A stretch of 44,780 nucleotides of DNA, taken from the NCBI GenBank assembly GCA_964490075.1, contig CAZBBK010000045.1:1-44780 (forward strand). The letters run 5' to 3'. The notes beneath the pieces are model-generated. The model was given only the letters and a program-made list of their open reading frames with translations. It searched no databases and was not told the origin of the DNA. The stretch is from an uncultured Gemmatimonadota bacterium (GTDB lineage: Bacteria; GCA-2686955). Shown one piece after another: positions 1 through 44,780 of the stretch. Both the position numbers and the translations under genes were made by a program. Numbering within the stretch: the stretch's first letter is position 1; the number at the start of each line of letters is the position of its first letter.

Positions 1-69
1 CTCGTCAATGAGACGGCAGGGCGCTTCGCTTGCCGCGCTATGTCGAAACGCCAGAGCCCCCCCCCGCGA

Positions 70-99
70 TTGACATAAGCCGAGCTTTCTCCGTAGAGT
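70..99 (+). promoter_or_regulatory. putative sigma70 promoter (TTGACA-18-TAGAGT)
   Basis: TTGACA at 70-75 and TAGAGT at 94-99, upstream of RBS GAAGGAG (172-178) and ATG at 184. Confidence 0.6.
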
Positions 100-183
100 T
101 CAGGCTCCTTCTCTCCCGCGCGTGCCCCTTCTCCCCGCTCGCGGAGCCGCTTTCCAACCTTCCCGGTCTCCGAAGGAGTTCCC

Positions 184-951
184 ATGAAGAAGGCCGTCGT
201 CATCGGGCTGATCCTGGCCACCACCCTTCCCGCTCAGGCCGTGCAGCTCCGACTCTCCGATACCTTCGGCGCCTCGTACCTGATGGGCGAGGACAACGCC
301 GATCACATCATGCCCGGCTTCATGATCAACCAGTCGGTGCTCTTCGAGTTCGACAGCCCCTGGACGCTCGACATCTCGTACTTCGGCGCCACGCGCATCG
401 GCACCCAATCGTCGGCCATGCGCGATGCGGCTCTGGCGGAGGAGCGCGCCGCCATGGGCGATTGGCTGGGCGAAGAGGGGATCGATCTCGACCCCGCGAG
501 CGTGCTCGACGCCTCCCACATGCGCACCTTCGAGGCCTTCACCGGCAACGCCATCTGGGGCGGCGCCTCGCTGCGCTACACCTTCGGCGACCGCGAGGGT
601 CGCTCCGCCTTCTTCGGCCTGGGGGCCAACTACTTCGCCATCCCCCGCGTCGACTACGGTTACGCCTTCCGGCGGGTCGACTTCACCTACCTCGACGAGC
701 TCAACAACGAGGTCGAGGATTCCTACGATCCCGCCGACTATCGTCCGGAAGGCGCGGAGCGCAGCCGCGCCTACAACAACGTCACCTCGATCGAGGAGCG
801 CGCCGGCTTCGGCGCCGTGGCCAGCTTCGGCCTGCTCTGGAACGTGTCCGACAACCTGCGTTTCCACGGCAACGTGCTCTACAACCACGGCATCAACGAG
901 ACGATGTCGCTCTTGAGCGCCGGCCTCGGACTCGGCCTCTCGCTGCCTTGA
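184..951 (+). CDS. secreted hypothetical protein, probable small outer-membrane beta-barrel
   Basis: Signal peptide MKKAVVIGLILATTLPAQA, strong RBS, alternating aromatic/hydrophobic strands (GGASLRYTFG, FFGLGANYF, LSAGLGLGLSLP). Confidence 0.7.
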   Translation: MKKAVVIGLILATTLPAQAVQLRLSDTFGASYLMGEDNADHIMPGFMINQSVLFEFDSPWTLDISYFGATRIGTQSSAMRDAALAEERAAMGDWLGEEGIDLDPASVLDASHMRTFEAFTGNAIWGGASLRYTFGDREGRSAFFGLGANYFAIPRVDYGYAFRRVDFTYLDELNNEVEDSYDPADYRPEGAERSRAYNNVTSIEERAGFGAVASFGLLWNVSDNLRFHGNVLYNHGINETMSLLSAGLGLGLSLP

Positions 952-952
952 T

Positions 953-2524
953 CTACTGCGTCTGACGCCGATCCGACGCCAACATGTCGAGCACCTGGGT
1001 GGCCGATTCGACCATCAAGGCACCGGTCTCTGGCCCATAGAAGGTGGCGCCCGACTCGTAGCCGCCCGCCCAGTATTCCTCTTCGCTCACCATGTAGCCC
1101 AGGTGGCCGTTGGCCAATCCGACCACGAAGCTGCGCGGGTGACCGAGCGCGTCGCCGTGGGCCTTGATCGCCAAACCGATCGCGGTGGTCGCCTCGCCCG
1201 GCATGCTGGTGAAGAGAGTGCCTGCGATCCGTATCCCGCTGAAGTTGGTGTTGCGTTGCTCCACCAAGCCGATCAGGGGCACGACCAGGTTTCCCGGTGC
1301 CGGCGGTTCCAGGAAGAACCCGGGGCGCATATAGGGCATCGGTAGATCGACGAAGAGGTGGGCCCCGGCCAGAGGCACGCCCCCCGCCGCGGTCTCGATC
1401 TCGTCGTAGATCTCCACCACGCGCTCGGCCAGTGCCTCGCCCCAGAGCTGCACGCGCTCCCAGTCGTCCGCTCCGCCTTGCGACGCGGGCGAGACATCGC
1501 CCTCGGTTCCGTTGAGGAAGATCGCCGTCGCGCCCAGCGTCGCCTCCAGCTCCTGGCTGGCCCGCCCCATGCAATCCCCGGTGAAACGCATGTTGTCTCC
1601 TCCCAACATGGTTCCGTGTACGGCGAAGTTGAACACCACCGCCTTGGGGTCGCCGAGCTCGTCGTCGGCACGCAGTACCGCCAGCTCCGGATCGATCAGC
1701 TCCTGTCCTTCGCGCCGGTTGTGACTCAGTCCCAGGTCCTCCTCGCTGTGGCCGACCCCCACCCGCCCCGGCTCCAGATCGGCGACGGCATCCTCGATCG
1801 CGCCGGCGATTCCATCGACCAGGGGCGCGTAGATCCGCTGGTCGAAGAGGTCGGCGGCGAACCACCAAAGAAAGCGATCGGCCGCGTCTCCGGGCCCCGA
1901 GTGGGAATGGGATCCGCCGATGATCAGGTGCTCTCGGCCGATGCCGAGCGCCCCGACGCGCCGCAGCACGTCCTCGAAGATCAGCTGCGTGACTCCGATC
2001 GCATCGACTCCGACCAGGCAGGCCCGCTGGCCCTCGCTCTCGACCACGATCGCCTTGGCGAAGATCTCGTCGACCACGCCATGGCTCGCCTTGAGCAGCT
2101 TCGCGTAGTAGAAGGGATCGAGGAGGGGATTCCACAAGAAAGGAATCTCCTTGATGCGATCGCCGTAGCCGCCCAGAGGGCAGCCACGCGCGGGAGTGAC
2201 CGCGCGCTGGCCGACTCCGACCCGTAGATCGCCCGCTCCGGTGACGAAGAACGAGGAGCGACGCGGCTCGCCCTCCAGCGCCTCGAATACCTGCTCTCGA
2301 TAGGCCTCGGTCAGCGCCATCGTGGCCCGGATCAGAGGGTGATCCAGAGGATCGATGCCGGCCGCGCGCAGCATCCGCTCCTCGGTCGCCTCTCCCGGTG
2401 CCGGCGGCGCCGCCCCCAGCTTCTCGAGAAGCTCGGGATCGAGCGAGTGACCCAGCGCATCGCCGAGGGACAGCAGCACCGCCGCGGCGACAGCTGCCGC
2501 ACCAACACGCGACATAGTTTTCAT
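953..2524 (-). CDS. neutral/alkaline ceramidase family protein, secreted
   Basis: Motifs SHSHSGPG, NFAVHGT, NGTEGDVSP, PGEATT, GLANGHLGY, GGYE; signal peptide; RBS AGGAG. Confidence 0.8.
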   Translation of the reverse strand: MKTMSRVGAAAVAAAVLLSLGDALGHSLDPELLEKLGAAPPAPGEATEERMLRAAGIDPLDHPLIRATMALTEAYREQVFEALEGEPRRSSFFVTGAGDLRVGVGQRAVTPARGCPLGGYGDRIKEIPFLWNPLLDPFYYAKLLKASHGVVDEIFAKAIVVESEGQRACLVGVDAIGVTQLIFEDVLRRVGALGIGREHLIIGGSHSHSGPGDAADRFLWWFAADLFDQRIYAPLVDGIAGAIEDAVADLEPGRVGVGHSEEDLGLSHNRREGQELIDPELAVLRADDELGDPKAVVFNFAVHGTMLGGDNMRFTGDCMGRASQELEATLGATAIFLNGTEGDVSPASQGGADDWERVQLWGEALAERVVEIYDEIETAAGGVPLAGAHLFVDLPMPYMRPGFFLEPPAPGNLVVPLIGLVEQRNTNFSGIRIAGTLFTSMPGEATTAIGLAIKAHGDALGHPRSFVVGLANGHLGYMVSEEEYWAGGYESGATFYGPETGALMVESATQVLDMLASDRRQTQ

Positions 2525-2532
2525 GATTGCTC

Positions 2533-4137
2533 CTACTGAGTCACCACCCAGATCGGCGACGACATCGCCTGCCCGCCGTCGGCCTGGGTCACCATCGCGT
2601 AAAAATGTGTTCCGACCGGCTGATCGTCCAGCTCGGCGACCACCAACACCTCGGATGCGGCGACCGACTCCTCGTGAATCAGCTCCAGCCCCCGATAGAT
2701 CTGCACCAGCGAGAACTCCTCTCCATCGCGGTCGCGACAGCGAACTCGAAAACGGATGTCTCCCGCTTCGATGTACGATCCCATCTCGAAGCCGTTGGCC
2801 TGAAACGACAGCTCCAGATTGGGATCGGTGGTCGCGAAGAAGCGACGCTTCGAGATGGCGTCGATAATCGCTTCGCGGGTCAACTCTTCGGCCAGCACGC
2901 CGGTGCGATTGTCGTCGATCGTTCCCCAGCCGTTGGAGTGGTTGTCTTGAGCGGTGAAGGGGCCGAGATGCCAGCCGGCGTTCAGCGCCTCGTTGATGTA
3001 CGGAATCTCCCCGCCATAACCGATCGTGTAGGCCGTGAAATCGTGGCCGGCCTGCAGACGTTCCTGGCCGATGTACATCGGGTCGACCTTCGGGTAGTAG
3101 GCCCAGTGATAGAACTCGTTGCCGAGATAGTCGTACTCACCGGGGTGGTTGAAGGTCGCGATCGCGCCATCGTGCTTGCGCAGCCAACGATAGAAGGAAC
3201 GCTGGGTCGGAGCACCGAAAGCGCTGATGAAGCGTTCGGTATTGAACACCACCGAGTGGCCGTGCAGCGGGTTGGAGTACTCGAATCCGCGCAGGGCGAC
3301 GAAGCTGCCCGGATCGTTGGCCTCGTCGGCGCGCGCCTGCAGCAGCTTCCACTCGTTGTTCCACACGAAGGTCGAGATGTACTCGGCGTGGTCCGAGACG
3401 CCGAACCAATCGAGACCGCCCTCGTAGCGGGCATAGCGATAGGCCTCCTTGGGACCGTCGGAGCCGCTCTGCCAGGCGTCGAAGCTGACATTGGTGTGCG
3501 AGTGCAGGTAACCGTAGTAGATCTGGTAGTCGACCACCGCCGGCTCGCTCGGCACCAACGGCACCGCCAACAGATCCTCGGCGCTCGGCTCGCCATAGAG
3601 CCGCGCGCTCTCGCGTGCCAGCTCGCGCACCAGCCGCTCCGGCCCCAGGTCGGAGAAGCGCTTCGCGCGCTCCGCGGCCCGGCGCAGCTCGCCGGGACGG
3701 AAGTCCAGCCAGATCCGGGCCAGCGCGGAATCCCGATCGACGGCGAGCTCCGAGAGATCGACGCATTCCAAGAGCCCAGCCAGCAACAGACTGCGAACCC
3801 CCTCCTCGATCACGAAGTGGCGCGCGATCAGCCATTCGTGCAGGGTCGGATCGCGGTCGAGGATTTCGCGATAGGTGGCGACGATGAAGGTGTCGTCGTC
3901 GGGCACCAGGGCACGAAAAGCCTCGGAGTCGACCAGCTCGAAGAGCAAGGAGATCCCGACACCGTCGGTCTGGATCTGCTCGACGCCGCGTGCCAGCTCG
4001 GCGGGGCCGGGCGGACTGCCCAGCACGCCCCTGTAAAGGCGCCGGACCTGCTCCTCCGGCTGGTGTGCGAGAGCGGACGCCGCCAGGGCGATGGTCGCCA
4101 ACGCGCAGGAACTGGTTCGCGGATGTGGCCAGGTCAT
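2533..4137 (-). CDS. secreted PHP-domain (CehA/McbA-like) metallo-phosphoesterase with N-terminal DUF4214-like helical domain
   Basis: GYLHSHTNVSFD, VSDHAE, GFEYS, FNHPG, QDNH motifs; start reset to ATG 4137 (RBS GGAG, signal peptide). Confidence 0.75.
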   Translation of the reverse strand: MTWPHPRTSSCALATIALAASALAHQPEEQVRRLYRGVLGSPPGPAELARGVEQIQTDGVGISLLFELVDSEAFRALVPDDDTFIVATYREILDRDPTLHEWLIARHFVIEEGVRSLLLAGLLECVDLSELAVDRDSALARIWLDFRPGELRRAAERAKRFSDLGPERLVRELARESARLYGEPSAEDLLAVPLVPSEPAVVDYQIYYGYLHSHTNVSFDAWQSGSDGPKEAYRYARYEGGLDWFGVSDHAEYISTFVWNNEWKLLQARADEANDPGSFVALRGFEYSNPLHGHSVVFNTERFISAFGAPTQRSFYRWLRKHDGAIATFNHPGEYDYLGNEFYHWAYYPKVDPMYIGQERLQAGHDFTAYTIGYGGEIPYINEALNAGWHLGPFTAQDNHSNGWGTIDDNRTGVLAEELTREAIIDAISKRRFFATTDPNLELSFQANGFEMGSYIEAGDIRFRVRCRDRDGEEFSLVQIYRGLELIHEESVAASEVLVVAELDDQPVGTHFYAMVTQADGGQAMSSPIWVVTQ

Positions 4138-4288
4138 CGATCGTTCTCCAGGTTCGGGAATCACGCGCTTCCACGAGCGCCGAGGCGGCTCCGGCCGCGA
4201 AGCTCCCGGTCCGCGCCCGGATCCTCGGCTCATTGTAGCCCACAGTCCGCCATCCAATTCGCGACCGAGCCGCGAATCTCGGCGGCGA

Positions 4289-4894
4289 TCAGGGACGGCG
4301 GATGACCGCGCGCACGATCCCCTGGAGCCGCACCCGATCGGCACGCACCAGAATCGGCGCCATGCGCTCATTGGCCGGCTGCAGGCGAATGACCTCGCCC
4401 TCCGGGTAGAAACGCTTGACGGTCGCGTTCTCTCCGTCGACCAGGGCGATCACGGTCTGCCCCCGCGAGGCGCACTCGCTCTGCTCGATGATCAGGATGT
4501 CGCCGTCGCAGATATGCTCGTCGACCATCGACCAGCCCCGCACCCGGAGCGCGTAGCTCACACGGCCCCGCACCAGCCCCTCGGGGATGTGCATCACCTC
4601 TTCGTCGACCACCGCCTCGATCGGGATCCCGGCGGCCACCTCGCCCAGAAGGGGAATCTCCTGCGTCGGGACGCGAGAGTCTCCCGGCCTGGTTAGCTCC
4701 AACGCTCGGCGCCGATTCCAATCGCGCTCGATCGCCCCTTTCTGCTCCAGGTTGCGCAGGTGTTTGTGCACCGTGGCTAGCGAGGAGAGCCCGAAATGCC
4801 GGGCGATCTCCTCCAGCGTGGGGGCATAGCCGTGGTCTTCGATGTAGTCGCTCAGAAAGTCGTAGATCTCTCGCTGTCGCCGCGTCAGGCGCAT
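4289..4894 (-). CDS. lexA: SOS repressor LexA
   Basis: MRLTRRQREIYDF...YAPTLEEIARHFG HTH, VAAG cleavage site, RGWSM catalytic Ser, TVKR catalytic Lys; start ATG 4894. Confidence 0.95.
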   Translation of the reverse strand: MRLTRRQREIYDFLSDYIEDHGYAPTLEEIARHFGLSSLATVHKHLRNLEQKGAIERDWNRRRALELTRPGDSRVPTQEIPLLGEVAAGIPIEAVVDEEVMHIPEGLVRGRVSYALRVRGWSMVDEHICDGDILIIEQSECASRGQTVIALVDGENATVKRFYPEGEVIRLQPANERMAPILVRADRVRLQGIVRAVIRRP

Positions 4895-4936
4895 GGGCGA
4901 ATCTCCACCACAATCCGCCACCGCTGCTCGCCGAAG

Positions 4937-4965
4937 ACCATAGGCGAAAAAGAGGCGAAAGTGAA
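4937..4965 (-). promoter_or_regulatory. lexA promoter TTCACT-17-TATGGT with a TTCGCC-N5-TTCGCC direct repeat (candidate LexA operator) in the spacer
   Basis: Minus strand reads TTCACT TTCGCCTCTTTTTCGCC TATGGT. Confidence 0.65.
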
Positions 4966-4979
4966 GAAAGAGCGCGCGG

Positions 4980-5792
4980 TCAGTCTTCCAGATCGCGGTC
5001 GTCGGCATCCGGCAGATCGGGCGCCGCCTCGGCGCCGACCCCGCTCAGCCGCTGCGGGAGCCGGCGCAGCATCGCCCAGTCGGTCAGGTCGTGATGGATC
5101 GGAGAGATCGAGATATAGCCGGCCGAGACCGCACTTTCGTCGGAGCCGGCCGGTTCCGGACGATCCTCCCTCTCGCCTTCCATCCAGTAGTAGGTGCGGT
5201 TTCTGGGATCGGTTCTCTGAATGAAGTTCTCGACGTAGCGGGCCCGGCCCTGGCGCGTCACTCTGATCCCGCGGATCTTCGCCCGCGGCAAAGGCGGCAC
5301 GTTCACGTTGAGCAAGGTGCCGCTCGGCAGACCGTTGGCCATCACGTCACGGATCAGCTCGCGCACGATCCAGATGCTCGGCTCGTAGTCGGCGAACTCG
5401 AAAGAGGCGATCGACACCGCGATCGACGGGATTCCGAGAATCGTGCCTTCGGTCGCGGCCGAAACCGTCCCGGAGTAGAGCACATTGGTCCCGGTGTTGG
5501 CTCCGCGGTTGATGCCGCTCAGCACCAGGTCGGGCGGACCGGGCAGCAAGGCCTGGATGGCGAGCTTCACGCAGTCGGCCGGCGTCCCCGACACGGCGAC
5601 CTCCAGCTCGTGGTCGCGGGTGCGCACCTTCTCGATCCAGAGCGGCTCGAAGAGGGTGATCGCATGTCCCACCGCGCTGCGCTCCACCGCCGGCGCCACG
5701 ACATGGACCTCGCCCAGATCGCGCACCGCCTGCGCCAGCGCCCGCAGCCCGGGCGCGTGGATTCCGTCGTCGTTGGTCACAAGAATCCGCAC
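4980..5792 (-). CDS. surE: 5'/3'-nucleotidase SurE
   Basis: ILVTNDDGI, SGTPADCV, SGINRGANTG...YSGTVSAA motifs. Confidence 0.95.
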   Translation of the reverse strand: MRILVTNDDGIHAPGLRALAQAVRDLGEVHVVAPAVERSAVGHAITLFEPLWIEKVRTRDHELEVAVSGTPADCVKLAIQALLPGPPDLVLSGINRGANTGTNVLYSGTVSAATEGTILGIPSIAVSIASFEFADYEPSIWIVRELIRDVMANGLPSGTLLNVNVPPLPRAKIRGIRVTRQGRARYVENFIQRTDPRNRTYYWMEGEREDRPEPAGSDESAVSAGYISISPIHHDLTDWAMLRRLPQRLSGVGAEAAPDLPDADDRDLED

Positions 5793-5847
5793 ACCACTCT
5801 CCGGTTCAGCTTTGCGTCATCGGTCGGTCGGATGCGACAATCGTAGC

Positions 5848-7842
5848 ATGCAGATGCAGCATCGCTACCCACCGCCGCGCGCGCTTCTGGTGCTGCTGAG
5901 TGCCGCGTTCCCGGCATCGGCGCTGGTGAGCGAGGGGCTCGGTCATCTGGCCGGCGACGGATACACGCGACTGCGGGAGGCGCGCCGCTCGGCGGCACCG
6001 GCTCTGGCCCCTCCCGGGGCGCTCGAGGTCGAGCACGGCTTCGACGTGCTGCGCTACGAGCTCTTTCTGCAGGCCGATCCCGACACCCGGCGGATCGTCG
6101 GCGCGGCGGGAATCAGCGTGCGCGGCACCGCACCCTCCCTCGACGAGATCGGATTGCACCTGGCCGACCTGCAGGTCGACACTCTCAGGGTCGACGGAGC
6201 AGCCGCGGAACACGCCTCCCTCGGCGATTCGCTGCGGATCCTGCTCCCACAACCTCTCGCCTCCGGCGACACCCTGTGCATCGACATCGCCTACTCGGGT
6301 GAACCGAGCGCCGGCCTCTACTTCCGCAGCCTCGACGGCGAGCATGTGGTCTACACCTACAATGCCCCCTACGACGCCCGCCACTGGTTCCCCTGCTGGG
6401 ATCTGCCGGGCGACAAGGCGCGGGCACGCATCACGGTTCGAGCCGACGAAAACCACCATGTCTACGCCAACGGCACTCTGGTCGGAGTCACGCCGCCGCG
6501 CGCCGGAGAGAGGACCTGGGTCTGGGAAGAGAACCACGCGATCGCGACCTACCTGATCTCGGTGGCGATCGGCCCCTACGCCACCCTGCGCGATACGGTC
6601 GAGGTCGACGGCGCCCCGGTCCCCCTGCACCACGAGGTCTTCCCCGAGGACTCGACGCGCGCGCTCTACGACTTCGCGCACGTCGGTGAGATCCTGGACT
6701 TCCTGGCCACCGACACCCGCGAGCCCTACCCCTTCGACAAGTACGGCTACGGCGAGGCGCCCGGTCTGCCCGGCGCCATGGAGGACCAGACCTGCGTGAC
6801 GATCGGCTCCTCGCTGATCACCGGAACGCGCGCCTACGAAGACGTGGTGGCGCACGAGGCGGCCCACATGTGGTTCGGCGACCTGGTCACACCGACCGAT
6901 TTTCGCAGCGTGTGGCTGAACGAGGGCTTCGCGACCTACTGGGATGCGCTCTTCACGCGCCACTTCTACGGATCGAGCGCGTTTCGTGCTCGCTTGATCG
7001 TGTTCCGGCGCCGCCGCGGCCCCCTGTGGGACTCGACACCGATCTTCGACCCGCCCCTGGCGCAGATCTACTCCTCGATCGAGTACGAGAAGGCGGCGCT
7101 GGTCTTGCACATGCTGCGCTACGTCATGGGCGCAGGACCCTTCTCCGACGCGATCGCCGCCCACGTCGATCAGGGCCGCTTCGGGCACGCATCGACCGAG
7201 ACGTTTCAGGAGCTTTGCGAGACCGCCCACGGCGGCGGCCTGGGCTGGTTTTTCGACGAGTGGATCTACGCAGCCGGCCAGCCGAGCTATCTCTGGTCGT
7301 GGCGGGAATCGCTCCCGGGGACCCTGTCGCTGCGCTTCGAACAGCCCGCCCTCCCGCGCTTCGAAATGCCCCTGCCGCTGCGTGCCCACGGCCCCTGGGG
7401 CAGTGAGGATCTGCGCGTGGACGTGGCGGCGCTGGAGGTCGTCGAGGCCGAGCTAGCGGTGCCCGGGCCGGTCGACTCGGTCTCCTTCGATCCCGAGCTG
7501 TGGATTCTATGCGACGCGCTCCTCCAGCCCTGGACCGGACTCGACACCAACACCCCGCCGGCGCCGAGCACGCGGCTCGGCCGCCCGGCTCCCAATCCCT
7601 TCAATCCATCCGTCGTGCTGCCCTTCGAGCTGGCTCGCCCGCAGCACGTGAGTCTGGCGATCTACGACTCCCGGGGGGCGCTGGTGGATGAGCTGCTGGA
7701 CGCCCCGCTGTCGGCCGGCCGTCACGCCCTGCGCTGGCAGGGCCGCGACTCCAAGGGCCGGGCCTGCGTCTCCGGCGTCTATCACGTGCGTCTGAGCGCG
7801 GAGGACGGCGTGCGACGAGTCCGCATGGTGCTGATCCGCTGA
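5848..7842 (+). CDS. M1 family aminopeptidase with C-terminal FlgD/T9SS type-A-like sorting domain
   Basis: GAMED, HEAAHMWFG...WLNEGFATY, YEKAALVLHMLR; tail APNPFNP...IYDSRG...WQGRD...GVY; start reset to ATG 5848. Confidence 0.85.
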   Translation: MQMQHRYPPPRALLVLLSAAFPASALVSEGLGHLAGDGYTRLREARRSAAPALAPPGALEVEHGFDVLRYELFLQADPDTRRIVGAAGISVRGTAPSLDEIGLHLADLQVDTLRVDGAAAEHASLGDSLRILLPQPLASGDTLCIDIAYSGEPSAGLYFRSLDGEHVVYTYNAPYDARHWFPCWDLPGDKARARITVRADENHHVYANGTLVGVTPPRAGERTWVWEENHAIATYLISVAIGPYATLRDTVEVDGAPVPLHHEVFPEDSTRALYDFAHVGEILDFLATDTREPYPFDKYGYGEAPGLPGAMEDQTCVTIGSSLITGTRAYEDVVAHEAAHMWFGDLVTPTDFRSVWLNEGFATYWDALFTRHFYGSSAFRARLIVFRRRRGPLWDSTPIFDPPLAQIYSSIEYEKAALVLHMLRYVMGAGPFSDAIAAHVDQGRFGHASTETFQELCETAHGGGLGWFFDEWIYAAGQPSYLWSWRESLPGTLSLRFEQPALPRFEMPLPLRAHGPWGSEDLRVDVAALEVVEAELAVPGPVDSVSFDPELWILCDALLQPWTGLDTNTPPAPSTRLGRPAPNPFNPSVVLPFELARPQHVSLAIYDSRGALVDELLDAPLSAGRHALRWQGRDSKGRACVSGVYHVRLSAEDGVRRVRMVLIR

Positions 7843-7847
7843 ACCGG

Positions 7848-7877
7848 TTGCCCCGGTGGAATCGCGCGCACTAAGAT
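7848..7877 (+). promoter_or_regulatory. possible sigma70 promoter (TTGCCC-18-TAAGAT)
   Basis: TTGCCC at 7848-7853 and TAAGAT at 7872-7877 in the intergenic region before the 8114 gene. Confidence 0.35.
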
Positions 7878-7896
7878 TGCGAGAGCGTGGTGCCTT

Positions 7897-8072
7897 CCAT
7901 AATCCGCCACCTAATTCGCGATTCGCCATGCGCCTCTTGGCCTTATCCTTCGTTGCTCGCGCCGATTCGATGCTCAACGTAGCTCTACTACGCCTGCGCT
8001 CGAATCGGCGCGGCGCCTCGACCAAGGCCAAGATTCGCACGGCTCGGTCACGAATCAGGTGGCGGACTATGG
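7897..8072 (-). ncRNA. 176-nt rod-like hairpin; candidate structured RNA (6S-like geometry) or palindromic element
   Basis: Nested inverted repeats 7897-7921/8048-8072, 7925-7932/8036-8043, 7935-7944/8024-8033, 7958-7970/8000-8012 and 7978-7982/7988-7992; stem mismatches become G-U pairs on the minus strand. Confidence 0.5.
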
Positions 8073-8113
8073 CCTTTCGCCCCCCTTCTCGGATGTGAGC
8101 TCCGGAGAGCTGA

Positions 8114-9979
8114 ATGAGACGATTGATATCGCTGACCCTGGCCTGCTGGATGGCGCTTCCCGCCTCGGCCGCCGAGCTCTTCTGGGACTTCGAGGACGGG
8201 ATTCCGGGCCAGTACTTCACGACCGAGAACTGGGGCGAACGCGACACGACTTTCGCCCACGGGCCGCGCGCCCCCTTCGACAGCGGGGGCGTGTGGATCG
8301 GCACGCCCGAGGACGACATCGCGGAGTATCCCGGCGAGCTGGTGGCCAGGCTGACGACCACGGAGATCGACCTGCCCTCGATGGCCTTCTCGGCGTTCTA
8401 CGTCAGCTGGGTGCAGTGGGCCGACTTCGAGGGTGTCGCCACCAACTTCGACGGCGTGCACCTGTTGATCTCGACGAGCGGCGGAGTCAGCTGGGAGGTG
8501 GTGGACGATCCGCCCGAGGGGGCCCTACAGCCCGCCTACGACGACGAGATCGCGGCGGGTGGCGGCACTCCGCTCTCGGGGAATTGGGCTTACTGCCACG
8601 ACACCTGCCCCAACCAGGACGAGTGCAGCGGTGCCGGGACCCCCGCCTATCACCTCAGCGGCCGAGCCAAACCCCTGCAGACCGCGGGCGGCGGCGAGCT
8701 GATCTGGAAATCGGTCGCCAGCGAGGACCTGATCGCGCGCGGCTACCTGACTCCGAGCGACCACGTGATGCTGCAGTGGCTCTTCGCCGCCGACCAGCAC
8801 CTCGGCGGCGAGGGCTACTTCATCGACGACGTGCGGATCGCCGACACTCCCCCAGACTGCAACATCCCCCCCAATGTCACGGTCGAGGATCTGGACGACA
8901 CTCCCGAGACCACCGAGGACTACTCGGTGAGCGCGCTGGTCGAGCGAGTCTGCGCCGACGTCGATCCGAGCACCGTCTTTCTCCACTACTACAGCGACGC
9001 CGCGCCCGACACCGCCGAGCTCTTGATGAACGACGACGGCGGAGGCAACTTCTCCGCCGCCATCCCGGCCCAGCCGATCGACACCGACGTCTGGTACTGG
9101 GTGAGCGCCTCGGACGTGGAGCAGAACGCCGGACGATCGGCGACGCTGACCTTCGAAGTCACCAAGGCGATCACCCTGATCCTGGACGACGGGCAACCCT
9201 TCTGGATCGACCTCGACTTCTTTGCCGCCGAGAACGGGCTCGCCGCCGCCTTCGAGGTGCCGCTCTCGCCCGACACCAGCTACGTGCTCTACAAGGCGCT
9301 CTGCTACTTCTCCACGACCGGTCTCTTCGACCTCGGCGTCTGGGATGACGACGGCGATGCCGGCGCCCCCGCCACCCAGCTCTTCGCCGCCGACTCGACC
9401 GCGAACGACGTCACCAACGATTGGTGGACCTTCGAGTTCCCCGATTCGATCCTGGTCTTCGAAGACGGTGTCTTCTACGTCGGATTCACCTTCGTCACGG
9501 GCGACTCCGCCGACAATCCCGCGATCGCCTACGACGCCGACCCGGACCTCGAGGGGGTCAAATGGCGCCTGATCGACGGCACCTGGGCGGTCCACGACGA
9601 CGGCCCCACCGGCGAAACGATGCTGCGGGTCAAGGTGAAGGTCCGAACCACCTCGGGGCTCGATGGTGAAGGCGCGGCCGGCACTGCTCCCACCGCTTTC
9701 AAGGTGCACGGGAACTACCCCAATCCCTTCAATCCAAGAACCGTGATTCGCTACGACCTGCCGGTGGGCCCGGGCCCTGTAGCGGTGCGGGTGAGCGTGT
9801 TCGACCTCGCGGGTCGATCGGTCGCGACTCTGATCGACGCCAATCAACATCCCGGCGCCCACTCGGTCACCTGGTCGGGGACCACCGACGCGGGCGCGCC
9901 GGTCCCCTCGGGCGTCTACTTCTACCGGGTCGAGGCGGGCGAGCACGTGGCGACCCGCAAGATGGTCATCCTGAAGTAG
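8114..9979 (+). CDS. secreted acidic beta-sandwich protein with C-terminal FlgD/T9SS type-A-like domain
   Basis: Signal peptide, WDFEDG...GYFIDDVRI beta-sandwich-like domain, tail NYPNPFNPRTVIRY...GVYFYRV...KMVILK. Confidence 0.8.
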   Translation: MRRLISLTLACWMALPASAAELFWDFEDGIPGQYFTTENWGERDTTFAHGPRAPFDSGGVWIGTPEDDIAEYPGELVARLTTTEIDLPSMAFSAFYVSWVQWADFEGVATNFDGVHLLISTSGGVSWEVVDDPPEGALQPAYDDEIAAGGGTPLSGNWAYCHDTCPNQDECSGAGTPAYHLSGRAKPLQTAGGGELIWKSVASEDLIARGYLTPSDHVMLQWLFAADQHLGGEGYFIDDVRIADTPPDCNIPPNVTVEDLDDTPETTEDYSVSALVERVCADVDPSTVFLHYYSDAAPDTAELLMNDDGGGNFSAAIPAQPIDTDVWYWVSASDVEQNAGRSATLTFEVTKAITLILDDGQPFWIDLDFFAAENGLAAAFEVPLSPDTSYVLYKALCYFSTTGLFDLGVWDDDGDAGAPATQLFAADSTANDVTNDWWTFEFPDSILVFEDGVFYVGFTFVTGDSADNPAIAYDADPDLEGVKWRLIDGTWAVHDDGPTGETMLRVKVKVRTTSGLDGEGAAGTAPTAFKVHGNYPNPFNPRTVIRYDLPVGPGPVAVRVSVFDLAGRSVATLIDANQHPGAHSVTWSGTTDAGAPVPSGVYFYRVEAGEHVATRKMVILK

Positions 9980-11192
9980 CCCGCGGGTCCGGCGAGAAGA
10001 GCGCCCCGGCGAAGCTCACGGCCTGAGCGCGCGCCGGATCGACTGTCTGTCCGTAGGAGAGGAGCCGCCCGCGCAGCGGCCCGGCGAGGTTCAGCAGCAG
10101 CCAGATCGGCGCAAACCCGCAGATTCGCCGAGCGTCTCCATCCTCCAGCAGATGATCGCTCAGCCCCTGCGCATCGCCGGCCAGCACGGTGTCGAGGAGC
10201 TGGTGGTCGCGCACCCGAACACGCTCCAGGTCGTCGTCGCTCAGGGGCTCGGGCGGGTCGCCGAAATGCATGCCGACGTGCGCCAGATCGACCCCCGCCA
10301 CCCACAGGGTCCTGCCACCGGCCGCGTCGAAGACCTCCTTGGCGTGCCCGAGCGCTTCGCTAATCGGCTCCTGGGTCTCGGGGCGGCGCCGATCGTAAAT
10401 CGCCTTGTGGATGGTGCCGCAGAGAATCGGCACGATCGGCACCTCGGAGAGCGAGAGAGCGCGCTGCAGCAGCGGGAGCTGCAGCTCGATCGAGTGCTCC
10501 CAGCGGTGCAGCAGCTCGTCTTGCAGCGAGGGCTCGCCGCAGCGATCGATCAGCTCGCCGACCACCTCCGCATCGCTCTCGATCCGCCCCAGCGGCGTCT
10601 GAAAGGCCTTGCGCGTCAGCACCAGGGGCGACTCCCCCCCCGCGTGGCTGGTGCCCAGCACGACGAGGCGATCGATCGAGGGCGCGAGCTCATCCAGCGT
10701 GGCCCAGAGGGCGCCGTAGACGGCTCGACCTCGGGCGTAGTCGACATGCGGCGATATGACGGCCAGCGGCTGCTCCCCCGGCAGCGGCTGCGGCGTGGAG
10801 CTTTCGAGCAGCTCGTCGAAGAACTCGCGACACCGCTGCGCGTCGGCCGGGTAGACCGCGCCGGAATGGGCCGGCTCCCGCACCGGGGAGCGCTCGAGCA
10901 CCCGGCGCGCCTCGCGCTCGCGTGCGCGACCTGTCGCGTCGTCCAACAAGCCCGCCGCGGAGAGACGTTGTAGGAGCCCCACGACCTCGTCCTCGGCAAT
11001 GGCGGCATCGAGTCGATCGCCCACCGCGAGGGCGATCTGAGGTGCGCTGAAGACCCCGTTCAGGTGAGCGACGACCAGCGCCTCGCGCACATCGAGGGGA
11101 AAGAGGCGCCCGTCGAAAGGATCGCGCAACGCCAGCGAGCCGCTCTGATTGCAGAGCTCCAGGGCACGCAAGCGAGGCAGGGCGGGAGTCAC
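9966..11192 (-). CDS. amrB: AmmeMemoRadiSam protein B (MEMO1 family) with N-terminal PqqD/winged-helix-like extension
   Basis: REPAHSGAVYP, ISPHVDY, LGTSH, EHSIELQLP, DLAHVG, ICGFAP motifs. Confidence 0.8.
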   Translation of the reverse strand: MTPALPRLRALELCNQSGSLALRDPFDGRLFPLDVREALVVAHLNGVFSAPQIALAVGDRLDAAIAEDEVVGLLQRLSAAGLLDDATGRAREREARRVLERSPVREPAHSGAVYPADAQRCREFFDELLESSTPQPLPGEQPLAVISPHVDYARGRAVYGALWATLDELAPSIDRLVVLGTSHAGGESPLVLTRKAFQTPLGRIESDAEVVGELIDRCGEPSLQDELLHRWEHSIELQLPLLQRALSLSEVPIVPILCGTIHKAIYDRRRPETQEPISEALGHAKEVFDAAGGRTLWVAGVDLAHVGMHFGDPPEPLSDDDLERVRVRDHQLLDTVLAGDAQGLSDHLLEDGDARRICGFAPIWLLLNLAGPLRGRLLSYGQTVDPARAQAVSFAGALFSPDPRATSG

Positions 11193-11344
11193 GGCGGGAA
11201 TCCTCTATTGGCGGTCGACGCATTGCGCACCGACCGACACACTCCCGCCAGCATATCCTCCTCCTCGCGTGGTCCATTCTTGAAATGCGCCGCGAATGGC
11301 CGCGCCGCGATCGCCATCCGCCCGGAATCCGAGGAGCCCGACCC

Positions 11345-11890
11345 ATGCCATTGGTACGCCGCGAAGACGCATTGCTCTTTATCATCGACATTCAGGAACG
11401 CCTGGTGCCGGCGATGCACGCCGCCGAGTCGTTGATCGAGAGGTGCACGAAGTTGATCGACATCGCGGTTGCCCTGGGGTTGCCGATCGTGGCCACCGAG
11501 CAGTACCGCAAGGGCCTCGGTGCGACGCTGCCGGTCCTCGCCGAACGCCTCGCCCGCGCGCCGGTGTTCGACAAGACCAGCTTCAGCGCCATGGCCGACG
11601 GACCGACCCGGGAGGCGCTGCGCCGGTCGGGGCGAGGGACGCTGATCATCGCCGGCATCGAAGCCCACGTTTGCGTACTGCAGACGGCCATCGAAGCGGT
11701 GGAGGAGGGTTTCGAGGTCTTCGTGGTGGCCGACGCCACGACCTCGCGGCGCCCCCTGGATCATGAGACGGCGCTGGCTCGATTGCGTCGCTCGGGCGCG
11801 ACCGTGACGACCCTGGAGAGCGTCGCGTTCGAGTGCATGCGAAAGGCCGCAACCCGCGAGTTCAAGACCGTGAGCCGGTTGATTCGCTAG
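11345..11890 (+). CDS. isochorismatase family cysteine hydrolase
   Basis: IIDIQERL, TEQYRKGLG, DKTSFSA, GIEAHVCVLQTA; start ATG 11345 after GAGGAG. Confidence 0.9.
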   Translation: MPLVRREDALLFIIDIQERLVPAMHAAESLIERCTKLIDIAVALGLPIVATEQYRKGLGATLPVLAERLARAPVFDKTSFSAMADGPTREALRRSGRGTLIIAGIEAHVCVLQTAIEAVEEGFEVFVVADATTSRRPLDHETALARLRRSGATVTTLESVAFECMRKAATREFKTVSRLIR

Positions 11891-12846
11891 GAGGATTCTG
11901 GATGCCAGCGCGGCGTCAGCGGCGGCAGCATCAGCTCCAGCACCGAGAACAGGTCGTTCAGGCAGGTCGCCGTGACGGCGTGCCCGCCTCTGAGCAGGCC
12001 GGTGGCCTGCGCCTCCAGCTCGCGTAGCAGAGGGATCGGCGCCGCCAAGGTGCCCAGCAGCAGCGATCTCCGGTGGCCAAGCCAGCGCTCCCGGGACGAT
12101 GCGACCCAGAGCGAGAGCAGACGACGGGCGATCGAGCGGTGCAGATGCTCCGGAGCGCGCGGCAACAGCTGCGCCAGGACCCGGAGTCCCAGCACGGTCG
12201 GTTCGCCGGCCAGCGCACTCTGGAGCACGGGATCGATCGCTCCATGGCATTCGATCCGCGCCGGCCCCGCGACCGAGGCGGCTCGAGCCACCACCGCGGC
12301 CGGCCACGGCGCCTGGGACAGCTCGCGCGCCAGGCGATCGAGCTCCTCATCACTCACCAGGGCCGAGGCGACCTCCAGGACGGCAAGGGGCTCGCCTTCG
12401 ACCCAGACCGCCGAACCTTCCACGAGCGGATCCTCGCCGCGAAGCAGACAGCCGAGCTCTTCCTCGGCGCGCATGAGATTGCCTCCCTCGGCGCCGAGCA
12501 GCCCCCGCGCGCGCAGCGGCGGCTCATCGACCGTAGGATCCGCCTCCAACTCCACGACCACATCGTCCAGATCGTGCTGCACCAGCATCCCGGCCAGGCT
12601 CTGCGGTGTCAGATCGATGCCGCAGCTCGCTCCTTGCCCGGTCGCTTCGGTGGGGTGAGCGATGCGGCTCGCGAGCCAGCGTCGGGTCCAGGAGAGACGG
12701 GTATCCGGCACCTGCAGGATCAGTCGCTGTCCAACGGCCAGACGATCGAGAACGCGATCCATGTCGATCGGCAGATCGTCCAGGGAAAGCTCGATATCGA
12801 GTGACGCCGGGCACTCGGGTCGGGGGGGGAGGAGATGAGGGGACAT
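11887..12846 (-). CDS. hypothetical protein
   Basis: 319-aa ORF with protein-like composition and a GGAGAGG RBS; no recognisable motif. Confidence 0.55.
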   Translation of the reverse strand: MSPHLLPPRPECPASLDIELSLDDLPIDMDRVLDRLAVGQRLILQVPDTRLSWTRRWLASRIAHPTEATGQGASCGIDLTPQSLAGMLVQHDLDDVVVELEADPTVDEPPLRARGLLGAEGGNLMRAEEELGCLLRGEDPLVEGSAVWVEGEPLAVLEVASALVSDEELDRLARELSQAPWPAAVVARAASVAGPARIECHGAIDPVLQSALAGEPTVLGLRVLAQLLPRAPEHLHRSIARRLLSLWVASSRERWLGHRRSLLLGTLAAPIPLLRELEAQATGLLRGGHAVTATCLNDLFSVLELMLPPLTPRWHPESS

Positions 12847-12924
12847 CCTCTCCCAAGATCGACATGAGCGCCCATCGCCCTTGAAGTTGCGCGAAAAGAG
12901 AGCAGCGCGCGAATCGGAATCCGC

Positions 12925-13716
12925 TCAAGGACGGTCGGCGCGCCGCGCCTTCTTGCGTTGGGCCGATCGGGCGCGCCGCATCTTTTCGCGTTGCTCCTCG
13001 ATCTCTTGCCTCCGGGAGCCGTTCGCCTTCAGCTTCTCGGCACGGCCGTTGGCCCGGGATGAGCGTAACTCGGCCTTCGGTGGCCGCCGCTTGGTGGCCT
13101 CGTTTCGCCACCGGCTCTCGATGTGCTGCGGGTGCTCGTCAGCGTATCGATTCAAGGCCGCCGAGTACTCGGGATACTCATCGGCGTGCTTCAGCACGTA
13201 GCCGGTCCTGCTCTCCGAGTTCCACGCCTCGTCGCGCCACTGGGGACGGGCCTTTAGCAGCTTGGCCTGTTCGCGCGCGAGCGCCGGCTTCTTGCGCAGC
13301 TGGTCGACCAGGAAGCCCTCGTTTCCACCGTCTCCCAGGATGCTGCGCACGCGATTGGGATCGCGCTCGATCTCGCGAACCGCCGCACGCGCCGCGGTCG
13401 GGTGGGCGTGGTAGTAGTCCCCGATCCTGCGTGCGAGGTCGGAGTTGCGCGCCAGCTGGTCGAGCGCCGAGCGATTCTCGAGAAAGTAGTGCGCCGCCTC
13501 CCGGGTGTCCGCCGGATAGGACTCCAGGTGCAGAGGTGCATCATCGCGCAGCGCCCTGGCCAGCTCGGGATGCGCGGCGAGCTCCAGCGCGTAGACCCGA
13601 GTCTCGCGGGGCCACGACGCGAGCGTCACCACGAAATGCTCGACTTCCGCCGCCGCGGCCGGGAAGGTCGCAAAGGCGGTGAGGTGTATCAACAGGAGCG
13701 AGAGAAGGCGACGCAT
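12925..13716 (-). CDS. secreted helical hypothetical protein (weak DUF3300-like resemblance) with basic C-terminal tail
   Basis: Signal peptide MRRLLSLLLIHLTAFATFPAAAA from ATG 13716; sigma54-type site upstream. Confidence 0.6.
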   Translation of the reverse strand: MRRLLSLLLIHLTAFATFPAAAAEVEHFVVTLASWPRETRVYALELAAHPELARALRDDAPLHLESYPADTREAAHYFLENRSALDQLARNSDLARRIGDYYHAHPTAARAAVREIERDPNRVRSILGDGGNEGFLVDQLRKKPALAREQAKLLKARPQWRDEAWNSESRTGYVLKHADEYPEYSAALNRYADEHPQHIESRWRNEATKRRPPKAELRSSRANGRAEKLKANGSRRQEIEEQREKMRRARSAQRKKARRADRP

Positions 13717-13807
13717 GATGGAAGGATCTGGCAGTGTTCGGGGGTGGTTGGGCGCTCTGCGCACCGATGACCGGTGGCTCGGACGAGCACTCCCGCGTGC
13801 AAACCTA

Positions 13808-13823
13808 TGCAAGCCTCGTTCCA
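13808..13823 (-). promoter_or_regulatory. sigma54 -24/-12 promoter
   Basis: Minus strand TGGAACG-AGGC-TTGCA, 92 bp upstream of ATG 13716. Confidence 0.6.
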
Positions 13824-13900
13824 GGCCCAGAATAGGCCAAGGCAATGAGACTTCGGTCCGGGCCACGCGACCGGTGGACTGCCATGGAGACGCCGCCGTC

Positions 13901-14665
13901 CTATTTCGAGGACAATCCGGAGTCGAGCTCCACCGCATCACCCTCCAGGCCCACCGAATCGAGGATTCTGGACAGCAACCGATAGAGATCGGATGCCGGC
14001 TGCAGGCGACCGAGCCGCCCCCTCAAAGTCTCGACCGATTCCGCGTCGTCGAGATCCGCCAGCGGCTCCAACAGAACCGGGCGCTGCCCTTCCTCGGTGC
14101 ATCGCTGCAGCAGCGCGCGCAGCGCCCGCGGTCCCCGCCAGGGAATGCTGCGCAGGAGCTTCGCGGGCGAAGAGCAGAACCCCAGCAGATAGAAACCGCC
14201 ATCGGGCGACGGGCCGATCACCAGCGCTTCACCCTCGGCGAGCAGCGACAGCGCTCGCGTCATATGACGCACCCGGATCTCCGCGATATCGCCCCCCACC
14301 GCAATCACGTGCGCGTAGCCGAGCCCGAGCGCCCCATCGACGGCGCAGCGGAATCTGGCTCCGAACCCGTCCCCGAAGACCGGTACGTCGGCCAGGCACC
14401 GTTCCCCTCCCACGACCTGTCGGACCACCGGCCGCAGACCGCGCTCCTGGTCTCCGGCCAGCACCAGATCGACGTCGGGCGGCAGACCTCGGATCGCGGT
14501 CAACACCGAAACCAGGACCGCCCGGTGGATCTCCTGTCCCCGCGTTCCCAGCGGCTTGATCGCGCTCTCCGCGCTCGGTGCACGGGCGAAGAGCAGGACC
14601 GCACGCGGCAAAAGGGGCAGCGTGAGCTGTGTCGCGGAGGGGACGGAGCGATCCATGCCCCCCAC
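13901..14665 (-). CDS. DUF2064 / TIGR04282-like nucleotidyl/glycosyltransferase-fold protein
   Basis: LLFARAP, GDGFGARF, VGGDIAEI, IGPSPDGGFYLLG, LADLDD motifs. Confidence 0.8.
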   Translation of the reverse strand: MGGMDRSVPSATQLTLPLLPRAVLLFARAPSAESAIKPLGTRGQEIHRAVLVSVLTAIRGLPPDVDLVLAGDQERGLRPVVRQVVGGERCLADVPVFGDGFGARFRCAVDGALGLGYAHVIAVGGDIAEIRVRHMTRALSLLAEGEALVIGPSPDGGFYLLGFCSSPAKLLRSIPWRGPRALRALLQRCTEEGQRPVLLEPLADLDDAESVETLRGRLGRLQPASDLYRLLSRILDSVGLEGDAVELDSGLSSK

Positions 14666-14689
14666 TATAGACTCCCCGACCCTGTCCGG

Positions 14690-16066
<1,377 letters not shown>

Positions 16067-16232
16067 CCGCTTCTCCCTCTCGTGTTCCCGAGGCCTCCGC
16101 CGCAGGGATGGCGCTGCTACTCGCCACCCGCACGCGTAAGGAAGGGCATCGGGCCGAGGACGTCTTCCATCTTCGAGAGCCGGGGGGTCACCAGGCGCGG
16201 GTGTGGGTCGGCGGGACGGACCGAAGTCGAGG

Positions 16233-16248
16233 TGCAATCTCCATGCCA
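16233..16248 (-). promoter_or_regulatory. sigma54 -24/-12 promoter of the sigma70 paralogue
   Basis: Minus strand TGGCATG-GAGA-TTGCA. Confidence 0.75.
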
Positions 16249-16493
16249 CATCCGGAGCGTCTCCGGGGCCTCCTTCGGCAGCAGCCGGGGACGCGGATTG
16301 AGGCCCGAGATCGCCGCTTTACGCTCGGGAGAGCGCCCGCCAGGAGGACCGATCGGCGCGCCTGCGTAGTTGACTTCAGGTGTAGATCCACCTGCGCAGC
16401 AAGGAGATAGGGCGCAAGACCGTGGATCGAGGCGAGCTCGGCACCGCTCCGGCGATGAGATCGGAGGAGTCTGGGGAGAGCGGCCGGAGTCGG

Positions 16494-16524
16494 AGGGGCG
16501 TTGCCGGAGGCCGGCATCGCCCCT
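16494..16524. other. GC-rich intergenic hairpin, possible terminator or stabiliser after the metalloprotease gene
   Basis: AGGGGCG-T-TGCCGG AGG CCGGCA-T-CGCCCCT; no U-tract. Confidence 0.35.
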
Positions 16525-16592
16525 GGTGGAAATACCCCATTGTCGCGCGCGATCTCGCGCTATTTGGCCCATCCGGGAGTGGCCGCGCCGCG

Positions 16593-19500
16593 CTATTTGA
16601 TCAGCAGCATCCTGCGGCTCGCGCTGAAGCTGCCGGCCCGAATCCGATAGAGGTAGACCCCCGAAGGGACCTCCGCTCCGCTCTCGGCAGAACCGTTCCA
16701 ACGGACCGCGTGACGGCCCGCGGCGACCGGGCGGTCCGCCAGGGTTTTGACGCGGCGGCCGCCGAGATCATAGACCACCAGCTCCACGAGACTCGCCTGG
16801 GGCAGATCGAAGGAGATCGTGGTCACTGGATTGAAGGGGTTCGGCGAATTCTGGGCCAGCGCGGCGCGGCTCGGGATTCCCGGCCCCTGCCCGCGACGCA
16901 CCGAGATCTCGTGAGAGCCAAATGCCTCGCCCGTCTCCGCATCCACGGTGGTGATTCGGTAGCGATAGAGGCCGTCGGCCTGTGCGTCCTGATCGAGGAA
17001 CTCGCTCAGGCGAACGATCAGCTGGTCGTTCAGGCGCGTGCCGCGACCGTCTTCGACGCGGTCGATCTGCACGCCCGCAAGCTCCGCGCCGGCACCGACC
17101 AGGCGCCACGCGATCCGATTGCCTTCGGGCAAGGCGAGGGCACTGAGCTCGACGGCGCGAAGCCCGACGGGGACCCCGAAGAGCTGCAGCACATCGGAGA
17201 GCACGCGCCGGAGAGGCGTCGAGTCGTTGCCTCCGCTGACGCCCTCCAGGTTGAAGGGCAGGTAGACCAGCCGGTAGCCGCCTTCGTAGACCACGCCCGC
17301 GCCCAGCGCCGTGCCGGCGTAGACCAGCGCGTCTCTCGCTCCCCCCAGCGCCCGTATCGCATCCGGAGAATCCCAGTTGTCGGCGCCGCCTTCGCCGGTG
17401 AAGAAGAGCAACCACTCGGAGCTCAGCGGATCGGTCTCGACCCCTTCGGCGAGGGGCAACATGGCGTCATCCTGCACATGCTCAGACTTCAAGTAATATG
17501 AGAAGAAATCATCAGATCCTATTTCTTGGCCTATGTTTTTCCCGCTAAGAAGGAGGTTGCCGCCGCGCTCGAAATGGTCGGTCAGGAGCGCGCGTTCGCC
17601 TGGATCCAGGGTGCCCGTGGTGGCGTTGCCGCAGAACCAGATCACCGTTTCGAAGCCGGCCAGCGGATCGAAGCCGAGCTCCGGCGTCGCTCGACGGGTC
17701 CACCGATTCGGAAGGCTGCCGAGCTCGGCGAGCGGCTCTTCGTAGTAGTGGGCGAAGTCCTCGGTCGGATCATCGTCGACCAGCAGAAGTCCGCCGCGGC
17801 CGATGCGCACATCGAGGGTGTCGCTGCGGCTGAAGAAGTTGGGCTCGACCGAGAGGTCGACGATGAGCTGGACGTCCTCCACCTCGCTGATCCCCGCGTC
17901 CACCTCCAGCAGGAAGGGATCTTGAGAGTTGTCTCCCGCTTCTCCGGGTGACAGGTCGGGGATGCTGGAATTCTGTTTGGTCACCTGGAGCTTGGTGGAA
18001 AGAGAGCGCAGCGAGGCGCTGAGCTCGGTGGCCGCCATCGCCCCCGCCGGCAGCAGGTACTCCACCACGAGGGTCATCTGGTCCCCGGGATCGGCGACCA
18101 GGTCTGGCGCCTCGGCGTCGTACATGACGGCGCTCGCCAGCCCCAGCATCTCCACGAAACCATGGTCCGCCAGCGCCGGGTAGAGCTGGGCGCCGTGCGG
18201 TGTGCCGTTGCTGAGATCGCCGTCGTCGTCGTCCATCAGGAGGTAGTCGACGTAGTAGTCCATGTCATTGTCGGCATGGCCGTAGCGGGCGAAATGCCAG
18301 AGCGAGTCCGAGAGCGCCACCCCGCTCTCCTCGCCCAGTACGTCGATCAGATTGGCGCGGGCGTCCCAGAGCGCGCCGCAGTGGGTCTCGCCCACGCAAT
18401 GGACCTCGCCGCCGCACTCCGGCGCGGGGTAGACGCGCTCGTTGACGCAGTCTCTCAGATGGCTTCCCGGGCCGAAGAAGCCACGCCCGACGCGCGAGTC
18501 GTTCATGATGGTGACCGCGAGATAGTCGGAGAATCCCTCGTGCATCGCACCGGTCGCGTTGCCGCCCGATGCCCACTGCGTGACTCCGTGACCGTACTCG
18601 TGATAGATCACGTCGGCGATCTTGCCGATGCTGGGGCAGCCGCCTCCGCCGCGGTAGAAGGTCATGCCGAATCCGTCCCAGAAGGCGTTGCAGGAGCCTG
18701 CGGCTTCGACGCGCGCGCGCATGTCATAGTCGAGCGAGTTGAATCCGGGATCGATCGACTTCATGTAGTCGTGCACCACGCCGGTGTGGAAGTAGACGTT
18801 GCGCTCCGAGATCAGCGAGTTCTCGTCGTCCCACACCAAGTCGGTGCGCTGATTGGCCGGAGCGACCTGAGCCAGCGCGGCGTCGGAGCCGGCCATGTTG
18901 CGCACCCGCACCCAGAGCCCCTCTAGCCGGCTCTCCACGTCGTGGTCGCCGGCCGAGACATCCGCGCGCCAGGTTCCCGTCTCGTCGCTCTGGATGTCGG
19001 GGCCGGCGTCGATCGAGATATCCTCGTAGGCGAAGTCGCGGTACTCAGGCTCATCGGAGGGCGTGACCGGGAGGATCGGTCCGCCGATCTTGCCACCGAT
19101 CTGCGCGTACCGGATCTCGTTGTGGCGGGCGATCACCACAGCGTTGACCGCGTCGATCAGCTGAACCCAACGGCCGGGAGGATCGGCGGTCGTGGCCACG
19201 ACCTGCCACGCCAGCGCATAACCCAGCTCGCGACGGTCGGCGATCGGGACGATCACCAGCTTCGCGGGCCGGTCGGCGGCCGCGACCCCGTGCACCGCCG
19301 CGGCGCCCGTGGCGGCCGCATGGGCGGCGCTGATCTCCGGTCTGGTATCGAGATCGAGCTCGGGGTGCGTGTTCACGCCGATCAGCGTCAGGCGGCCGTC
19401 GGGCATGATGCGCAGATCGAGCCTCGCCCCGAGCACCGGCAGACCATCGAAGAGGCGCTCGTAGACCACGAACCAGCGCCCGCCGGCCCGGCGCGCGTGC

Positions 19501-19868
19501 GCCAGGCGGAGCTCTTCCGGGTCGAGGCGAAAGAGCTCGGCGTGCGCGCGGACGAAATCCCGGGTGACGCCCTCGACGTTGCCTCGATCGACCCGACCCA
19601 GGTGGATCCCCGGACCCATGATCCAACGCGGGACCCCGGTGCGCAGATCCCAGTTCGCCCTCCACTCCTCTCCGTGCTCGCCCAGGAAGCTCCGCCAGCC
19701 GGGAGAGCGGTTCATGCGGCGCGTGTACGACGCATCGAACACCGAGTCGATGCGCGGCAGATCGATCGTCTCCGGCGCCCGTGCGGGCGCGACGACTGCG
19801 TGGGCCGAGCCGGCCATCGGGAAGAGCGTGGCGATCAGAATGCCGGAGAGAGATCCACGGAGAGTCAT
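16593..19868 (-). CDS. secreted M36/M4-like zinc metalloprotease with FTP/PepSY propeptide and FlgD/T9SS type-A-like tail
   Basis: CNAFWDG, DVIYHEYGHG, HEGFSDY, GEVHCVG; propeptide region; tail NSPNPFNP...GVYLYRI...RMLLIK; start ATG 19868. Confidence 0.85.
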   Translation of the reverse strand: MTLRGSLSGILIATLFPMAGSAHAVVAPARAPETIDLPRIDSVFDASYTRRMNRSPGWRSFLGEHGEEWRANWDLRTGVPRWIMGPGIHLGRVDRGNVEGVTRDFVRAHAELFRLDPEELRLAHARRAGGRWFVVYERLFDGLPVLGARLDLRIMPDGRLTLIGVNTHPELDLDTRPEISAAHAAATGAAAVHGVAAADRPAKLVIVPIADRRELGYALAWQVVATTADPPGRWVQLIDAVNAVVIARHNEIRYAQIGGKIGGPILPVTPSDEPEYRDFAYEDISIDAGPDIQSDETGTWRADVSAGDHDVESRLEGLWVRVRNMAGSDAALAQVAPANQRTDLVWDDENSLISERNVYFHTGVVHDYMKSIDPGFNSLDYDMRARVEAAGSCNAFWDGFGMTFYRGGGGCPSIGKIADVIYHEYGHGVTQWASGGNATGAMHEGFSDYLAVTIMNDSRVGRGFFGPGSHLRDCVNERVYPAPECGGEVHCVGETHCGALWDARANLIDVLGEESGVALSDSLWHFARYGHADNDMDYYVDYLLMDDDDGDLSNGTPHGAQLYPALADHGFVEMLGLASAVMYDAEAPDLVADPGDQMTLVVEYLLPAGAMAATELSASLRSLSTKLQVTKQNSSIPDLSPGEAGDNSQDPFLLEVDAGISEVEDVQLIVDLSVEPNFFSRSDTLDVRIGRGGLLLVDDDPTEDFAHYYEEPLAELGSLPNRWTRRATPELGFDPLAGFETVIWFCGNATTGTLDPGERALLTDHFERGGNLLLSGKNIGQEIGSDDFFSYYLKSEHVQDDAMLPLAEGVETDPLSSEWLLFFTGEGGADNWDSPDAIRALGGARDALVYAGTALGAGVVYEGGYRLVYLPFNLEGVSGGNDSTPLRRVLSDVLQLFGVPVGLRAVELSALALPEGNRIAWRLVGAGAELAGVQIDRVEDGRGTRLNDQLIVRLSEFLDQDAQADGLYRYRITTVDAETGEAFGSHEISVRRGQGPGIPSRAALAQNSPNPFNPVTTISFDLPQASLVELVVYDLGGRRVKTLADRPVAAGRHAVRWNGSAESGAEVPSGVYLYRIRAGSFSASRRMLLIK

Positions 19869-19960
19869 GCGCGTTGCCTGTCCGAAGCTGTGGGTTTGGA
19901 GTGTGGGCGCAGCGACGCGCTGTGCGACCGCTGCCGATCGAGCAAAAGGGGTGCAGGGTC

Positions 19961-19975
19961 GCAAGTCTCACGCCA
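19961..19975 (-). promoter_or_regulatory. sigma54 -24/-12 promoter of the metalloprotease
   Basis: Minus strand TGGCGTG-AGAC-TTGC, 93 bp upstream of ATG 19868. Confidence 0.6.
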
Positions 19976-20150
19976 TCTCTCGGCGCCGCCGATTCGGCCG
20001 CACCGAATGGCGCATCGCCTTGGTGGCGGGGGGTTTGTCCGGCGCGTAGAGGAGCTCGAGCAGTAGACGAGGGGAGTCGCGAGGCCGGCGCTGCGTGATC
20101 AGGCGCAAGAGAGGACGATTTCGCCCCACGGATGCGTCAAAGGGGACTAA

Positions 20151-20516
20151 TCAGAAGGTCTCAGCCGACTCGCGACAGAGCACACACTGGGTCGCGAAGG
20201 GCAGCGCGCGCAAGCGGGCGACCGGAATCGCCTTACCGCAACGCTCACAATGGCCGTACGATCCCTGCTCGAGCAGCTCCAGGGCGTGCTCGATGCGCCG
20301 GATCCTCTCGCCCTTGCGCTGCAGCAGCGCGGCGTCCATGTCGTCGTCGATATGGCGAGAGACCTCGTCGCCCCAATCGGTCGGGCGAGCGCCGTCGAAG
20401 GACAGGGCTTCGGCGCGGTGACGGCGCAGGATTTCGAGCGCCTCGGCCAGGGCCTCGCCCCGAAGCTGCTCGAGAATCTCGCGCAGGTCTTGCCGCCGGT
20501 CCGGTGCTGATCCCAT
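20151..20516 (-). CDS. DksA/TraR C4 zinc-finger transcription factor
   Basis: Coiled-coil tip DWGDE, YGHCERCG...RLRALP...CVLC; RBS GGAGG. Confidence 0.9.
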   Translation of the reverse strand: MGSAPDRRQDLREILEQLRGEALAEALEILRRHRAEALSFDGARPTDWGDEVSRHIDDDMDAALLQRKGERIRRIEHALELLEQGSYGHCERCGKAIPVARLRALPFATQCVLCRESAETF

Positions 20517-20590
20517 GGCTGCCTCCGAGGTGACTCACTCCGCGGACGACTTGCCGCGCAGGGGAAGCGTCAGTTGCTTCGGTGCCGCGC

Positions 20591-20620
20591 AGGATAGGAA
20601 GCCACTCGCGCGCTTGTCAA
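20591..20620 (-). promoter_or_regulatory. putative sigma70 promoter of the DksA/TraR gene (TTGACA-18-TATCCT)
   Basis: Minus strand TTGACA at 20620-20615 and TATCCT at 20596-20591. Confidence 0.6.
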
Positions 20621-20715
20621 AGAGTATGCTGGAGAGAACGGGCCCGCGAGGGCTGGGCTCCGCCCATCCGACCGACTCCGAACCGTCCCCAGGCACAGGC
20701 CGGGATCGAGCACCG

Positions 20716-21705
20716 ATGCCTCGCGCACTCCAGCACTTCGCACCTCGTCTCACGCCCGGCTCCCTGCCCGACAAGATCTGGGCATGGATCCAGATCGGGC
20801 GCCCTCTGATCATCTTCATTTCGATCTTCGGCGCTCTGGTCGGGGCGCTGAACCTGCATGCGCACTTGCGGCAGTCGGCGGGGTCGATGCCGGGACCGGG
20901 TGCGCTCGCGCTCTGGGATTTGATGCTCGGCGCCGCGCTACTGAGCGCGGGGCTCATGATCCACAACGATGTGACCGACTACCCCTCCGATCGGATCAAC
21001 CGTCCCCACAAGCCGCTGCCGCGCGGCGCCATCAGTCATGGATGGGCGAAGTGGACGGGGATCGCCCTGATGCTCGCGGCGGTGGCGGTGGCGGCGACGG
21101 CCCGGGGACCCTCCGGCGCGCTGCACTGGAATCCGCTCTGTGGCGCGCTCACCGCCCTGGTCGTGGTCTCCGGCATCTTCTACAACGACCATGGCAAGAT
21201 GTACGGCCTGCTGGGCCACTGCGTGGTCGCCTTCGGCGTCGGAGCCATCCCCCTCTGGGGCGCGCTCAAGCTCTATCCCACCCAGGGGCTGATGATGCTG
21301 CCTCTGGCATGCGCGATCTTCGTGATGGAGATCGGTCGCGAGATCATGGTCTGCATCGGCGACCTGCCCGGTGATCGGGAGGCCGGCTTCAGGACCTCAC
21401 CGATTCGCCTCGGGCGCGATCGAGCCATGCAATTGGTACTGCTCTTCTACACGGGGTACCTGGCTCTTCTGCCCTTGCCCTTTACCGGCATCGGCCCCCT
21501 GCCCGGCCTCTTCGGCAGGCTCTACCTGGCCGGCGCGCTCGGGTTCGCCGCGATCCTCTGGTTCACGTGGTTCGCCACCCGGCGCGTCATCAGGAGTGGC
21601 GACGAGGATGCGATCTTTGCGGCCTTCGAGCGCCATATCCGCCTGGGGACCCGACTGGGGGTGGTGGGGTTCCAAGGGGTTCTCTTCGCCGAGGCCTTCG
21701 TTTGA
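20716..21705 (+). CDS. UbiA-superfamily prenyltransferase, DGGGP-synthase-like
   Basis: NDVTDYPSDRINRPHKPLPRG and REIMVCIGDLPGDREAGFRT motifs, multiple TM helices; start likely ATG 20716. Confidence 0.8.
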   Translation: MPRALQHFAPRLTPGSLPDKIWAWIQIGRPLIIFISIFGALVGALNLHAHLRQSAGSMPGPGALALWDLMLGAALLSAGLMIHNDVTDYPSDRINRPHKPLPRGAISHGWAKWTGIALMLAAVAVAATARGPSGALHWNPLCGALTALVVVSGIFYNDHGKMYGLLGHCVVAFGVGAIPLWGALKLYPTQGLMMLPLACAIFVMEIGREIMVCIGDLPGDREAGFRTSPIRLGRDRAMQLVLLFYTGYLALLPLPFTGIGPLPGLFGRLYLAGALGFAAILWFTWFATRRVIRSGDEDAIFAAFERHIRLGTRLGVVGFQGVLFAEAFV

Positions 21706-22511
21706 ACGGGCGCATCGATCGGCATCTTGGCGCGGCCTTCGGCCTGATCTCGATCGCCTTTCTGGCCTCCTTCCGCGCCGGCAATCGATTTGATTTCGAG
21801 GTGCCGATCGCGCTCCGCGCCGCCTATCTGGTCGTGGCGGTGGCGTTCCTCATCCACCATGGCCGACGCACACGAGGCACCAGGGAGTTCATTCGTTTTT
21901 GCGTGGCGGTCGCCGGGCTGGCCTACACAGCCGAGGTGATCGGAGTGCAGACCGGCTGGCTCTTCGGTCACTACCACTATGGCGACCGCCTGGGTCCCTT
22001 GATGCCCGGCGGCGTGCCGGCCGCGATTCCGGTCTTCTGGACTCTCCTGATCTACGCGGCGGACGACTACGTGACCCTGGCCTTCGGGGATGGGGTGCCT
22101 CGCTGGCTCAGGGCGGGCGCAGTCGGGGCCGTGGTGGCCGCGTGGGACCTGATGATCGATCCGATCGCCGTGGCCTACGATTGCTGGAGCTGGGAGGCCG
22201 GCTCGATGCCCACCGTGTTCGGCATTCCGGCGACCAATGCGCCGGGATGGTGGCTGATCGGCACCCTGGCGCTGCTCGTCGCCGTCCCCCGAAGGGGTAG
22301 CGGCCGGCCGCGGGGCGCTCCCTGGTTCGACCACCTGCCGGCCCTGGCTCTGGTCTGCGCGGCGGCCAACAACGCCCTGGCAACCGCGGAGCTGGGATTC
22401 CCCGGGGCAGGCGTGGCGGGTCTGATGGCTCTGGCCCCCTACGGAGTCGCCGCGTGTGCCCGCAAGGAGTGGCAGCGGCGCGCCCAGCCGAGCGCGGCCA
22501 GGGCGGGGTAG
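21702..22511 (+). CDS. CruF/DUF422 carotenoid 1,2-hydratase family membrane protein
   Basis: AEVIGVQTGWLFGHYHY, GVPAAIPVFW, WDLMIDP, FGIPATNAPGW; TTG start overlaps the UbiA stop (TTGA). Confidence 0.8.
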   Translation: MNGRIDRHLGAAFGLISIAFLASFRAGNRFDFEVPIALRAAYLVVAVAFLIHHGRRTRGTREFIRFCVAVAGLAYTAEVIGVQTGWLFGHYHYGDRLGPLMPGGVPAAIPVFWTLLIYAADDYVTLAFGDGVPRWLRAGAVGAVVAAWDLMIDPIAVAYDCWSWEAGSMPTVFGIPATNAPGWWLIGTLALLVAVPRRGSGRPRGAPWFDHLPALALVCAAANNALATAELGFPGAGVAGLMALAPYGVAACARKEWQRRAQPSAARAG

Positions 22512-23266
22512 GGAAGAGTCACCAAAGCACCGACGAGGGCCTCGCCCACTCGGCCGAGGTCGACGGCAAAGACCACCAACAAGGTGGTAAGCGCGAGACA
22601 CATCGGCACCGGAGCCGAGTAGCGCCATCGATCATGGGTCGCCATCCAATCCTCTCGAACCTGTCCCGCAGCCGCGTTCTCCAGGCGGTCGGAGAGGGCG
22701 AAGATCGCGGCCGAGACACCGAACCAACCGGCGAAATTGGAGAGCGGAATCCGGCCGAAGTAGGCTCCACCCTCCACCCAATCCCAGGCGCCGATCGCGA
22801 CACAGATCGGATCGAGCAGGAAGTCCCAGGCACAGAGCGCAGAGGCGGCGAAGAAGATCCGCGGGCCACGCCCGGAGGAGCGCGGCAGAGCCATCCGGGT
22901 CATCGCGTGCGCCAGGTAGGCGAGCAGGTACCAGGCGAGGGGTATCATCAGCGGCACCTGGCCGGCGATGCGCCAGCCCAACACGTCGCTGTAGCCGTAC
23001 GATCCGAAGATCCAGCCCCTCGAAGCACCGATCCACTCCGCGGCCAGGGAAATCCCCATGGCACTGAACGCCAAGGCGAGCGCGTTTCTGAGGCCGCCTC
23101 GGGCCAGCGCGTGGATCCAGGTGAGCGCGAGCACGAGCACGCCCTGCGCCGCCACCACCCCTCCCTCGAGCGACAGTCCCGAACCGAGCGCGGCTCTGCG
23201 GAACACGACGGAGAGCGCGAAGGCGACCAGGCACGAGTCGTAGAGTCTGCGCATCGCCGGCGTCAA
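22439..23266 (-). CDS. CruF/DUF422 carotenoid 1,2-hydratase family membrane protein (second copy)
   Basis: AEWIGASRGWIFGSYGY, VPLMIPLAW, WDFLLDP, IPLSNFAGWF; TTG start after AGGAGG. Confidence 0.85.
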   Translation of the reverse strand: MTPAMRRLYDSCLVAFALSVVFRRAALGSGLSLEGGVVAAQGVLVLALTWIHALARGGLRNALALAFSAMGISLAAEWIGASRGWIFGSYGYSDVLGWRIAGQVPLMIPLAWYLLAYLAHAMTRMALPRSSGRGPRIFFAASALCAWDFLLDPICVAIGAWDWVEGGAYFGRIPLSNFAGWFGVSAAIFALSDRLENAAAGQVREDWMATHDRWRYSAPVPMCLALTTLLVVFAVDLGRVGEALVGALVTLPYPALAALGWARRCHSLRAHAATP

Positions 23267-23299
23267 CGAAGGGCCTCCTGCCGCGATCCGCCAGACTTG

Positions 23300-24619
23300 T
23301 CAGGGGGCGCGCATCCGATCGATGAGCTTGTCCTCGCCGCCGCCTTCGAAGAGGGTCCGGGACGCGAGATCATCGGGTCGCGTCTCCCAGTACTGCAGGC
23401 CGTTGTACTCCACCCACTGCCCCGGAAGCACGTCGAGCTCGATGCTCCAGGGCTGGGGATCGCGAATCGCCTTGGCCAACGCCAGGCCGTCGGCCAGGCG
23501 GATGTTGGTCTCGGTCTCGAACACCACATGGCGCACCAGGCGTACGATCTCGAGCCACGACAGCCCCTTCACCTGGGCGTGAAACGAGTGGATGAAGTCG
23601 ATCCAGCGGTGCACCCGTTCCATTTGGGAAGCGACATAGTCGACCGAGGAGATGGTGTCTCGGAAGAAGAGGATGTACTCCCAGGCCTCGCGCCCTCCCA
23701 GGACCTGCTTTCCCTCGGGGATCCGCAGCGCCTCGGAGAGCACGGGGGTGACGAACACCGGGATACCGCCCAGCAAGTCGACCATCTTCTCGAAGCTGAT
23801 CCGCTCCTGGATCAGGTAGGCGTGCACCGGAATGCCGGAGGCGTACTCGACCTGGTCGAGCATCAGGGGAGCGCCCCCCAGCAGGTAGGCGTCGCGCAGA
23901 CGATCCGCGCGCTTGCGGTTCGGAAAGGCCACGCGGGTATCGAGCGGCAGGTTCATCAGGTGCATCTTGCGTCGCTGAGATTCGATCTCGGCGAGGAAGA
24001 ACACACTCGGAACGCCCATGTAGAGGATGTTGACGTGATCCAGATCGAGCGGTCGCGGGGGGCGGCTGGAGGCGGCGTGCTCCTTGGCGCGCTCGAGCTC
24101 CTCGGCGAACTGCCTGTCCTGGATATTGCCACGGGCGTGCTCGGCCTTGGTCAGGCCGATGCCCATGAAGGGGGCCGAATCGGGGGCGGCCTCCACGTAG
24201 GGGACATGGATCCTGGCCGGCCCGGTCAAGCGAGCGTTGACATCGATCAGCGTGAGATCCGCCGAGGTCCGCACCCGGGCCTGGGCGAGGACCTCGTAGA
24301 CCATCGTGTGCGGCGGAACCTCGAAGTCGCCAGGGTCTTCGACGGCCCCGGTGACCGCAACCGTGATCGGCTCCTCCTCTGCGTGCGGAGCGAGGGCCAC
24401 CCGCGGAGTGGGATGCAGCCGGGTCCAAGCGACTTTGGCGATGCCGATCCCGACTACCCCGAAGCCGATGATCACCACGGCGTAGATGAGCCTGCGGATC
24501 ACCGGCGCCCGCCGGGCGATGGCGCTTCCCAACGCTGCTTTGCCACCGTTCGAGGCGCTACGCGCGCTTCGGTCCAGGTAGCGACGTCGCTCTTGCCGAT
24601 AGTCGCGTTCGCCGGCCAT
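23300..24619 (-). CDS. membrane-anchored SLBB domain + divergent LCP (LytR-CpsA-Psr) family protein
   Basis: N-terminal TM, VAVTGAVEDPG SLBB motif, LMNLPLDTRV, RLRDAYLLGG, FEKMVDLLGGIPV, ETNI. Confidence 0.75.
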   Translation of the reverse strand: MAGERDYRQERRRYLDRSARSASNGGKAALGSAIARRAPVIRRLIYAVVIIGFGVVGIGIAKVAWTRLHPTPRVALAPHAEEEPITVAVTGAVEDPGDFEVPPHTMVYEVLAQARVRTSADLTLIDVNARLTGPARIHVPYVEAAPDSAPFMGIGLTKAEHARGNIQDRQFAEELERAKEHAASSRPPRPLDLDHVNILYMGVPSVFFLAEIESQRRKMHLMNLPLDTRVAFPNRKRADRLRDAYLLGGAPLMLDQVEYASGIPVHAYLIQERISFEKMVDLLGGIPVFVTPVLSEALRIPEGKQVLGGREAWEYILFFRDTISSVDYVASQMERVHRWIDFIHSFHAQVKGLSWLEIVRLVRHVVFETETNIRLADGLALAKAIRDPQPWSIELDVLPGQWVEYNGLQYWETRPDDLASRTLFEGGGEDKLIDRMRAP

Positions 24620-24625
24620 GACTGA

Positions 24626-26254
24626 TCAGTGCCCCGTCTTGAGAGCCTCGAGCCACTCCCGCAGCTCGGCGTTTCCGGGCTCGATCTGCAGAGCGCGCTC
24701 CCAGGCGGCGATCGCCTCGTCCACGCGGCCCTGCTTCACGTAGATCGACCCCAATCGGACGAACGAGAGTTCGAGATATGGAGCGATATCGATCGCCACC
24801 AGACACTCGTTTTCCGCGCTCTCGTAGTCCCCGGCGAAGTAGTGCCCGACGGCCTGCACCAGGTGGCGCAGGGCTTCGTTGGTGCGGGTGCTGCGCTGAA
24901 TGACCACGTTCTTGTCGCGGATCACCTCCTCGAGGCGCCGAACCTGCTCGTTGAGCTCTTGCTCGAGGCCCTGGTTCTTCGCCTCCTTCTCGAGGGACTC
25001 CTTCTCGGCCTCGAGCGACGCGCGTTCCTCGATCTCCTTCTGAAGCAGCTTGCGCTCCGACTCGAACTTCTCTTGCAGCGCCGCCTCGATCTTCTTGCGC
25101 TCGCTTTCCAACAGGCTGGCCTGATGCTTGGACAGCGACTCCGCGACCTCGAAGGCCACCTGCTCCTTCTTCTTCTTGAGCGCCTCCTCGAGCTGCCGCC
25201 GATTCATGAACTTCTGGTAGACCTTCGAGGTGTCGTAGAGGAAGGTCAGCCCCACGGTCGGCGCGCCCAGACCGCTGTCGTACAGCTCGCCGATCGGCAC
25301 GGCGTATTCCCAGGCGGTATCGATCGAGACGCGCAGCCTGCGGATGTAGGTGTACTCCTTGCCATCGAGCAGATCGAAGCCCGGATCGCGCCACTCGCGG
25401 CGCAAGAACTCGAAGCTCAGCCCCAGCGCCGCCTGGGTCGCGCGGCCTTCCCCGGTCGCGTTGTCGCGAATCCCGGCACGAGTCTGCAGCCGCTGATTGA
25501 GGAAATCGGCCTCTGCGCCCGCCAGGATGCGGATTGGAGCGGATCCACCGACGTCGAGGGCTTCGTACTCGGCGTCGACGTCGAAACGATAGGCGGTCGC
25601 GAGGTAGCCGACTCCGAGCCGGTAGCGCCTGGCCGCGGGGTCTTTGTCGAGCTTGTTCAGAGCGAGATTGGGCTCGAGCAGATTGAACGCGGCCAGACCG
25701 ATCTGTAGCCGGTCGTTCACGCGGAAGAGCAGCCCAGCATCGAGGCTGTAGTTGGCGTTCGATGCTCCGCCGCGCAGGAAGATCGGATCGGTTACCACCT
25801 CGTGTTGATACTGAGGATGCAGGGCCGAGAAGCTGAACCCCTTGCTGAGGCGGCGACCGGTGAGGCCGAGCGAGAGGCGGCCACGTTGCCAGACTCCGAC
25901 GCCATACGAGAACGCGAGATCGTACTCGCGGTAGATCTCATCCCCCGTCGTGACCCCCGCCAGCGCCAGCGTTCCCAGCTTGCCGAAGGGATAGGCGACC
26001 CCCAGGTACTGGTCGCTGATCCCGACCTCGTCGATCCCCAGGTAGGGGCGGGTGTACGAGGTAGAGAACTGGATCAAGGTGATCCCTTGCAGACCCGCCG
26101 GATTGTAGAAGGCGGCGGAAGGATCGCTCGCCAACGCGGTGAAGGCCTGCCCCATTCCGGCGGCACGGATGCCGCCCGGGATCTCGAACGCGGCGAAAGC
26201 GGAGCCGCTCAGACAGAGACTGCCGAGAAGCGCGATCGTGGGTCTGCGTCTCAT
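24626..26254 (-). CDS. PorV/PorP(SprF)-like outer-membrane beta-barrel fused to a long coiled coil and TPRs
   Basis: GIRAAGMGQAFTALASDPSAAFYNPAGL N-terminus, amphipathic strands, E/K-rich coiled coil (about aa 345-460), TPR LGSIYVKQGRVDEAIAAWERALQIEP; ATGA overlap with upstream gene. Confidence 0.75.
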   Translation of the reverse strand: MRRRPTIALLGSLCLSGSAFAAFEIPGGIRAAGMGQAFTALASDPSAAFYNPAGLQGITLIQFSTSYTRPYLGIDEVGISDQYLGVAYPFGKLGTLALAGVTTGDEIYREYDLAFSYGVGVWQRGRLSLGLTGRRLSKGFSFSALHPQYQHEVVTDPIFLRGGASNANYSLDAGLLFRVNDRLQIGLAAFNLLEPNLALNKLDKDPAARRYRLGVGYLATAYRFDVDAEYEALDVGGSAPIRILAGAEADFLNQRLQTRAGIRDNATGEGRATQAALGLSFEFLRREWRDPGFDLLDGKEYTYIRRLRVSIDTAWEYAVPIGELYDSGLGAPTVGLTFLYDTSKVYQKFMNRRQLEEALKKKKEQVAFEVAESLSKHQASLLESERKKIEAALQEKFESERKLLQKEIEERASLEAEKESLEKEAKNQGLEQELNEQVRRLEEVIRDKNVVIQRSTRTNEALRHLVQAVGHYFAGDYESAENECLVAIDIAPYLELSFVRLGSIYVKQGRVDEAIAAWERALQIEPGNAELREWLEALKTGH

Positions 26255-29200
26255 CGAGCCACCCCCACCGTGCCCGAGTAGACACGGTTCCCCGCGTCAT
26301 ACTGATACACGTAGAGCCCGCCCGGGACCAGCGAGCCCCCTGCGTCGCGCCCGTCCCACGAGAACACGACGGTCTCGAAGCTGAAGTTCTGGTCCACCGA
26401 GAGCGCGGCCACCAGCTCGCCGCGCCGATTGAACACCTTGAACGGGTTCGATCGAGCGGATCCGGTCGGGAATTGAATCACCAGGGCGTCGTTCTTGTCG
26501 TCCACCAGTCCGGGCGAGATAATCCTGGGGTCCGGCTCGTTGAAGAGCCCCGAGAGAGTGGTGGTGAAGAAGAGGTTGCACGATCGCCAGTTCGGCACCG
26601 GCAGCCCCGCCTCGAGATCGGCGGCCTCCACCTCCACCGAGAGCCGCCGGCCCAGACCGAAGGAGATGGCGTCGGTCCGAATCGAGATCTGGACGTTGCG
26701 CAGGACTCCCTCCGGATCTTCCTCGGCATCGATGGTGACGGTGCCGACCCGGGCCGCGTCGGCCGCGGCATCGCCCGCCGCGACCAAGAGCAGCTGCTCG
26801 GCCGTGGAGAGGTTCAGGATGACCAGGATCTCGTCGAGATCGATTCCGGTGTCCGCGAGCCGCGGCTCCTCGATCTCGATCACGATGAGCAACGAGTCCT
26901 TCGGCACATTGACCGCTTCCTGGACCATGCTGCCGATATCCGCACAAAGAGAACGGCCCAACGAATCGGGATTGGTGTAGGTGGTGTCGCCGACCAGACG
27001 GCCTTGCTCGAGGAGGGTAATGTCGATGTCGGGGGCGATCAGGTCGGGTGATGCGGTGAAGCTCCACTCGTAGGGCGGAACCATCGGGTTCTCTGCCTTG
27101 TCGGTCGCGCTGACGCGCATCATCACCGGACCGGCTGGAAATGCCTCCTCCGGTATCCAGACGATCCGCTTCCCCGCGTTGCAGGGCGGATCGCAGGCCT
27201 GGAACTCCAGGTCGTCGAGCGGGATATTTGCGTAGCCGCCCATGGCGGGGGTTTCGTAGGAGAGCACGACCGTGGAGTCGACCAGCCCCGAGATGTCGTC
27301 GTCGATCTCCACCTCCACGGAAACCGATGTGGGAGCGCTCTCTCCATCGGCCGGGATGGTCTTCACCACGAAGGGGGGGTTGAGATCCTCCACTGTGTAG
27401 AAGTAGTAGGCCTCGTCGACCAACTCGTTGCCGGCCCAGTCGAGCGCGGTCACCAGAAAGCGCACCTCGGAGTTGAAGCGGTACTGGGGGTTGGGGAAGT
27501 AGGTCCACTTGGTGCAGTGCGGCGCACCTGAGTACCCCGTGCGACCGTTGCCACAGGCATCGGTGAACCTAGCGTCGAGCGATACGTTGAGCGTGTCGGG
27601 CTCGTCCCCCGAGCGGGGGATGATCCTGAGGATCCGCGGGCGCAGCTCGGCCTTGTCGGCGTCGCTGAGAACCTCCGCGGCCTGGGCGGCCGTGGTACAG
27701 GCCGGGCAGAACCACTGCCACGACCTGATGCGAATGCCGGCACCGTCGTCGTTGATCTGAATCTCGGTGCGCTGATCCTCGCGAACGTCGGTCTGCGCCA
27801 GCGCCGGCGAGGTCGAACCGTCGATCGGGGGATAGGCGATGTAGGGCGGCTGCTCGTCATCGATGATGGTGATGAAGGAGAAGAGCCGCGGATCGCGGAG
27901 GGGGTTGCCGACGAAATCCTCCGCGAAGAGCACCACGGTGACCGTGTCGTTGGGGAAGAAGAGCTCCCGCAGCGGCTCATCTTCGGGCTCGAGTCCGGTC
28001 CAGAAGAAGTCGGCGTAGGTGAAGTAGTCGATCGACACCAAGCGGTCGTTGATCTGTGTCAAGGAGCTGTCGGGAAGATCGACGGTCACGGTGTCGCGAT
28101 AGATGCCCCCCAGCTCGGTCTCACGCTTGAAAGAGACGGTCATGACCACCGTGGAGTCCCTGACCGCCGTGTTGTCCTCGATGCGGGCGCGGATCGGTGT
28201 GACCAGCGGCACGTCGCCCAGGGTGTCGGCCAGGGCGCCGGGATAGGTCGAGCCGGGGACCACGAAAGGGGACTCGATGTCGGAGGCGATCGAGTAGAAC
28301 CACTGCTCGGTCACGATCGGGTGGCCCCCCTCGTCGTGGGCCTCGACCACGATCGACATATTGAGGCCCGCTCCGAGCGAATCCTCCGGCCAGTGGACCA
28401 GCGCTTCGGCCTTCCACTGGGCGTCTCCGCCGGGCTCGTCCGCCGGCGTACGGATCTCCACCAGCTCGTTCGGCACCGGGAAGTCGTTGACCGTGAACTG
28501 AATCGTGGCTCGGTCGACGCCTTCGTCGAGGGTGCCGACCACACCGCCGGTCATGATCTCGTCGTAGATGCGGATCACGGTGTCGTGGTTCCGGAGGACG
28601 TTGGTGGCGCCGGGCGCCGGGCTCATCGCCCAGCTGTAGGGAGTGCCCCCGAGCAGGACCCTGACCACGCCGGGGCGCAGCAGCTCGGCATCTTCGCCGC
28701 GTGACACGCCCGCGATCAGGTCAGGCCGGCCGTCGTCGTCGATGTCGGCGATCGCCACCGCCTCGCCCATTCTCTCGCTGCCGGATGCGCCGTAGATCGC
28801 CGTGTGGGATTGGTCCGCGACGGAAACCGGGGCGCCACTGAAGTTCGACCGTCCGGGCATGAAGAAGGCGCCGCCACGCTTTCCGGCGCGAGCGGGGGTA
28901 CCGATCAAGAGATCCTCGGAGGCTCCCCAGTCGCGGTGGCCCTCGGGATGGAACTGACCCACCGCGAGTCGCACGGCGATCGAATCGGGCGCACCGTTCA
29001 GACCGGAGTCGTCGAAGCGCAACCAGGGCGGCGAGCTGTCGAGGGAGATCTCGGCCGGCCACGGCGCGCCGGTGTTGCGAAGCACGAAGATCGCACCGAA
29101 GAAGCTCGACGCTCCGACGGTGCAGAGGTCGGTGAGGCCGTCGCCGTCGATGTCGCCGCTGGCCAGCCCCCCGCCAAAGGCGCGCCCGATGCCATAACCC

Positions 29201-30156
29201 TCGATCTTCACCGTGGCGGCGACCTGGTCGAGCTCGAAGATCGTGCCGGGGCCGTCGAAGAAGGTGCTGCCGTCGCCGCCATCCAGCAGGTAGACCACTC
29301 CGACATCCTCGGTTCCGAGACCGGGAGCGCCCACCGCCAGGTCGGCACCGGGGATTCCGAGCGACAGGTCGAGGGTCGTCAGAGCCTTGCCCACCGCTTC
29401 CAGAGACTCCCCCCCCATGATTGTCACGTCGGCCGCGTCGCCGACCGAGAAGCTCCCCTGCCCCAACGGGCTCTTCATGACATAGACGGCACCGGCCTGG
29501 AACTGGCCGAGATTGCGCGCCCGCGGCGCACCCATCGCCAGGTCGACCTGCCCGTCGCCGTCGAAATCGCCCACGGCCAACGAGGATCCGAGGCGATCCT
29601 GAGCATCGACGCCGGAGAAGTCGACCACCGCTCCGGTCACCGGATCGTCGATGTCCCGCGGCGAGAGATCGGCCGAGATCGGGCCGGCAACGATCCACAC
29701 CTGGCCGGCCAGATCGGTGCCGAAGGAGGTGCCGATGACGAGGTCGGCGGCGCCGTCCGGCGCGCCGCCCGACGGAGAGATCACGTCTTCGATCAGAAGA
29801 GCGGTGCCCAGCTCGTGATTGGCCGCGGGCCCGATGTAGGTGGCGAAGGCCGGTGTATCTTTCAAGCGGATCTCGGTGGGGAAGCCCGAGCCGCCCTCGA
29901 CCACGTACACGGCTCCCGATGCGCCGCCGTTGACGGTCGAGAGCTGCGGTGCGCTGACGACCAGGTCGTTCACGCCATCGCCGGTCAGATCGCCGGCCGC
30001 GAGCGCCGCGCCGAAACTCGACCCCGCGCCGGCACCGACGATAGTCACATTGGTGTCTTTGGTGGCGGTATCGTACTCCGACAGACCGAGCGCGCCCGGC
30101 GCCAGGGCGAGAGTCGCGGGAATCGCTGCTGCGCAGAGGATCGATCGGTGGATCAC
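26251..30156 (-). CDS. large adhesin: 7 FG-GAP (integrin-alpha-like) repeats, 5 Ig-like repeats, T9SS type-B-like C-terminal domain
   Basis: FGAALAAGDLTGDGVNDLVVSAP-type repeats; DxxPPxV...AxDxxGN repeats; tail ISPG..DDKND...VFNRRGELV...WDG...GLYVY...GTVGVAR. Confidence 0.85.
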   Translation of the reverse strand: MIHRSILCAAAIPATLALAPGALGLSEYDTATKDTNVTIVGAGAGSSFGAALAAGDLTGDGVNDLVVSAPQLSTVNGGASGAVYVVEGGSGFPTEIRLKDTPAFATYIGPAANHELGTALLIEDVISPSGGAPDGAADLVIGTSFGTDLAGQVWIVAGPISADLSPRDIDDPVTGAVVDFSGVDAQDRLGSSLAVGDFDGDGQVDLAMGAPRARNLGQFQAGAVYVMKSPLGQGSFSVGDAADVTIMGGESLEAVGKALTTLDLSLGIPGADLAVGAPGLGTEDVGVVYLLDGGDGSTFFDGPGTIFELDQVAATVKIEGYGIGRAFGGGLASGDIDGDGLTDLCTVGASSFFGAIFVLRNTGAPWPAEISLDSSPPWLRFDDSGLNGAPDSIAVRLAVGQFHPEGHRDWGASEDLLIGTPARAGKRGGAFFMPGRSNFSGAPVSVADQSHTAIYGASGSERMGEAVAIADIDDDGRPDLIAGVSRGEDAELLRPGVVRVLLGGTPYSWAMSPAPGATNVLRNHDTVIRIYDEIMTGGVVGTLDEGVDRATIQFTVNDFPVPNELVEIRTPADEPGGDAQWKAEALVHWPEDSLGAGLNMSIVVEAHDEGGHPIVTEQWFYSIASDIESPFVVPGSTYPGALADTLGDVPLVTPIRARIEDNTAVRDSTVVMTVSFKRETELGGIYRDTVTVDLPDSSLTQINDRLVSIDYFTYADFFWTGLEPEDEPLRELFFPNDTVTVVLFAEDFVGNPLRDPRLFSFITIIDDEQPPYIAYPPIDGSTSPALAQTDVREDQRTEIQINDDGAGIRIRSWQWFCPACTTAAQAAEVLSDADKAELRPRILRIIPRSGDEPDTLNVSLDARFTDACGNGRTGYSGAPHCTKWTYFPNPQYRFNSEVRFLVTALDWAGNELVDEAYYFYTVEDLNPPFVVKTIPADGESAPTSVSVEVEIDDDISGLVDSTVVLSYETPAMGGYANIPLDDLEFQACDPPCNAGKRIVWIPEEAFPAGPVMMRVSATDKAENPMVPPYEWSFTASPDLIAPDIDITLLEQGRLVGDTTYTNPDSLGRSLCADIGSMVQEAVNVPKDSLLIVIEIEEPRLADTGIDLDEILVILNLSTAEQLLLVAAGDAAADAARVGTVTIDAEEDPEGVLRNVQISIRTDAISFGLGRRLSVEVEAADLEAGLPVPNWRSCNLFFTTTLSGLFNEPDPRIISPGLVDDKNDALVIQFPTGSARSNPFKVFNRRGELVAALSVDQNFSFETVVFSWDGRDAGGSLVPGGLYVYQYDAGNRVYSGTVGVAR

Positions 30157-30884
30157 GGCTGGCCCCCAACCGATAGGGTCGCGTCAGCATCCTGCGAGCC
30201 CCACATCCGATCGGCGGGACCGGGGGCCGCCTCGTCGGCCGGCGTCAGGTTGGAGCGTACGATCTTGATCTCGACCCGCCGATTGCGCTGGCGCCCCTCG
30301 GGCGTGTCGTTGGAGTCGATCGGCTTGTGCTCGCCGTATCCCATCAGCTGAAGATCCTCGGGCCCGAAGTAGCCCCGATCGAGGTAGTAGCGGACGACGG
30401 AGACCGCGCGGGCCGCCGACAGCTCCCAGTTGGACGGGAACTGAGGGGTGTGGATCGGCACGTTGTCGGTGTGGCCCTCCACACGCACCGTCGCGGGTCC
30501 ATAGGTCAGCAGGTTGTCGCGGATGATTCGGTAGGCCTCGTCGAGCACCGGCAGGGCCGCGGGTTTGAGCTGCGCGCGCCCGGAGTCGTAGAGCACCTTG
30601 CCGGAGATCCGGAGCACCACCTCGCCCGGCTGGAACTCCCGCTCCACCAAGTTCTCGCGCTCCTGGTACTCGGCCAGCGCCTTTTCCAGCTCGCCGATCC
30701 TCCCGGCCTTCTCCACCGCGAAGAAGAGGATGAAGAACACCATGAGCAGCGACACCAGGTCGGAGTAGGTCACCACCCAGGGCGGCGACCCGGTCACCTC
30801 TCGGTCGACGATTCTGGGCCTGAGCAGGTCCTTCCAGCCGCTGCCCCGGCGCGCTTCTTCCTTGGAGGTTGGTCTCAGGTCCAT
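30153..30884 (-). CDS. motB: stator protein MotB (OmpA-like peptidoglycan-binding domain)
   Basis: WVVTYSDLVSLLMVFF TM with conserved Asp; EGHTDNVP, SNWELSAARA, NRRVEI. Confidence 0.92.
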   Translation of the reverse strand: MDLRPTSKEEARRGSGWKDLLRPRIVDREVTGSPPWVVTYSDLVSLLMVFFILFFAVEKAGRIGELEKALAEYQERENLVEREFQPGEVVLRISGKVLYDSGRAQLKPAALPVLDEAYRIIRDNLLTYGPATVRVEGHTDNVPIHTPQFPSNWELSAARAVSVVRYYLDRGYFGPEDLQLMGYGEHKPIDSNDTPEGRQRNRRVEIKIVRSNLTPADEAAPGPADRMWGSQDADATLSVGGQP

Positions 30885-30909
30885 GGTCGCTGCTTCCCGC
30901 CGCCCGACG

Positions 30910-31653
30910 TCACTTCGTGGCCACGAACGTGTCGAGCTTCTCTTTCACCAGGCGGGTCGTATCTCCGGCCTGAATGGAGAGCACGCCCATGATCATCATG
31001 TCGCGGACCTTCTGATCTTCCTCGTTGTGAGTTCGGAACTTCGCCGCGATCGGCACGAACACCAAACCGGCCAGGGCGATTCCGTAGAAGGTCGTCACCA
31101 GTGCGACCGCCATGTTGCGGGGAATCGCCTCGGTGTTCTCGACGTTGTTGAGCATCAAGATCAGACCGATGACGGTACCGAGCAGTCCGAACATCGGCGC
31201 CACCTGCCCGAGCTGTGCGAAGACGCGCTCCGAGAGGCGGTACTCTTCTGCCAGAATCTGCGAGCGGGTCTGCATGATGTACTGGATCTGGTCGGGATCG
31301 ACGCCGTCGGCGAGCAGCTCCACGCCCGCGCTCAGGAAGTCCAGGTTGCGCCCGCCGCCCTGCACCGAGAGGTTGACGAAGCCCTCCCGCCGGGCGCGCT
31401 TGGCGACATCCAGGAGCAGCTCGTAGCCGTCGTCGCAGCGCGGCGGCGGCGCGAAGATCACGCGCAGGTAGCGCACGAACGAGCCCCCGAGCTGGCGCAC
31501 CCGGTAGGTGACCAGCGCGGAGAGGAAGGTGCCGCCCACAGTGATCGCCACCCCCATCGGATTGACGAACCAACTGGGATCGCCTTCTTGCATCACGGCG
31601 GTCACGATCAGCGCGACCCCCATGAGGAGGCCGATGATACTCAGGACCCCCAT
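30910..31653 (-). CDS. motA: stator protein MotA
   Basis: ARREG, APMFGLLGTVIGL, MAVALVTTFYG, FVPIA motifs; four TM segments. Confidence 0.92.
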   Translation of the reverse strand: MGVLSIIGLLMGVALIVTAVMQEGDPSWFVNPMGVAITVGGTFLSALVTYRVRQLGGSFVRYLRVIFAPPPRCDDGYELLLDVAKRARREGFVNLSVQGGGRNLDFLSAGVELLADGVDPDQIQYIMQTRSQILAEEYRLSERVFAQLGQVAPMFGLLGTVIGLILMLNNVENTEAIPRNMAVALVTTFYGIALAGLVFVPIAAKFRTHNEEDQKVRDMMIMGVLSIQAGDTTRLVKEKLDTFVATK

Positions 31654-31868
31654 TGGTTCTCCTTTCGTTGCAGGATCTTCGCCGGCCCGGCGCCGATCTC
31701 GCGCCGGTAGGCGATCACGCGTTCGACCAGCTCGGCCGGTGTATCGCGCACCACGATCGACTTGCCGGTCACGAGCGTGATGATCGTATCGGGCCGCTCC
31801 CGGATCTCCTGGATCAGCTCCGCATTGAGCACCATCTCACCTCCGTCGAGTCGCCGCACGCGAATCAT
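31641..31868 (-). CDS. flbD: flagellar FlbD/SwrD family small protein
   Basis: MIRVRRLDG..MVLNAELIQEI..RPDTIITLVTG..IVVRD; canonical position upstream of motA. Confidence 0.88.
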   Translation of the reverse strand: MIRVRRLDGGEMVLNAELIQEIRERPDTIITLVTGKSIVVRDTPAELVERVIAYRREIGAGPAKILQRKENQWGS

Positions 31869-31887
31869 CTTCGCCCCGCGGTCCGAA

Positions 31888-33426
31888 TCATGCCTGGGGC
31901 TCTGTCACTTCCGCTTGGGGCGCTCCCGGGGCCGAGATCCGACCCGAGGTGATCAGGGAACGGGCCGCGCGAACGACCCTGAGCTGAGCGTCCGAAACCT
32001 GCTCATCCGACTGGTAGGGCAAGACTTCGAGCTCTTCTTCCAGCATCTCCAAGACACGCTCGGAGCAGTTGCGGAAGAACTTCTCTCTGATCTCTCTCTG
32101 GGCGCGCTTGAGCGCGGACGCCAGGTGAGAGAGCTCCATGGCGCCGATGATGTGCTTGATCGCGATCTCGTCGAGCGCCAGAACGTCCTCGAATAGGAAG
32201 ACCTCCTCCTTGGCCACTCGGGCGAGCTCCGGATCGCGGGCGGCGAGCGCGTCGATGAGCTGCTTCGCGAGGGTCGTATCGACCCGCGACATCACGCTCC
32301 TGAGAACATCCTCGCCGCCGATCGAGATCTCGTCGGGCCGCAGGATCTCGGTATCGAGCTTGCTTTGCAGGACCTCCCGCAGGGTCTGCAGGTCGGCGGC
32401 GCTGGCGCGCACGCCACGCCCCATCTCCTCCATGACCCTGCCTTGCAGGTCGTGGCTGAAGCCGGAGAGCAAGTTGGCCGTGCGGTCGGTGGGGAGCGCC
32501 GTCAGAATGACGGCGATGTCGTGCGCCTCATGGTCCTTCAGCAAGCCGAGCATCTGCTCGTCGCTGAGAGCCTTGAGGAATGAGAAGCTGCGCTCTTGAA
32601 TCGGGACGATCGCGTTCCTTGGCATGGCCTCCGGTTCCGTTTCCGTGATCGTGGCTTCCGCAAGGTCGCCCTCGCCTCCGCCACCTTCTTCGGTAATGCC
32701 GCTGCCCGCGAGGTCCATCTCGGCACCGGCATCGGCGGCCTCTTCCTCCGCGGCGCGGCGCTGGCCGATGGCGCGCAAGATGAGGAACAGGCTGAGCACG
32801 ATCAGGGCCGCCAGGAAGAGCCCCAGCACCGCCAGCGAGATCAGGCGGCTACGTTCGGCGGCTCCCATCGACTCATCGAAATCGAGCGGGCGCAGATCGA
32901 CGACATCGCCTCGATCCAGATCCAACCCGGCCCAGATCGGCACCATGGAGCGGATGCGTAGGACGAGGGCCTGATCCAAATCGGGCTCGTGGAACACCCG
33001 CACCTGGATCCTCGTGATGGCCGATCGGTTGCGGGCGTCGGTGACGGTGCGCGAGCGCGCGACCGGCAGTCCCGGGAGCGATGCGAGCGGATCGAAGGCG
33101 GTGCCTTCGAGGGCCGCGTCCACCCTCGTTTGCGCCACATCGATGTCGACCGAAACCAGCACCCGATGCTCGCCCAGCATCTCGCCCAGCATCGCCTCGA
33201 TGCGGGAAGACATCTCGCGCTCGAGTGCGACCTCCTCGACCGATCGCTGGGAAAGCAGCGCTCCGGCGGCCGTATCGGGCTGGGCCAACGATGTGATCTG
33301 GGCGTTGCAGGGCAGCGAAGCCACCGAACAAAACGCCAACAGGGCGAGGAGGCTGCCGCAGCACTTGCCTCTTCGCCCATCACGAGATTCGGTATGGTGG
33401 AAGATTGCGTTTGAGATCGCGGTCAC
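31888..33426 (-). CDS. FliF ring (RBM3-like) domain - TM - FliG middle/C-terminal domain fusion protein
   Basis: Signal peptide; EREMSSRIEAMLGEMLG..VSVDID, LPG, ITRIQV, AGLDLDRGDVVDL (FliF C-terminal); TM; FSFL..HEAHDIAVIL, GGED, DPELA..VFLFEDV, FFRNCSER..EEE (FliG). Confidence 0.8.
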   Translation of the reverse strand: MTAISNAIFHHTESRDGRRGKCCGSLLALLAFCSVASLPCNAQITSLAQPDTAAGALLSQRSVEEVALEREMSSRIEAMLGEMLGEHRVLVSVDIDVAQTRVDAALEGTAFDPLASLPGLPVARSRTVTDARNRSAITRIQVRVFHEPDLDQALVLRIRSMVPIWAGLDLDRGDVVDLRPLDFDESMGAAERSRLISLAVLGLFLAALIVLSLFLILRAIGQRRAAEEEAADAGAEMDLAGSGITEEGGGGEGDLAEATITETEPEAMPRNAIVPIQERSFSFLKALSDEQMLGLLKDHEAHDIAVILTALPTDRTANLLSGFSHDLQGRVMEEMGRGVRASAADLQTLREVLQSKLDTEILRPDEISIGGEDVLRSVMSRVDTTLAKQLIDALAARDPELARVAKEEVFLFEDVLALDEIAIKHIIGAMELSHLASALKRAQREIREKFFRNCSERVLEMLEEELEVLPYQSDEQVSDAQLRVVRAARSLITSGRISAPGAPQAEVTEPQA

Positions 33427-33439
33427 GGTTCCCCCCGCT

Positions 33440-33474
33440 TGGGGCGGCGCAACCGCTTTCGTTGCGCCGCCCCA
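33440..33474. other. perfect 14-bp intercistronic hairpin
   Basis: TGGGGCGGCGCAAC-CGCTTTC-GTTGCGCCGCCCCA between wzc and the FliF-FliG gene; no U-tract. Confidence 0.6.
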
Positions 33475-33512
33475 GGGTTCGATCGACTGGGCGCGAAGGA
33501 GCTTTACCCGGA

Positions 33513-35687
33513 TCAGGCTTCCGCCTGCGCGGTCTCCTCTGCGTAGCCATAGGTTTCGGTGTAGCGGTAGCCGTAGTAGTGGTAGTACCCGAAGCCGCTC
33601 TCCGCCGCGTTGTTGAGCAACGCACCGACGAAGTTGGCACCCACTCGACGCAACCGCTCGACCGTCTTCTGCGCGGTGTGACGCTGCGTCGCCTCTTCCT
33701 TCAGCATCAGCAGCACGCCATCGACGCGCGAGGCCACCAGCGAAGTGTCGACGATCGGAAGCACCGCGGGAGAGTCGACGATCACGAAGTAATCGTTGGC
33801 GCGCAGGTGCTCCAAGAGCTGGTCGAAGCGCTCGGAGTTGAGCAGCCGTGCCGGGTTGACCGGCTGGCGACCCGCGGTGATCACCTTGAAGCCACCGATC
33901 TCGGTGTCTTTCAGGATCTCGTCGACCGTGAGCTCGTCCGACAGGTACTCGCTCAGCCCACCGTCGCGCTCCAGGAGGAAGATCTGGTGCAGATAGGTGC
34001 GGCGCAGGTCGCCGTCGATCAGCACCACCTTCCTGCCGTCGAGGGCCATCGAGCGGGCCAGATTCACGGCGGTGAGGGTCTTCCCCTCGCCCTGGAAGCC
34101 GGAAGTCACCAGGAGGCTCCAGGTATCACGCTTGGGGAAGGAGTACTCGATGTTGGCGCGCACGATGTTGTAGGCCTCGGCGATCCGCGCCCGCGGCTTG
34201 GAGAAGTCGACGTAGCGCTCGTCCTGCCCGAAGCGCGGGATGACTCCCACGATGGGGGTGCCGACCTGGCGCTCGATGCGGGCATTGAACTTCACGCGTG
34301 GATCGAGGTTCTCGATCACGATCGCCAGGATGCCGCCGATGACGCCGCCAACGACGTAGCCCATGGCCATCAAGAGCCAGATATTCGGGCGTACGGAGGG
34401 AGCGATATCGGCTGCCTCGAGCACCTGAAGATTGCCCTGAGCGGTCTCCTTGACCATCCGGGCCTCTTCGTACTTCTTCAACAGGGAGAAGTAGGTGTTC
34501 TCCAGACCGCTCTTCTCTCGTTCCAGGCGGGCCAGGGCGAGGTTGTCCTCGGGCGCGGTGCGAAGCCGCTCCTCGATCTCGTTGATCAGGCGCCGGATTT
34601 CGCTCTGGCGCGCCTTCTCACGCATGATCTCGGTGCGTCCGTTGGCAAGGCGTTGCACCAGATCCTGACGGACCGGATTCACAGCGCGGGTCTCGACGCG
34701 CACGCCTCGTTCGTCGTTGGCGTCCAACATGCCGCGCAGACGATCGACGCTGCGCCGCAGCGAGCGGACCCGCGGGTGCTCCTCGGTGTAGTTGGTCAGG
34801 AGCTTGGCCAGCTCGGTCTCGAGGTTGATGATCTCGACGTGCAACGGCGTCGAGTAGGTCGCCTCCTTCACGATCAGCGAGTCGGTCATCGCCAAACGCG
34901 CCGCCTGGTAGTCCAGCGCCGTCTCGCTCGAGCGGATGCTGACCTGGGCGTCGTTGTAGGCGTTGGTGAGAGACGACAGGCGACCGATCCGAGCCGCGTT
35001 TTCGTTCTTGAGGTTGCGGTAGCCCTTGCTCTGCACGAAGTCCTTGATCCGCTCCTCGGCCTTCATCAGCTGGATCTTGGTCTTCTCGAGCTGCTCGCCG
35101 AGGGTCTGGTAGGCACCGCCGGTCGAGGAGCTGTAGATCGTTTCGACTTCATCGACCGCCACCGCCGCCATCTCGCGGCAGATGCTCTGCGCCAGCTCCC
35201 TCTGGGGATGCGTCACGGCGATCTCCAGGATGTTGGTCTGGCGCTGAGGCGTGAAGGCGATGTGGGAGCGCAGCTCACCGGCGGACATCGGCAGATTGAG
35301 CCGCGTCAAGACCTTCTTGAGAACGTCCTCGGTCCTCAGGATCTCGACGAAGGTGGTCATCGACTGCGAGGGCACGTAGGTGAGCTTCTGGTTCATCACC
35401 ACCAACCCGCCGCCCGATTCCAGGAGCAGCCGGGTGGTCGACCGGAAGAACTCCTCCTGCGATGCGGCGCGCCAGCCGCCCACCGCCAGGCCGAGAATCG
35501 AGACGCACAGGATCAACCTCCAGCGCCGCCGCACCATCGCCATATAGTGCCGAATATCAAAGGCCCCGAGATCGCTCCCGCCGCCGCCGAGGAGATCGCT
35601 CATCCCCGAGTCGGAGTCCAACGGGTCGTTCAGACCGTCGATTTCGATCTGCTTGCTTCCATGGAGTCGTCGTCTGTCTGGACCCAT
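33513..35687 (-). CDS. wzc: polysaccharide co-polymerase / tyrosine autokinase (Wzc/GumC family)
   Basis: Two TMs flanking a coiled coil (YTEEHPRV), Walker A QGEGKT, IDGDLR, IVDSP, C-terminal Tyr cluster GYYHYYGYRY. Confidence 0.92.
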   Translation of the reverse strand: MGPDRRRLHGSKQIEIDGLNDPLDSDSGMSDLLGGGGSDLGAFDIRHYMAMVRRRWRLILCVSILGLAVGGWRAASQEEFFRSTTRLLLESGGGLVVMNQKLTYVPSQSMTTFVEILRTEDVLKKVLTRLNLPMSAGELRSHIAFTPQRQTNILEIAVTHPQRELAQSICREMAAVAVDEVETIYSSSTGGAYQTLGEQLEKTKIQLMKAEERIKDFVQSKGYRNLKNENAARIGRLSSLTNAYNDAQVSIRSSETALDYQAARLAMTDSLIVKEATYSTPLHVEIINLETELAKLLTNYTEEHPRVRSLRRSVDRLRGMLDANDERGVRVETRAVNPVRQDLVQRLANGRTEIMREKARQSEIRRLINEIEERLRTAPEDNLALARLEREKSGLENTYFSLLKKYEEARMVKETAQGNLQVLEAADIAPSVRPNIWLLMAMGYVVGGVIGGILAIVIENLDPRVKFNARIERQVGTPIVGVIPRFGQDERYVDFSKPRARIAEAYNIVRANIEYSFPKRDTWSLLVTSGFQGEGKTLTAVNLARSMALDGRKVVLIDGDLRRTYLHQIFLLERDGGLSEYLSDELTVDEILKDTEIGGFKVITAGRQPVNPARLLNSERFDQLLEHLRANDYFVIVDSPAVLPIVDTSLVASRVDGVLLMLKEEATQRHTAQKTVERLRRVGANFVGALLNNAAESGFGYYHYYGYRYTETYGYAEETAQAEA

Positions 35688-35764
35688 CTTTTTATACCTC
35701 GTCTGTTCGCCCCCGCCACCACGACGGAAGCCTTGGACTACCGGCTACGGTTCGATCGATCTCA

Positions 35765-36415
35765 TCACGAGAAACGGTCATAGAGGAAGATACTCACGCC
35801 GAGGAGATACACGGTGTTGGTGAGATAATGCCACTTGAACTTGAAGTTCTCGCGGACATAGAGAGCATCGCCCGGATAGAGCATCAGATCTTCGCGCTCG
35901 CGAATATCTCCTTCGCTCTTCCAGACTGATTCGAGAGAGATGTTCTTCACCTCTCCCGTGTTTTTGAACACGCGCACACGCTTGACCTCTTGATCGATCG
36001 CGCCTCCGGCCAGGGTGAGGGCATCGATGATCGAGATCGGCTCGAAGAGCTGATAAGTCCCCGGCGAACGAACAGCGCCCTGCACCGAGAGATTCGAACG
36101 GAAGAACCTGGTCACGTAGACCGTAACCGCCGCGTCGCGGGCGTACGGCTTGATCTTCTCCGCGATGATCTCCGAGAGCTGCCGGGGGGTAAAGCCGCGC
36201 GTGAACACGTCGCCGACCAACGGGTAGCTGATCATTCCATCGGGCCGGACTTGCGTCGTGAGGCTGAACTCGGGATGGTCCAGAACCTGGATCTTGACGC
36301 CATCTCCGCCGCGGATCGTGTATTCCTCCGCCACGGCCTGTCGGCCACAGAAGAGAAAGAGCAGCACGCTGAGCGCTGCGATCCACTTTGTTGACGCTGA
36401 TCTGGTCGATCTCAC
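35765..36415 (-). CDS. wza: polysaccharide export protein (Wza/OPX family, short form)
   Basis: YTIRGGD, VRPDGMISYPLVG, SLBB VQGAVRSPG, LTLAGG, LYPGD, C-terminal amphipathic helix. Confidence 0.88.
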   Translation of the reverse strand: MRSTRSASTKWIAALSVLLFLFCGRQAVAEEYTIRGGDGVKIQVLDHPEFSLTTQVRPDGMISYPLVGDVFTRGFTPRQLSEIIAEKIKPYARDAAVTVYVTRFFRSNLSVQGAVRSPGTYQLFEPISIIDALTLAGGAIDQEVKRVRVFKNTGEVKNISLESVWKSEGDIREREDLMLYPGDALYVRENFKFKWHYLTNTVYLLGVSIFLYDRFS

Positions 36416-36482
36416 GATCTAACTCCCGTGGCGCCCCTTGAGCCGGAGGCAGGGACGCCGATGTCGGCTGCGACGCTGAATG

Positions 36483-36497
36483 GCAAGGACCGTGCCA
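36483..36497 (-). promoter_or_regulatory. sigma54 -24/-12 promoter of the wza-motor-adhesin operon
   Basis: Minus strand TGGCACG-GTCC-TTGC, matching the TGGCACG-N4-TTGC consensus, 68 bp upstream of the wza GTG. Confidence 0.8.
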
Positions 36498-36746
36498 CCA
36501 TCATAGGCCAGCACGAACCATCCAAGCACCTGCATTCTAACCGCTTTACGCCTGGCATATCGCCAAGGAATCTAGCAAGTTCTGCCCCCCCGCGACTCGA
36601 ATCTCGCGATTTCCCCCACTTGCGTGAGGAGATTCCCACAGGCCGGCGGTCAAACCTGGGAGTCATCGGCGCTCGTCCTCGTTGGGGAGCTACTGAGTAC
36701 GGGAGCGTCGAGCCCCCGCGAGGGAGAGTCTAGCGCAAGCGAAAAC

Positions 36747-36756
36747 GGGGGGGGGG
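36747..36756. repeat. G10 homopolymer next to a T-rich tract
   Basis: AAAAC-G10-ACGAC-TTTTTCTTTTTTT in the divergent intergenic region. Confidence 0.7.
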
Positions 36757-36953
36757 ACGACTTTTTCTTTTTTTCACGGCGGAATAGAGGTGCCGAGGCG
36801 CGTGGCTGGTCAATCGGCGGACAGCGCCGAAAGCGTTGGAGAGGGCATCGGCGGGCGCCGATCTAGAGAAAGAGGGGCCGGAACCGACGAATCGACCAGA
36901 CGCGCCCGCCCACCTGGGGCGACGCGCGGCGCCGGGACACGACGGAGAAGCCG

Positions 36954-37238
36954 ATGCACGCTCGCCTCGCCACCCGCCCACGCTCCCTGCCCACGACCAT
37001 GGCGGATCGAGCAGTCATGGCCCTCTTCTTTCCCTCCATCCTGGCCATGGGACTGGTCGACCGCGCGCTGCGCCTGGCCCGCCGCCGCAGCGTCGAGTCG
37101 CGCGCTCGGACGCAGGCGCTCTGCGAGAGCTGCCGCCTGATCCGCGAGATCTGCGACGAAGAAGACCACGCCTGGCAGCGCGGCACCGGGGCCTATCGCT
37201 ACGCCCCGGTGGTCTACGGCAGACCCAGCCTCAACTAG
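36954..37238 (+). CDS. small hypothetical protein
   Basis: GGAG RBS before ATG, hydrophobic stretch, CxxC...C; fills the gap convergent with etfA. Confidence 0.45.
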   Translation: MHARLATRPRSLPTTMADRAVMALFFPSILAMGLVDRALRLARRRSVESRARTQALCESCRLIREICDEEDHAWQRGTGAYRYAPVVYGRPSLN

Positions 37239-37265
37239 TGAGACTGTCGCGAAAGCCGGGGAGCA

Positions 37266-38246
37266 TCAGTCGGCCCGCAGCTCGCGAATCGCTTCGGTGA
37301 GCGCCGGAACCACCTCGAAGAGGTCGCCCACGACGCCGTAGTCTGCGATCTTGAAGATCGGCGCCTCGGGATCCTTGTTGATCGCCACGATGCACTTCGA
37401 GGAGTTCATGCCCGCGAGGTGCTGGATCGCGCCGGAGATCCCGGCCGCCACGTAGAGCGCCGGCGAGACCACCTTGCCGGTCTGGCCGACCTGCACGTCA
37501 TGACCGACCCAGCCGGCGTCGACCACCGCCCGCGAGGCTCCAACCGCCGCATCCAACACCTCGGCCAGATCCTCCAGGACCGACCAGTGCTCGGGTCCCT
37601 TGATTCCGCGGCCGCCCGACACCACGGTCTCGGCTTCGGAGACGTCGATCTTGCCCCCTTCCGAGCGTTCCACGCTGGTCACTCGGGAGGCGAGATCGGC
37701 ATCGTCGAGGTCGATCTGCATCGGCTCGGATCCGCAGGAGCGCCCCGGATCGGCCGCCAGCGGAGGCACGCTGTTCGGTCTCAGGGTCGCCATACGCGGC
37801 GCACCGGGGGCGATCTCGATGGTGGCAACCGCCTTGCCCGACATCACCGGACGCTCGCAGACCAGGACATCGCCCTCGAGGCTGAGCGCCGTGACGTCCG
37901 AGGCCAGACCGGCATCGAGCTTGGCGGCGACTCTGGCCGCAAGGTCCTTCCCCTGGGCTGTGGCCGCGCACAGGCAGATGTCGGCGCCGGCCGCCTGCAC
38001 GGCCGCGGCGATCAGCTTCGCGGCTCCGGTCGGCGAGTAGAGCTCCAGGCGCGCATCGTCGGCCACCCACACCTTGTCCGCGCCGTGCTGCCCGAGCGTG
38101 GACGCCAGCGCTCCCACCCCGGACCCGACGATTCCCGCCGCCACCTCTGCATCACCGGCCAGGGCGCGGGCCGCCGCCAGCGCCTCCAGGCTGGCCTTCT
38201 TGATCGCGCCCTCGCGCTGCTCTACGTATACGAAAACTCGGCTCAT
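37266..38246 (-). CDS. etfA: electron transfer flavoprotein alpha subunit
   Basis: [43 protein letters not shown] 38246 after GGAGG. Confidence 0.95.
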
Positions 38247-38358
38247 GATTCCTCCTGCGCAGGCGACCGCAGTGGGCGGTCGGCGCTGCGTCGATCTCGA
38301 GTGTGGCCGGGAGAACCGGTCCACACGGGCAGACTCCCCAGGTCGGGTCGTCTCATCG

Positions 38359-39150
38359 TCAAATCACCTTGGCTTGTTCACGGAGCAGCCTGGCCAGATT
38401 GCGGGCCTGCTCGCCGGCGTCGGCACCTTCGACCAGGCGACCCGGCGCGCGCTCCGGCGGATTGGCGAAATGCCGCACCTTGACGCCGGCACCCGCGGCT
38501 CCCAGCTCGGAGGGATCGATGCCGATCTCGTTCGGAGTCAGGCGAGTCAGGGGCTTGCGTTTGGCTTTCATGATCCCCGGCAGGGAAGCGAAGCGCGGCT
38601 CGCCGAGCCCCTTCTGGCAGGTGATCAGCCCCGGCAGGGGCAGCTCGACGATCTCGTGCCCGCCCTCGATCTCGCTGTGGCAGGTGGCACGGCCGCCGTC
38701 CTCGGCGATCTCGAGCTCTACGACGACGCTGGCGTGAGGGATGCCGAGCAGCTCGGCCACCCGGATCCCCACCTGCGCGCCATCGGAGTCGATCGCCTGC
38801 TTGCCGGCAAGGACCAGGTCGAAGTCGCCGATGTGGCGGCAGGCGGCCGCCAGAGCCCGTGCGGTGGAGCGGGCGTCTCCGCCCTGGAACGCCTCGTCGG
38901 AAAGCAGGTAGGCGTCGTCGGCGCCCATCGCCAGCCCCTTGCGGATATCGGCTTCGCAGCGGTCGGGGCCGAGCGTGACGAGAGTCACGGTGGCACCGCG
39001 CCCATCCTTCAGCTTCAGGGCCGCCTCGATCGCGTACTCGTCGTAAGGATTCAGCTCGTAGCCGAAGTCGGCCTCGTTGAGCGCCCCCTCCGCCGCACTC
39101 ACGCGGGTGTCGGACTTGGGCACGCTCTTCACCAGAACTAGGATCTTCAT
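38359..39150 (-). CDS. etfB: electron transfer flavoprotein beta subunit
   Basis: LNPYDEYAIEAA, AMGAD, GKQAIDSD, EPRFASLPGIMKAK. Confidence 0.95.
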   Translation of the reverse strand: MKILVLVKSVPKSDTRVSAAEGALNEADFGYELNPYDEYAIEAALKLKDGRGATVTLVTLGPDRCEADIRKGLAMGADDAYLLSDEAFQGGDARSTARALAAACRHIGDFDLVLAGKQAIDSDGAQVGIRVAELLGIPHASVVVELEIAEDGGRATCHSEIEGGHEIVELPLPGLITCQKGLGEPRFASLPGIMKAKRKPLTRLTPNEIGIDPSELGAAGAGVKVRHFANPPERAPGRLVEGADAGEQARNLARLLREQAKVI

Positions 39151-39239
39151 ACATTCCTCTCCGCGCCGCCCCGGAGCCGGAGGCGAACGACGGCAGCGGT
39201 CCGCCCACCACGACGCGATGAGCGACCAGATGTTGGCTG

Positions 39240-40046
39240 TCAGTCGGTGGGCGGGCAGTGCCGCTCGGGATCGCCCGCGACCGGATCGATCATACCCGAT
39301 CGATCGTCCAATTGCCGCAACGCGTCACGGGCGGCCTGGACTTCCGCCTCGCGCTTGCTCGATCCCCGTCCCGCGCCGAGGATTCGCTGCCCCATCGTCA
39401 CCTCGACGCAGAAGATCCGATCGTGCGCCGGGCCGCTCGCGGAACGAACGATGTACTTCGGAGGCTCCTGAGTACCGGTGTCCTGAATCAGCTCCTGCAA
39501 CTGGTTCTTGGGATTCAGATAGGCTCCGGTGCGCTCCAGTTCGCCGGCGAGGTGCAGCAGGTGGGCTTGGAGCAGCTGCTGCGCCGCACCGACCCCGGCG
39601 TCGAGGAAGAGCGCCCCGATCACTGCCTCGAAGGCATCGGCCAGGATCGATTCACGATCCCGACCGCCGCGCCGATCTTCCGCCGTGGAGAGGCTGATCC
39701 AGGGACCCAGGTCGATCGAGCGGGCCGCGTCGGCCAGGGTTTCGCGACGCACCAGGGCGGATCGGAGCTGGGTCAGATCGCCTTCGCCCAGAGTCGGAAA
39801 CTCGACGTAGAGAAAGCGCGCGACCAGCATTCCCAGCACCGCGTCGCCGAGAAACTCCAGGCGCTCGTTCGACGCGGCGCGGCCGGCCTCTTCGGTGTGC
39901 GCGTGCGAGCGGTGGCAGAGAGCCTGGCGCAGCAGCGCCGGATCGGCGAAGCGGTGGCGCAGCGTCGTCTCCAGCTCGGCCAGCGGCCGCGTGCCGCGCC
40001 GCGCCGCCAGCGCGCGCCGCAGCCAGGCGCGCAGCTTCTCAATCAT
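39240..40046 (-). CDS. rnc: ribonuclease III
   Basis: NERLEFLGDAVL signature, DAFEAVIGA, dsRBD NPKNQLQE; start ATG 40046. Confidence 0.95.
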   Translation of the reverse strand: MIEKLRAWLRRALAARRGTRPLAELETTLRHRFADPALLRQALCHRSHAHTEEAGRAASNERLEFLGDAVLGMLVARFLYVEFPTLGEGDLTQLRSALVRRETLADAARSIDLGPWISLSTAEDRRGGRDRESILADAFEAVIGALFLDAGVGAAQQLLQAHLLHLAGELERTGAYLNPKNQLQELIQDTGTQEPPKYIVRSASGPAHDRIFCVEVTMGQRILGAGRGSSKREAEVQAARDALRQLDDRSGMIDPVAGDPERHCPPTD

Positions 40047-41289
40047 CGGCGTGGGCGCGGAACGCCAACGTGACGTTGTGCCCCCCGAAACCCAGGGAGT
40101 TCGAGATGGCGGCGGCGATCGACGCCGGGCGTGCTCGTGCCGGAACGTAGTCCAGATCGCAGTCCGGATCGGGGTTCTGGTAGTTGAGGGTGGGCGGGAC
40201 CAGACCGTGTTGCAAGCTGAGCACCGTCGCGACGCTCTCGAGACCCCCGGCGGCACCCAACAGGTGACCGGTCATCGACTTGTTCGAGCTGACCAGGAGC
40301 CGCTCGGCGTGGTCGCCGAACACCGTACGCAGCGCCGCGGTCTCGGTCTTGTCGTTGAGCGGCGTGGAGGTGCCGTGAGCGTTGACGTGCCCGACCTCGC
40401 CCGGATCGAGGGCGGCGTCGGCGAGCGCCAGCTCCATGGCGCGCGCGGCGGCAACGCCGTCGGGATGGGGCATGGTGATGTGGTAGGCGTCGGCGGTCGC
40501 GCCGTAGCCGGCCAGCTCGGCGAAGATCCGCGCCCCCCGCTCCCGCGCGTGTGCGTGCTCCTCGATCAGCAGCACGCCGGCCCCCTCGCCCAGGACGAAG
40601 CCGTCGCGCTCGGCGTCGAATGGCCGGCTGGCCCGCTCCGGCTCGTCGTTGCGCCTCGAGAGCGCCCCCATCTTGGCGAAGGAGGCCATGGAGAAGGGCG
40701 TGACCGCCGCCTCGGCACCGCCGGCGACGACCAGATCGCAGTCGCCGCGGCGGATCGCCCGCAGCCCCTCCCCCACCGCGTGGGCGCCGGAAGAGCAGGC
40801 GGAGACCGGTGCATAGTTGATGCCGCGGGCGCCGATCCGAATCGCCACCTGGCCGCTCGCCATGTTGGCGATCATCATCGGGATCGCCAGCGGTCCCGCG
40901 CCGCCGGGGCCGCGCGCCTGCAGCCGCGCGTGCTGGACTTCGAAGGTCTCGAGCCCGCCGATTCCCGAGCCGATGATCACCCCGACCCGAAAGGGATCGA
41001 CCTCTTGCAGGTCGATCGCAGAGTGGGCGAGTGCCTGCTGGGTCGCCGCCATCGCGTACTGGCAATAGCGGTCGCTACGGCGGATTTCCTTGCGGTCCAT
41101 CCACTGCGCCGGATCGAAGCCGGCCACCTCGCCGGCGAAGCGGACCGGGAAAGCGCAAGCATCGAAGCGGGTGATCGCACCGATCCCGCTGCGCCCCGCG
41201 CACAGGGCGCTCCAGTAATCGGAGAGCGTCGATCCGAGCGGAGAGACCACGCCCAGACCGGTCACCACCGCGCGTCGGGCAGGAGTCAT
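40039..41289 (-). CDS. fabF: beta-ketoacyl-ACP synthase II
   Basis: SACSSG, NAHGTST, GHLLGAAG, SNSLGFGGHN. Confidence 0.95.
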   Translation of the reverse strand: MTPARRAVVTGLGVVSPLGSTLSDYWSALCAGRSGIGAITRFDACAFPVRFAGEVAGFDPAQWMDRKEIRRSDRYCQYAMAATQQALAHSAIDLQEVDPFRVGVIIGSGIGGLETFEVQHARLQARGPGGAGPLAIPMMIANMASGQVAIRIGARGINYAPVSACSSGAHAVGEGLRAIRRGDCDLVVAGGAEAAVTPFSMASFAKMGALSRRNDEPERASRPFDAERDGFVLGEGAGVLLIEEHAHARERGARIFAELAGYGATADAYHITMPHPDGVAAARAMELALADAALDPGEVGHVNAHGTSTPLNDKTETAALRTVFGDHAERLLVSSNKSMTGHLLGAAGGLESVATVLSLQHGLVPPTLNYQNPDPDCDLDYVPARARPASIAAAISNSLGFGGHNVTLAFRAHADD

Positions 41290-41320
41290 CGGCCTCTATC
41301 TTCACACTGCCGGAGCAGGA

Positions 41321-41560
41321 TCAGTCGGCGATCTTCTCCGCCAGGTACTCGATGACCGAGCCGACGGTGGTGACCTTCTCGGCGTCCTCGTCGGGGATCT
41401 CGATCTCGAACTGCTCTTCGAATGCCATCACCAGCTCGACGGTGTCGAGCGAGTCGGCGCCGAGATCGTCGATGAAGGACGCCTCGGGGACCACCTGGGC
41501 CGGATCGACGTTCAACTGCTCGACGATGATTTCCTTGACCCGTTCCTCGAGCGAAGCCAT
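41321..41560 (-). CDS. acpP: acyl carrier protein
   Basis: [21 protein letters not shown] 41560 after GGAGG. Confidence 0.97.
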
Positions 41561-41716
41561 GTCTTGAATCCTCCGTTTTGTTTTCGAACCGCTCCAACGG
41601 TTCGGGAGCCGGTTCGACGATGCTCGGGTACTCCTTCGCATCGTCGACCGGGGTTGTGCCTTTCTTCAACTTCGATCGGCGCAGCCGCGCGCGAACCGCA
41701 CGGACCGCAGGAAGAA

Positions 41717-42463
41717 CTAGCCCATCGTCAGCCCGCCGTCGACCACGAAAATCTGGCCGGTGATGTAGCGCGCGCGATCGGACGCCAGGAAGAGCGTGAT
41801 GTCGGCGATGTCCTGCGGCTCGCCCAGGCGCCCCAGGGGCACGCGAGAGAGTAGCCCTTCTCGGGCGTCGTCGGGCATGCCCTGCAGCATCTCGGTGTCG
41901 ATCATGCCGGGAGCGACCACATTGACGCGGATGTTGCGCGGCGCCAGCTCGCGAGCCAAGGTCATGCTCAGACCGTTCAGTCCTCCCTTCGCGGCGGCGT
42001 AGTTCGCCTGCCCGGGATTGCCGATTCGGCCGGTGACCGAGGAGATGTTGACGATCACGCCGGATCGCTGGCGCATCAGCGGCCGCGCGGCGGCGCGCAT
42101 CACGTTGTAAGGACCGCTCAGGTTGGTGTCGATGACCTGCCGCCACTCCTCGCTCTTCATGCGCACCAGCAGGTTGTCGCGGGTCACGCCGGCATTGTTC
42201 ACCAGGATGTGCAGACCGCCGAGCCGCTCGATGCAGGCCGCCACCAGGCCGGCGGCGGCCGCCTCGTCGGCGACGTCGGCGGGGAGGGCCAGGGCGGTTC
42301 CGTCGCGATCGCCGATGGCGCCCGCCACCTCCGCCAGCAGCGCCTCGTTGCGGCCGTTGCAGGCAACCTTGGCGCCAGCGCTCGCCAGGGTCTCGGCGAT
42401 GGCGCGGCCGATGCCGCGGCTGGCCCCGGTCACCAGGGCCACCTTGTCGTGCAGGTCGATCAT
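41717..42463 (-). CDS. fabG: 3-oxoacyl-ACP reductase
   Basis: TGASRGIG, NNAGVTRDNL, YAAAK; start ATG 42463. Confidence 0.95.
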   Translation of the reverse strand: MIDLHDKVALVTGASRGIGRAIAETLASAGAKVACNGRNEALLAEVAGAIGDRDGTALALPADVADEAAAAGLVAACIERLGGLHILVNNAGVTRDNLLVRMKSEEWRQVIDTNLSGPYNVMRAAARPLMRQRSGVIVNISSVTGRIGNPGQANYAAAKGGLNGLSMTLARELAPRNIRVNVVAPGMIDTEMLQGMPDDAREGLLSRVPLGRLGEPQDIADITLFLASDRARYITGQIFVVDGGLTMG

Positions 42464-42494
42464 CTCGTCTCCAGGAAGTCCGCGCCCCGAACCC

Positions 42495-43433
42495 TCAATC
42501 GAGCCCCCTGAGCGCCTCTTGCAGGTTGGCCGGATCGGAGATCGCCCGGCCGGCGGCGGCACGGTCGATCTTGCGCAGCAGGCCGCTGAGGACCTTGCCC
42601 GGCCCCAGCTCCAGGAATGTCGTCACGCCCGCGGCGACCATCCACTCGATGGTCTCGACCCAGCGCACCGGAGCGGTGAGCTGCGCTTCGAGCGCCGGTC
42701 GGACATTCTCCGCGCTGCGCAGGGGCTGGGCGGATGCATTGGCGACCACGGGGAAGGCGGGGTCGCGCAGAGCGGCACGCCCGAGCGCCGCCCCCAGCTC
42801 GCGCGCGGCCGGCGCCATCAGCTCGCTGTGGAAGGCGCCGCTCACCGGCAGCCGCAGGGCTCGCCGCGCACCGCCGGCCCGCGCCAGCTCCATCGCCTGC
42901 TCGACGCCGTGCACCTCGCCGGAGACCACGGTCTGAGAGGGGGCGTTGAAGTTGGCGGCCTGCACCACCGCGCCGCTCTGGGCCGCCGCTTGGGCGGCGA
43001 TCTCCACCACCCTCTCGGCAGCGAGCCCCAAGATGGCCGCCATCGCGCCGGGCCGCTCGACGCCGGCGTGAAACATCAGCTCCCCGCGCAGGCGGGCGAT
43101 CTCGAGTCCCTCCATCAGCTCCAAGGTGCCGGCCGCGTGCAGCGCGCTGTACTCGCCCAGGCTGTGGCCCGCGGCGGCCGCGACGTCGAGCCCCCGGTCG
43201 CGCACCAGGCGCCAGCAGGCGGCACTGTGCAGGTAGATCGCGGGCTGGGTGTTGCGGGTCTCGCGCAGCGCCTCCTCGGGGCCTTCGAACATCAGCCGCG
43301 AAAGGGAGAAGCCGAGGCCCTCGTCCGCCTCTTCGAAGAGCAGGCGCAGCTCGGGGAAGGCCTCGGCGAGCTCGCGGCCCATGCCGACGTGCTGCGAGCC
43401 TTGCCCGGGAAAGAGCAAGCCGATTCGGGTCAT
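42495..43433 (-). CDS. fabD: malonyl-CoA:ACP transacylase
   Basis: FPGQGSQ, GHSLGEY, VSGAFHS; start ATG 43433. Confidence 0.95.
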   Translation of the reverse strand: MTRIGLLFPGQGSQHVGMGRELAEAFPELRLLFEEADEGLGFSLSRLMFEGPEEALRETRNTQPAIYLHSAACWRLVRDRGLDVAAAAGHSLGEYSALHAAGTLELMEGLEIARLRGELMFHAGVERPGAMAAILGLAAERVVEIAAQAAAQSGAVVQAANFNAPSQTVVSGEVHGVEQAMELARAGGARRALRLPVSGAFHSELMAPAARELGAALGRAALRDPAFPVVANASAQPLRSAENVRPALEAQLTAPVRWVETIEWMVAAGVTTFLELGPGKVLSGLLRKIDRAAAGRAISDPANLQEALRGLD

Positions 43434-43456
43434 CGTTCGATGCTCACGACGCCGGG

Positions 43457-43639
43457 TCAGTCCACATCGATCGGGACGATTTCTCGCCCGGCGTAGTAGC
43501 CGCACGAGGGGCAGACCCGGTGTGGCAACGAATGCGCGCCGCAGTTGCTGCACAGGGCGAGATTGGTCTGGGTCACGCGCCAGTTGGCGCGGCGCTTGTC
43601 GCGGCGCGCTTTCGAGTGTCGTCTCTTGGGTGTGTTCAC
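43457..43639 (-). CDS. rpmF: 50S ribosomal protein L32 (Zn-binding form)
   Basis: PKRRHSKARRDKRR, CSNCG...PHRVCPSCGYY; GTG start overlaps the yceD stop. Confidence 0.92.
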   Translation of the reverse strand: MNTPKRRHSKARRDKRRANWRVTQTNLALCSNCGAHSLPHRVCPSCGYYAGREIVPIDVD

Positions 43640-44190
43640 GGTTCGGGCTCCGGTTGCTCCTGCTCGGAGGTCGGTGGGCCGCTGCTCAGGGAGCGCAGGG
43701 CCGACCAGCGTGGGTCGGCCCTTTCTTCCGGGCACGAGCAGGGGCTCTGATTGAGATTGGCGCCACAGCGCATGCACAGTCCCGCGCAGGCGGGATCGCA
43801 GAGCGGCTTGGCGGGATATTCGATGATGAGGATCTCACGAAGATCGGAGCTCAGGTCCAGCTCGCCGGTCTCCTCCACCCACACCGGGTTGCTCGCCACG
43901 GCATCGCTGGAAGGATCGAACACCAGCTGGGTCTTCGCTTCGATCTGGGTCCTGGCCGGCTCGAGACAGCGGGCACAGGGGCTTTCCACCTCCACGGCGG
44001 CGAGGACGGCGATTCGCACCCGGCGATGGGTATCGACATCGACGTCGACCTGGATCTCGACGGGCGATTCCGCTCGAGTGTCCTGGCAGTTCAGGTCGAA
44101 CAGCTCGCCCGTGGCGGTCCAGCGCAAGCTCGTTCGACCGACCGGCAGGTCTCCGACACGGATCCGGAAATCTCGATCGATTCGCGACAC
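43636..44190 (-). CDS. yceD: YceD/DUF177 family protein
   Basis: CARCLEP, KPLCDPACAGLCMRCGANLN, DPRWSAL; conserved position upstream of rpmF. Confidence 0.88.
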   Translation of the reverse strand: MSRIDRDFRIRVGDLPVGRTSLRWTATGELFDLNCQDTRAESPVEIQVDVDVDTHRRVRIAVLAAVEVESPCARCLEPARTQIEAKTQLVFDPSSDAVASNPVWVEETGELDLSSDLREILIIEYPAKPLCDPACAGLCMRCGANLNQSPCSCPEERADPRWSALRSLSSGPPTSEQEQPEPEP

Positions 44191-44272
44191 GATGCCTGAT
44201 CCCCCGAGGTTGCAGCGAGAGACTGCTCGTTCGGTGCAAAACGAGGAAACTAGCCGCTCCGACGCCGCGCGG

Positions 44273-44704
44273 TCAACGATCGTCGTGAACCGCCAGCAAA
44301 TCGACGCTCGAAAAGAAGAAGGGGATCTCCTGCTCGGCGGTCTGGGGTGCGTCGGAGGCGTGCACGCAGTTCTCTTGTTTGTTGGCGGCAAACTCCGCGC
44401 GGATGGTGCCCGGCGCCGCCTCTGCGGGATCGGTCGCCCCGATCACCACTCTGAGATGGTTGATGGCGGACTCGCGGCGCAGCGCCAGCGCATAGATCGG
44501 TCCCGAAGTCATGAAGTCGACCAGCGCCGCGTAGAAGGGGCGCTCGGCGTGGACGGCGTAGAAGGCGCGGGCCGCGTCGACGCCCAGGCGCAGCTTGCGA
44601 ATCGCCAGCACCTCGAAGCCCTCCTGCTCCAGGCGGCCCAGAATCGGTCCCGCCAGGGCACGGCGCGTGGCGTCGGGCTTGATCAGGCAGAGGGTGGTTT
44701 CCAT
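44273..44704 (-). CDS. ndk: nucleoside diphosphate kinase
   Basis: LIKPDA, FMTSGP, PGTIRA, NCVHASD. Confidence 0.96.
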   Translation of the reverse strand: METTLCLIKPDATRRALAGPILGRLEQEGFEVLAIRKLRLGVDAARAFYAVHAERPFYAALVDFMTSGPIYALALRRESAINHLRVVIGATDPAEAAPGTIRAEFAANKQENCVHASDAPQTAEQEIPFFFSSVDLLAVHDDR

Positions 44705-44780
44705 CGTCGTTTCTCCATTCGATCTCGCGGCTTGGCCGCCCGATTCGGGCCGGGCGGAAAGAGGGATTGGGTAGCTTAGG

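Follow-up and report, generated by a model that had tools for sequence, protein, structure and literature searches.

The window analysed here is a 44,780-nt stretch of DNA from an uncultured marine Gemmatimonadota bacterium. Its open reading frames and a domain scan identify nine genes on the minus strand, all running in one direction in the order wza, wzc, FliF/FliG fusion, flbD, motA, motB, adhesin, barrel and SLBB-LCP (Table 1). The initial annotation had proposed an operon of ten co-directional open reading frames behind one sigma54 site. All ten are found on the minus strand with domains that agree, and the spacing is as tight as it had claimed: intergenic gaps are 77, 86, 19, 25, 6 and 33 nt, and, as read from the coordinates, both motB and the adhesin gene, and the adhesin and barrel genes, overlap by 4 nt. 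The flbD and motA genes overlap by 13 nt. Nine of the genes stand as an operon behind the sigma54-like site, but the tenth, the cruF-like gene, probably adjoins the operon without belonging to it. It converges tail to tail on a UbiA and CruF-like carotenoid pair (20515-22511), and it is missing from the equivalent locus in a genome of another family (G004), which has an opposite-strand GT4 gene instead.

Table 1. Features of the locus, in window coordinates.
Feature	Coordinates	Strand	Evidence
sigma54-type -24/-12 element, TGGCAC-N5-TTGC	36482..36497	-	TGGCACGGTCCTTGCC; 67 nt upstream of wza start
Short Wza/OPX polysaccharide export protein, 216 aa	35765..36415	-	Poly_export 72 bits and one SLBB
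Wzc-type co-polymerase/tyrosine autokinase, 724 aa	33513..35687	-	Wzz, GNVR, TIGR01007 163 bits, above cut-off
FliF/FliG fusion rotor protein	31888..33426	-	FliG_C 91 bits, FliG_M 31.7 bits
FlbD/SwrD-family protein, 75 aa	31641..31868	-	FlbD 86 bits
MotA-type stator A subunit, 247 aa	30910..31653	-	MotA_ExbB 91 bits
MotB-type stator B subunit, 243 aa	30153..30884	-	MotB_plug and OmpA
Secreted surface protein/adhesin, 1301 aa	26251..30156	-	FG-GAP 102 bits; C-terminal CHU_C
PorP/SprF/PorV-like beta-barrel	24626..26254	-	PorP_SprF 34.1 bits (cut-off 22.3); PorV_fam 38.7 bits (below cut-off); TPR
Membrane-anchored SLBB and LytR-CpsA-Psr (LCP) glycopolymer transferase-like protein, 439 aa	23300..24619	-	Domain scan
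CruF-like carotenoid hydratase-family membrane protein	22439..23266	-	Caroten_synth 130 bits

With up to two mismatches, the sigma54 pattern has 12 matches in the window against 12.5 expected, and is thus not commoner than chance. In G004, wza is preceded at a distance of 49 nt by an element of the same GG-N10-GC form (L027:537), and in another genome, G001, at about 75 nt (L016:6817).

In the rotor protein, one polypeptide chain carries RBM3, the ring-forming domain of FliF, then a helix that spans the membrane and, from FliG, the middle domain and the C-terminal domain that bears the torque helix. A signal peptide or first transmembrane helix at the N-terminus is followed by an RBM3-like periplasmic domain (about residues 60-185) with a conserved SLPGLPV loop inside it (116-122), a transmembrane helix (about 195-217) and an acidic/Gly linker; the C-terminal half holds the FliG middle domain (290-359) and the FliG C-terminal domain (393-497). 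The representative of its database cluster is 478 aa long and starts 34 codons further in. The initial annotation had named FliF in the fusion, to which Pfam is blind in the window protein alone, but which is found by means of profiles, intermediates and fold. Used as sole query, the N-domain matches 34 clusters among 1.84 billion proteins; in a scan of 34 sequences, 30 carry FliG_C and seven YscJ_FliF_C. The profile of the fusion family matches residues 372-511 of Salmonella FliF (E=1.4e-9). In all four canonical FliF open reading frames the N-domain aligns as two pieces, one on either side of the collar, and a short conserved loop replaces the collar in the fusion. The AF2 model (pLDDT 80) has the alpha-beta-beta-alpha-beta RBM fold, and Foldseek with this model finds FliF RBM3/S-ring structures (E about 1e-3, TM about 0.5 on target).

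By domain scan, alignment and comparison of the N-domain with canonical FliF, the fusion has no FliF RBM1 or RBM2, no FliG_N and no FliM-binding EHPQ motif. The motif is missing from the 13 fusions shown and found in seven of seven canonical FliGs, once as EQPQ. To call this a minimal flagellar motor, as had been proposed, is therefore an overstatement, since the rotor retains only one part of FliF (RBM3) and one of FliG (M and C). Rings are formed by engineered FliF-FliG fusions from Salmonella and Vibrio (PDB 8z4d/8z4g; excerpts of PMC11481574 and PMC10941966), so a one-chain rotor seems physically plausible.

Genes for MotA/MotB-type stator subunits accompany the fusion in every case. In the MotA tree, the cluster MotA groups with flagellar-type MotA, apart from the ExbB/TolQ paralogs (support 100), and the flagellar MotA of the same genome is not its sister. 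Equivalents of the torque-helix residues R281 and D288/D289 are retained in the FliG part, as is that of R90 in MotA. The equivalent of FliG R297 is lost, and that of MotA E98 is replaced by Ser here and by Leu, Met, Ile or Thr among the other cluster MotAs compared, so that the classical charge pairs are only half retained. The cluster MotB keeps the channel Asp (YSDL) and an OmpA-like peptidoglycan-binding domain, and is shorter than flagellar MotB by about 45 aa of plug/linker; the cluster MotB of another genome, G128, has Ser at the Asp position. The cluster of G004 has an flbD ortholog with 50% identity.

The adhesin consists of a signal peptide, FG-GAP propeller repeats, an Ig-like region and a CHU_C (type-B T9SS) domain. 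The CHU_C match is borderline for the whole protein (26.8 bits against a cut-off of 27), and reaches 31.0 bits with the last 129 aa alone. In the adhesin tail of genome G506 it scores 39.6 bits; those of G004 and G128 give no CHU_C match, and TIGR04131 finds no hit. The next gene product forms an outer-membrane beta-barrel over residues of about 20-340, then a periplasmic tail with a charged coiled coil (about 340-450) and a TPR region (about 455-540) that holds the invariant Cys484. The TPR tail is conserved across phyla, and PorP_SprF is above cut-off also in the barrels of G004 and G128. Together, the CHU_C tail and the PorP_SprF matches agree with the proposed pairing of a T9SS-like adhesin with a PorV/PorP-like barrel.

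The initial annotation had asked whether the linkage of motor, adhesin and barrel recurs in other genomes, and it does. G004 (51% GC) retains the nine-gene order with protein identities of 27-52%. In another phylum, whose genomes are relatives and do not count as independent, the fusion is present in 47 of 232 genomes. FlhA is missing from 44 of these 47 and present in three; by family, 0/12 genomes in f280 and 0/62 in f286 have it. Two further cases with the fusion and no FlhA are G142 and G338. Five closed genomes of the other phylum have exactly one FliG_C match each, located in the fusion. The set thus exists in genomes without the flagellar export apparatus. All 21 copies in this phylum keep fusion-motA-motB together. 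We sampled 20 of its loci for synteny, taking about 7.6-10 kb upstream and 1.8-8 kb downstream, and found the adhesin and barrel genes adjoining the triad in 15 of them and wzc-LCP-wza in seven. Adhesin and barrel are not recognisable in four of the 20, and a fifth, at a contig end, has the adhesin only. Synteny is retained over 31-67% GC and in several phyla. We found no prior description of the system in the literature searched.

We consider it somewhat more likely than not that the operon encodes a non-flagellar, ion-driven envelope rotor/stator whose target is the type-B adhesin together with its carrier. As far as function can be read from sequence, this supports the initial reading of a repurposed flagellar rotor and stator. 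The operon shares with the flagellar core (FliF MS-ring, FliG, MotA5B2) homologous RBM3, FliG_M, FliG_C, MotA and MotB domains, including the MotB channel Asp and OmpA-like anchor and the retained charged residues of torque helix and MotA. Unlike that core, its rotor is a natural fusion that, besides RBM1/RBM2, FliG_N and EHPQ, lacks most of the beta-collar and the FliF C-tail; its MotB lacks the plug/linker segment; it has no export gate, rod, hook, filament or C-ring genes; the fusion occurs also where FlhA does not; and adhesin, outer-membrane barrel and polysaccharide genes are added.

The other comparison is the gliding/T9SS chain of Bacteroidota (excerpts of PMC12635249, PMC9143113 and PMC8986121). 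Similarities are a type-B CHU_C adhesin directly upstream of a PorP/SprF-family barrel, a periplasmic C-terminal tail on that barrel, a co-encoded ion-driven inner-membrane motor of the 5:2 type, and an SprA translocon in the genome. In Flavobacterium, excerpts of PMC9143113 and PMC12635249 describe SprB as bound by the carrier SprF, whose periplasmic tail attaches to a motor-driven track. Bacteroidota gliding uses the GldLM motor, the GldJKN track, SprF and SprB, whereas the motor here is MotAB on FliG, a GldK/N/J-type track was not identified, the carrier tail combines a coiled coil with TPR and has a single invariant Cys, where SprF has a short twin-cysteine tail, and the organisms that carry the system are outside Bacteroidota.

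Several other roles for the motor have to be weighed. One is that of a dedicated secretion energiser, a part equivalent to GldLM/PorLM of Bacteroidota, which would power the export of type-B cargo or its release from the T9SS translocon through the PorP-like carrier and have no role in movement. The search of the genome for sprA and gldKLMN, suggested at the outset, finds SprA, but the GldL and GldM models have no match in the genome or its phylum. The genome also has many CTD cargo proteins (38 type-A CTD matches, 37 of them above cut-off) and five PorV above cut-off, which with SprA count for our preferred adhesin/carrier reading as well. SprA, the CTD cargo and the lack of GldL and GldM matches fit an energiser, as does the type-B-like tail next to a PorP-like barrel; excerpts of PMC12635249 describe a proton-driven motor energising T9SS export via periplasmic links to outer-membrane proteins. 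We nevertheless regard this role as unlikely. SprA is present in 205 of the 232 genomes of the other phylum, and in family f277 it is found in 89 of 98 genomes and the fusion in none, so the T9SS works there without the rotor/stator module. The silence of GldM is uninformative, because none of the 232 genomes, with or without the fusion, nor the control genomes have a match above cut-off.

The motor could also serve polymer export by Wza/Wzc/LCP, its spinning or its regulation, with the barrel as porin partner of a short Class-3-like OPX and the large protein as a polymer-associated factor. The operon opens with wza and wzc in the window, G004 and G001; the G004 orthologs have 42% (Wza) and 52% (Wzc) identity, and the window's Wzc has a Tyr-rich tail. 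SLBB-LCP is retained in G004 and sits between wzc and wza in the seven loci of the other phylum where these genes adjoin the triad. Myxococcus offers a precedent: the TolQR-type Agl motor is coupled through Nfs to the handling of spore-coat polysaccharide. By length and domains Wza may resemble the Class-3 OPX proteins, which need a beta-barrel porin (excerpts of PMC12819527), and, as in Wzx/Wzy-type export with a short OPX and porin (excerpts of PMC12819527 and 10.1101/2022.04.04.486985), the Wza-like OPX adjoins a Wzc-type co-polymerase/kinase and an outer-membrane barrel shares the operon. The barrel, however, belongs with the PorP/SprF/PorV families, and its gene is always directly 3' of the adhesin gene, which it tracks, and not wza. 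Thirteen of the 20 loci have no wza/wzc in the stretch fetched, and eight of these 13 have adhesin and barrel. The association with polysaccharide genes is optional from one lineage to another, and a motor for polysaccharide seems quite improbable. We know of no rotor or stator in OPX systems.

A third possibility is that FlbD-MotAB is a second stator set which, with an alternative rotor subunit, is used conditionally by the organism's own flagellum, the surface-protein genes being merely co-located. The window holds no other flagellar genes, as had been noted, but the genome has a complete canonical flagellar locus on contig C36. Each of the five genomes from the window's phylum has FlhA, the only FlbD match of the genome is inside the operon, the arrangement flbD-motA-motB is known from flagellar genes of Firmicutes and spirochaetes, and the nearest outside relatives of the cluster MotA are annotated as motility protein A (36-40% identity). 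The C36 locus, however, has its own FliF (509 aa), FliG (343 aa), MotA and MotB, next to FliM, FliN, FlhA, FlhB, FliI, rod and hook-cap genes. The flagellum thus does not depend on the operon, which accordingly encodes a second rotor/stator, paralogous to the flagellar one. With the domains missing from the fusion, the relatives without FlhA, the closed genomes without another FliG and the conserved link to adhesin and barrel, we find a flagellar accessory very unlikely. Since none of the five genomes from the window's own phylum lacks a flagellum, FlbD/MotAB may cross-talk with the flagellum in this lineage. That the genes are mere remains of a flagellar locus since lost, or neighbours by chance, and do nothing together is barely credible: the channel Asp lost in G128 and some lost classical charge residues would fit decay, but it appears already disfavoured by conservation, given intact reading frames, a domain order common to at least five deep subfamilies, the breadth of the synteny, and invariant motifs in the rotor N-domain and barrel tail.

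A separate envelope machine remains our preferred reading because relatives without flagellar genes retain the same set. In such a machine the fusion would form a ring in the inner membrane, and MotA5B2-like units, anchored by MotB to peptidoglycan and assisted in the window's lineage by FlbD, would push the FliG_C torque helix. The periplasmic face of the ring may couple, directly or via further parts, to the coiled-coil/TPR tail of the barrel, which after T9SS export would hold the FG-GAP adhesin by analogy with SprF and SprB; the motor would therefore do its work on the complex of carrier and adhesin. Most likely this would serve to load the adhesin at the cell surface or to move it there, for gliding-like motility or active adhesion. 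In the window's lineage, Wza, Wzc and LCP would deliver a polysaccharide co-regulated under the sigma54 promoter. Comparable arrangements exist in Myxococcus. Its Agl-Glt gliding machine links a proton motor of the inner membrane, across the periplasm, with adhesin-presenting barrels in the outer membrane, and the sister Agl-Nfs spore-coat machine handles exported polysaccharide; the AglRQS motors are TolQR/ExbBD-like with no FliG-type rotor, and their partners in the periplasm and outer membrane are not known to be related to those of the operon. The rotor/stator, adhesin and carrier set looks like an undescribed ion-driven envelope machine, one that would resemble Bacteroidota gliding but use a flagellar-type motor.

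All ten open reading frames that the initial annotation had assigned to one co-directional run are present, spanning 36415 to 22439 of the minus strand, and Pfam and NCBIfam scans bear out their gene labels. The table lists them with the other features discussed here. Gaps within the run measure 77, 86, 19, 25, 6 and 33 nt, and frames overlap at flbD/motA (13 nt), motB/adhesin (4 nt) and adhesin/barrel (4 nt). A TGGCAC-N5-TTGC element, the sigma54-like site proposed for the run, is located 67 nt ahead of wza, and a similar sigma54-like element precedes wza in two relatives from the same phylum (G004 and G001); the frequency of the element within the window is not above chance. The genome measures 5.7 Mb and is 95% complete, and its contig C45, the window, has a GC content of about 67%. 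Close relatives are marine MAGs under the NCBI label Gemmatimonadota; the reference taxonomy, in contrast, assigns the window's genome to a phylum with only five species genomes. Among the runs listed for it, the stretch itself was detected in four marine-metagenome DNA runs, all from one study, and in no RNA run. At the end of the run, two CruF-family genes are convergent with 3' ends overlapping by 73 nt. Together with a UbiA prenyltransferase gene they resemble C50 carotenoid (bacterioruberin-type) genes, an unusual combination in this bacterial group.

Features of the window and of loci in other genomes, with location and supporting evidence
Feature	Location	Strand	Evidence or remark
Secreted protein with T9SS type-A tail	window 5485-7842	+	FlgD_ig / Por_Secre_tail
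Secreted protein with T9SS type-A tail	window 8114-9979	+	FlgD_ig / Por_Secre_tail
Secreted protein with T9SS type-A tail	window 16593-19964	-	FlgD_ig / Por_Secre_tail
UbiA prenyltransferase	window 20515-21705	+	
CruF-family protein	window 21567-22511	+	
CruF-family protein	window 22439-23266	-	Pfam/NCBIfam
SLBB-LCP protein		-	Pfam/NCBIfam
PorP/SprF/PorV-like barrel with C-terminal TPR		-	Pfam/NCBIfam
1301-aa FG-GAP protein (adhesin)		-	Pfam/NCBIfam
MotB with OmpA domain	window 30153-30884	-	Pfam/NCBIfam
MotA		-	Pfam/NCBIfam
FlbD		-	Pfam/NCBIfam
512-aa protein (fusion)	window 31888-33426	-	FliG_M + FliG_C
Wzc tyrosine autokinase		-	Wzz, GNVR, TIGR01007 163 bits; tail a Tyr-rich run
Wza, short		-	Poly_export 72 bits, SLBB_2 31 bits
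Fusion with extra C-terminal segment	L037 (G338:C79) 3-2225		
Cluster MotB of G128	L045 (G128:C14) 10864-11448		
ORF of about 277 aa, family f280	L078 12527-13360		P-loop (GTGKT)
ORF of about 277 aa, family f280	L082 12482-13318		P-loop (GTGKT)
First tandem fusion-motA-motB copy	L089 (G544:C42) 7586-10401		
Second tandem fusion-motA-motB copy	L089 (G544:C42) 12001-14921		
786-aa and 123-aa ORFs	L091 (G591:C7) 6915-9643		
Flagellar MotB	L098 3010-3753		

The 512-aa protein is a natural FliF(RBM3)-FliG(MC) joining, apparently built to face the stator and not the C-ring, as its profile and fold matches, its retained torque residues and its loss of the EHPQ motif indicate. The FliF label fails by Pfam alone, which gives no YscJ_FliF or YscJ_FliF_C match on the window fusion, and holds by profile, by alignment to canonical FliF, by fold model and by Foldseek. 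A search with the N-domain alone (the FliF-like first 274 residues) against 1.84 billion representatives returned 34 proteins, mostly of 430-580 aa; a scan of 34 sequences, the window protein and 33 others, found FliG_C in 30, YscJ_FliF_C in 7 and YscJ_FliF in 1. The family profile matches solved FliG structures with E=3e-63 and Salmonella FliF, over residues 372-511 only, with E=1.4e-9. Canonical FliF ORFs of other genomes (4/4) show two-part alignments with the N-domain, fusion positions ~54-132 pairing with FliF ~236-305 and ~135-223 with FliF ~361-452; the matched part is RBM3 minus the collar, followed by TM2. The fusion thus falls short of a full FliF, with RBM1, RBM2, RBM3/collar and the C-tail that binds FliG_N. 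In the alignment-based AF2 model (pLDDT 80), chosen over a single-sequence one whose pLDDT of 46 made it unusable, an alpha-beta-beta-alpha-beta ring-building fold is followed by a long membrane helix, then by a disordered linker of acidic residues and Gly, and then by FliG_MC. Foldseek matches it to FliG_MC structures at E ~1e-11 and to the FliF RBM3/S-ring at E ~1e-3, with a TM of ~0.5 on the target. Conservation within the N-domain peaks at the Pro-rich loop SLPGLPV, at the point from which a collar would arise. As for FliG, the full-length equivalog TIGR00207 scores 132 bits (cut-off 226.7), with only model positions 107-326 covered, and the FliM-binding EHPQ motif occurs in none of the 13 fusions shown, versus 7/7 canonical FliGs (one as EQPQ); the protein is not a full FliG with N, M and C domains and the EHPQR motif. 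The fusion of G338, a genome from our domain-wide sample without an FlhA match, carries on its cytoplasmic end an extra charged segment and TPR that resemble the barrel tail (E=7e-12).

The stator scores on the window proteins are 91 bits for MotA_ExbB, 36.6 for MotB_plug and 64.9 for OmpA; MotB keeps the channel Asp within YSDL and has the peptidoglycan-binding domain of a stator. The NCBIfam MotA and MotB equivalogs all score under their cut-offs on these proteins. In an unrooted MotA tree, the window MotA groups with flagellar-type MotAs, apart from the six ExbB/TolQ-type paralogs of the genome, with support 100. It lies outside the clade of the genome's own flagellar MotA and is therefore not a recent duplicate of it. 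The rotor-stator charge pairs described in a study of stator evolution (PMC12505986) join MotA R90/E98 with FliG R281/D288/D289/R297, in E. coli numbering. In the window MotA, the R90 equivalent is kept and the E98 equivalent is Ser; the fusion retains counterparts of R281 and of the acidic D288/D289 pair and has lost that of R297. All the cluster MotBs aligned, the window's among them, lack ~45 residues of the plug/linker after the TM, a stretch present in both flagellar MotBs compared, which suggests that the gating of this stator may work differently. The cluster MotB of G128, a genome of another phylum, has Ser at the channel Asp position and the other cluster MotBs keep the Asp; among the fusion-bearing families, that of G128 alone is flagellated too. 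The FlbD gene of the window is the single FlbD match in its genome. According to PMC13740483, FlbD/SwrD proteins form hexameric rings, and a prediction has them binding MotA on its cytoplasmic side.

The adhesin and the barrel form a pair that fits the SprB/SprF pattern of Bacteroidota, and they differ from it in tail and motor. CHU_C scores 26.8 bits on the whole window adhesin (cut-off 27) and 31.0 bits on its last 129 aa alone, and an NCBIfam scan that included the type-B model TIGR04131 assigned it no family. Among other adhesin tails, CHU_C gives 39.6 bits in G506, a weak match in G581 and none in G004 or G128. The G506 adhesin repeats the FG-GAP / Ig / CHU_C layout of the window, and that of G128 has Ig and cadherin-like domains instead. 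The passenger part varies between genomes, as is usual for adhesins. In all 15 scanned loci of G128's phylum that have both genes, the barrel gene directly follows the adhesin gene, the arrangement of PorP/SprF partners. PorP_SprF (PF11751, cut-off 22.3) scores 34.1 bits on the window barrel, 25.2 in G004 and 24.7 in G128; TIGR03519 and PorV_fam stay under their cut-offs on the window barrel, and its look-alikes in the Atlas are PorV/PorQ/PorP clusters from related phyla. Twelve aligned barrels all share a conserved C-terminal TPR and an invariant Cys (C484), with a charged coiled coil of ~100 residues at the barrel-TPR joint in the window and G004 and a shorter linker elsewhere. In Bacteroidota, PorP-like proteins are described as retaining type-B cargo at the surface, with SprF binding SprB (PMC9143113), and the periplasmic tail of SprF as attached to a motor-driven track (PMC12635249). 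That C-tail has twin cysteines linked to GldK (PMC12635249), whereas the tail of the barrel here is a coiled coil plus TPR and has a single invariant Cys. Since the rotor's periplasmic domain shows no conserved Cys, a disulfide to the rotor in the manner of SprF and GldK is unlikely.

One rival makes the set a dedicated secretion energiser, and in its favour the T9SS translocon is present in the genome (SprA_N, 85.8 bits on contig C31), type-A Por_Secre_tail has 38 matches (37 over cut-off, three on proteins within the window) and PorV scores over cut-off five times. GldL/GldM models (TIGR03513, TIGR03517, PF12081) have no match in the genome or its phylum, and the same models are silent over cut-off in control genomes too, so their silence is no sign of absence. 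Nor does PF12081 give anything over cut-off in the 232 genomes of G128's phylum, with or without the fusion, the controls being equally silent. A general T9SS motor is not what the fusion provides: SprA is widespread in fusion-free genomes. It occurs in 205 of the 232 genomes of G128's phylum, and family f277 has SprA in 89/98 and the fusion in 0/98, so that T9SS there needs no such module. The region of the window is itself rich in T9SS cargo, and the three secreted proteins with type-A tails include one M1 peptidase and one thermolysin/fungalysin-like metallopeptidase.

The linkage of the fusion and MotAB to adhesin and barrel genes recurs in G004 and in G128's phylum. Within the window's own phylum, the N-domain is found in 4/5 genomes, the fifth being 83% complete and in 900 contigs. 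G004, of another family, keeps all nine genes in order at 27-52% protein identity (locus GC 51%), with an opposite-strand glycosyltransferase in place of cruF; in G001 the contig stops inside the fusion, after wza-wzc. Among 401 bacterial genomes, mostly one per family, fusion-type N-domain matches occur in G128, G142 and G338, and the remaining matches are canonical FliF or ambiguous. The gene order in G128 is adhesin-barrel-fusion-motA-motB, and a protein from a named Cloacimonadota MAG shares a 90% cluster with a close relative of the G128 protein. Across G128's phylum the N-domain is present in 47/232 genomes, in frames of ~470 aa. We scanned 20 loci from 19 genomes in three families of this phylum with the window and G128 proteins. 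An adhesin gene is directly followed by a barrel gene in 15/20, one more locus has an adhesin at the contig end, and four lack both genes, two of these lying near other large proteins; FlbD has no match in the 20 loci. An alignment search of metagenome loci returned only two weak FliG-like loci, and a scan of genome contigs two close relatives together with canonical actinobacterial FliG loci. Some loci have further genes. Genome G544 carries two tandem fusion-motA-motB copies with no recognisable adhesin or barrel near, and family f280 has a conserved P-loop ORF between motB and wzc. In G591, two ORFs lie directly upstream of the fusion, one of 786 aa and one of 123 aa, the latter by eye like a CheY-type receiver; some lineages may thus have their motor under two-component control.

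Under another rival, the set is a polysaccharide machine with the barrel as its OPX porin. The window does encode polymer export proteins: Wza has the Poly_export and SLBB domains of an OPX protein, and Wzc is a PCP-2a co-polymerase with a BY-kinase domain and a Tyr-rich tail. In G128's phylum, wzc-LCP-wza is present in 7 of the 20 loci.

The window set is separate from the organism's own flagellar motor. Contig C36 holds a full, self-sufficient flagellar locus with rotor and stator parts (FliF of 509 aa, FliG of 343 aa, MotA, MotB, FliL, FliM, FliN), export parts (FliI, FliO, FliR, FlhB, FlhA) and others (a rod protein, FliK, FlgD, FlhF, a MinD-like ATPase, a sigma factor, FlgF/G-type rods, FlgA), plus a 270-aa ORF at the FliH position and an ORF matching MgtE_N only. 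The flagellum thus has FliF, FliG, MotA and MotB of its own and does not depend on the window set for them. These data speak against the rival in which the set is a flagellar accessory, as does the distribution of FlhA in G128's phylum. FlhA is present in 5/5 genomes of the window's own phylum, and therefore independence in the window's organism rests on the separate complete locus and, by analogy, on the parallel in the other phylum. There, FlhA occurs in 24/232 genomes and is without a match in 44 of the 47 genomes that carry the fusion. By family, the fusion and FlhA are found in 3/8 and 8/8 genomes of f126, 9/12 and 0/12 of f280, 32/62 and 0/62 of f286, 1/1 and 0/1 of f288, and 2/21 and 2/21 of f290, in the last case in different genomes. 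Five single-contig fusion carriers, 96-100% complete, have one FliG_C match each, at the fusion, and no FlhA was found in G142 or G338. In most carriers of G128's phylum, the fusion genes do not keep company with the flagellar type III export apparatus. Against a decaying remnant, fusion-motA-motB is kept in 21/21 copies in the 20 loci of G128's phylum.

The hybrid cluster of motor, adhesin, barrel and export genes described in the initial annotation is confirmed, and its interpretation as a hybrid machine stands after recurrence and the flagellar locus were both checked, with the function predicted. The system belongs neither to the flagellum nor to the gliding and T9SS machines known so far, and it borrows parts from each. 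Alongside the domain make-up, conserved residues, linkage and occurrence without flagellar export genes that we observe, we propose a mechanism. The fusion would form an MS-ring-like ring with a FliG crown, turned by MotAB units; the periplasmic face of the ring would couple to the coiled-coil/TPR tail of the barrel, the conserved SLPGLPV loop being the candidate docking site; the barrel would carry the adhesin, and the work of the motor would be spent on moving or loading it. In the window's lineage, Wza, Wzc and LCP may contribute a co-regulated polymer. A complex prediction of rotor 58-186 with barrel tail 445-542 scored 0.20, with the mark at 0.32, and speaks neither for nor against binding. 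It is possible, and we offer it tentatively, that, in several phyla other than Bacteroidota, SprF-like carrier/adhesin complexes on the cell surface are driven by a working rotary motor without a flagellum. The FliG and MotA lineages of the module branch outside the sampled flagellar clades (both trees unrooted), and the module could on that basis be sister to the flagellar motor, not a late derivative.

To our knowledge, FliG and MotAB are known only as flagellum parts. Searches over the main text of published papers yielded no description of a FliF/FliG-MotAB set outside the flagellum. The nearest matches are engineered FliF-FliG fusions, studies of flagellar stator evolution and work on Bacteroidota gliding and T9SS; in one of these stator studies (PMC12505986), FliG is mentioned once, as the rotor partner. 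If the proposal is true, this is a third, independently built machine for propelling or loading adhesins, with a FliF/FliG ring and MotAB. The proposal lends itself to direct testing, as the rotor is one small protein suited to cryo-EM, complete sets exist in closed genomes and only a few partners are predicted. A FliF/FliG-MotAB module that is conserved and independent of the flagellum would reveal the torque generator of flagella as an engine that can be reused, would offer a candidate motor for moving or loading surface adhesins in phyla with none known, and would link the flagellar rotor/stator with T9SS type-B adhesin carriers, so far treated as unrelated. It would also bear on flagellar origins, because the rotor and stator would work without the type III export core, and the module, if a sister lineage, would be a living example of such a motor.

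Follow-up and report, generated by a model that had tools for sequence, protein, structure and literature searches.

A PorP-like outer-membrane barrel with a periplasmic helix and TPR arm, encoded beside a FliF-FliG/MotAB gene set in an uncultured Gemmatimonadota bacterium

The window, that is, the whole stretch of DNA analysed here, is a contig of 44,780 nucleotides from an uncultured Gemmatimonadota bacterium (CAZBBK010000045.1 of assembly GCA_964490075.1; genome G000). It carries a gene for an outer-membrane barrel protein with a C-terminal arm, preceded by an adhesin gene and by genes for a rotor-like fusion protein and a stator. The features are as follows.

35765-36415, minus strand: short Wza-like OPX protein, a lineage-specific neighbour (Pfam, NCBIfam)
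33513-35687, minus strand: Wzc-like co-polymerase/tyrosine kinase, a lineage-specific neighbour (Pfam, NCBIfam)
31888..33426, minus strand: FliF-FliG fusion with signal peptide, FliF-C-like periplasmic domain, TM helix, and FliG middle and C-terminal domains (FliG_C, 91.3 bits)
30910..31653, minus strand: MotA paralogue (MotA_ExbB, 91.1 bits)
30153..30884, minus strand: MotB paralogue with plug and OmpA-like domain (Pfam/NCBIfam); its stop overlaps the adhesin start
26251..30156, minus strand: FG-GAP/Ig-repeat adhesin, 1301 aa (FG-GAP, 101.9 bits)
26254-26613, minus strand: type-B-like T9SS sorting domain, the last 120 aa of the adhesin (CHU_C, 31.3 bits on the isolated tail)
24626..26254, minus strand: barrel gene P0001, 542 aa, PorP/PorV-like barrel, helix and TPR (ORF and translation; AF2 pLDDT 92.2)
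26192..26254, minus strand: signal peptide of P0001, aa 1-21, ending in AFA (read from the sequence; low pLDDT at residues 15-19)
25208..26191, minus strand: N-terminal hatch (NPA, N51-P52-A53) and 14-stranded FadL/PorV-fold barrel, aa 22-349 (DSSP, Foldseek, PDB profile match)
24884..25201, minus strand: periplasmic spacer helix, aa 352-457, E/K/R-rich, with a kink at the conserved G429 and a narrow conserved hydrophobic seam (AF2, alignments)
24629..24883, minus strand: signature terminal TPR module, aa 458-542, two TPRs and a capping helix (Pfam TPR_2, 37.9 bits; alignments)
23300..24619, minus strand: SLBB and LCP-family protein, a lineage-specific neighbour 6 nt downstream of the barrel gene (Pfam, NCBIfam)

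The locus is contained in four DNA runs of one marine metagenome study, and no RNA run was listed with it.

The barrel gene is a genuine open reading frame with an ATG start, and its product begins with a Sec-type signal peptide. Behind this peptide, at aa 30-55, stands the sequence RAAGMGQAFTALASDPSAAFYNPAGL, the PorV/FadL-like N-terminal motif that had been pointed out in a preliminary description of this DNA. Alignment of the barrel relatives revealed that N51, P52 and A53 were invariant or almost so. The AlphaFold2 (AF2) model, built from a 98-row alignment, had a mean pLDDT of 92.2 and a pTM of 0.69, and DSSP assigned 14 beta-strands to it within aa 61-349. Two helices followed, at aa 352-428 and aa 431-473, separated by a break at N427-Q428-G429, and the TPR helices occupied aa 477-539. 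Since the modelled strands, helices and TPRs match them closely, the borders given in the preliminary description (strands to about residue 345, helix to about 460, then TPRs) were right to within a few residues. AlphaFold had also been named as the check on the strand count and on the side of the C-terminus. Besides the 14 strands, the model contained periplasmic turns of 3-5 residues and alternating loops of up to 24 residues; short turns versus long loops fix the topology, and the C-terminus is thus predicted to lie in the periplasm.

By Foldseek, the barrel belongs to the FadL family (E 2e-9), and the best superposition was on PorV (6h3i_F; TM 0.64 on the target, rmsd 4.5 Å; a second PorV structure is 8gl6_F). 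A PDB profile search likewise matched PorV 6h3i_F at E 8.6e-14, the sequence similarity being N-terminal. In Pfam, PorP_SprF (PF11751) scored 34.1 bits against a gathering score of 22.3, the match covering only profile positions 74-188 of 273. The NCBIfam scores of P0001 were under the cut-offs for both the PorP family TIGR03519 (31.8 bits; cut-off 90.55) and the PorV/PorQ family NF033709 (38.7 bits; cut-off 90). Unlike the window protein, PorV has no C-terminal arm. The barrel protein was rejected as the housekeeping PorV, with better PorV/PorQ-family proteins encoded elsewhere in G000: NF033709 is passed by paralogues on contigs C2 (122 bits) and C11 (198 bits), and contig C74 has a PorV2-like gene next to PorU.

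The FadL fold and the NPA hatch motif would also suit an uptake channel, in which the TPR passes hydrophobic nutrients to a periplasmic carrier, as proposed for TP0548, TP0859 and TP0865 of T. pallidum. PMC8407342 presents models of FadL-like barrels from that organism in which the C-terminus forms a periplasmic TPR bundle, so the layout is known, and UPF0164 matches were found in 8 of 94 relatives of the window barrel. The three T. pallidum proteins resemble P0001 in the FadL-fold barrel and the presumed periplasmic C-terminal helical bundle with a TPR motif (PMC8407342), but differ in having short linkers, no helix of ~110 residues, no pairing with a cargo bearing a C-terminal domain (CTD) and no link to motor genes. 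Toluene_X (FadL/TodX, PF03349) was matched by 18 of the 94 relatives; P0001 gave no match to it at E <= 0.01, though the NPA motif is present. Against an uptake role, the barrel gene has no lipid or hydrocarbon catabolic neighbours, is tightly paired with the CTD adhesin and occurs in SprA-positive genomes only. We consider an uptake channel extremely improbable.

The adhesin gene lies upstream of the barrel gene, and its stop codon overlaps the barrel ATG. The isolated tail passed the Pfam CHU_C gathering score of 27 in three of four orthologues (31.3, 31.8 and 28 bits), and that of the G001 adhesin scored 14 bits, below it. NCBIfam TIGR04131 did not match the window tail, and the L013 orthologue reached 13.5 bits (cut-off 35). 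The proposed pairing of adhesin and barrel was thereby borne out, and by analogy it matches the PorP/SprF cargo-anchor paradigm. An ORF end resembling the adhesin tail was found 15-158 bp upstream of the barrel in 8 of the 15 fetched barrel loci of non-kin. Among 201 sampled genomes, 72 had SprA-like ORFs, including all 18 with a barrel relative, and the barrel occurred in none of the 129 SprA-negative genomes. In G000, SprA scored 522 bits summed and PorU 439 bits. The GldL, GldM and GldN families gave no match in G000; since the control genomes gave no match above cut-off either, this does not show their absence.

Upstream of the adhesin gene, the window operon contains rotor and stator genes, and no rod genes were found in it with Pfam and NCBIfam. 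The FliG part of the fusion matched T. maritima FliG (1lkv) at E 2.5e-26 and retains an Arg and an acidic pair aligned to torque-helix residues, whose role in canonical FliG is described in PMC7564593. The profile of the N-terminal part matched the C-terminal half of genuine FliF proteins encoded upstream of fliG, which upholds the FliF-like domain claimed earlier, and an SLPGLPV loop is conserved in this domain. With Pfam YscJ_FliF_C, the isolated N-terminal parts scored 14.6 and 19.9 bits, under the 23.8 required, and that of G001 gave no match. The AF2 model of the fusion was of low confidence (pLDDT 61.5, 5-row alignment). As a hint only, the order of elements in this model was alpha-beta-beta-alpha-beta. 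The set thus resembles the flagellar MS-ring/C-ring with MotAB in its FliF-C-half-like domain, in FliG middle and C-terminal domains that bear the torque-helix charges, and in MotA and a MotB with plug and OmpA-like domain. It differs in that FliF and FliG form one polypeptide, in which a cleavable signal peptide replaces the first TM helix. The preliminary description had assumed a missing flagellar rod, but G000 is not without a flagellum: its contig C36 carries separate FliF, FliG and a second MotB. The fusion motor is therefore distinct from the flagellum.

Within the phylum, barrel and fusion co-occurred in the same four of five genomes, and G001 had the same gene order as the window. Outside it, 10 loci with the fusion were found in seven genomes. 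A barrel relative stood directly upstream of the fusion at five of these (G134, G148:C51, G148:C88, G024:C1 and G193:C39, given as genome and contig), where the two frames overlap or lie 14 nt apart. The five loci come from four genomes, each of a separate family other than that of G000. MotA and MotB were present at 7 of the 10 loci. No barrel was found within the fetched DNA of G024:C19, G060:C216 and G083:C5, and none of the fusion loci contained rod, hook, FliM or FliN genes. A search for FlhA covered five host genomes and was negative in four of them (G148, G024, G193 and G058; 95-100% complete); the same search recovered it from E. coli, B. subtilis, C. vibrioides and T. maritima. Gene order varied between lineages, which argues for selection over inherited synteny. 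On the other hand, 11 of 14 non-kin genomes with a barrel relative gave no match to the FliF-C-like profile, so the barrel family is broader than its association with the motor. No orthologue of P0011 was found in the five genomes reached through the loci, and the phylum of G008 was represented by three genomes in the sample.

For the arm, 94 barrel relatives were analysed, a set biased toward proteins with tails because the query included a TPR. In this set, 81 of the 94 continue beyond the barrel in a C-terminal extension of 80 aa or more; the earlier statement that PorV and PorP normally lack one holds for the canonical proteins but not for most of these relatives. A homologue search with aa 1-350 of the barrel protein gave four matches, and a scan of metagenome contigs with the orthologue alignment returned TPR-only matches and nothing else. 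The terminal TPR module is the most conserved part of the barrel protein, and alignments revealed that it is shared with relatives from other phyla that are linked there to FliF-FliG fusion genes. It is conserved in the proteins adjacent to the fusion, but the barrel at G148:C88, with 346 aa, lacks an arm altogether.

The spacer helix showed a different pattern. Among five aligned sequences, the window protein and P0002-P0004 had no indels across it, and P0005 had insertions of 1 and 11 residues. At 0.15 nm per residue, its ~105-120 residues amount to 16-18 nm, in agreement with the ~17 nm estimated earlier. Only 32 of 126 residues were hydrophobic, the periodicity of helix 1 was 3.67 (p about 0.07), and that of 3.5 residues was weak; a canonical heptad coiled coil was accordingly rejected, and the helix is only weakly coiled-coil-like. 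The long helix is confined to this lineage, and elsewhere the spacer is beta-rich, TPR-rich or absent. In the motor-adjacent relative of G134, a beta-rich linker of 76 aa replaces it; those of G148 have a TPR solenoid or no arm; and in G058 a lipoprotein with the same signature TPR adjoins the FliFG gene. The preliminary description had made retention of the long coiled coil in the same operon type a test of its proposal, and outside this lineage it is absent. A conserved docking module (the TPR) is thus separable from a variable spacer (the helix), which shows which part to mutate.

These results bear on the suggestion that the helix is a literal drive shaft in place of the flagellar rod, through which torque generated at the FliF-like ring reaches the adhesin held by the barrel. 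An extended helix of this length could span most of the periplasm, its length is fixed in most of the aligned sequences, and the operon has a rotor and a stator without rod genes. However, operons of the same type in other lineages lack the helix, its hydrophobic seam is weak and narrow, and what it is joined to is a barrel embedded in the membrane, not an axial structure. In Pfam and NCBIfam, P0001 matched none of the rod families (FlgB/C/F/G) at E <= 0.01, and a ring of such arms would presumably be unable to sweep through peptidoglycan. A rod-like shaft is unlikely, and in its literal form we give it a very low probability. The earlier proposal is partly supported: the data agree with a connector but do not lead to a drive shaft in place of the rod. 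The best reading of the helix is a lineage-specific spacer of fixed length, serving as a ruler or tether.

Since genes for the barrel with TPR and for FliF-FliG adjoin in four genomes, the link between arm and FliF-like ring that had been suggested is a reasonable one; the contact itself is read from gene neighbourhood only. A co-fold of the TPR and distal helix (aa 430-542) with the FliF-like domain (aa 44-196), from 5-row alignments and with no controls, scored 0.23 (mark 0.32), which speaks neither for nor against binding.

The arm might instead be a static wall tether: a PorP-like anchor with a built-in PorE-like arm fixed to a peptidoglycan-associated or periplasmic scaffold, the motor genes adjoining for another reason such as co-regulation. 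Complexes of PorP, PorE and cargo are documented in PMC9143113, PorE being a protein with a TPR and a peptidoglycan-binding domain. The tails of 10 of the 94 relatives end in LysM and those of L017, L019 and L074 are OmpA-like, which suggests plain wall tethering, and 14 of the 15 fetched loci of relatives, all except L078, gave no FliFG match. On the other side, the subgroup with the signature TPR adjoins FliFG in the four genomes of four other families, with reordered genes and near-touching frames, and the G058 lipoprotein with the same TPR stands beside FliFG in a genome in which SprA was not seen. We regard a purely static tether as unlikely, though deserving some weight.

The neighbours specific to this lineage raise another alternative, namely a polysaccharide export porin, in which the barrel partners the short Wza-like OPX and Wzc, with a TPR scaffold as in PgaA, BcsC and PelB. 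In both G000 and G001, the genes for Wza and Wzc stand in one string with the barrel gene, and class-3 OPX proteins require a separate beta-barrel porin, according to PMC12819527. Nevertheless, a search of 24 fetched non-kin loci for Wza, Wzc and LCP recovered none of them, and the hydrophobic helix at the end of the Wza in this operon may cross the outer membrane by itself. Porins of the PgaA/BcsC/PelB type have 16-18 strands and are open. The window barrel has the FadL fold with 14 strands and a hatch, and its TPR is C-terminal, whereas that of PgaA/BcsC/PelB/Wzp-type porins is N-terminal to the barrel. An export porin therefore seems to us highly improbable.

We favour, with moderate confidence, a PorP-like adhesin anchor whose periplasmic arm docks on a non-flagellar FliFG/MotAB motor and which forms the outer-membrane end of a conserved machine. 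The barrel would most likely receive and anchor the type-B-like CTD of the upstream adhesin, by analogy with PorP/SprF. Its C-terminus would continue into the periplasm as the arm, with the two-repeat signature TPR as the working end. This TPR would most likely dock on the motor from the periplasmic side, at the FliF-like ring or at the peptidoglycan-bound MotB. Docking would connect an adhesin on the cell surface with a proton-driven motor in the inner membrane, and force could be transmitted to the adhesin. In this lineage, the helix of 16-18 nm would be a ruler or tether of fixed length and not a rod homologue.

Known systems provide parallels to this anchor. PorP binds type-B cargo and PorE, a peptidoglycan binder with a TPR, and SprF binds SprB (PMC9143113); PorP-PorE-PG1035 of P. 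gingivalis and SprF-SprB of F. johnsoniae are described as T9SS shuttle or anchor systems (PMC9143113, PMC12618676). The window protein resembles them in its 14-stranded FadL-family barrel, in a gene directly downstream of type-B-like CTD cargo and in a host with SprA and PorU. It differs in that arm and TPR are fused to the barrel, while PorP binds PorE in trans, in its score below the NCBIfam PorP cut-off, and in that the gene travels with FliF-FliG and MotAB genes. We know of no described T9SS that includes FliF-FliG and MotAB genes. In the GldLM-GldKN system, a proton-driven inner-membrane motor is joined across the periplasm to an outer-membrane complex handling SprB-type adhesins (PMC8986121, PMC9127263). 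There, the part spanning the periplasm belongs to the inner-membrane GldM, and here to the outer-membrane barrel, and the motor here is of the FliG/MotAB type.

It is possible, though tentative, that the locus encodes an undescribed and widespread machine, in which a ring of FliF (C-half) and FliG turned by MotAB acts via the TPR arm on a PorP-like barrel with a T9SS-type adhesin. To our knowledge, FliG is otherwise known solely as a flagellar rotor protein. A literature search found no account of this operon type or of a natural non-flagellar FliF-FliG/MotAB; supplementary files, which lay outside the search, may list such genes. The window genome is that of a flagellated organism with a second, separate set consisting of a FliF-FliG fusion and its own MotAB. 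The fusion also occurs in at least four other genomes in which FlhA was not found, in three of the four beside barrels of the PorV/PorP type and in G058 with the TPR lipoprotein. If such a machine exists, an adhesin would be moved or actuated, for gliding or switchable adhesion, by a flagellar-type rotor and stator that have no filament, rod or export apparatus, and in lineages in which no GldLM was found the machine could power a type-B T9SS branch. It would further exemplify, in living cells, a flagellar rotor and stator that work without the type III export core, with a bearing on the origin of the flagellar motor. If the arm docks as proposed, surface adhesins would be coupled to an ion-driven motor of the inner membrane in a third way, besides GldLM/T9SS and Agl-Glt, and the machine would offer a testable system for the role of a rotor and stator without export apparatus and for the handling of type-B cargo outside Bacteroidota.

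The barrel gene of the window (24626-26254, minus strand) encodes a 542-aa protein, P0001, whose Sec-type signal peptide ends in AFA and is followed by the N-terminal motif quoted in the preliminary description (RAAGMGQAFTALASDPSAAFYNPAGL, aa 30-55). In family alignments, the hatch NPA motif (N51-P52-A53) was invariant or nearly so. AlphaFold2 was run on a 98-row alignment of the query and 97 of the best 150 representative-search matches; the other 53 were left out because, judged by match columns, they matched the TPR part alone. The model (mean pLDDT 92.2, pTM 0.69) had 14 strands (aa 61-349), followed by helices at 352-428 and 431-473 and TPR helices at 477-539. The even-numbered barrel connections were 3-5 residues long (90-94, 123-126, 179-182, 219-221, 252-255, 295-298), and the alternating ones reached 24 residues (141-164, 191-209). 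As short turns and long loops are the usual periplasmic and external pattern, respectively, this arrangement with 14 strands predicts a periplasmic C-terminus.

By Foldseek, the barrel fold is of FadL-family type (E 2e-9) and superposes best on PorV 6h3i_F (TM 0.64 on the target, rmsd 4.5 A). PorV was also matched by a profile search of PDB sequences (E 8.6e-14), and the protein passed Pfam PorP_SprF with partial coverage (34.1 against a gathering score of 22.3), while the NCBIfam PorV and PorP cut-offs were not reached. Better PorV/PorQ-family proteins are encoded elsewhere in the window's genome (G000), one adjoining PorU, indicating that the barrel gene is a divergent paralogue; a role as general PorV shuttle was therefore rejected.

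The gene upstream of the barrel encodes a 1301-aa FG-GAP/Ig-repeat protein, the adhesin, and its stop overlaps the barrel ATG. Searched alone, the last 120 residues passed Pfam CHU_C (type-B sorting domain) in three of four orthologues (31.3, 31.8, and 28 bits against 27; 14 in the related genome G001), and the NCBIfam type-B model stayed below threshold. We then searched 201 sampled genomes (that of the window, four kin, and 196 from other families), related members of which do not count as independent. At E <= 1e-15, 18 of them had a barrel relative. At eight of the 15 non-kin loci fetched (from 27 places), an ORF end like the adhesin tail lay 15-158 bp upstream of the barrel. A SprA-like ORF was present in 72 of the 201 genomes, among them all 18 with a barrel relative; the 129 SprA-negative genomes had no barrel relative. 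G000 carries SprA and PorU, and the PorU model also matches, by its sorting-domain end, the C-termini of about 25 other ORFs; family models of GldL, GldM, and GldN gave no match there, in searches without a positive control that do not imply absence. In published work, type-B cargo is bound by PorP-like 14-stranded barrels, and PorE, a partner bound by PorP, combines TPR with a peptidoglycan-binding domain (PMC9143113; PMC12618676). By analogy, the cargo pairing and SprA co-occurrence match this picture, and our preferred reading of the barrel is a PorP-like anchor for the adhesin encoded beside it. The data fit neither a FadL-type uptake channel nor a polysaccharide porin well.

Three other window proteins with FlgD_ig-like C-terminal domains are likely T9SS cargo: an M1 peptidase (5485-7842, plus strand), a 621-aa protein with this domain as its sole family match (8114-9979, plus strand), and an M4/M36-like metallopeptidase (16593-19964, minus strand). 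A second pair was found in G000 (locus L005, G000:C6:29686-33423), where the end of a CTD-protein ORF (2291-3736, minus strand) overlaps the start of an ORF for a 312-aa PorV-like barrel without an arm (1372-2310, minus strand).

The minus-strand order is Wza-like OPX, Wzc-like kinase, FliG fusion, MotA, MotB, adhesin, barrel, and SLBB/LCP protein, with overlaps or 6-25 nt gaps from MotA through LCP. Three of its members are as follows.

35765-36415, minus strand: short Wza-like OPX, 216 aa, Poly_export and one SLBB, ending in a hydrophobic helix
31888-33426, minus strand: fusion protein (FliFG), 512 aa, FliG middle and C-terminal domains
23300-24619, minus strand: protein of the LCP family (LytR/CpsA/Psr), SLBB/ComEA-like domain at its N-terminus, gene 6 nt past that of the barrel, in a diderm host

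In FliFG, a signal peptide precedes a periplasmic domain in which an SLPGLPV loop is conserved; a TM helix and then an acidic linker lead from this domain to FliG. G001, from another family and 39% identical, has the identical eight-gene order, and barrel and fusion co-occur in the same four of the five genomes sampled from the phylum. The terminal hydrophobic helix of the OPX protein recurs in the G001 orthologue; in contrast to Class-3 OPX proteins, the OPX protein of the window may cross the outer membrane on its own. The LCP-family protein is kept in G001-G003. Four long ORFs (13679-16054, plus strand; 11189-12307, 12925-13941, and 21522-22628, minus strand) had no Pfam family at E <= 1e-4; given the high G+C of the window, some may be shadow frames. 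The preliminary description took the flagellar rod to be missing; contig C36 of G000 encodes FliF, FliG, and a second MotB, so the organism does not lack a flagellum and the window set is an extra, separate rotor and stator.

At E <= 1e-4, a profile built on the N-terminal part of the fusion had matches in 25 of the 201 genomes, and 13 of the 27 non-kin places were examined. Three held fliF and fliG as a pair of separate genes, as is usual, and there the profile fell on the C-terminal half of FliF (about residues 230-480 in G083:C20 and G061:C4; in G085:C3 the matching ORF lies directly upstream of fliG). At the level of sequence, this shows that the N-terminal part is a FliF-C-like domain. 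The other 10, in seven non-kin genomes, were single-frame FliF-C-like and FliG fusions. A barrel relative lay directly upstream in five:

G134: adhesin with a similar tail, barrel-TPR protein (P0026, 486 aa), FliFG, MotA, MotB, spaced by 4-14 nt
G148:C51: barrel with numerous TPRs, preceded by an adhesin tail and followed by FliFG
G148:C88: bare barrel, FliFG, MotA, MotB, MotB
G024:C1: barrel relative directly upstream of FliFG
G193:C39: barrel relative directly upstream of FliFG

At three further loci no barrel was present in the fetched DNA, several fetched loci ending at contig ends, and one locus was cut by a contig end. In G058, where SprA was not found, a lipoprotein with a short coiled coil and the signature TPR is encoded directly upstream of FliFG (L100:10290-11279, minus strand, G058:C43). 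MotA and MotB accompanied seven of the 10 fusions. MotA is followed by two tandem MotB genes in L097 (G193:C67) and L099 (G148:C88). The loop S-L/M-P-G-x-P is conserved in the window fusion and in those at L094:9205-10590, L099:8843-10504, L098:8397-10364, and L096:1749-3704, each with MotAB of its own; the fusions of G024:C1 and G193:C39 also carry a C-terminal TPR after FliG. The 24 non-kin loci searched for Wza, Wzc, and LCP (15 barrel-relative and nine further loci) yielded none of the three, and L094 and L090 gave no tblastn match for them.

FlhA (PF00771) was found in G134 and not in G148, G024, G193, or G058 (95-100% complete); the control search was positive in the flagellated controls E. 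coli, B. subtilis, C. vibrioides, and T. maritima (4/4). The four FlhA-negative genomes, three of which have MotAB near the fusion, appear to be non-flagellated bacteria with a FliG/MotAB motor. Of the residues aligned with those of the canonical FliG torque helix, the window and G134 fusions retain the Arg and acidic pair, and those of G024:C1 and G193 the acidic pair alone. Protein-atlas leads gave barrel-TPR clusters and FliF_C-FliG clusters, each commonest in Elusimicrobiota.

For the arm, P0001 was aligned with four full-length or near-full-length orthologues (P0002-P0005). The ~110-residue helix had no indel in four of the five sequences, at identities to the window protein down to 39-43%, and P0005 had insertions of 1 and 11 residues. 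The TPR and the preceding helix segment (aa 434-465) were the most conserved parts. The helix contained 40% E/K/R and 32 hydrophobic residues in 126, with conserved hydrophobic positions spaced by 4 and 7. Helix 1 had a periodicity near 3.67 (p about 0.07 against shuffles) and helix 2 a clear one of 3.5 (0/2000 shuffles). These features describe an amphipathic helix with a narrow seam, and do not describe the proposed ~115-residue coiled coil as one of a strong heptad type. Orthologues with the long helix were few: a search of 1.84 billion representatives gave four clusters at 50% identity.

Outside the lineage, motor-adjacent relatives had other spacers or none. The spacer of G134 is a beta-rich linker of 76 aa, and that of G148:C51 a TPR solenoid; in G024 and G193 it is TPR-rich and about 220 aa long, and G148:C88 has none. 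All arm-bearing ones ended in one common signature TPR. The preliminary description had the helix as a trans-periplasmic drive shaft replacing the flagellar rod. Taken literally, this is weakened by the absence of the helix from other lineages, including homologues in the same operon type, by its weak hydrophobic seam, by its attachment to a membrane barrel, and by the lack of likeness to rod proteins.

Among 94 barrel relatives, a set skewed by the presence of a TPR in the query, 81 had tails of 80 aa or more, 49 had TPRs, and 10 had LysM; an OmpA-like domain follows in some. The main rival is that the arm is a plain wall tether. In one study, T. pallidum FadL-like barrels were modelled with a C-terminal periplasmic TPR, as in the window protein, and termed novel (PMC8407342); PorP-PorE is an in-trans precedent for a barrel with a TPR arm. 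Our literature search, which covered articles without supplements, found no account of natural FliF-FliG fusions with MotAB beside PorV/PorP-like barrels and no description of the window-type operon.

We consider the arm best read as a connector. The barrel would hold the adjacent adhesin as a PorP-like anchor, the helix would serve in the window's lineage as a spacer of set length, and the conserved TPR would dock on the co-inherited FliFG/MotAB motor. Gene neighbourhood suggests this docking, and likewise that force from the motor may be transmitted via the arm.
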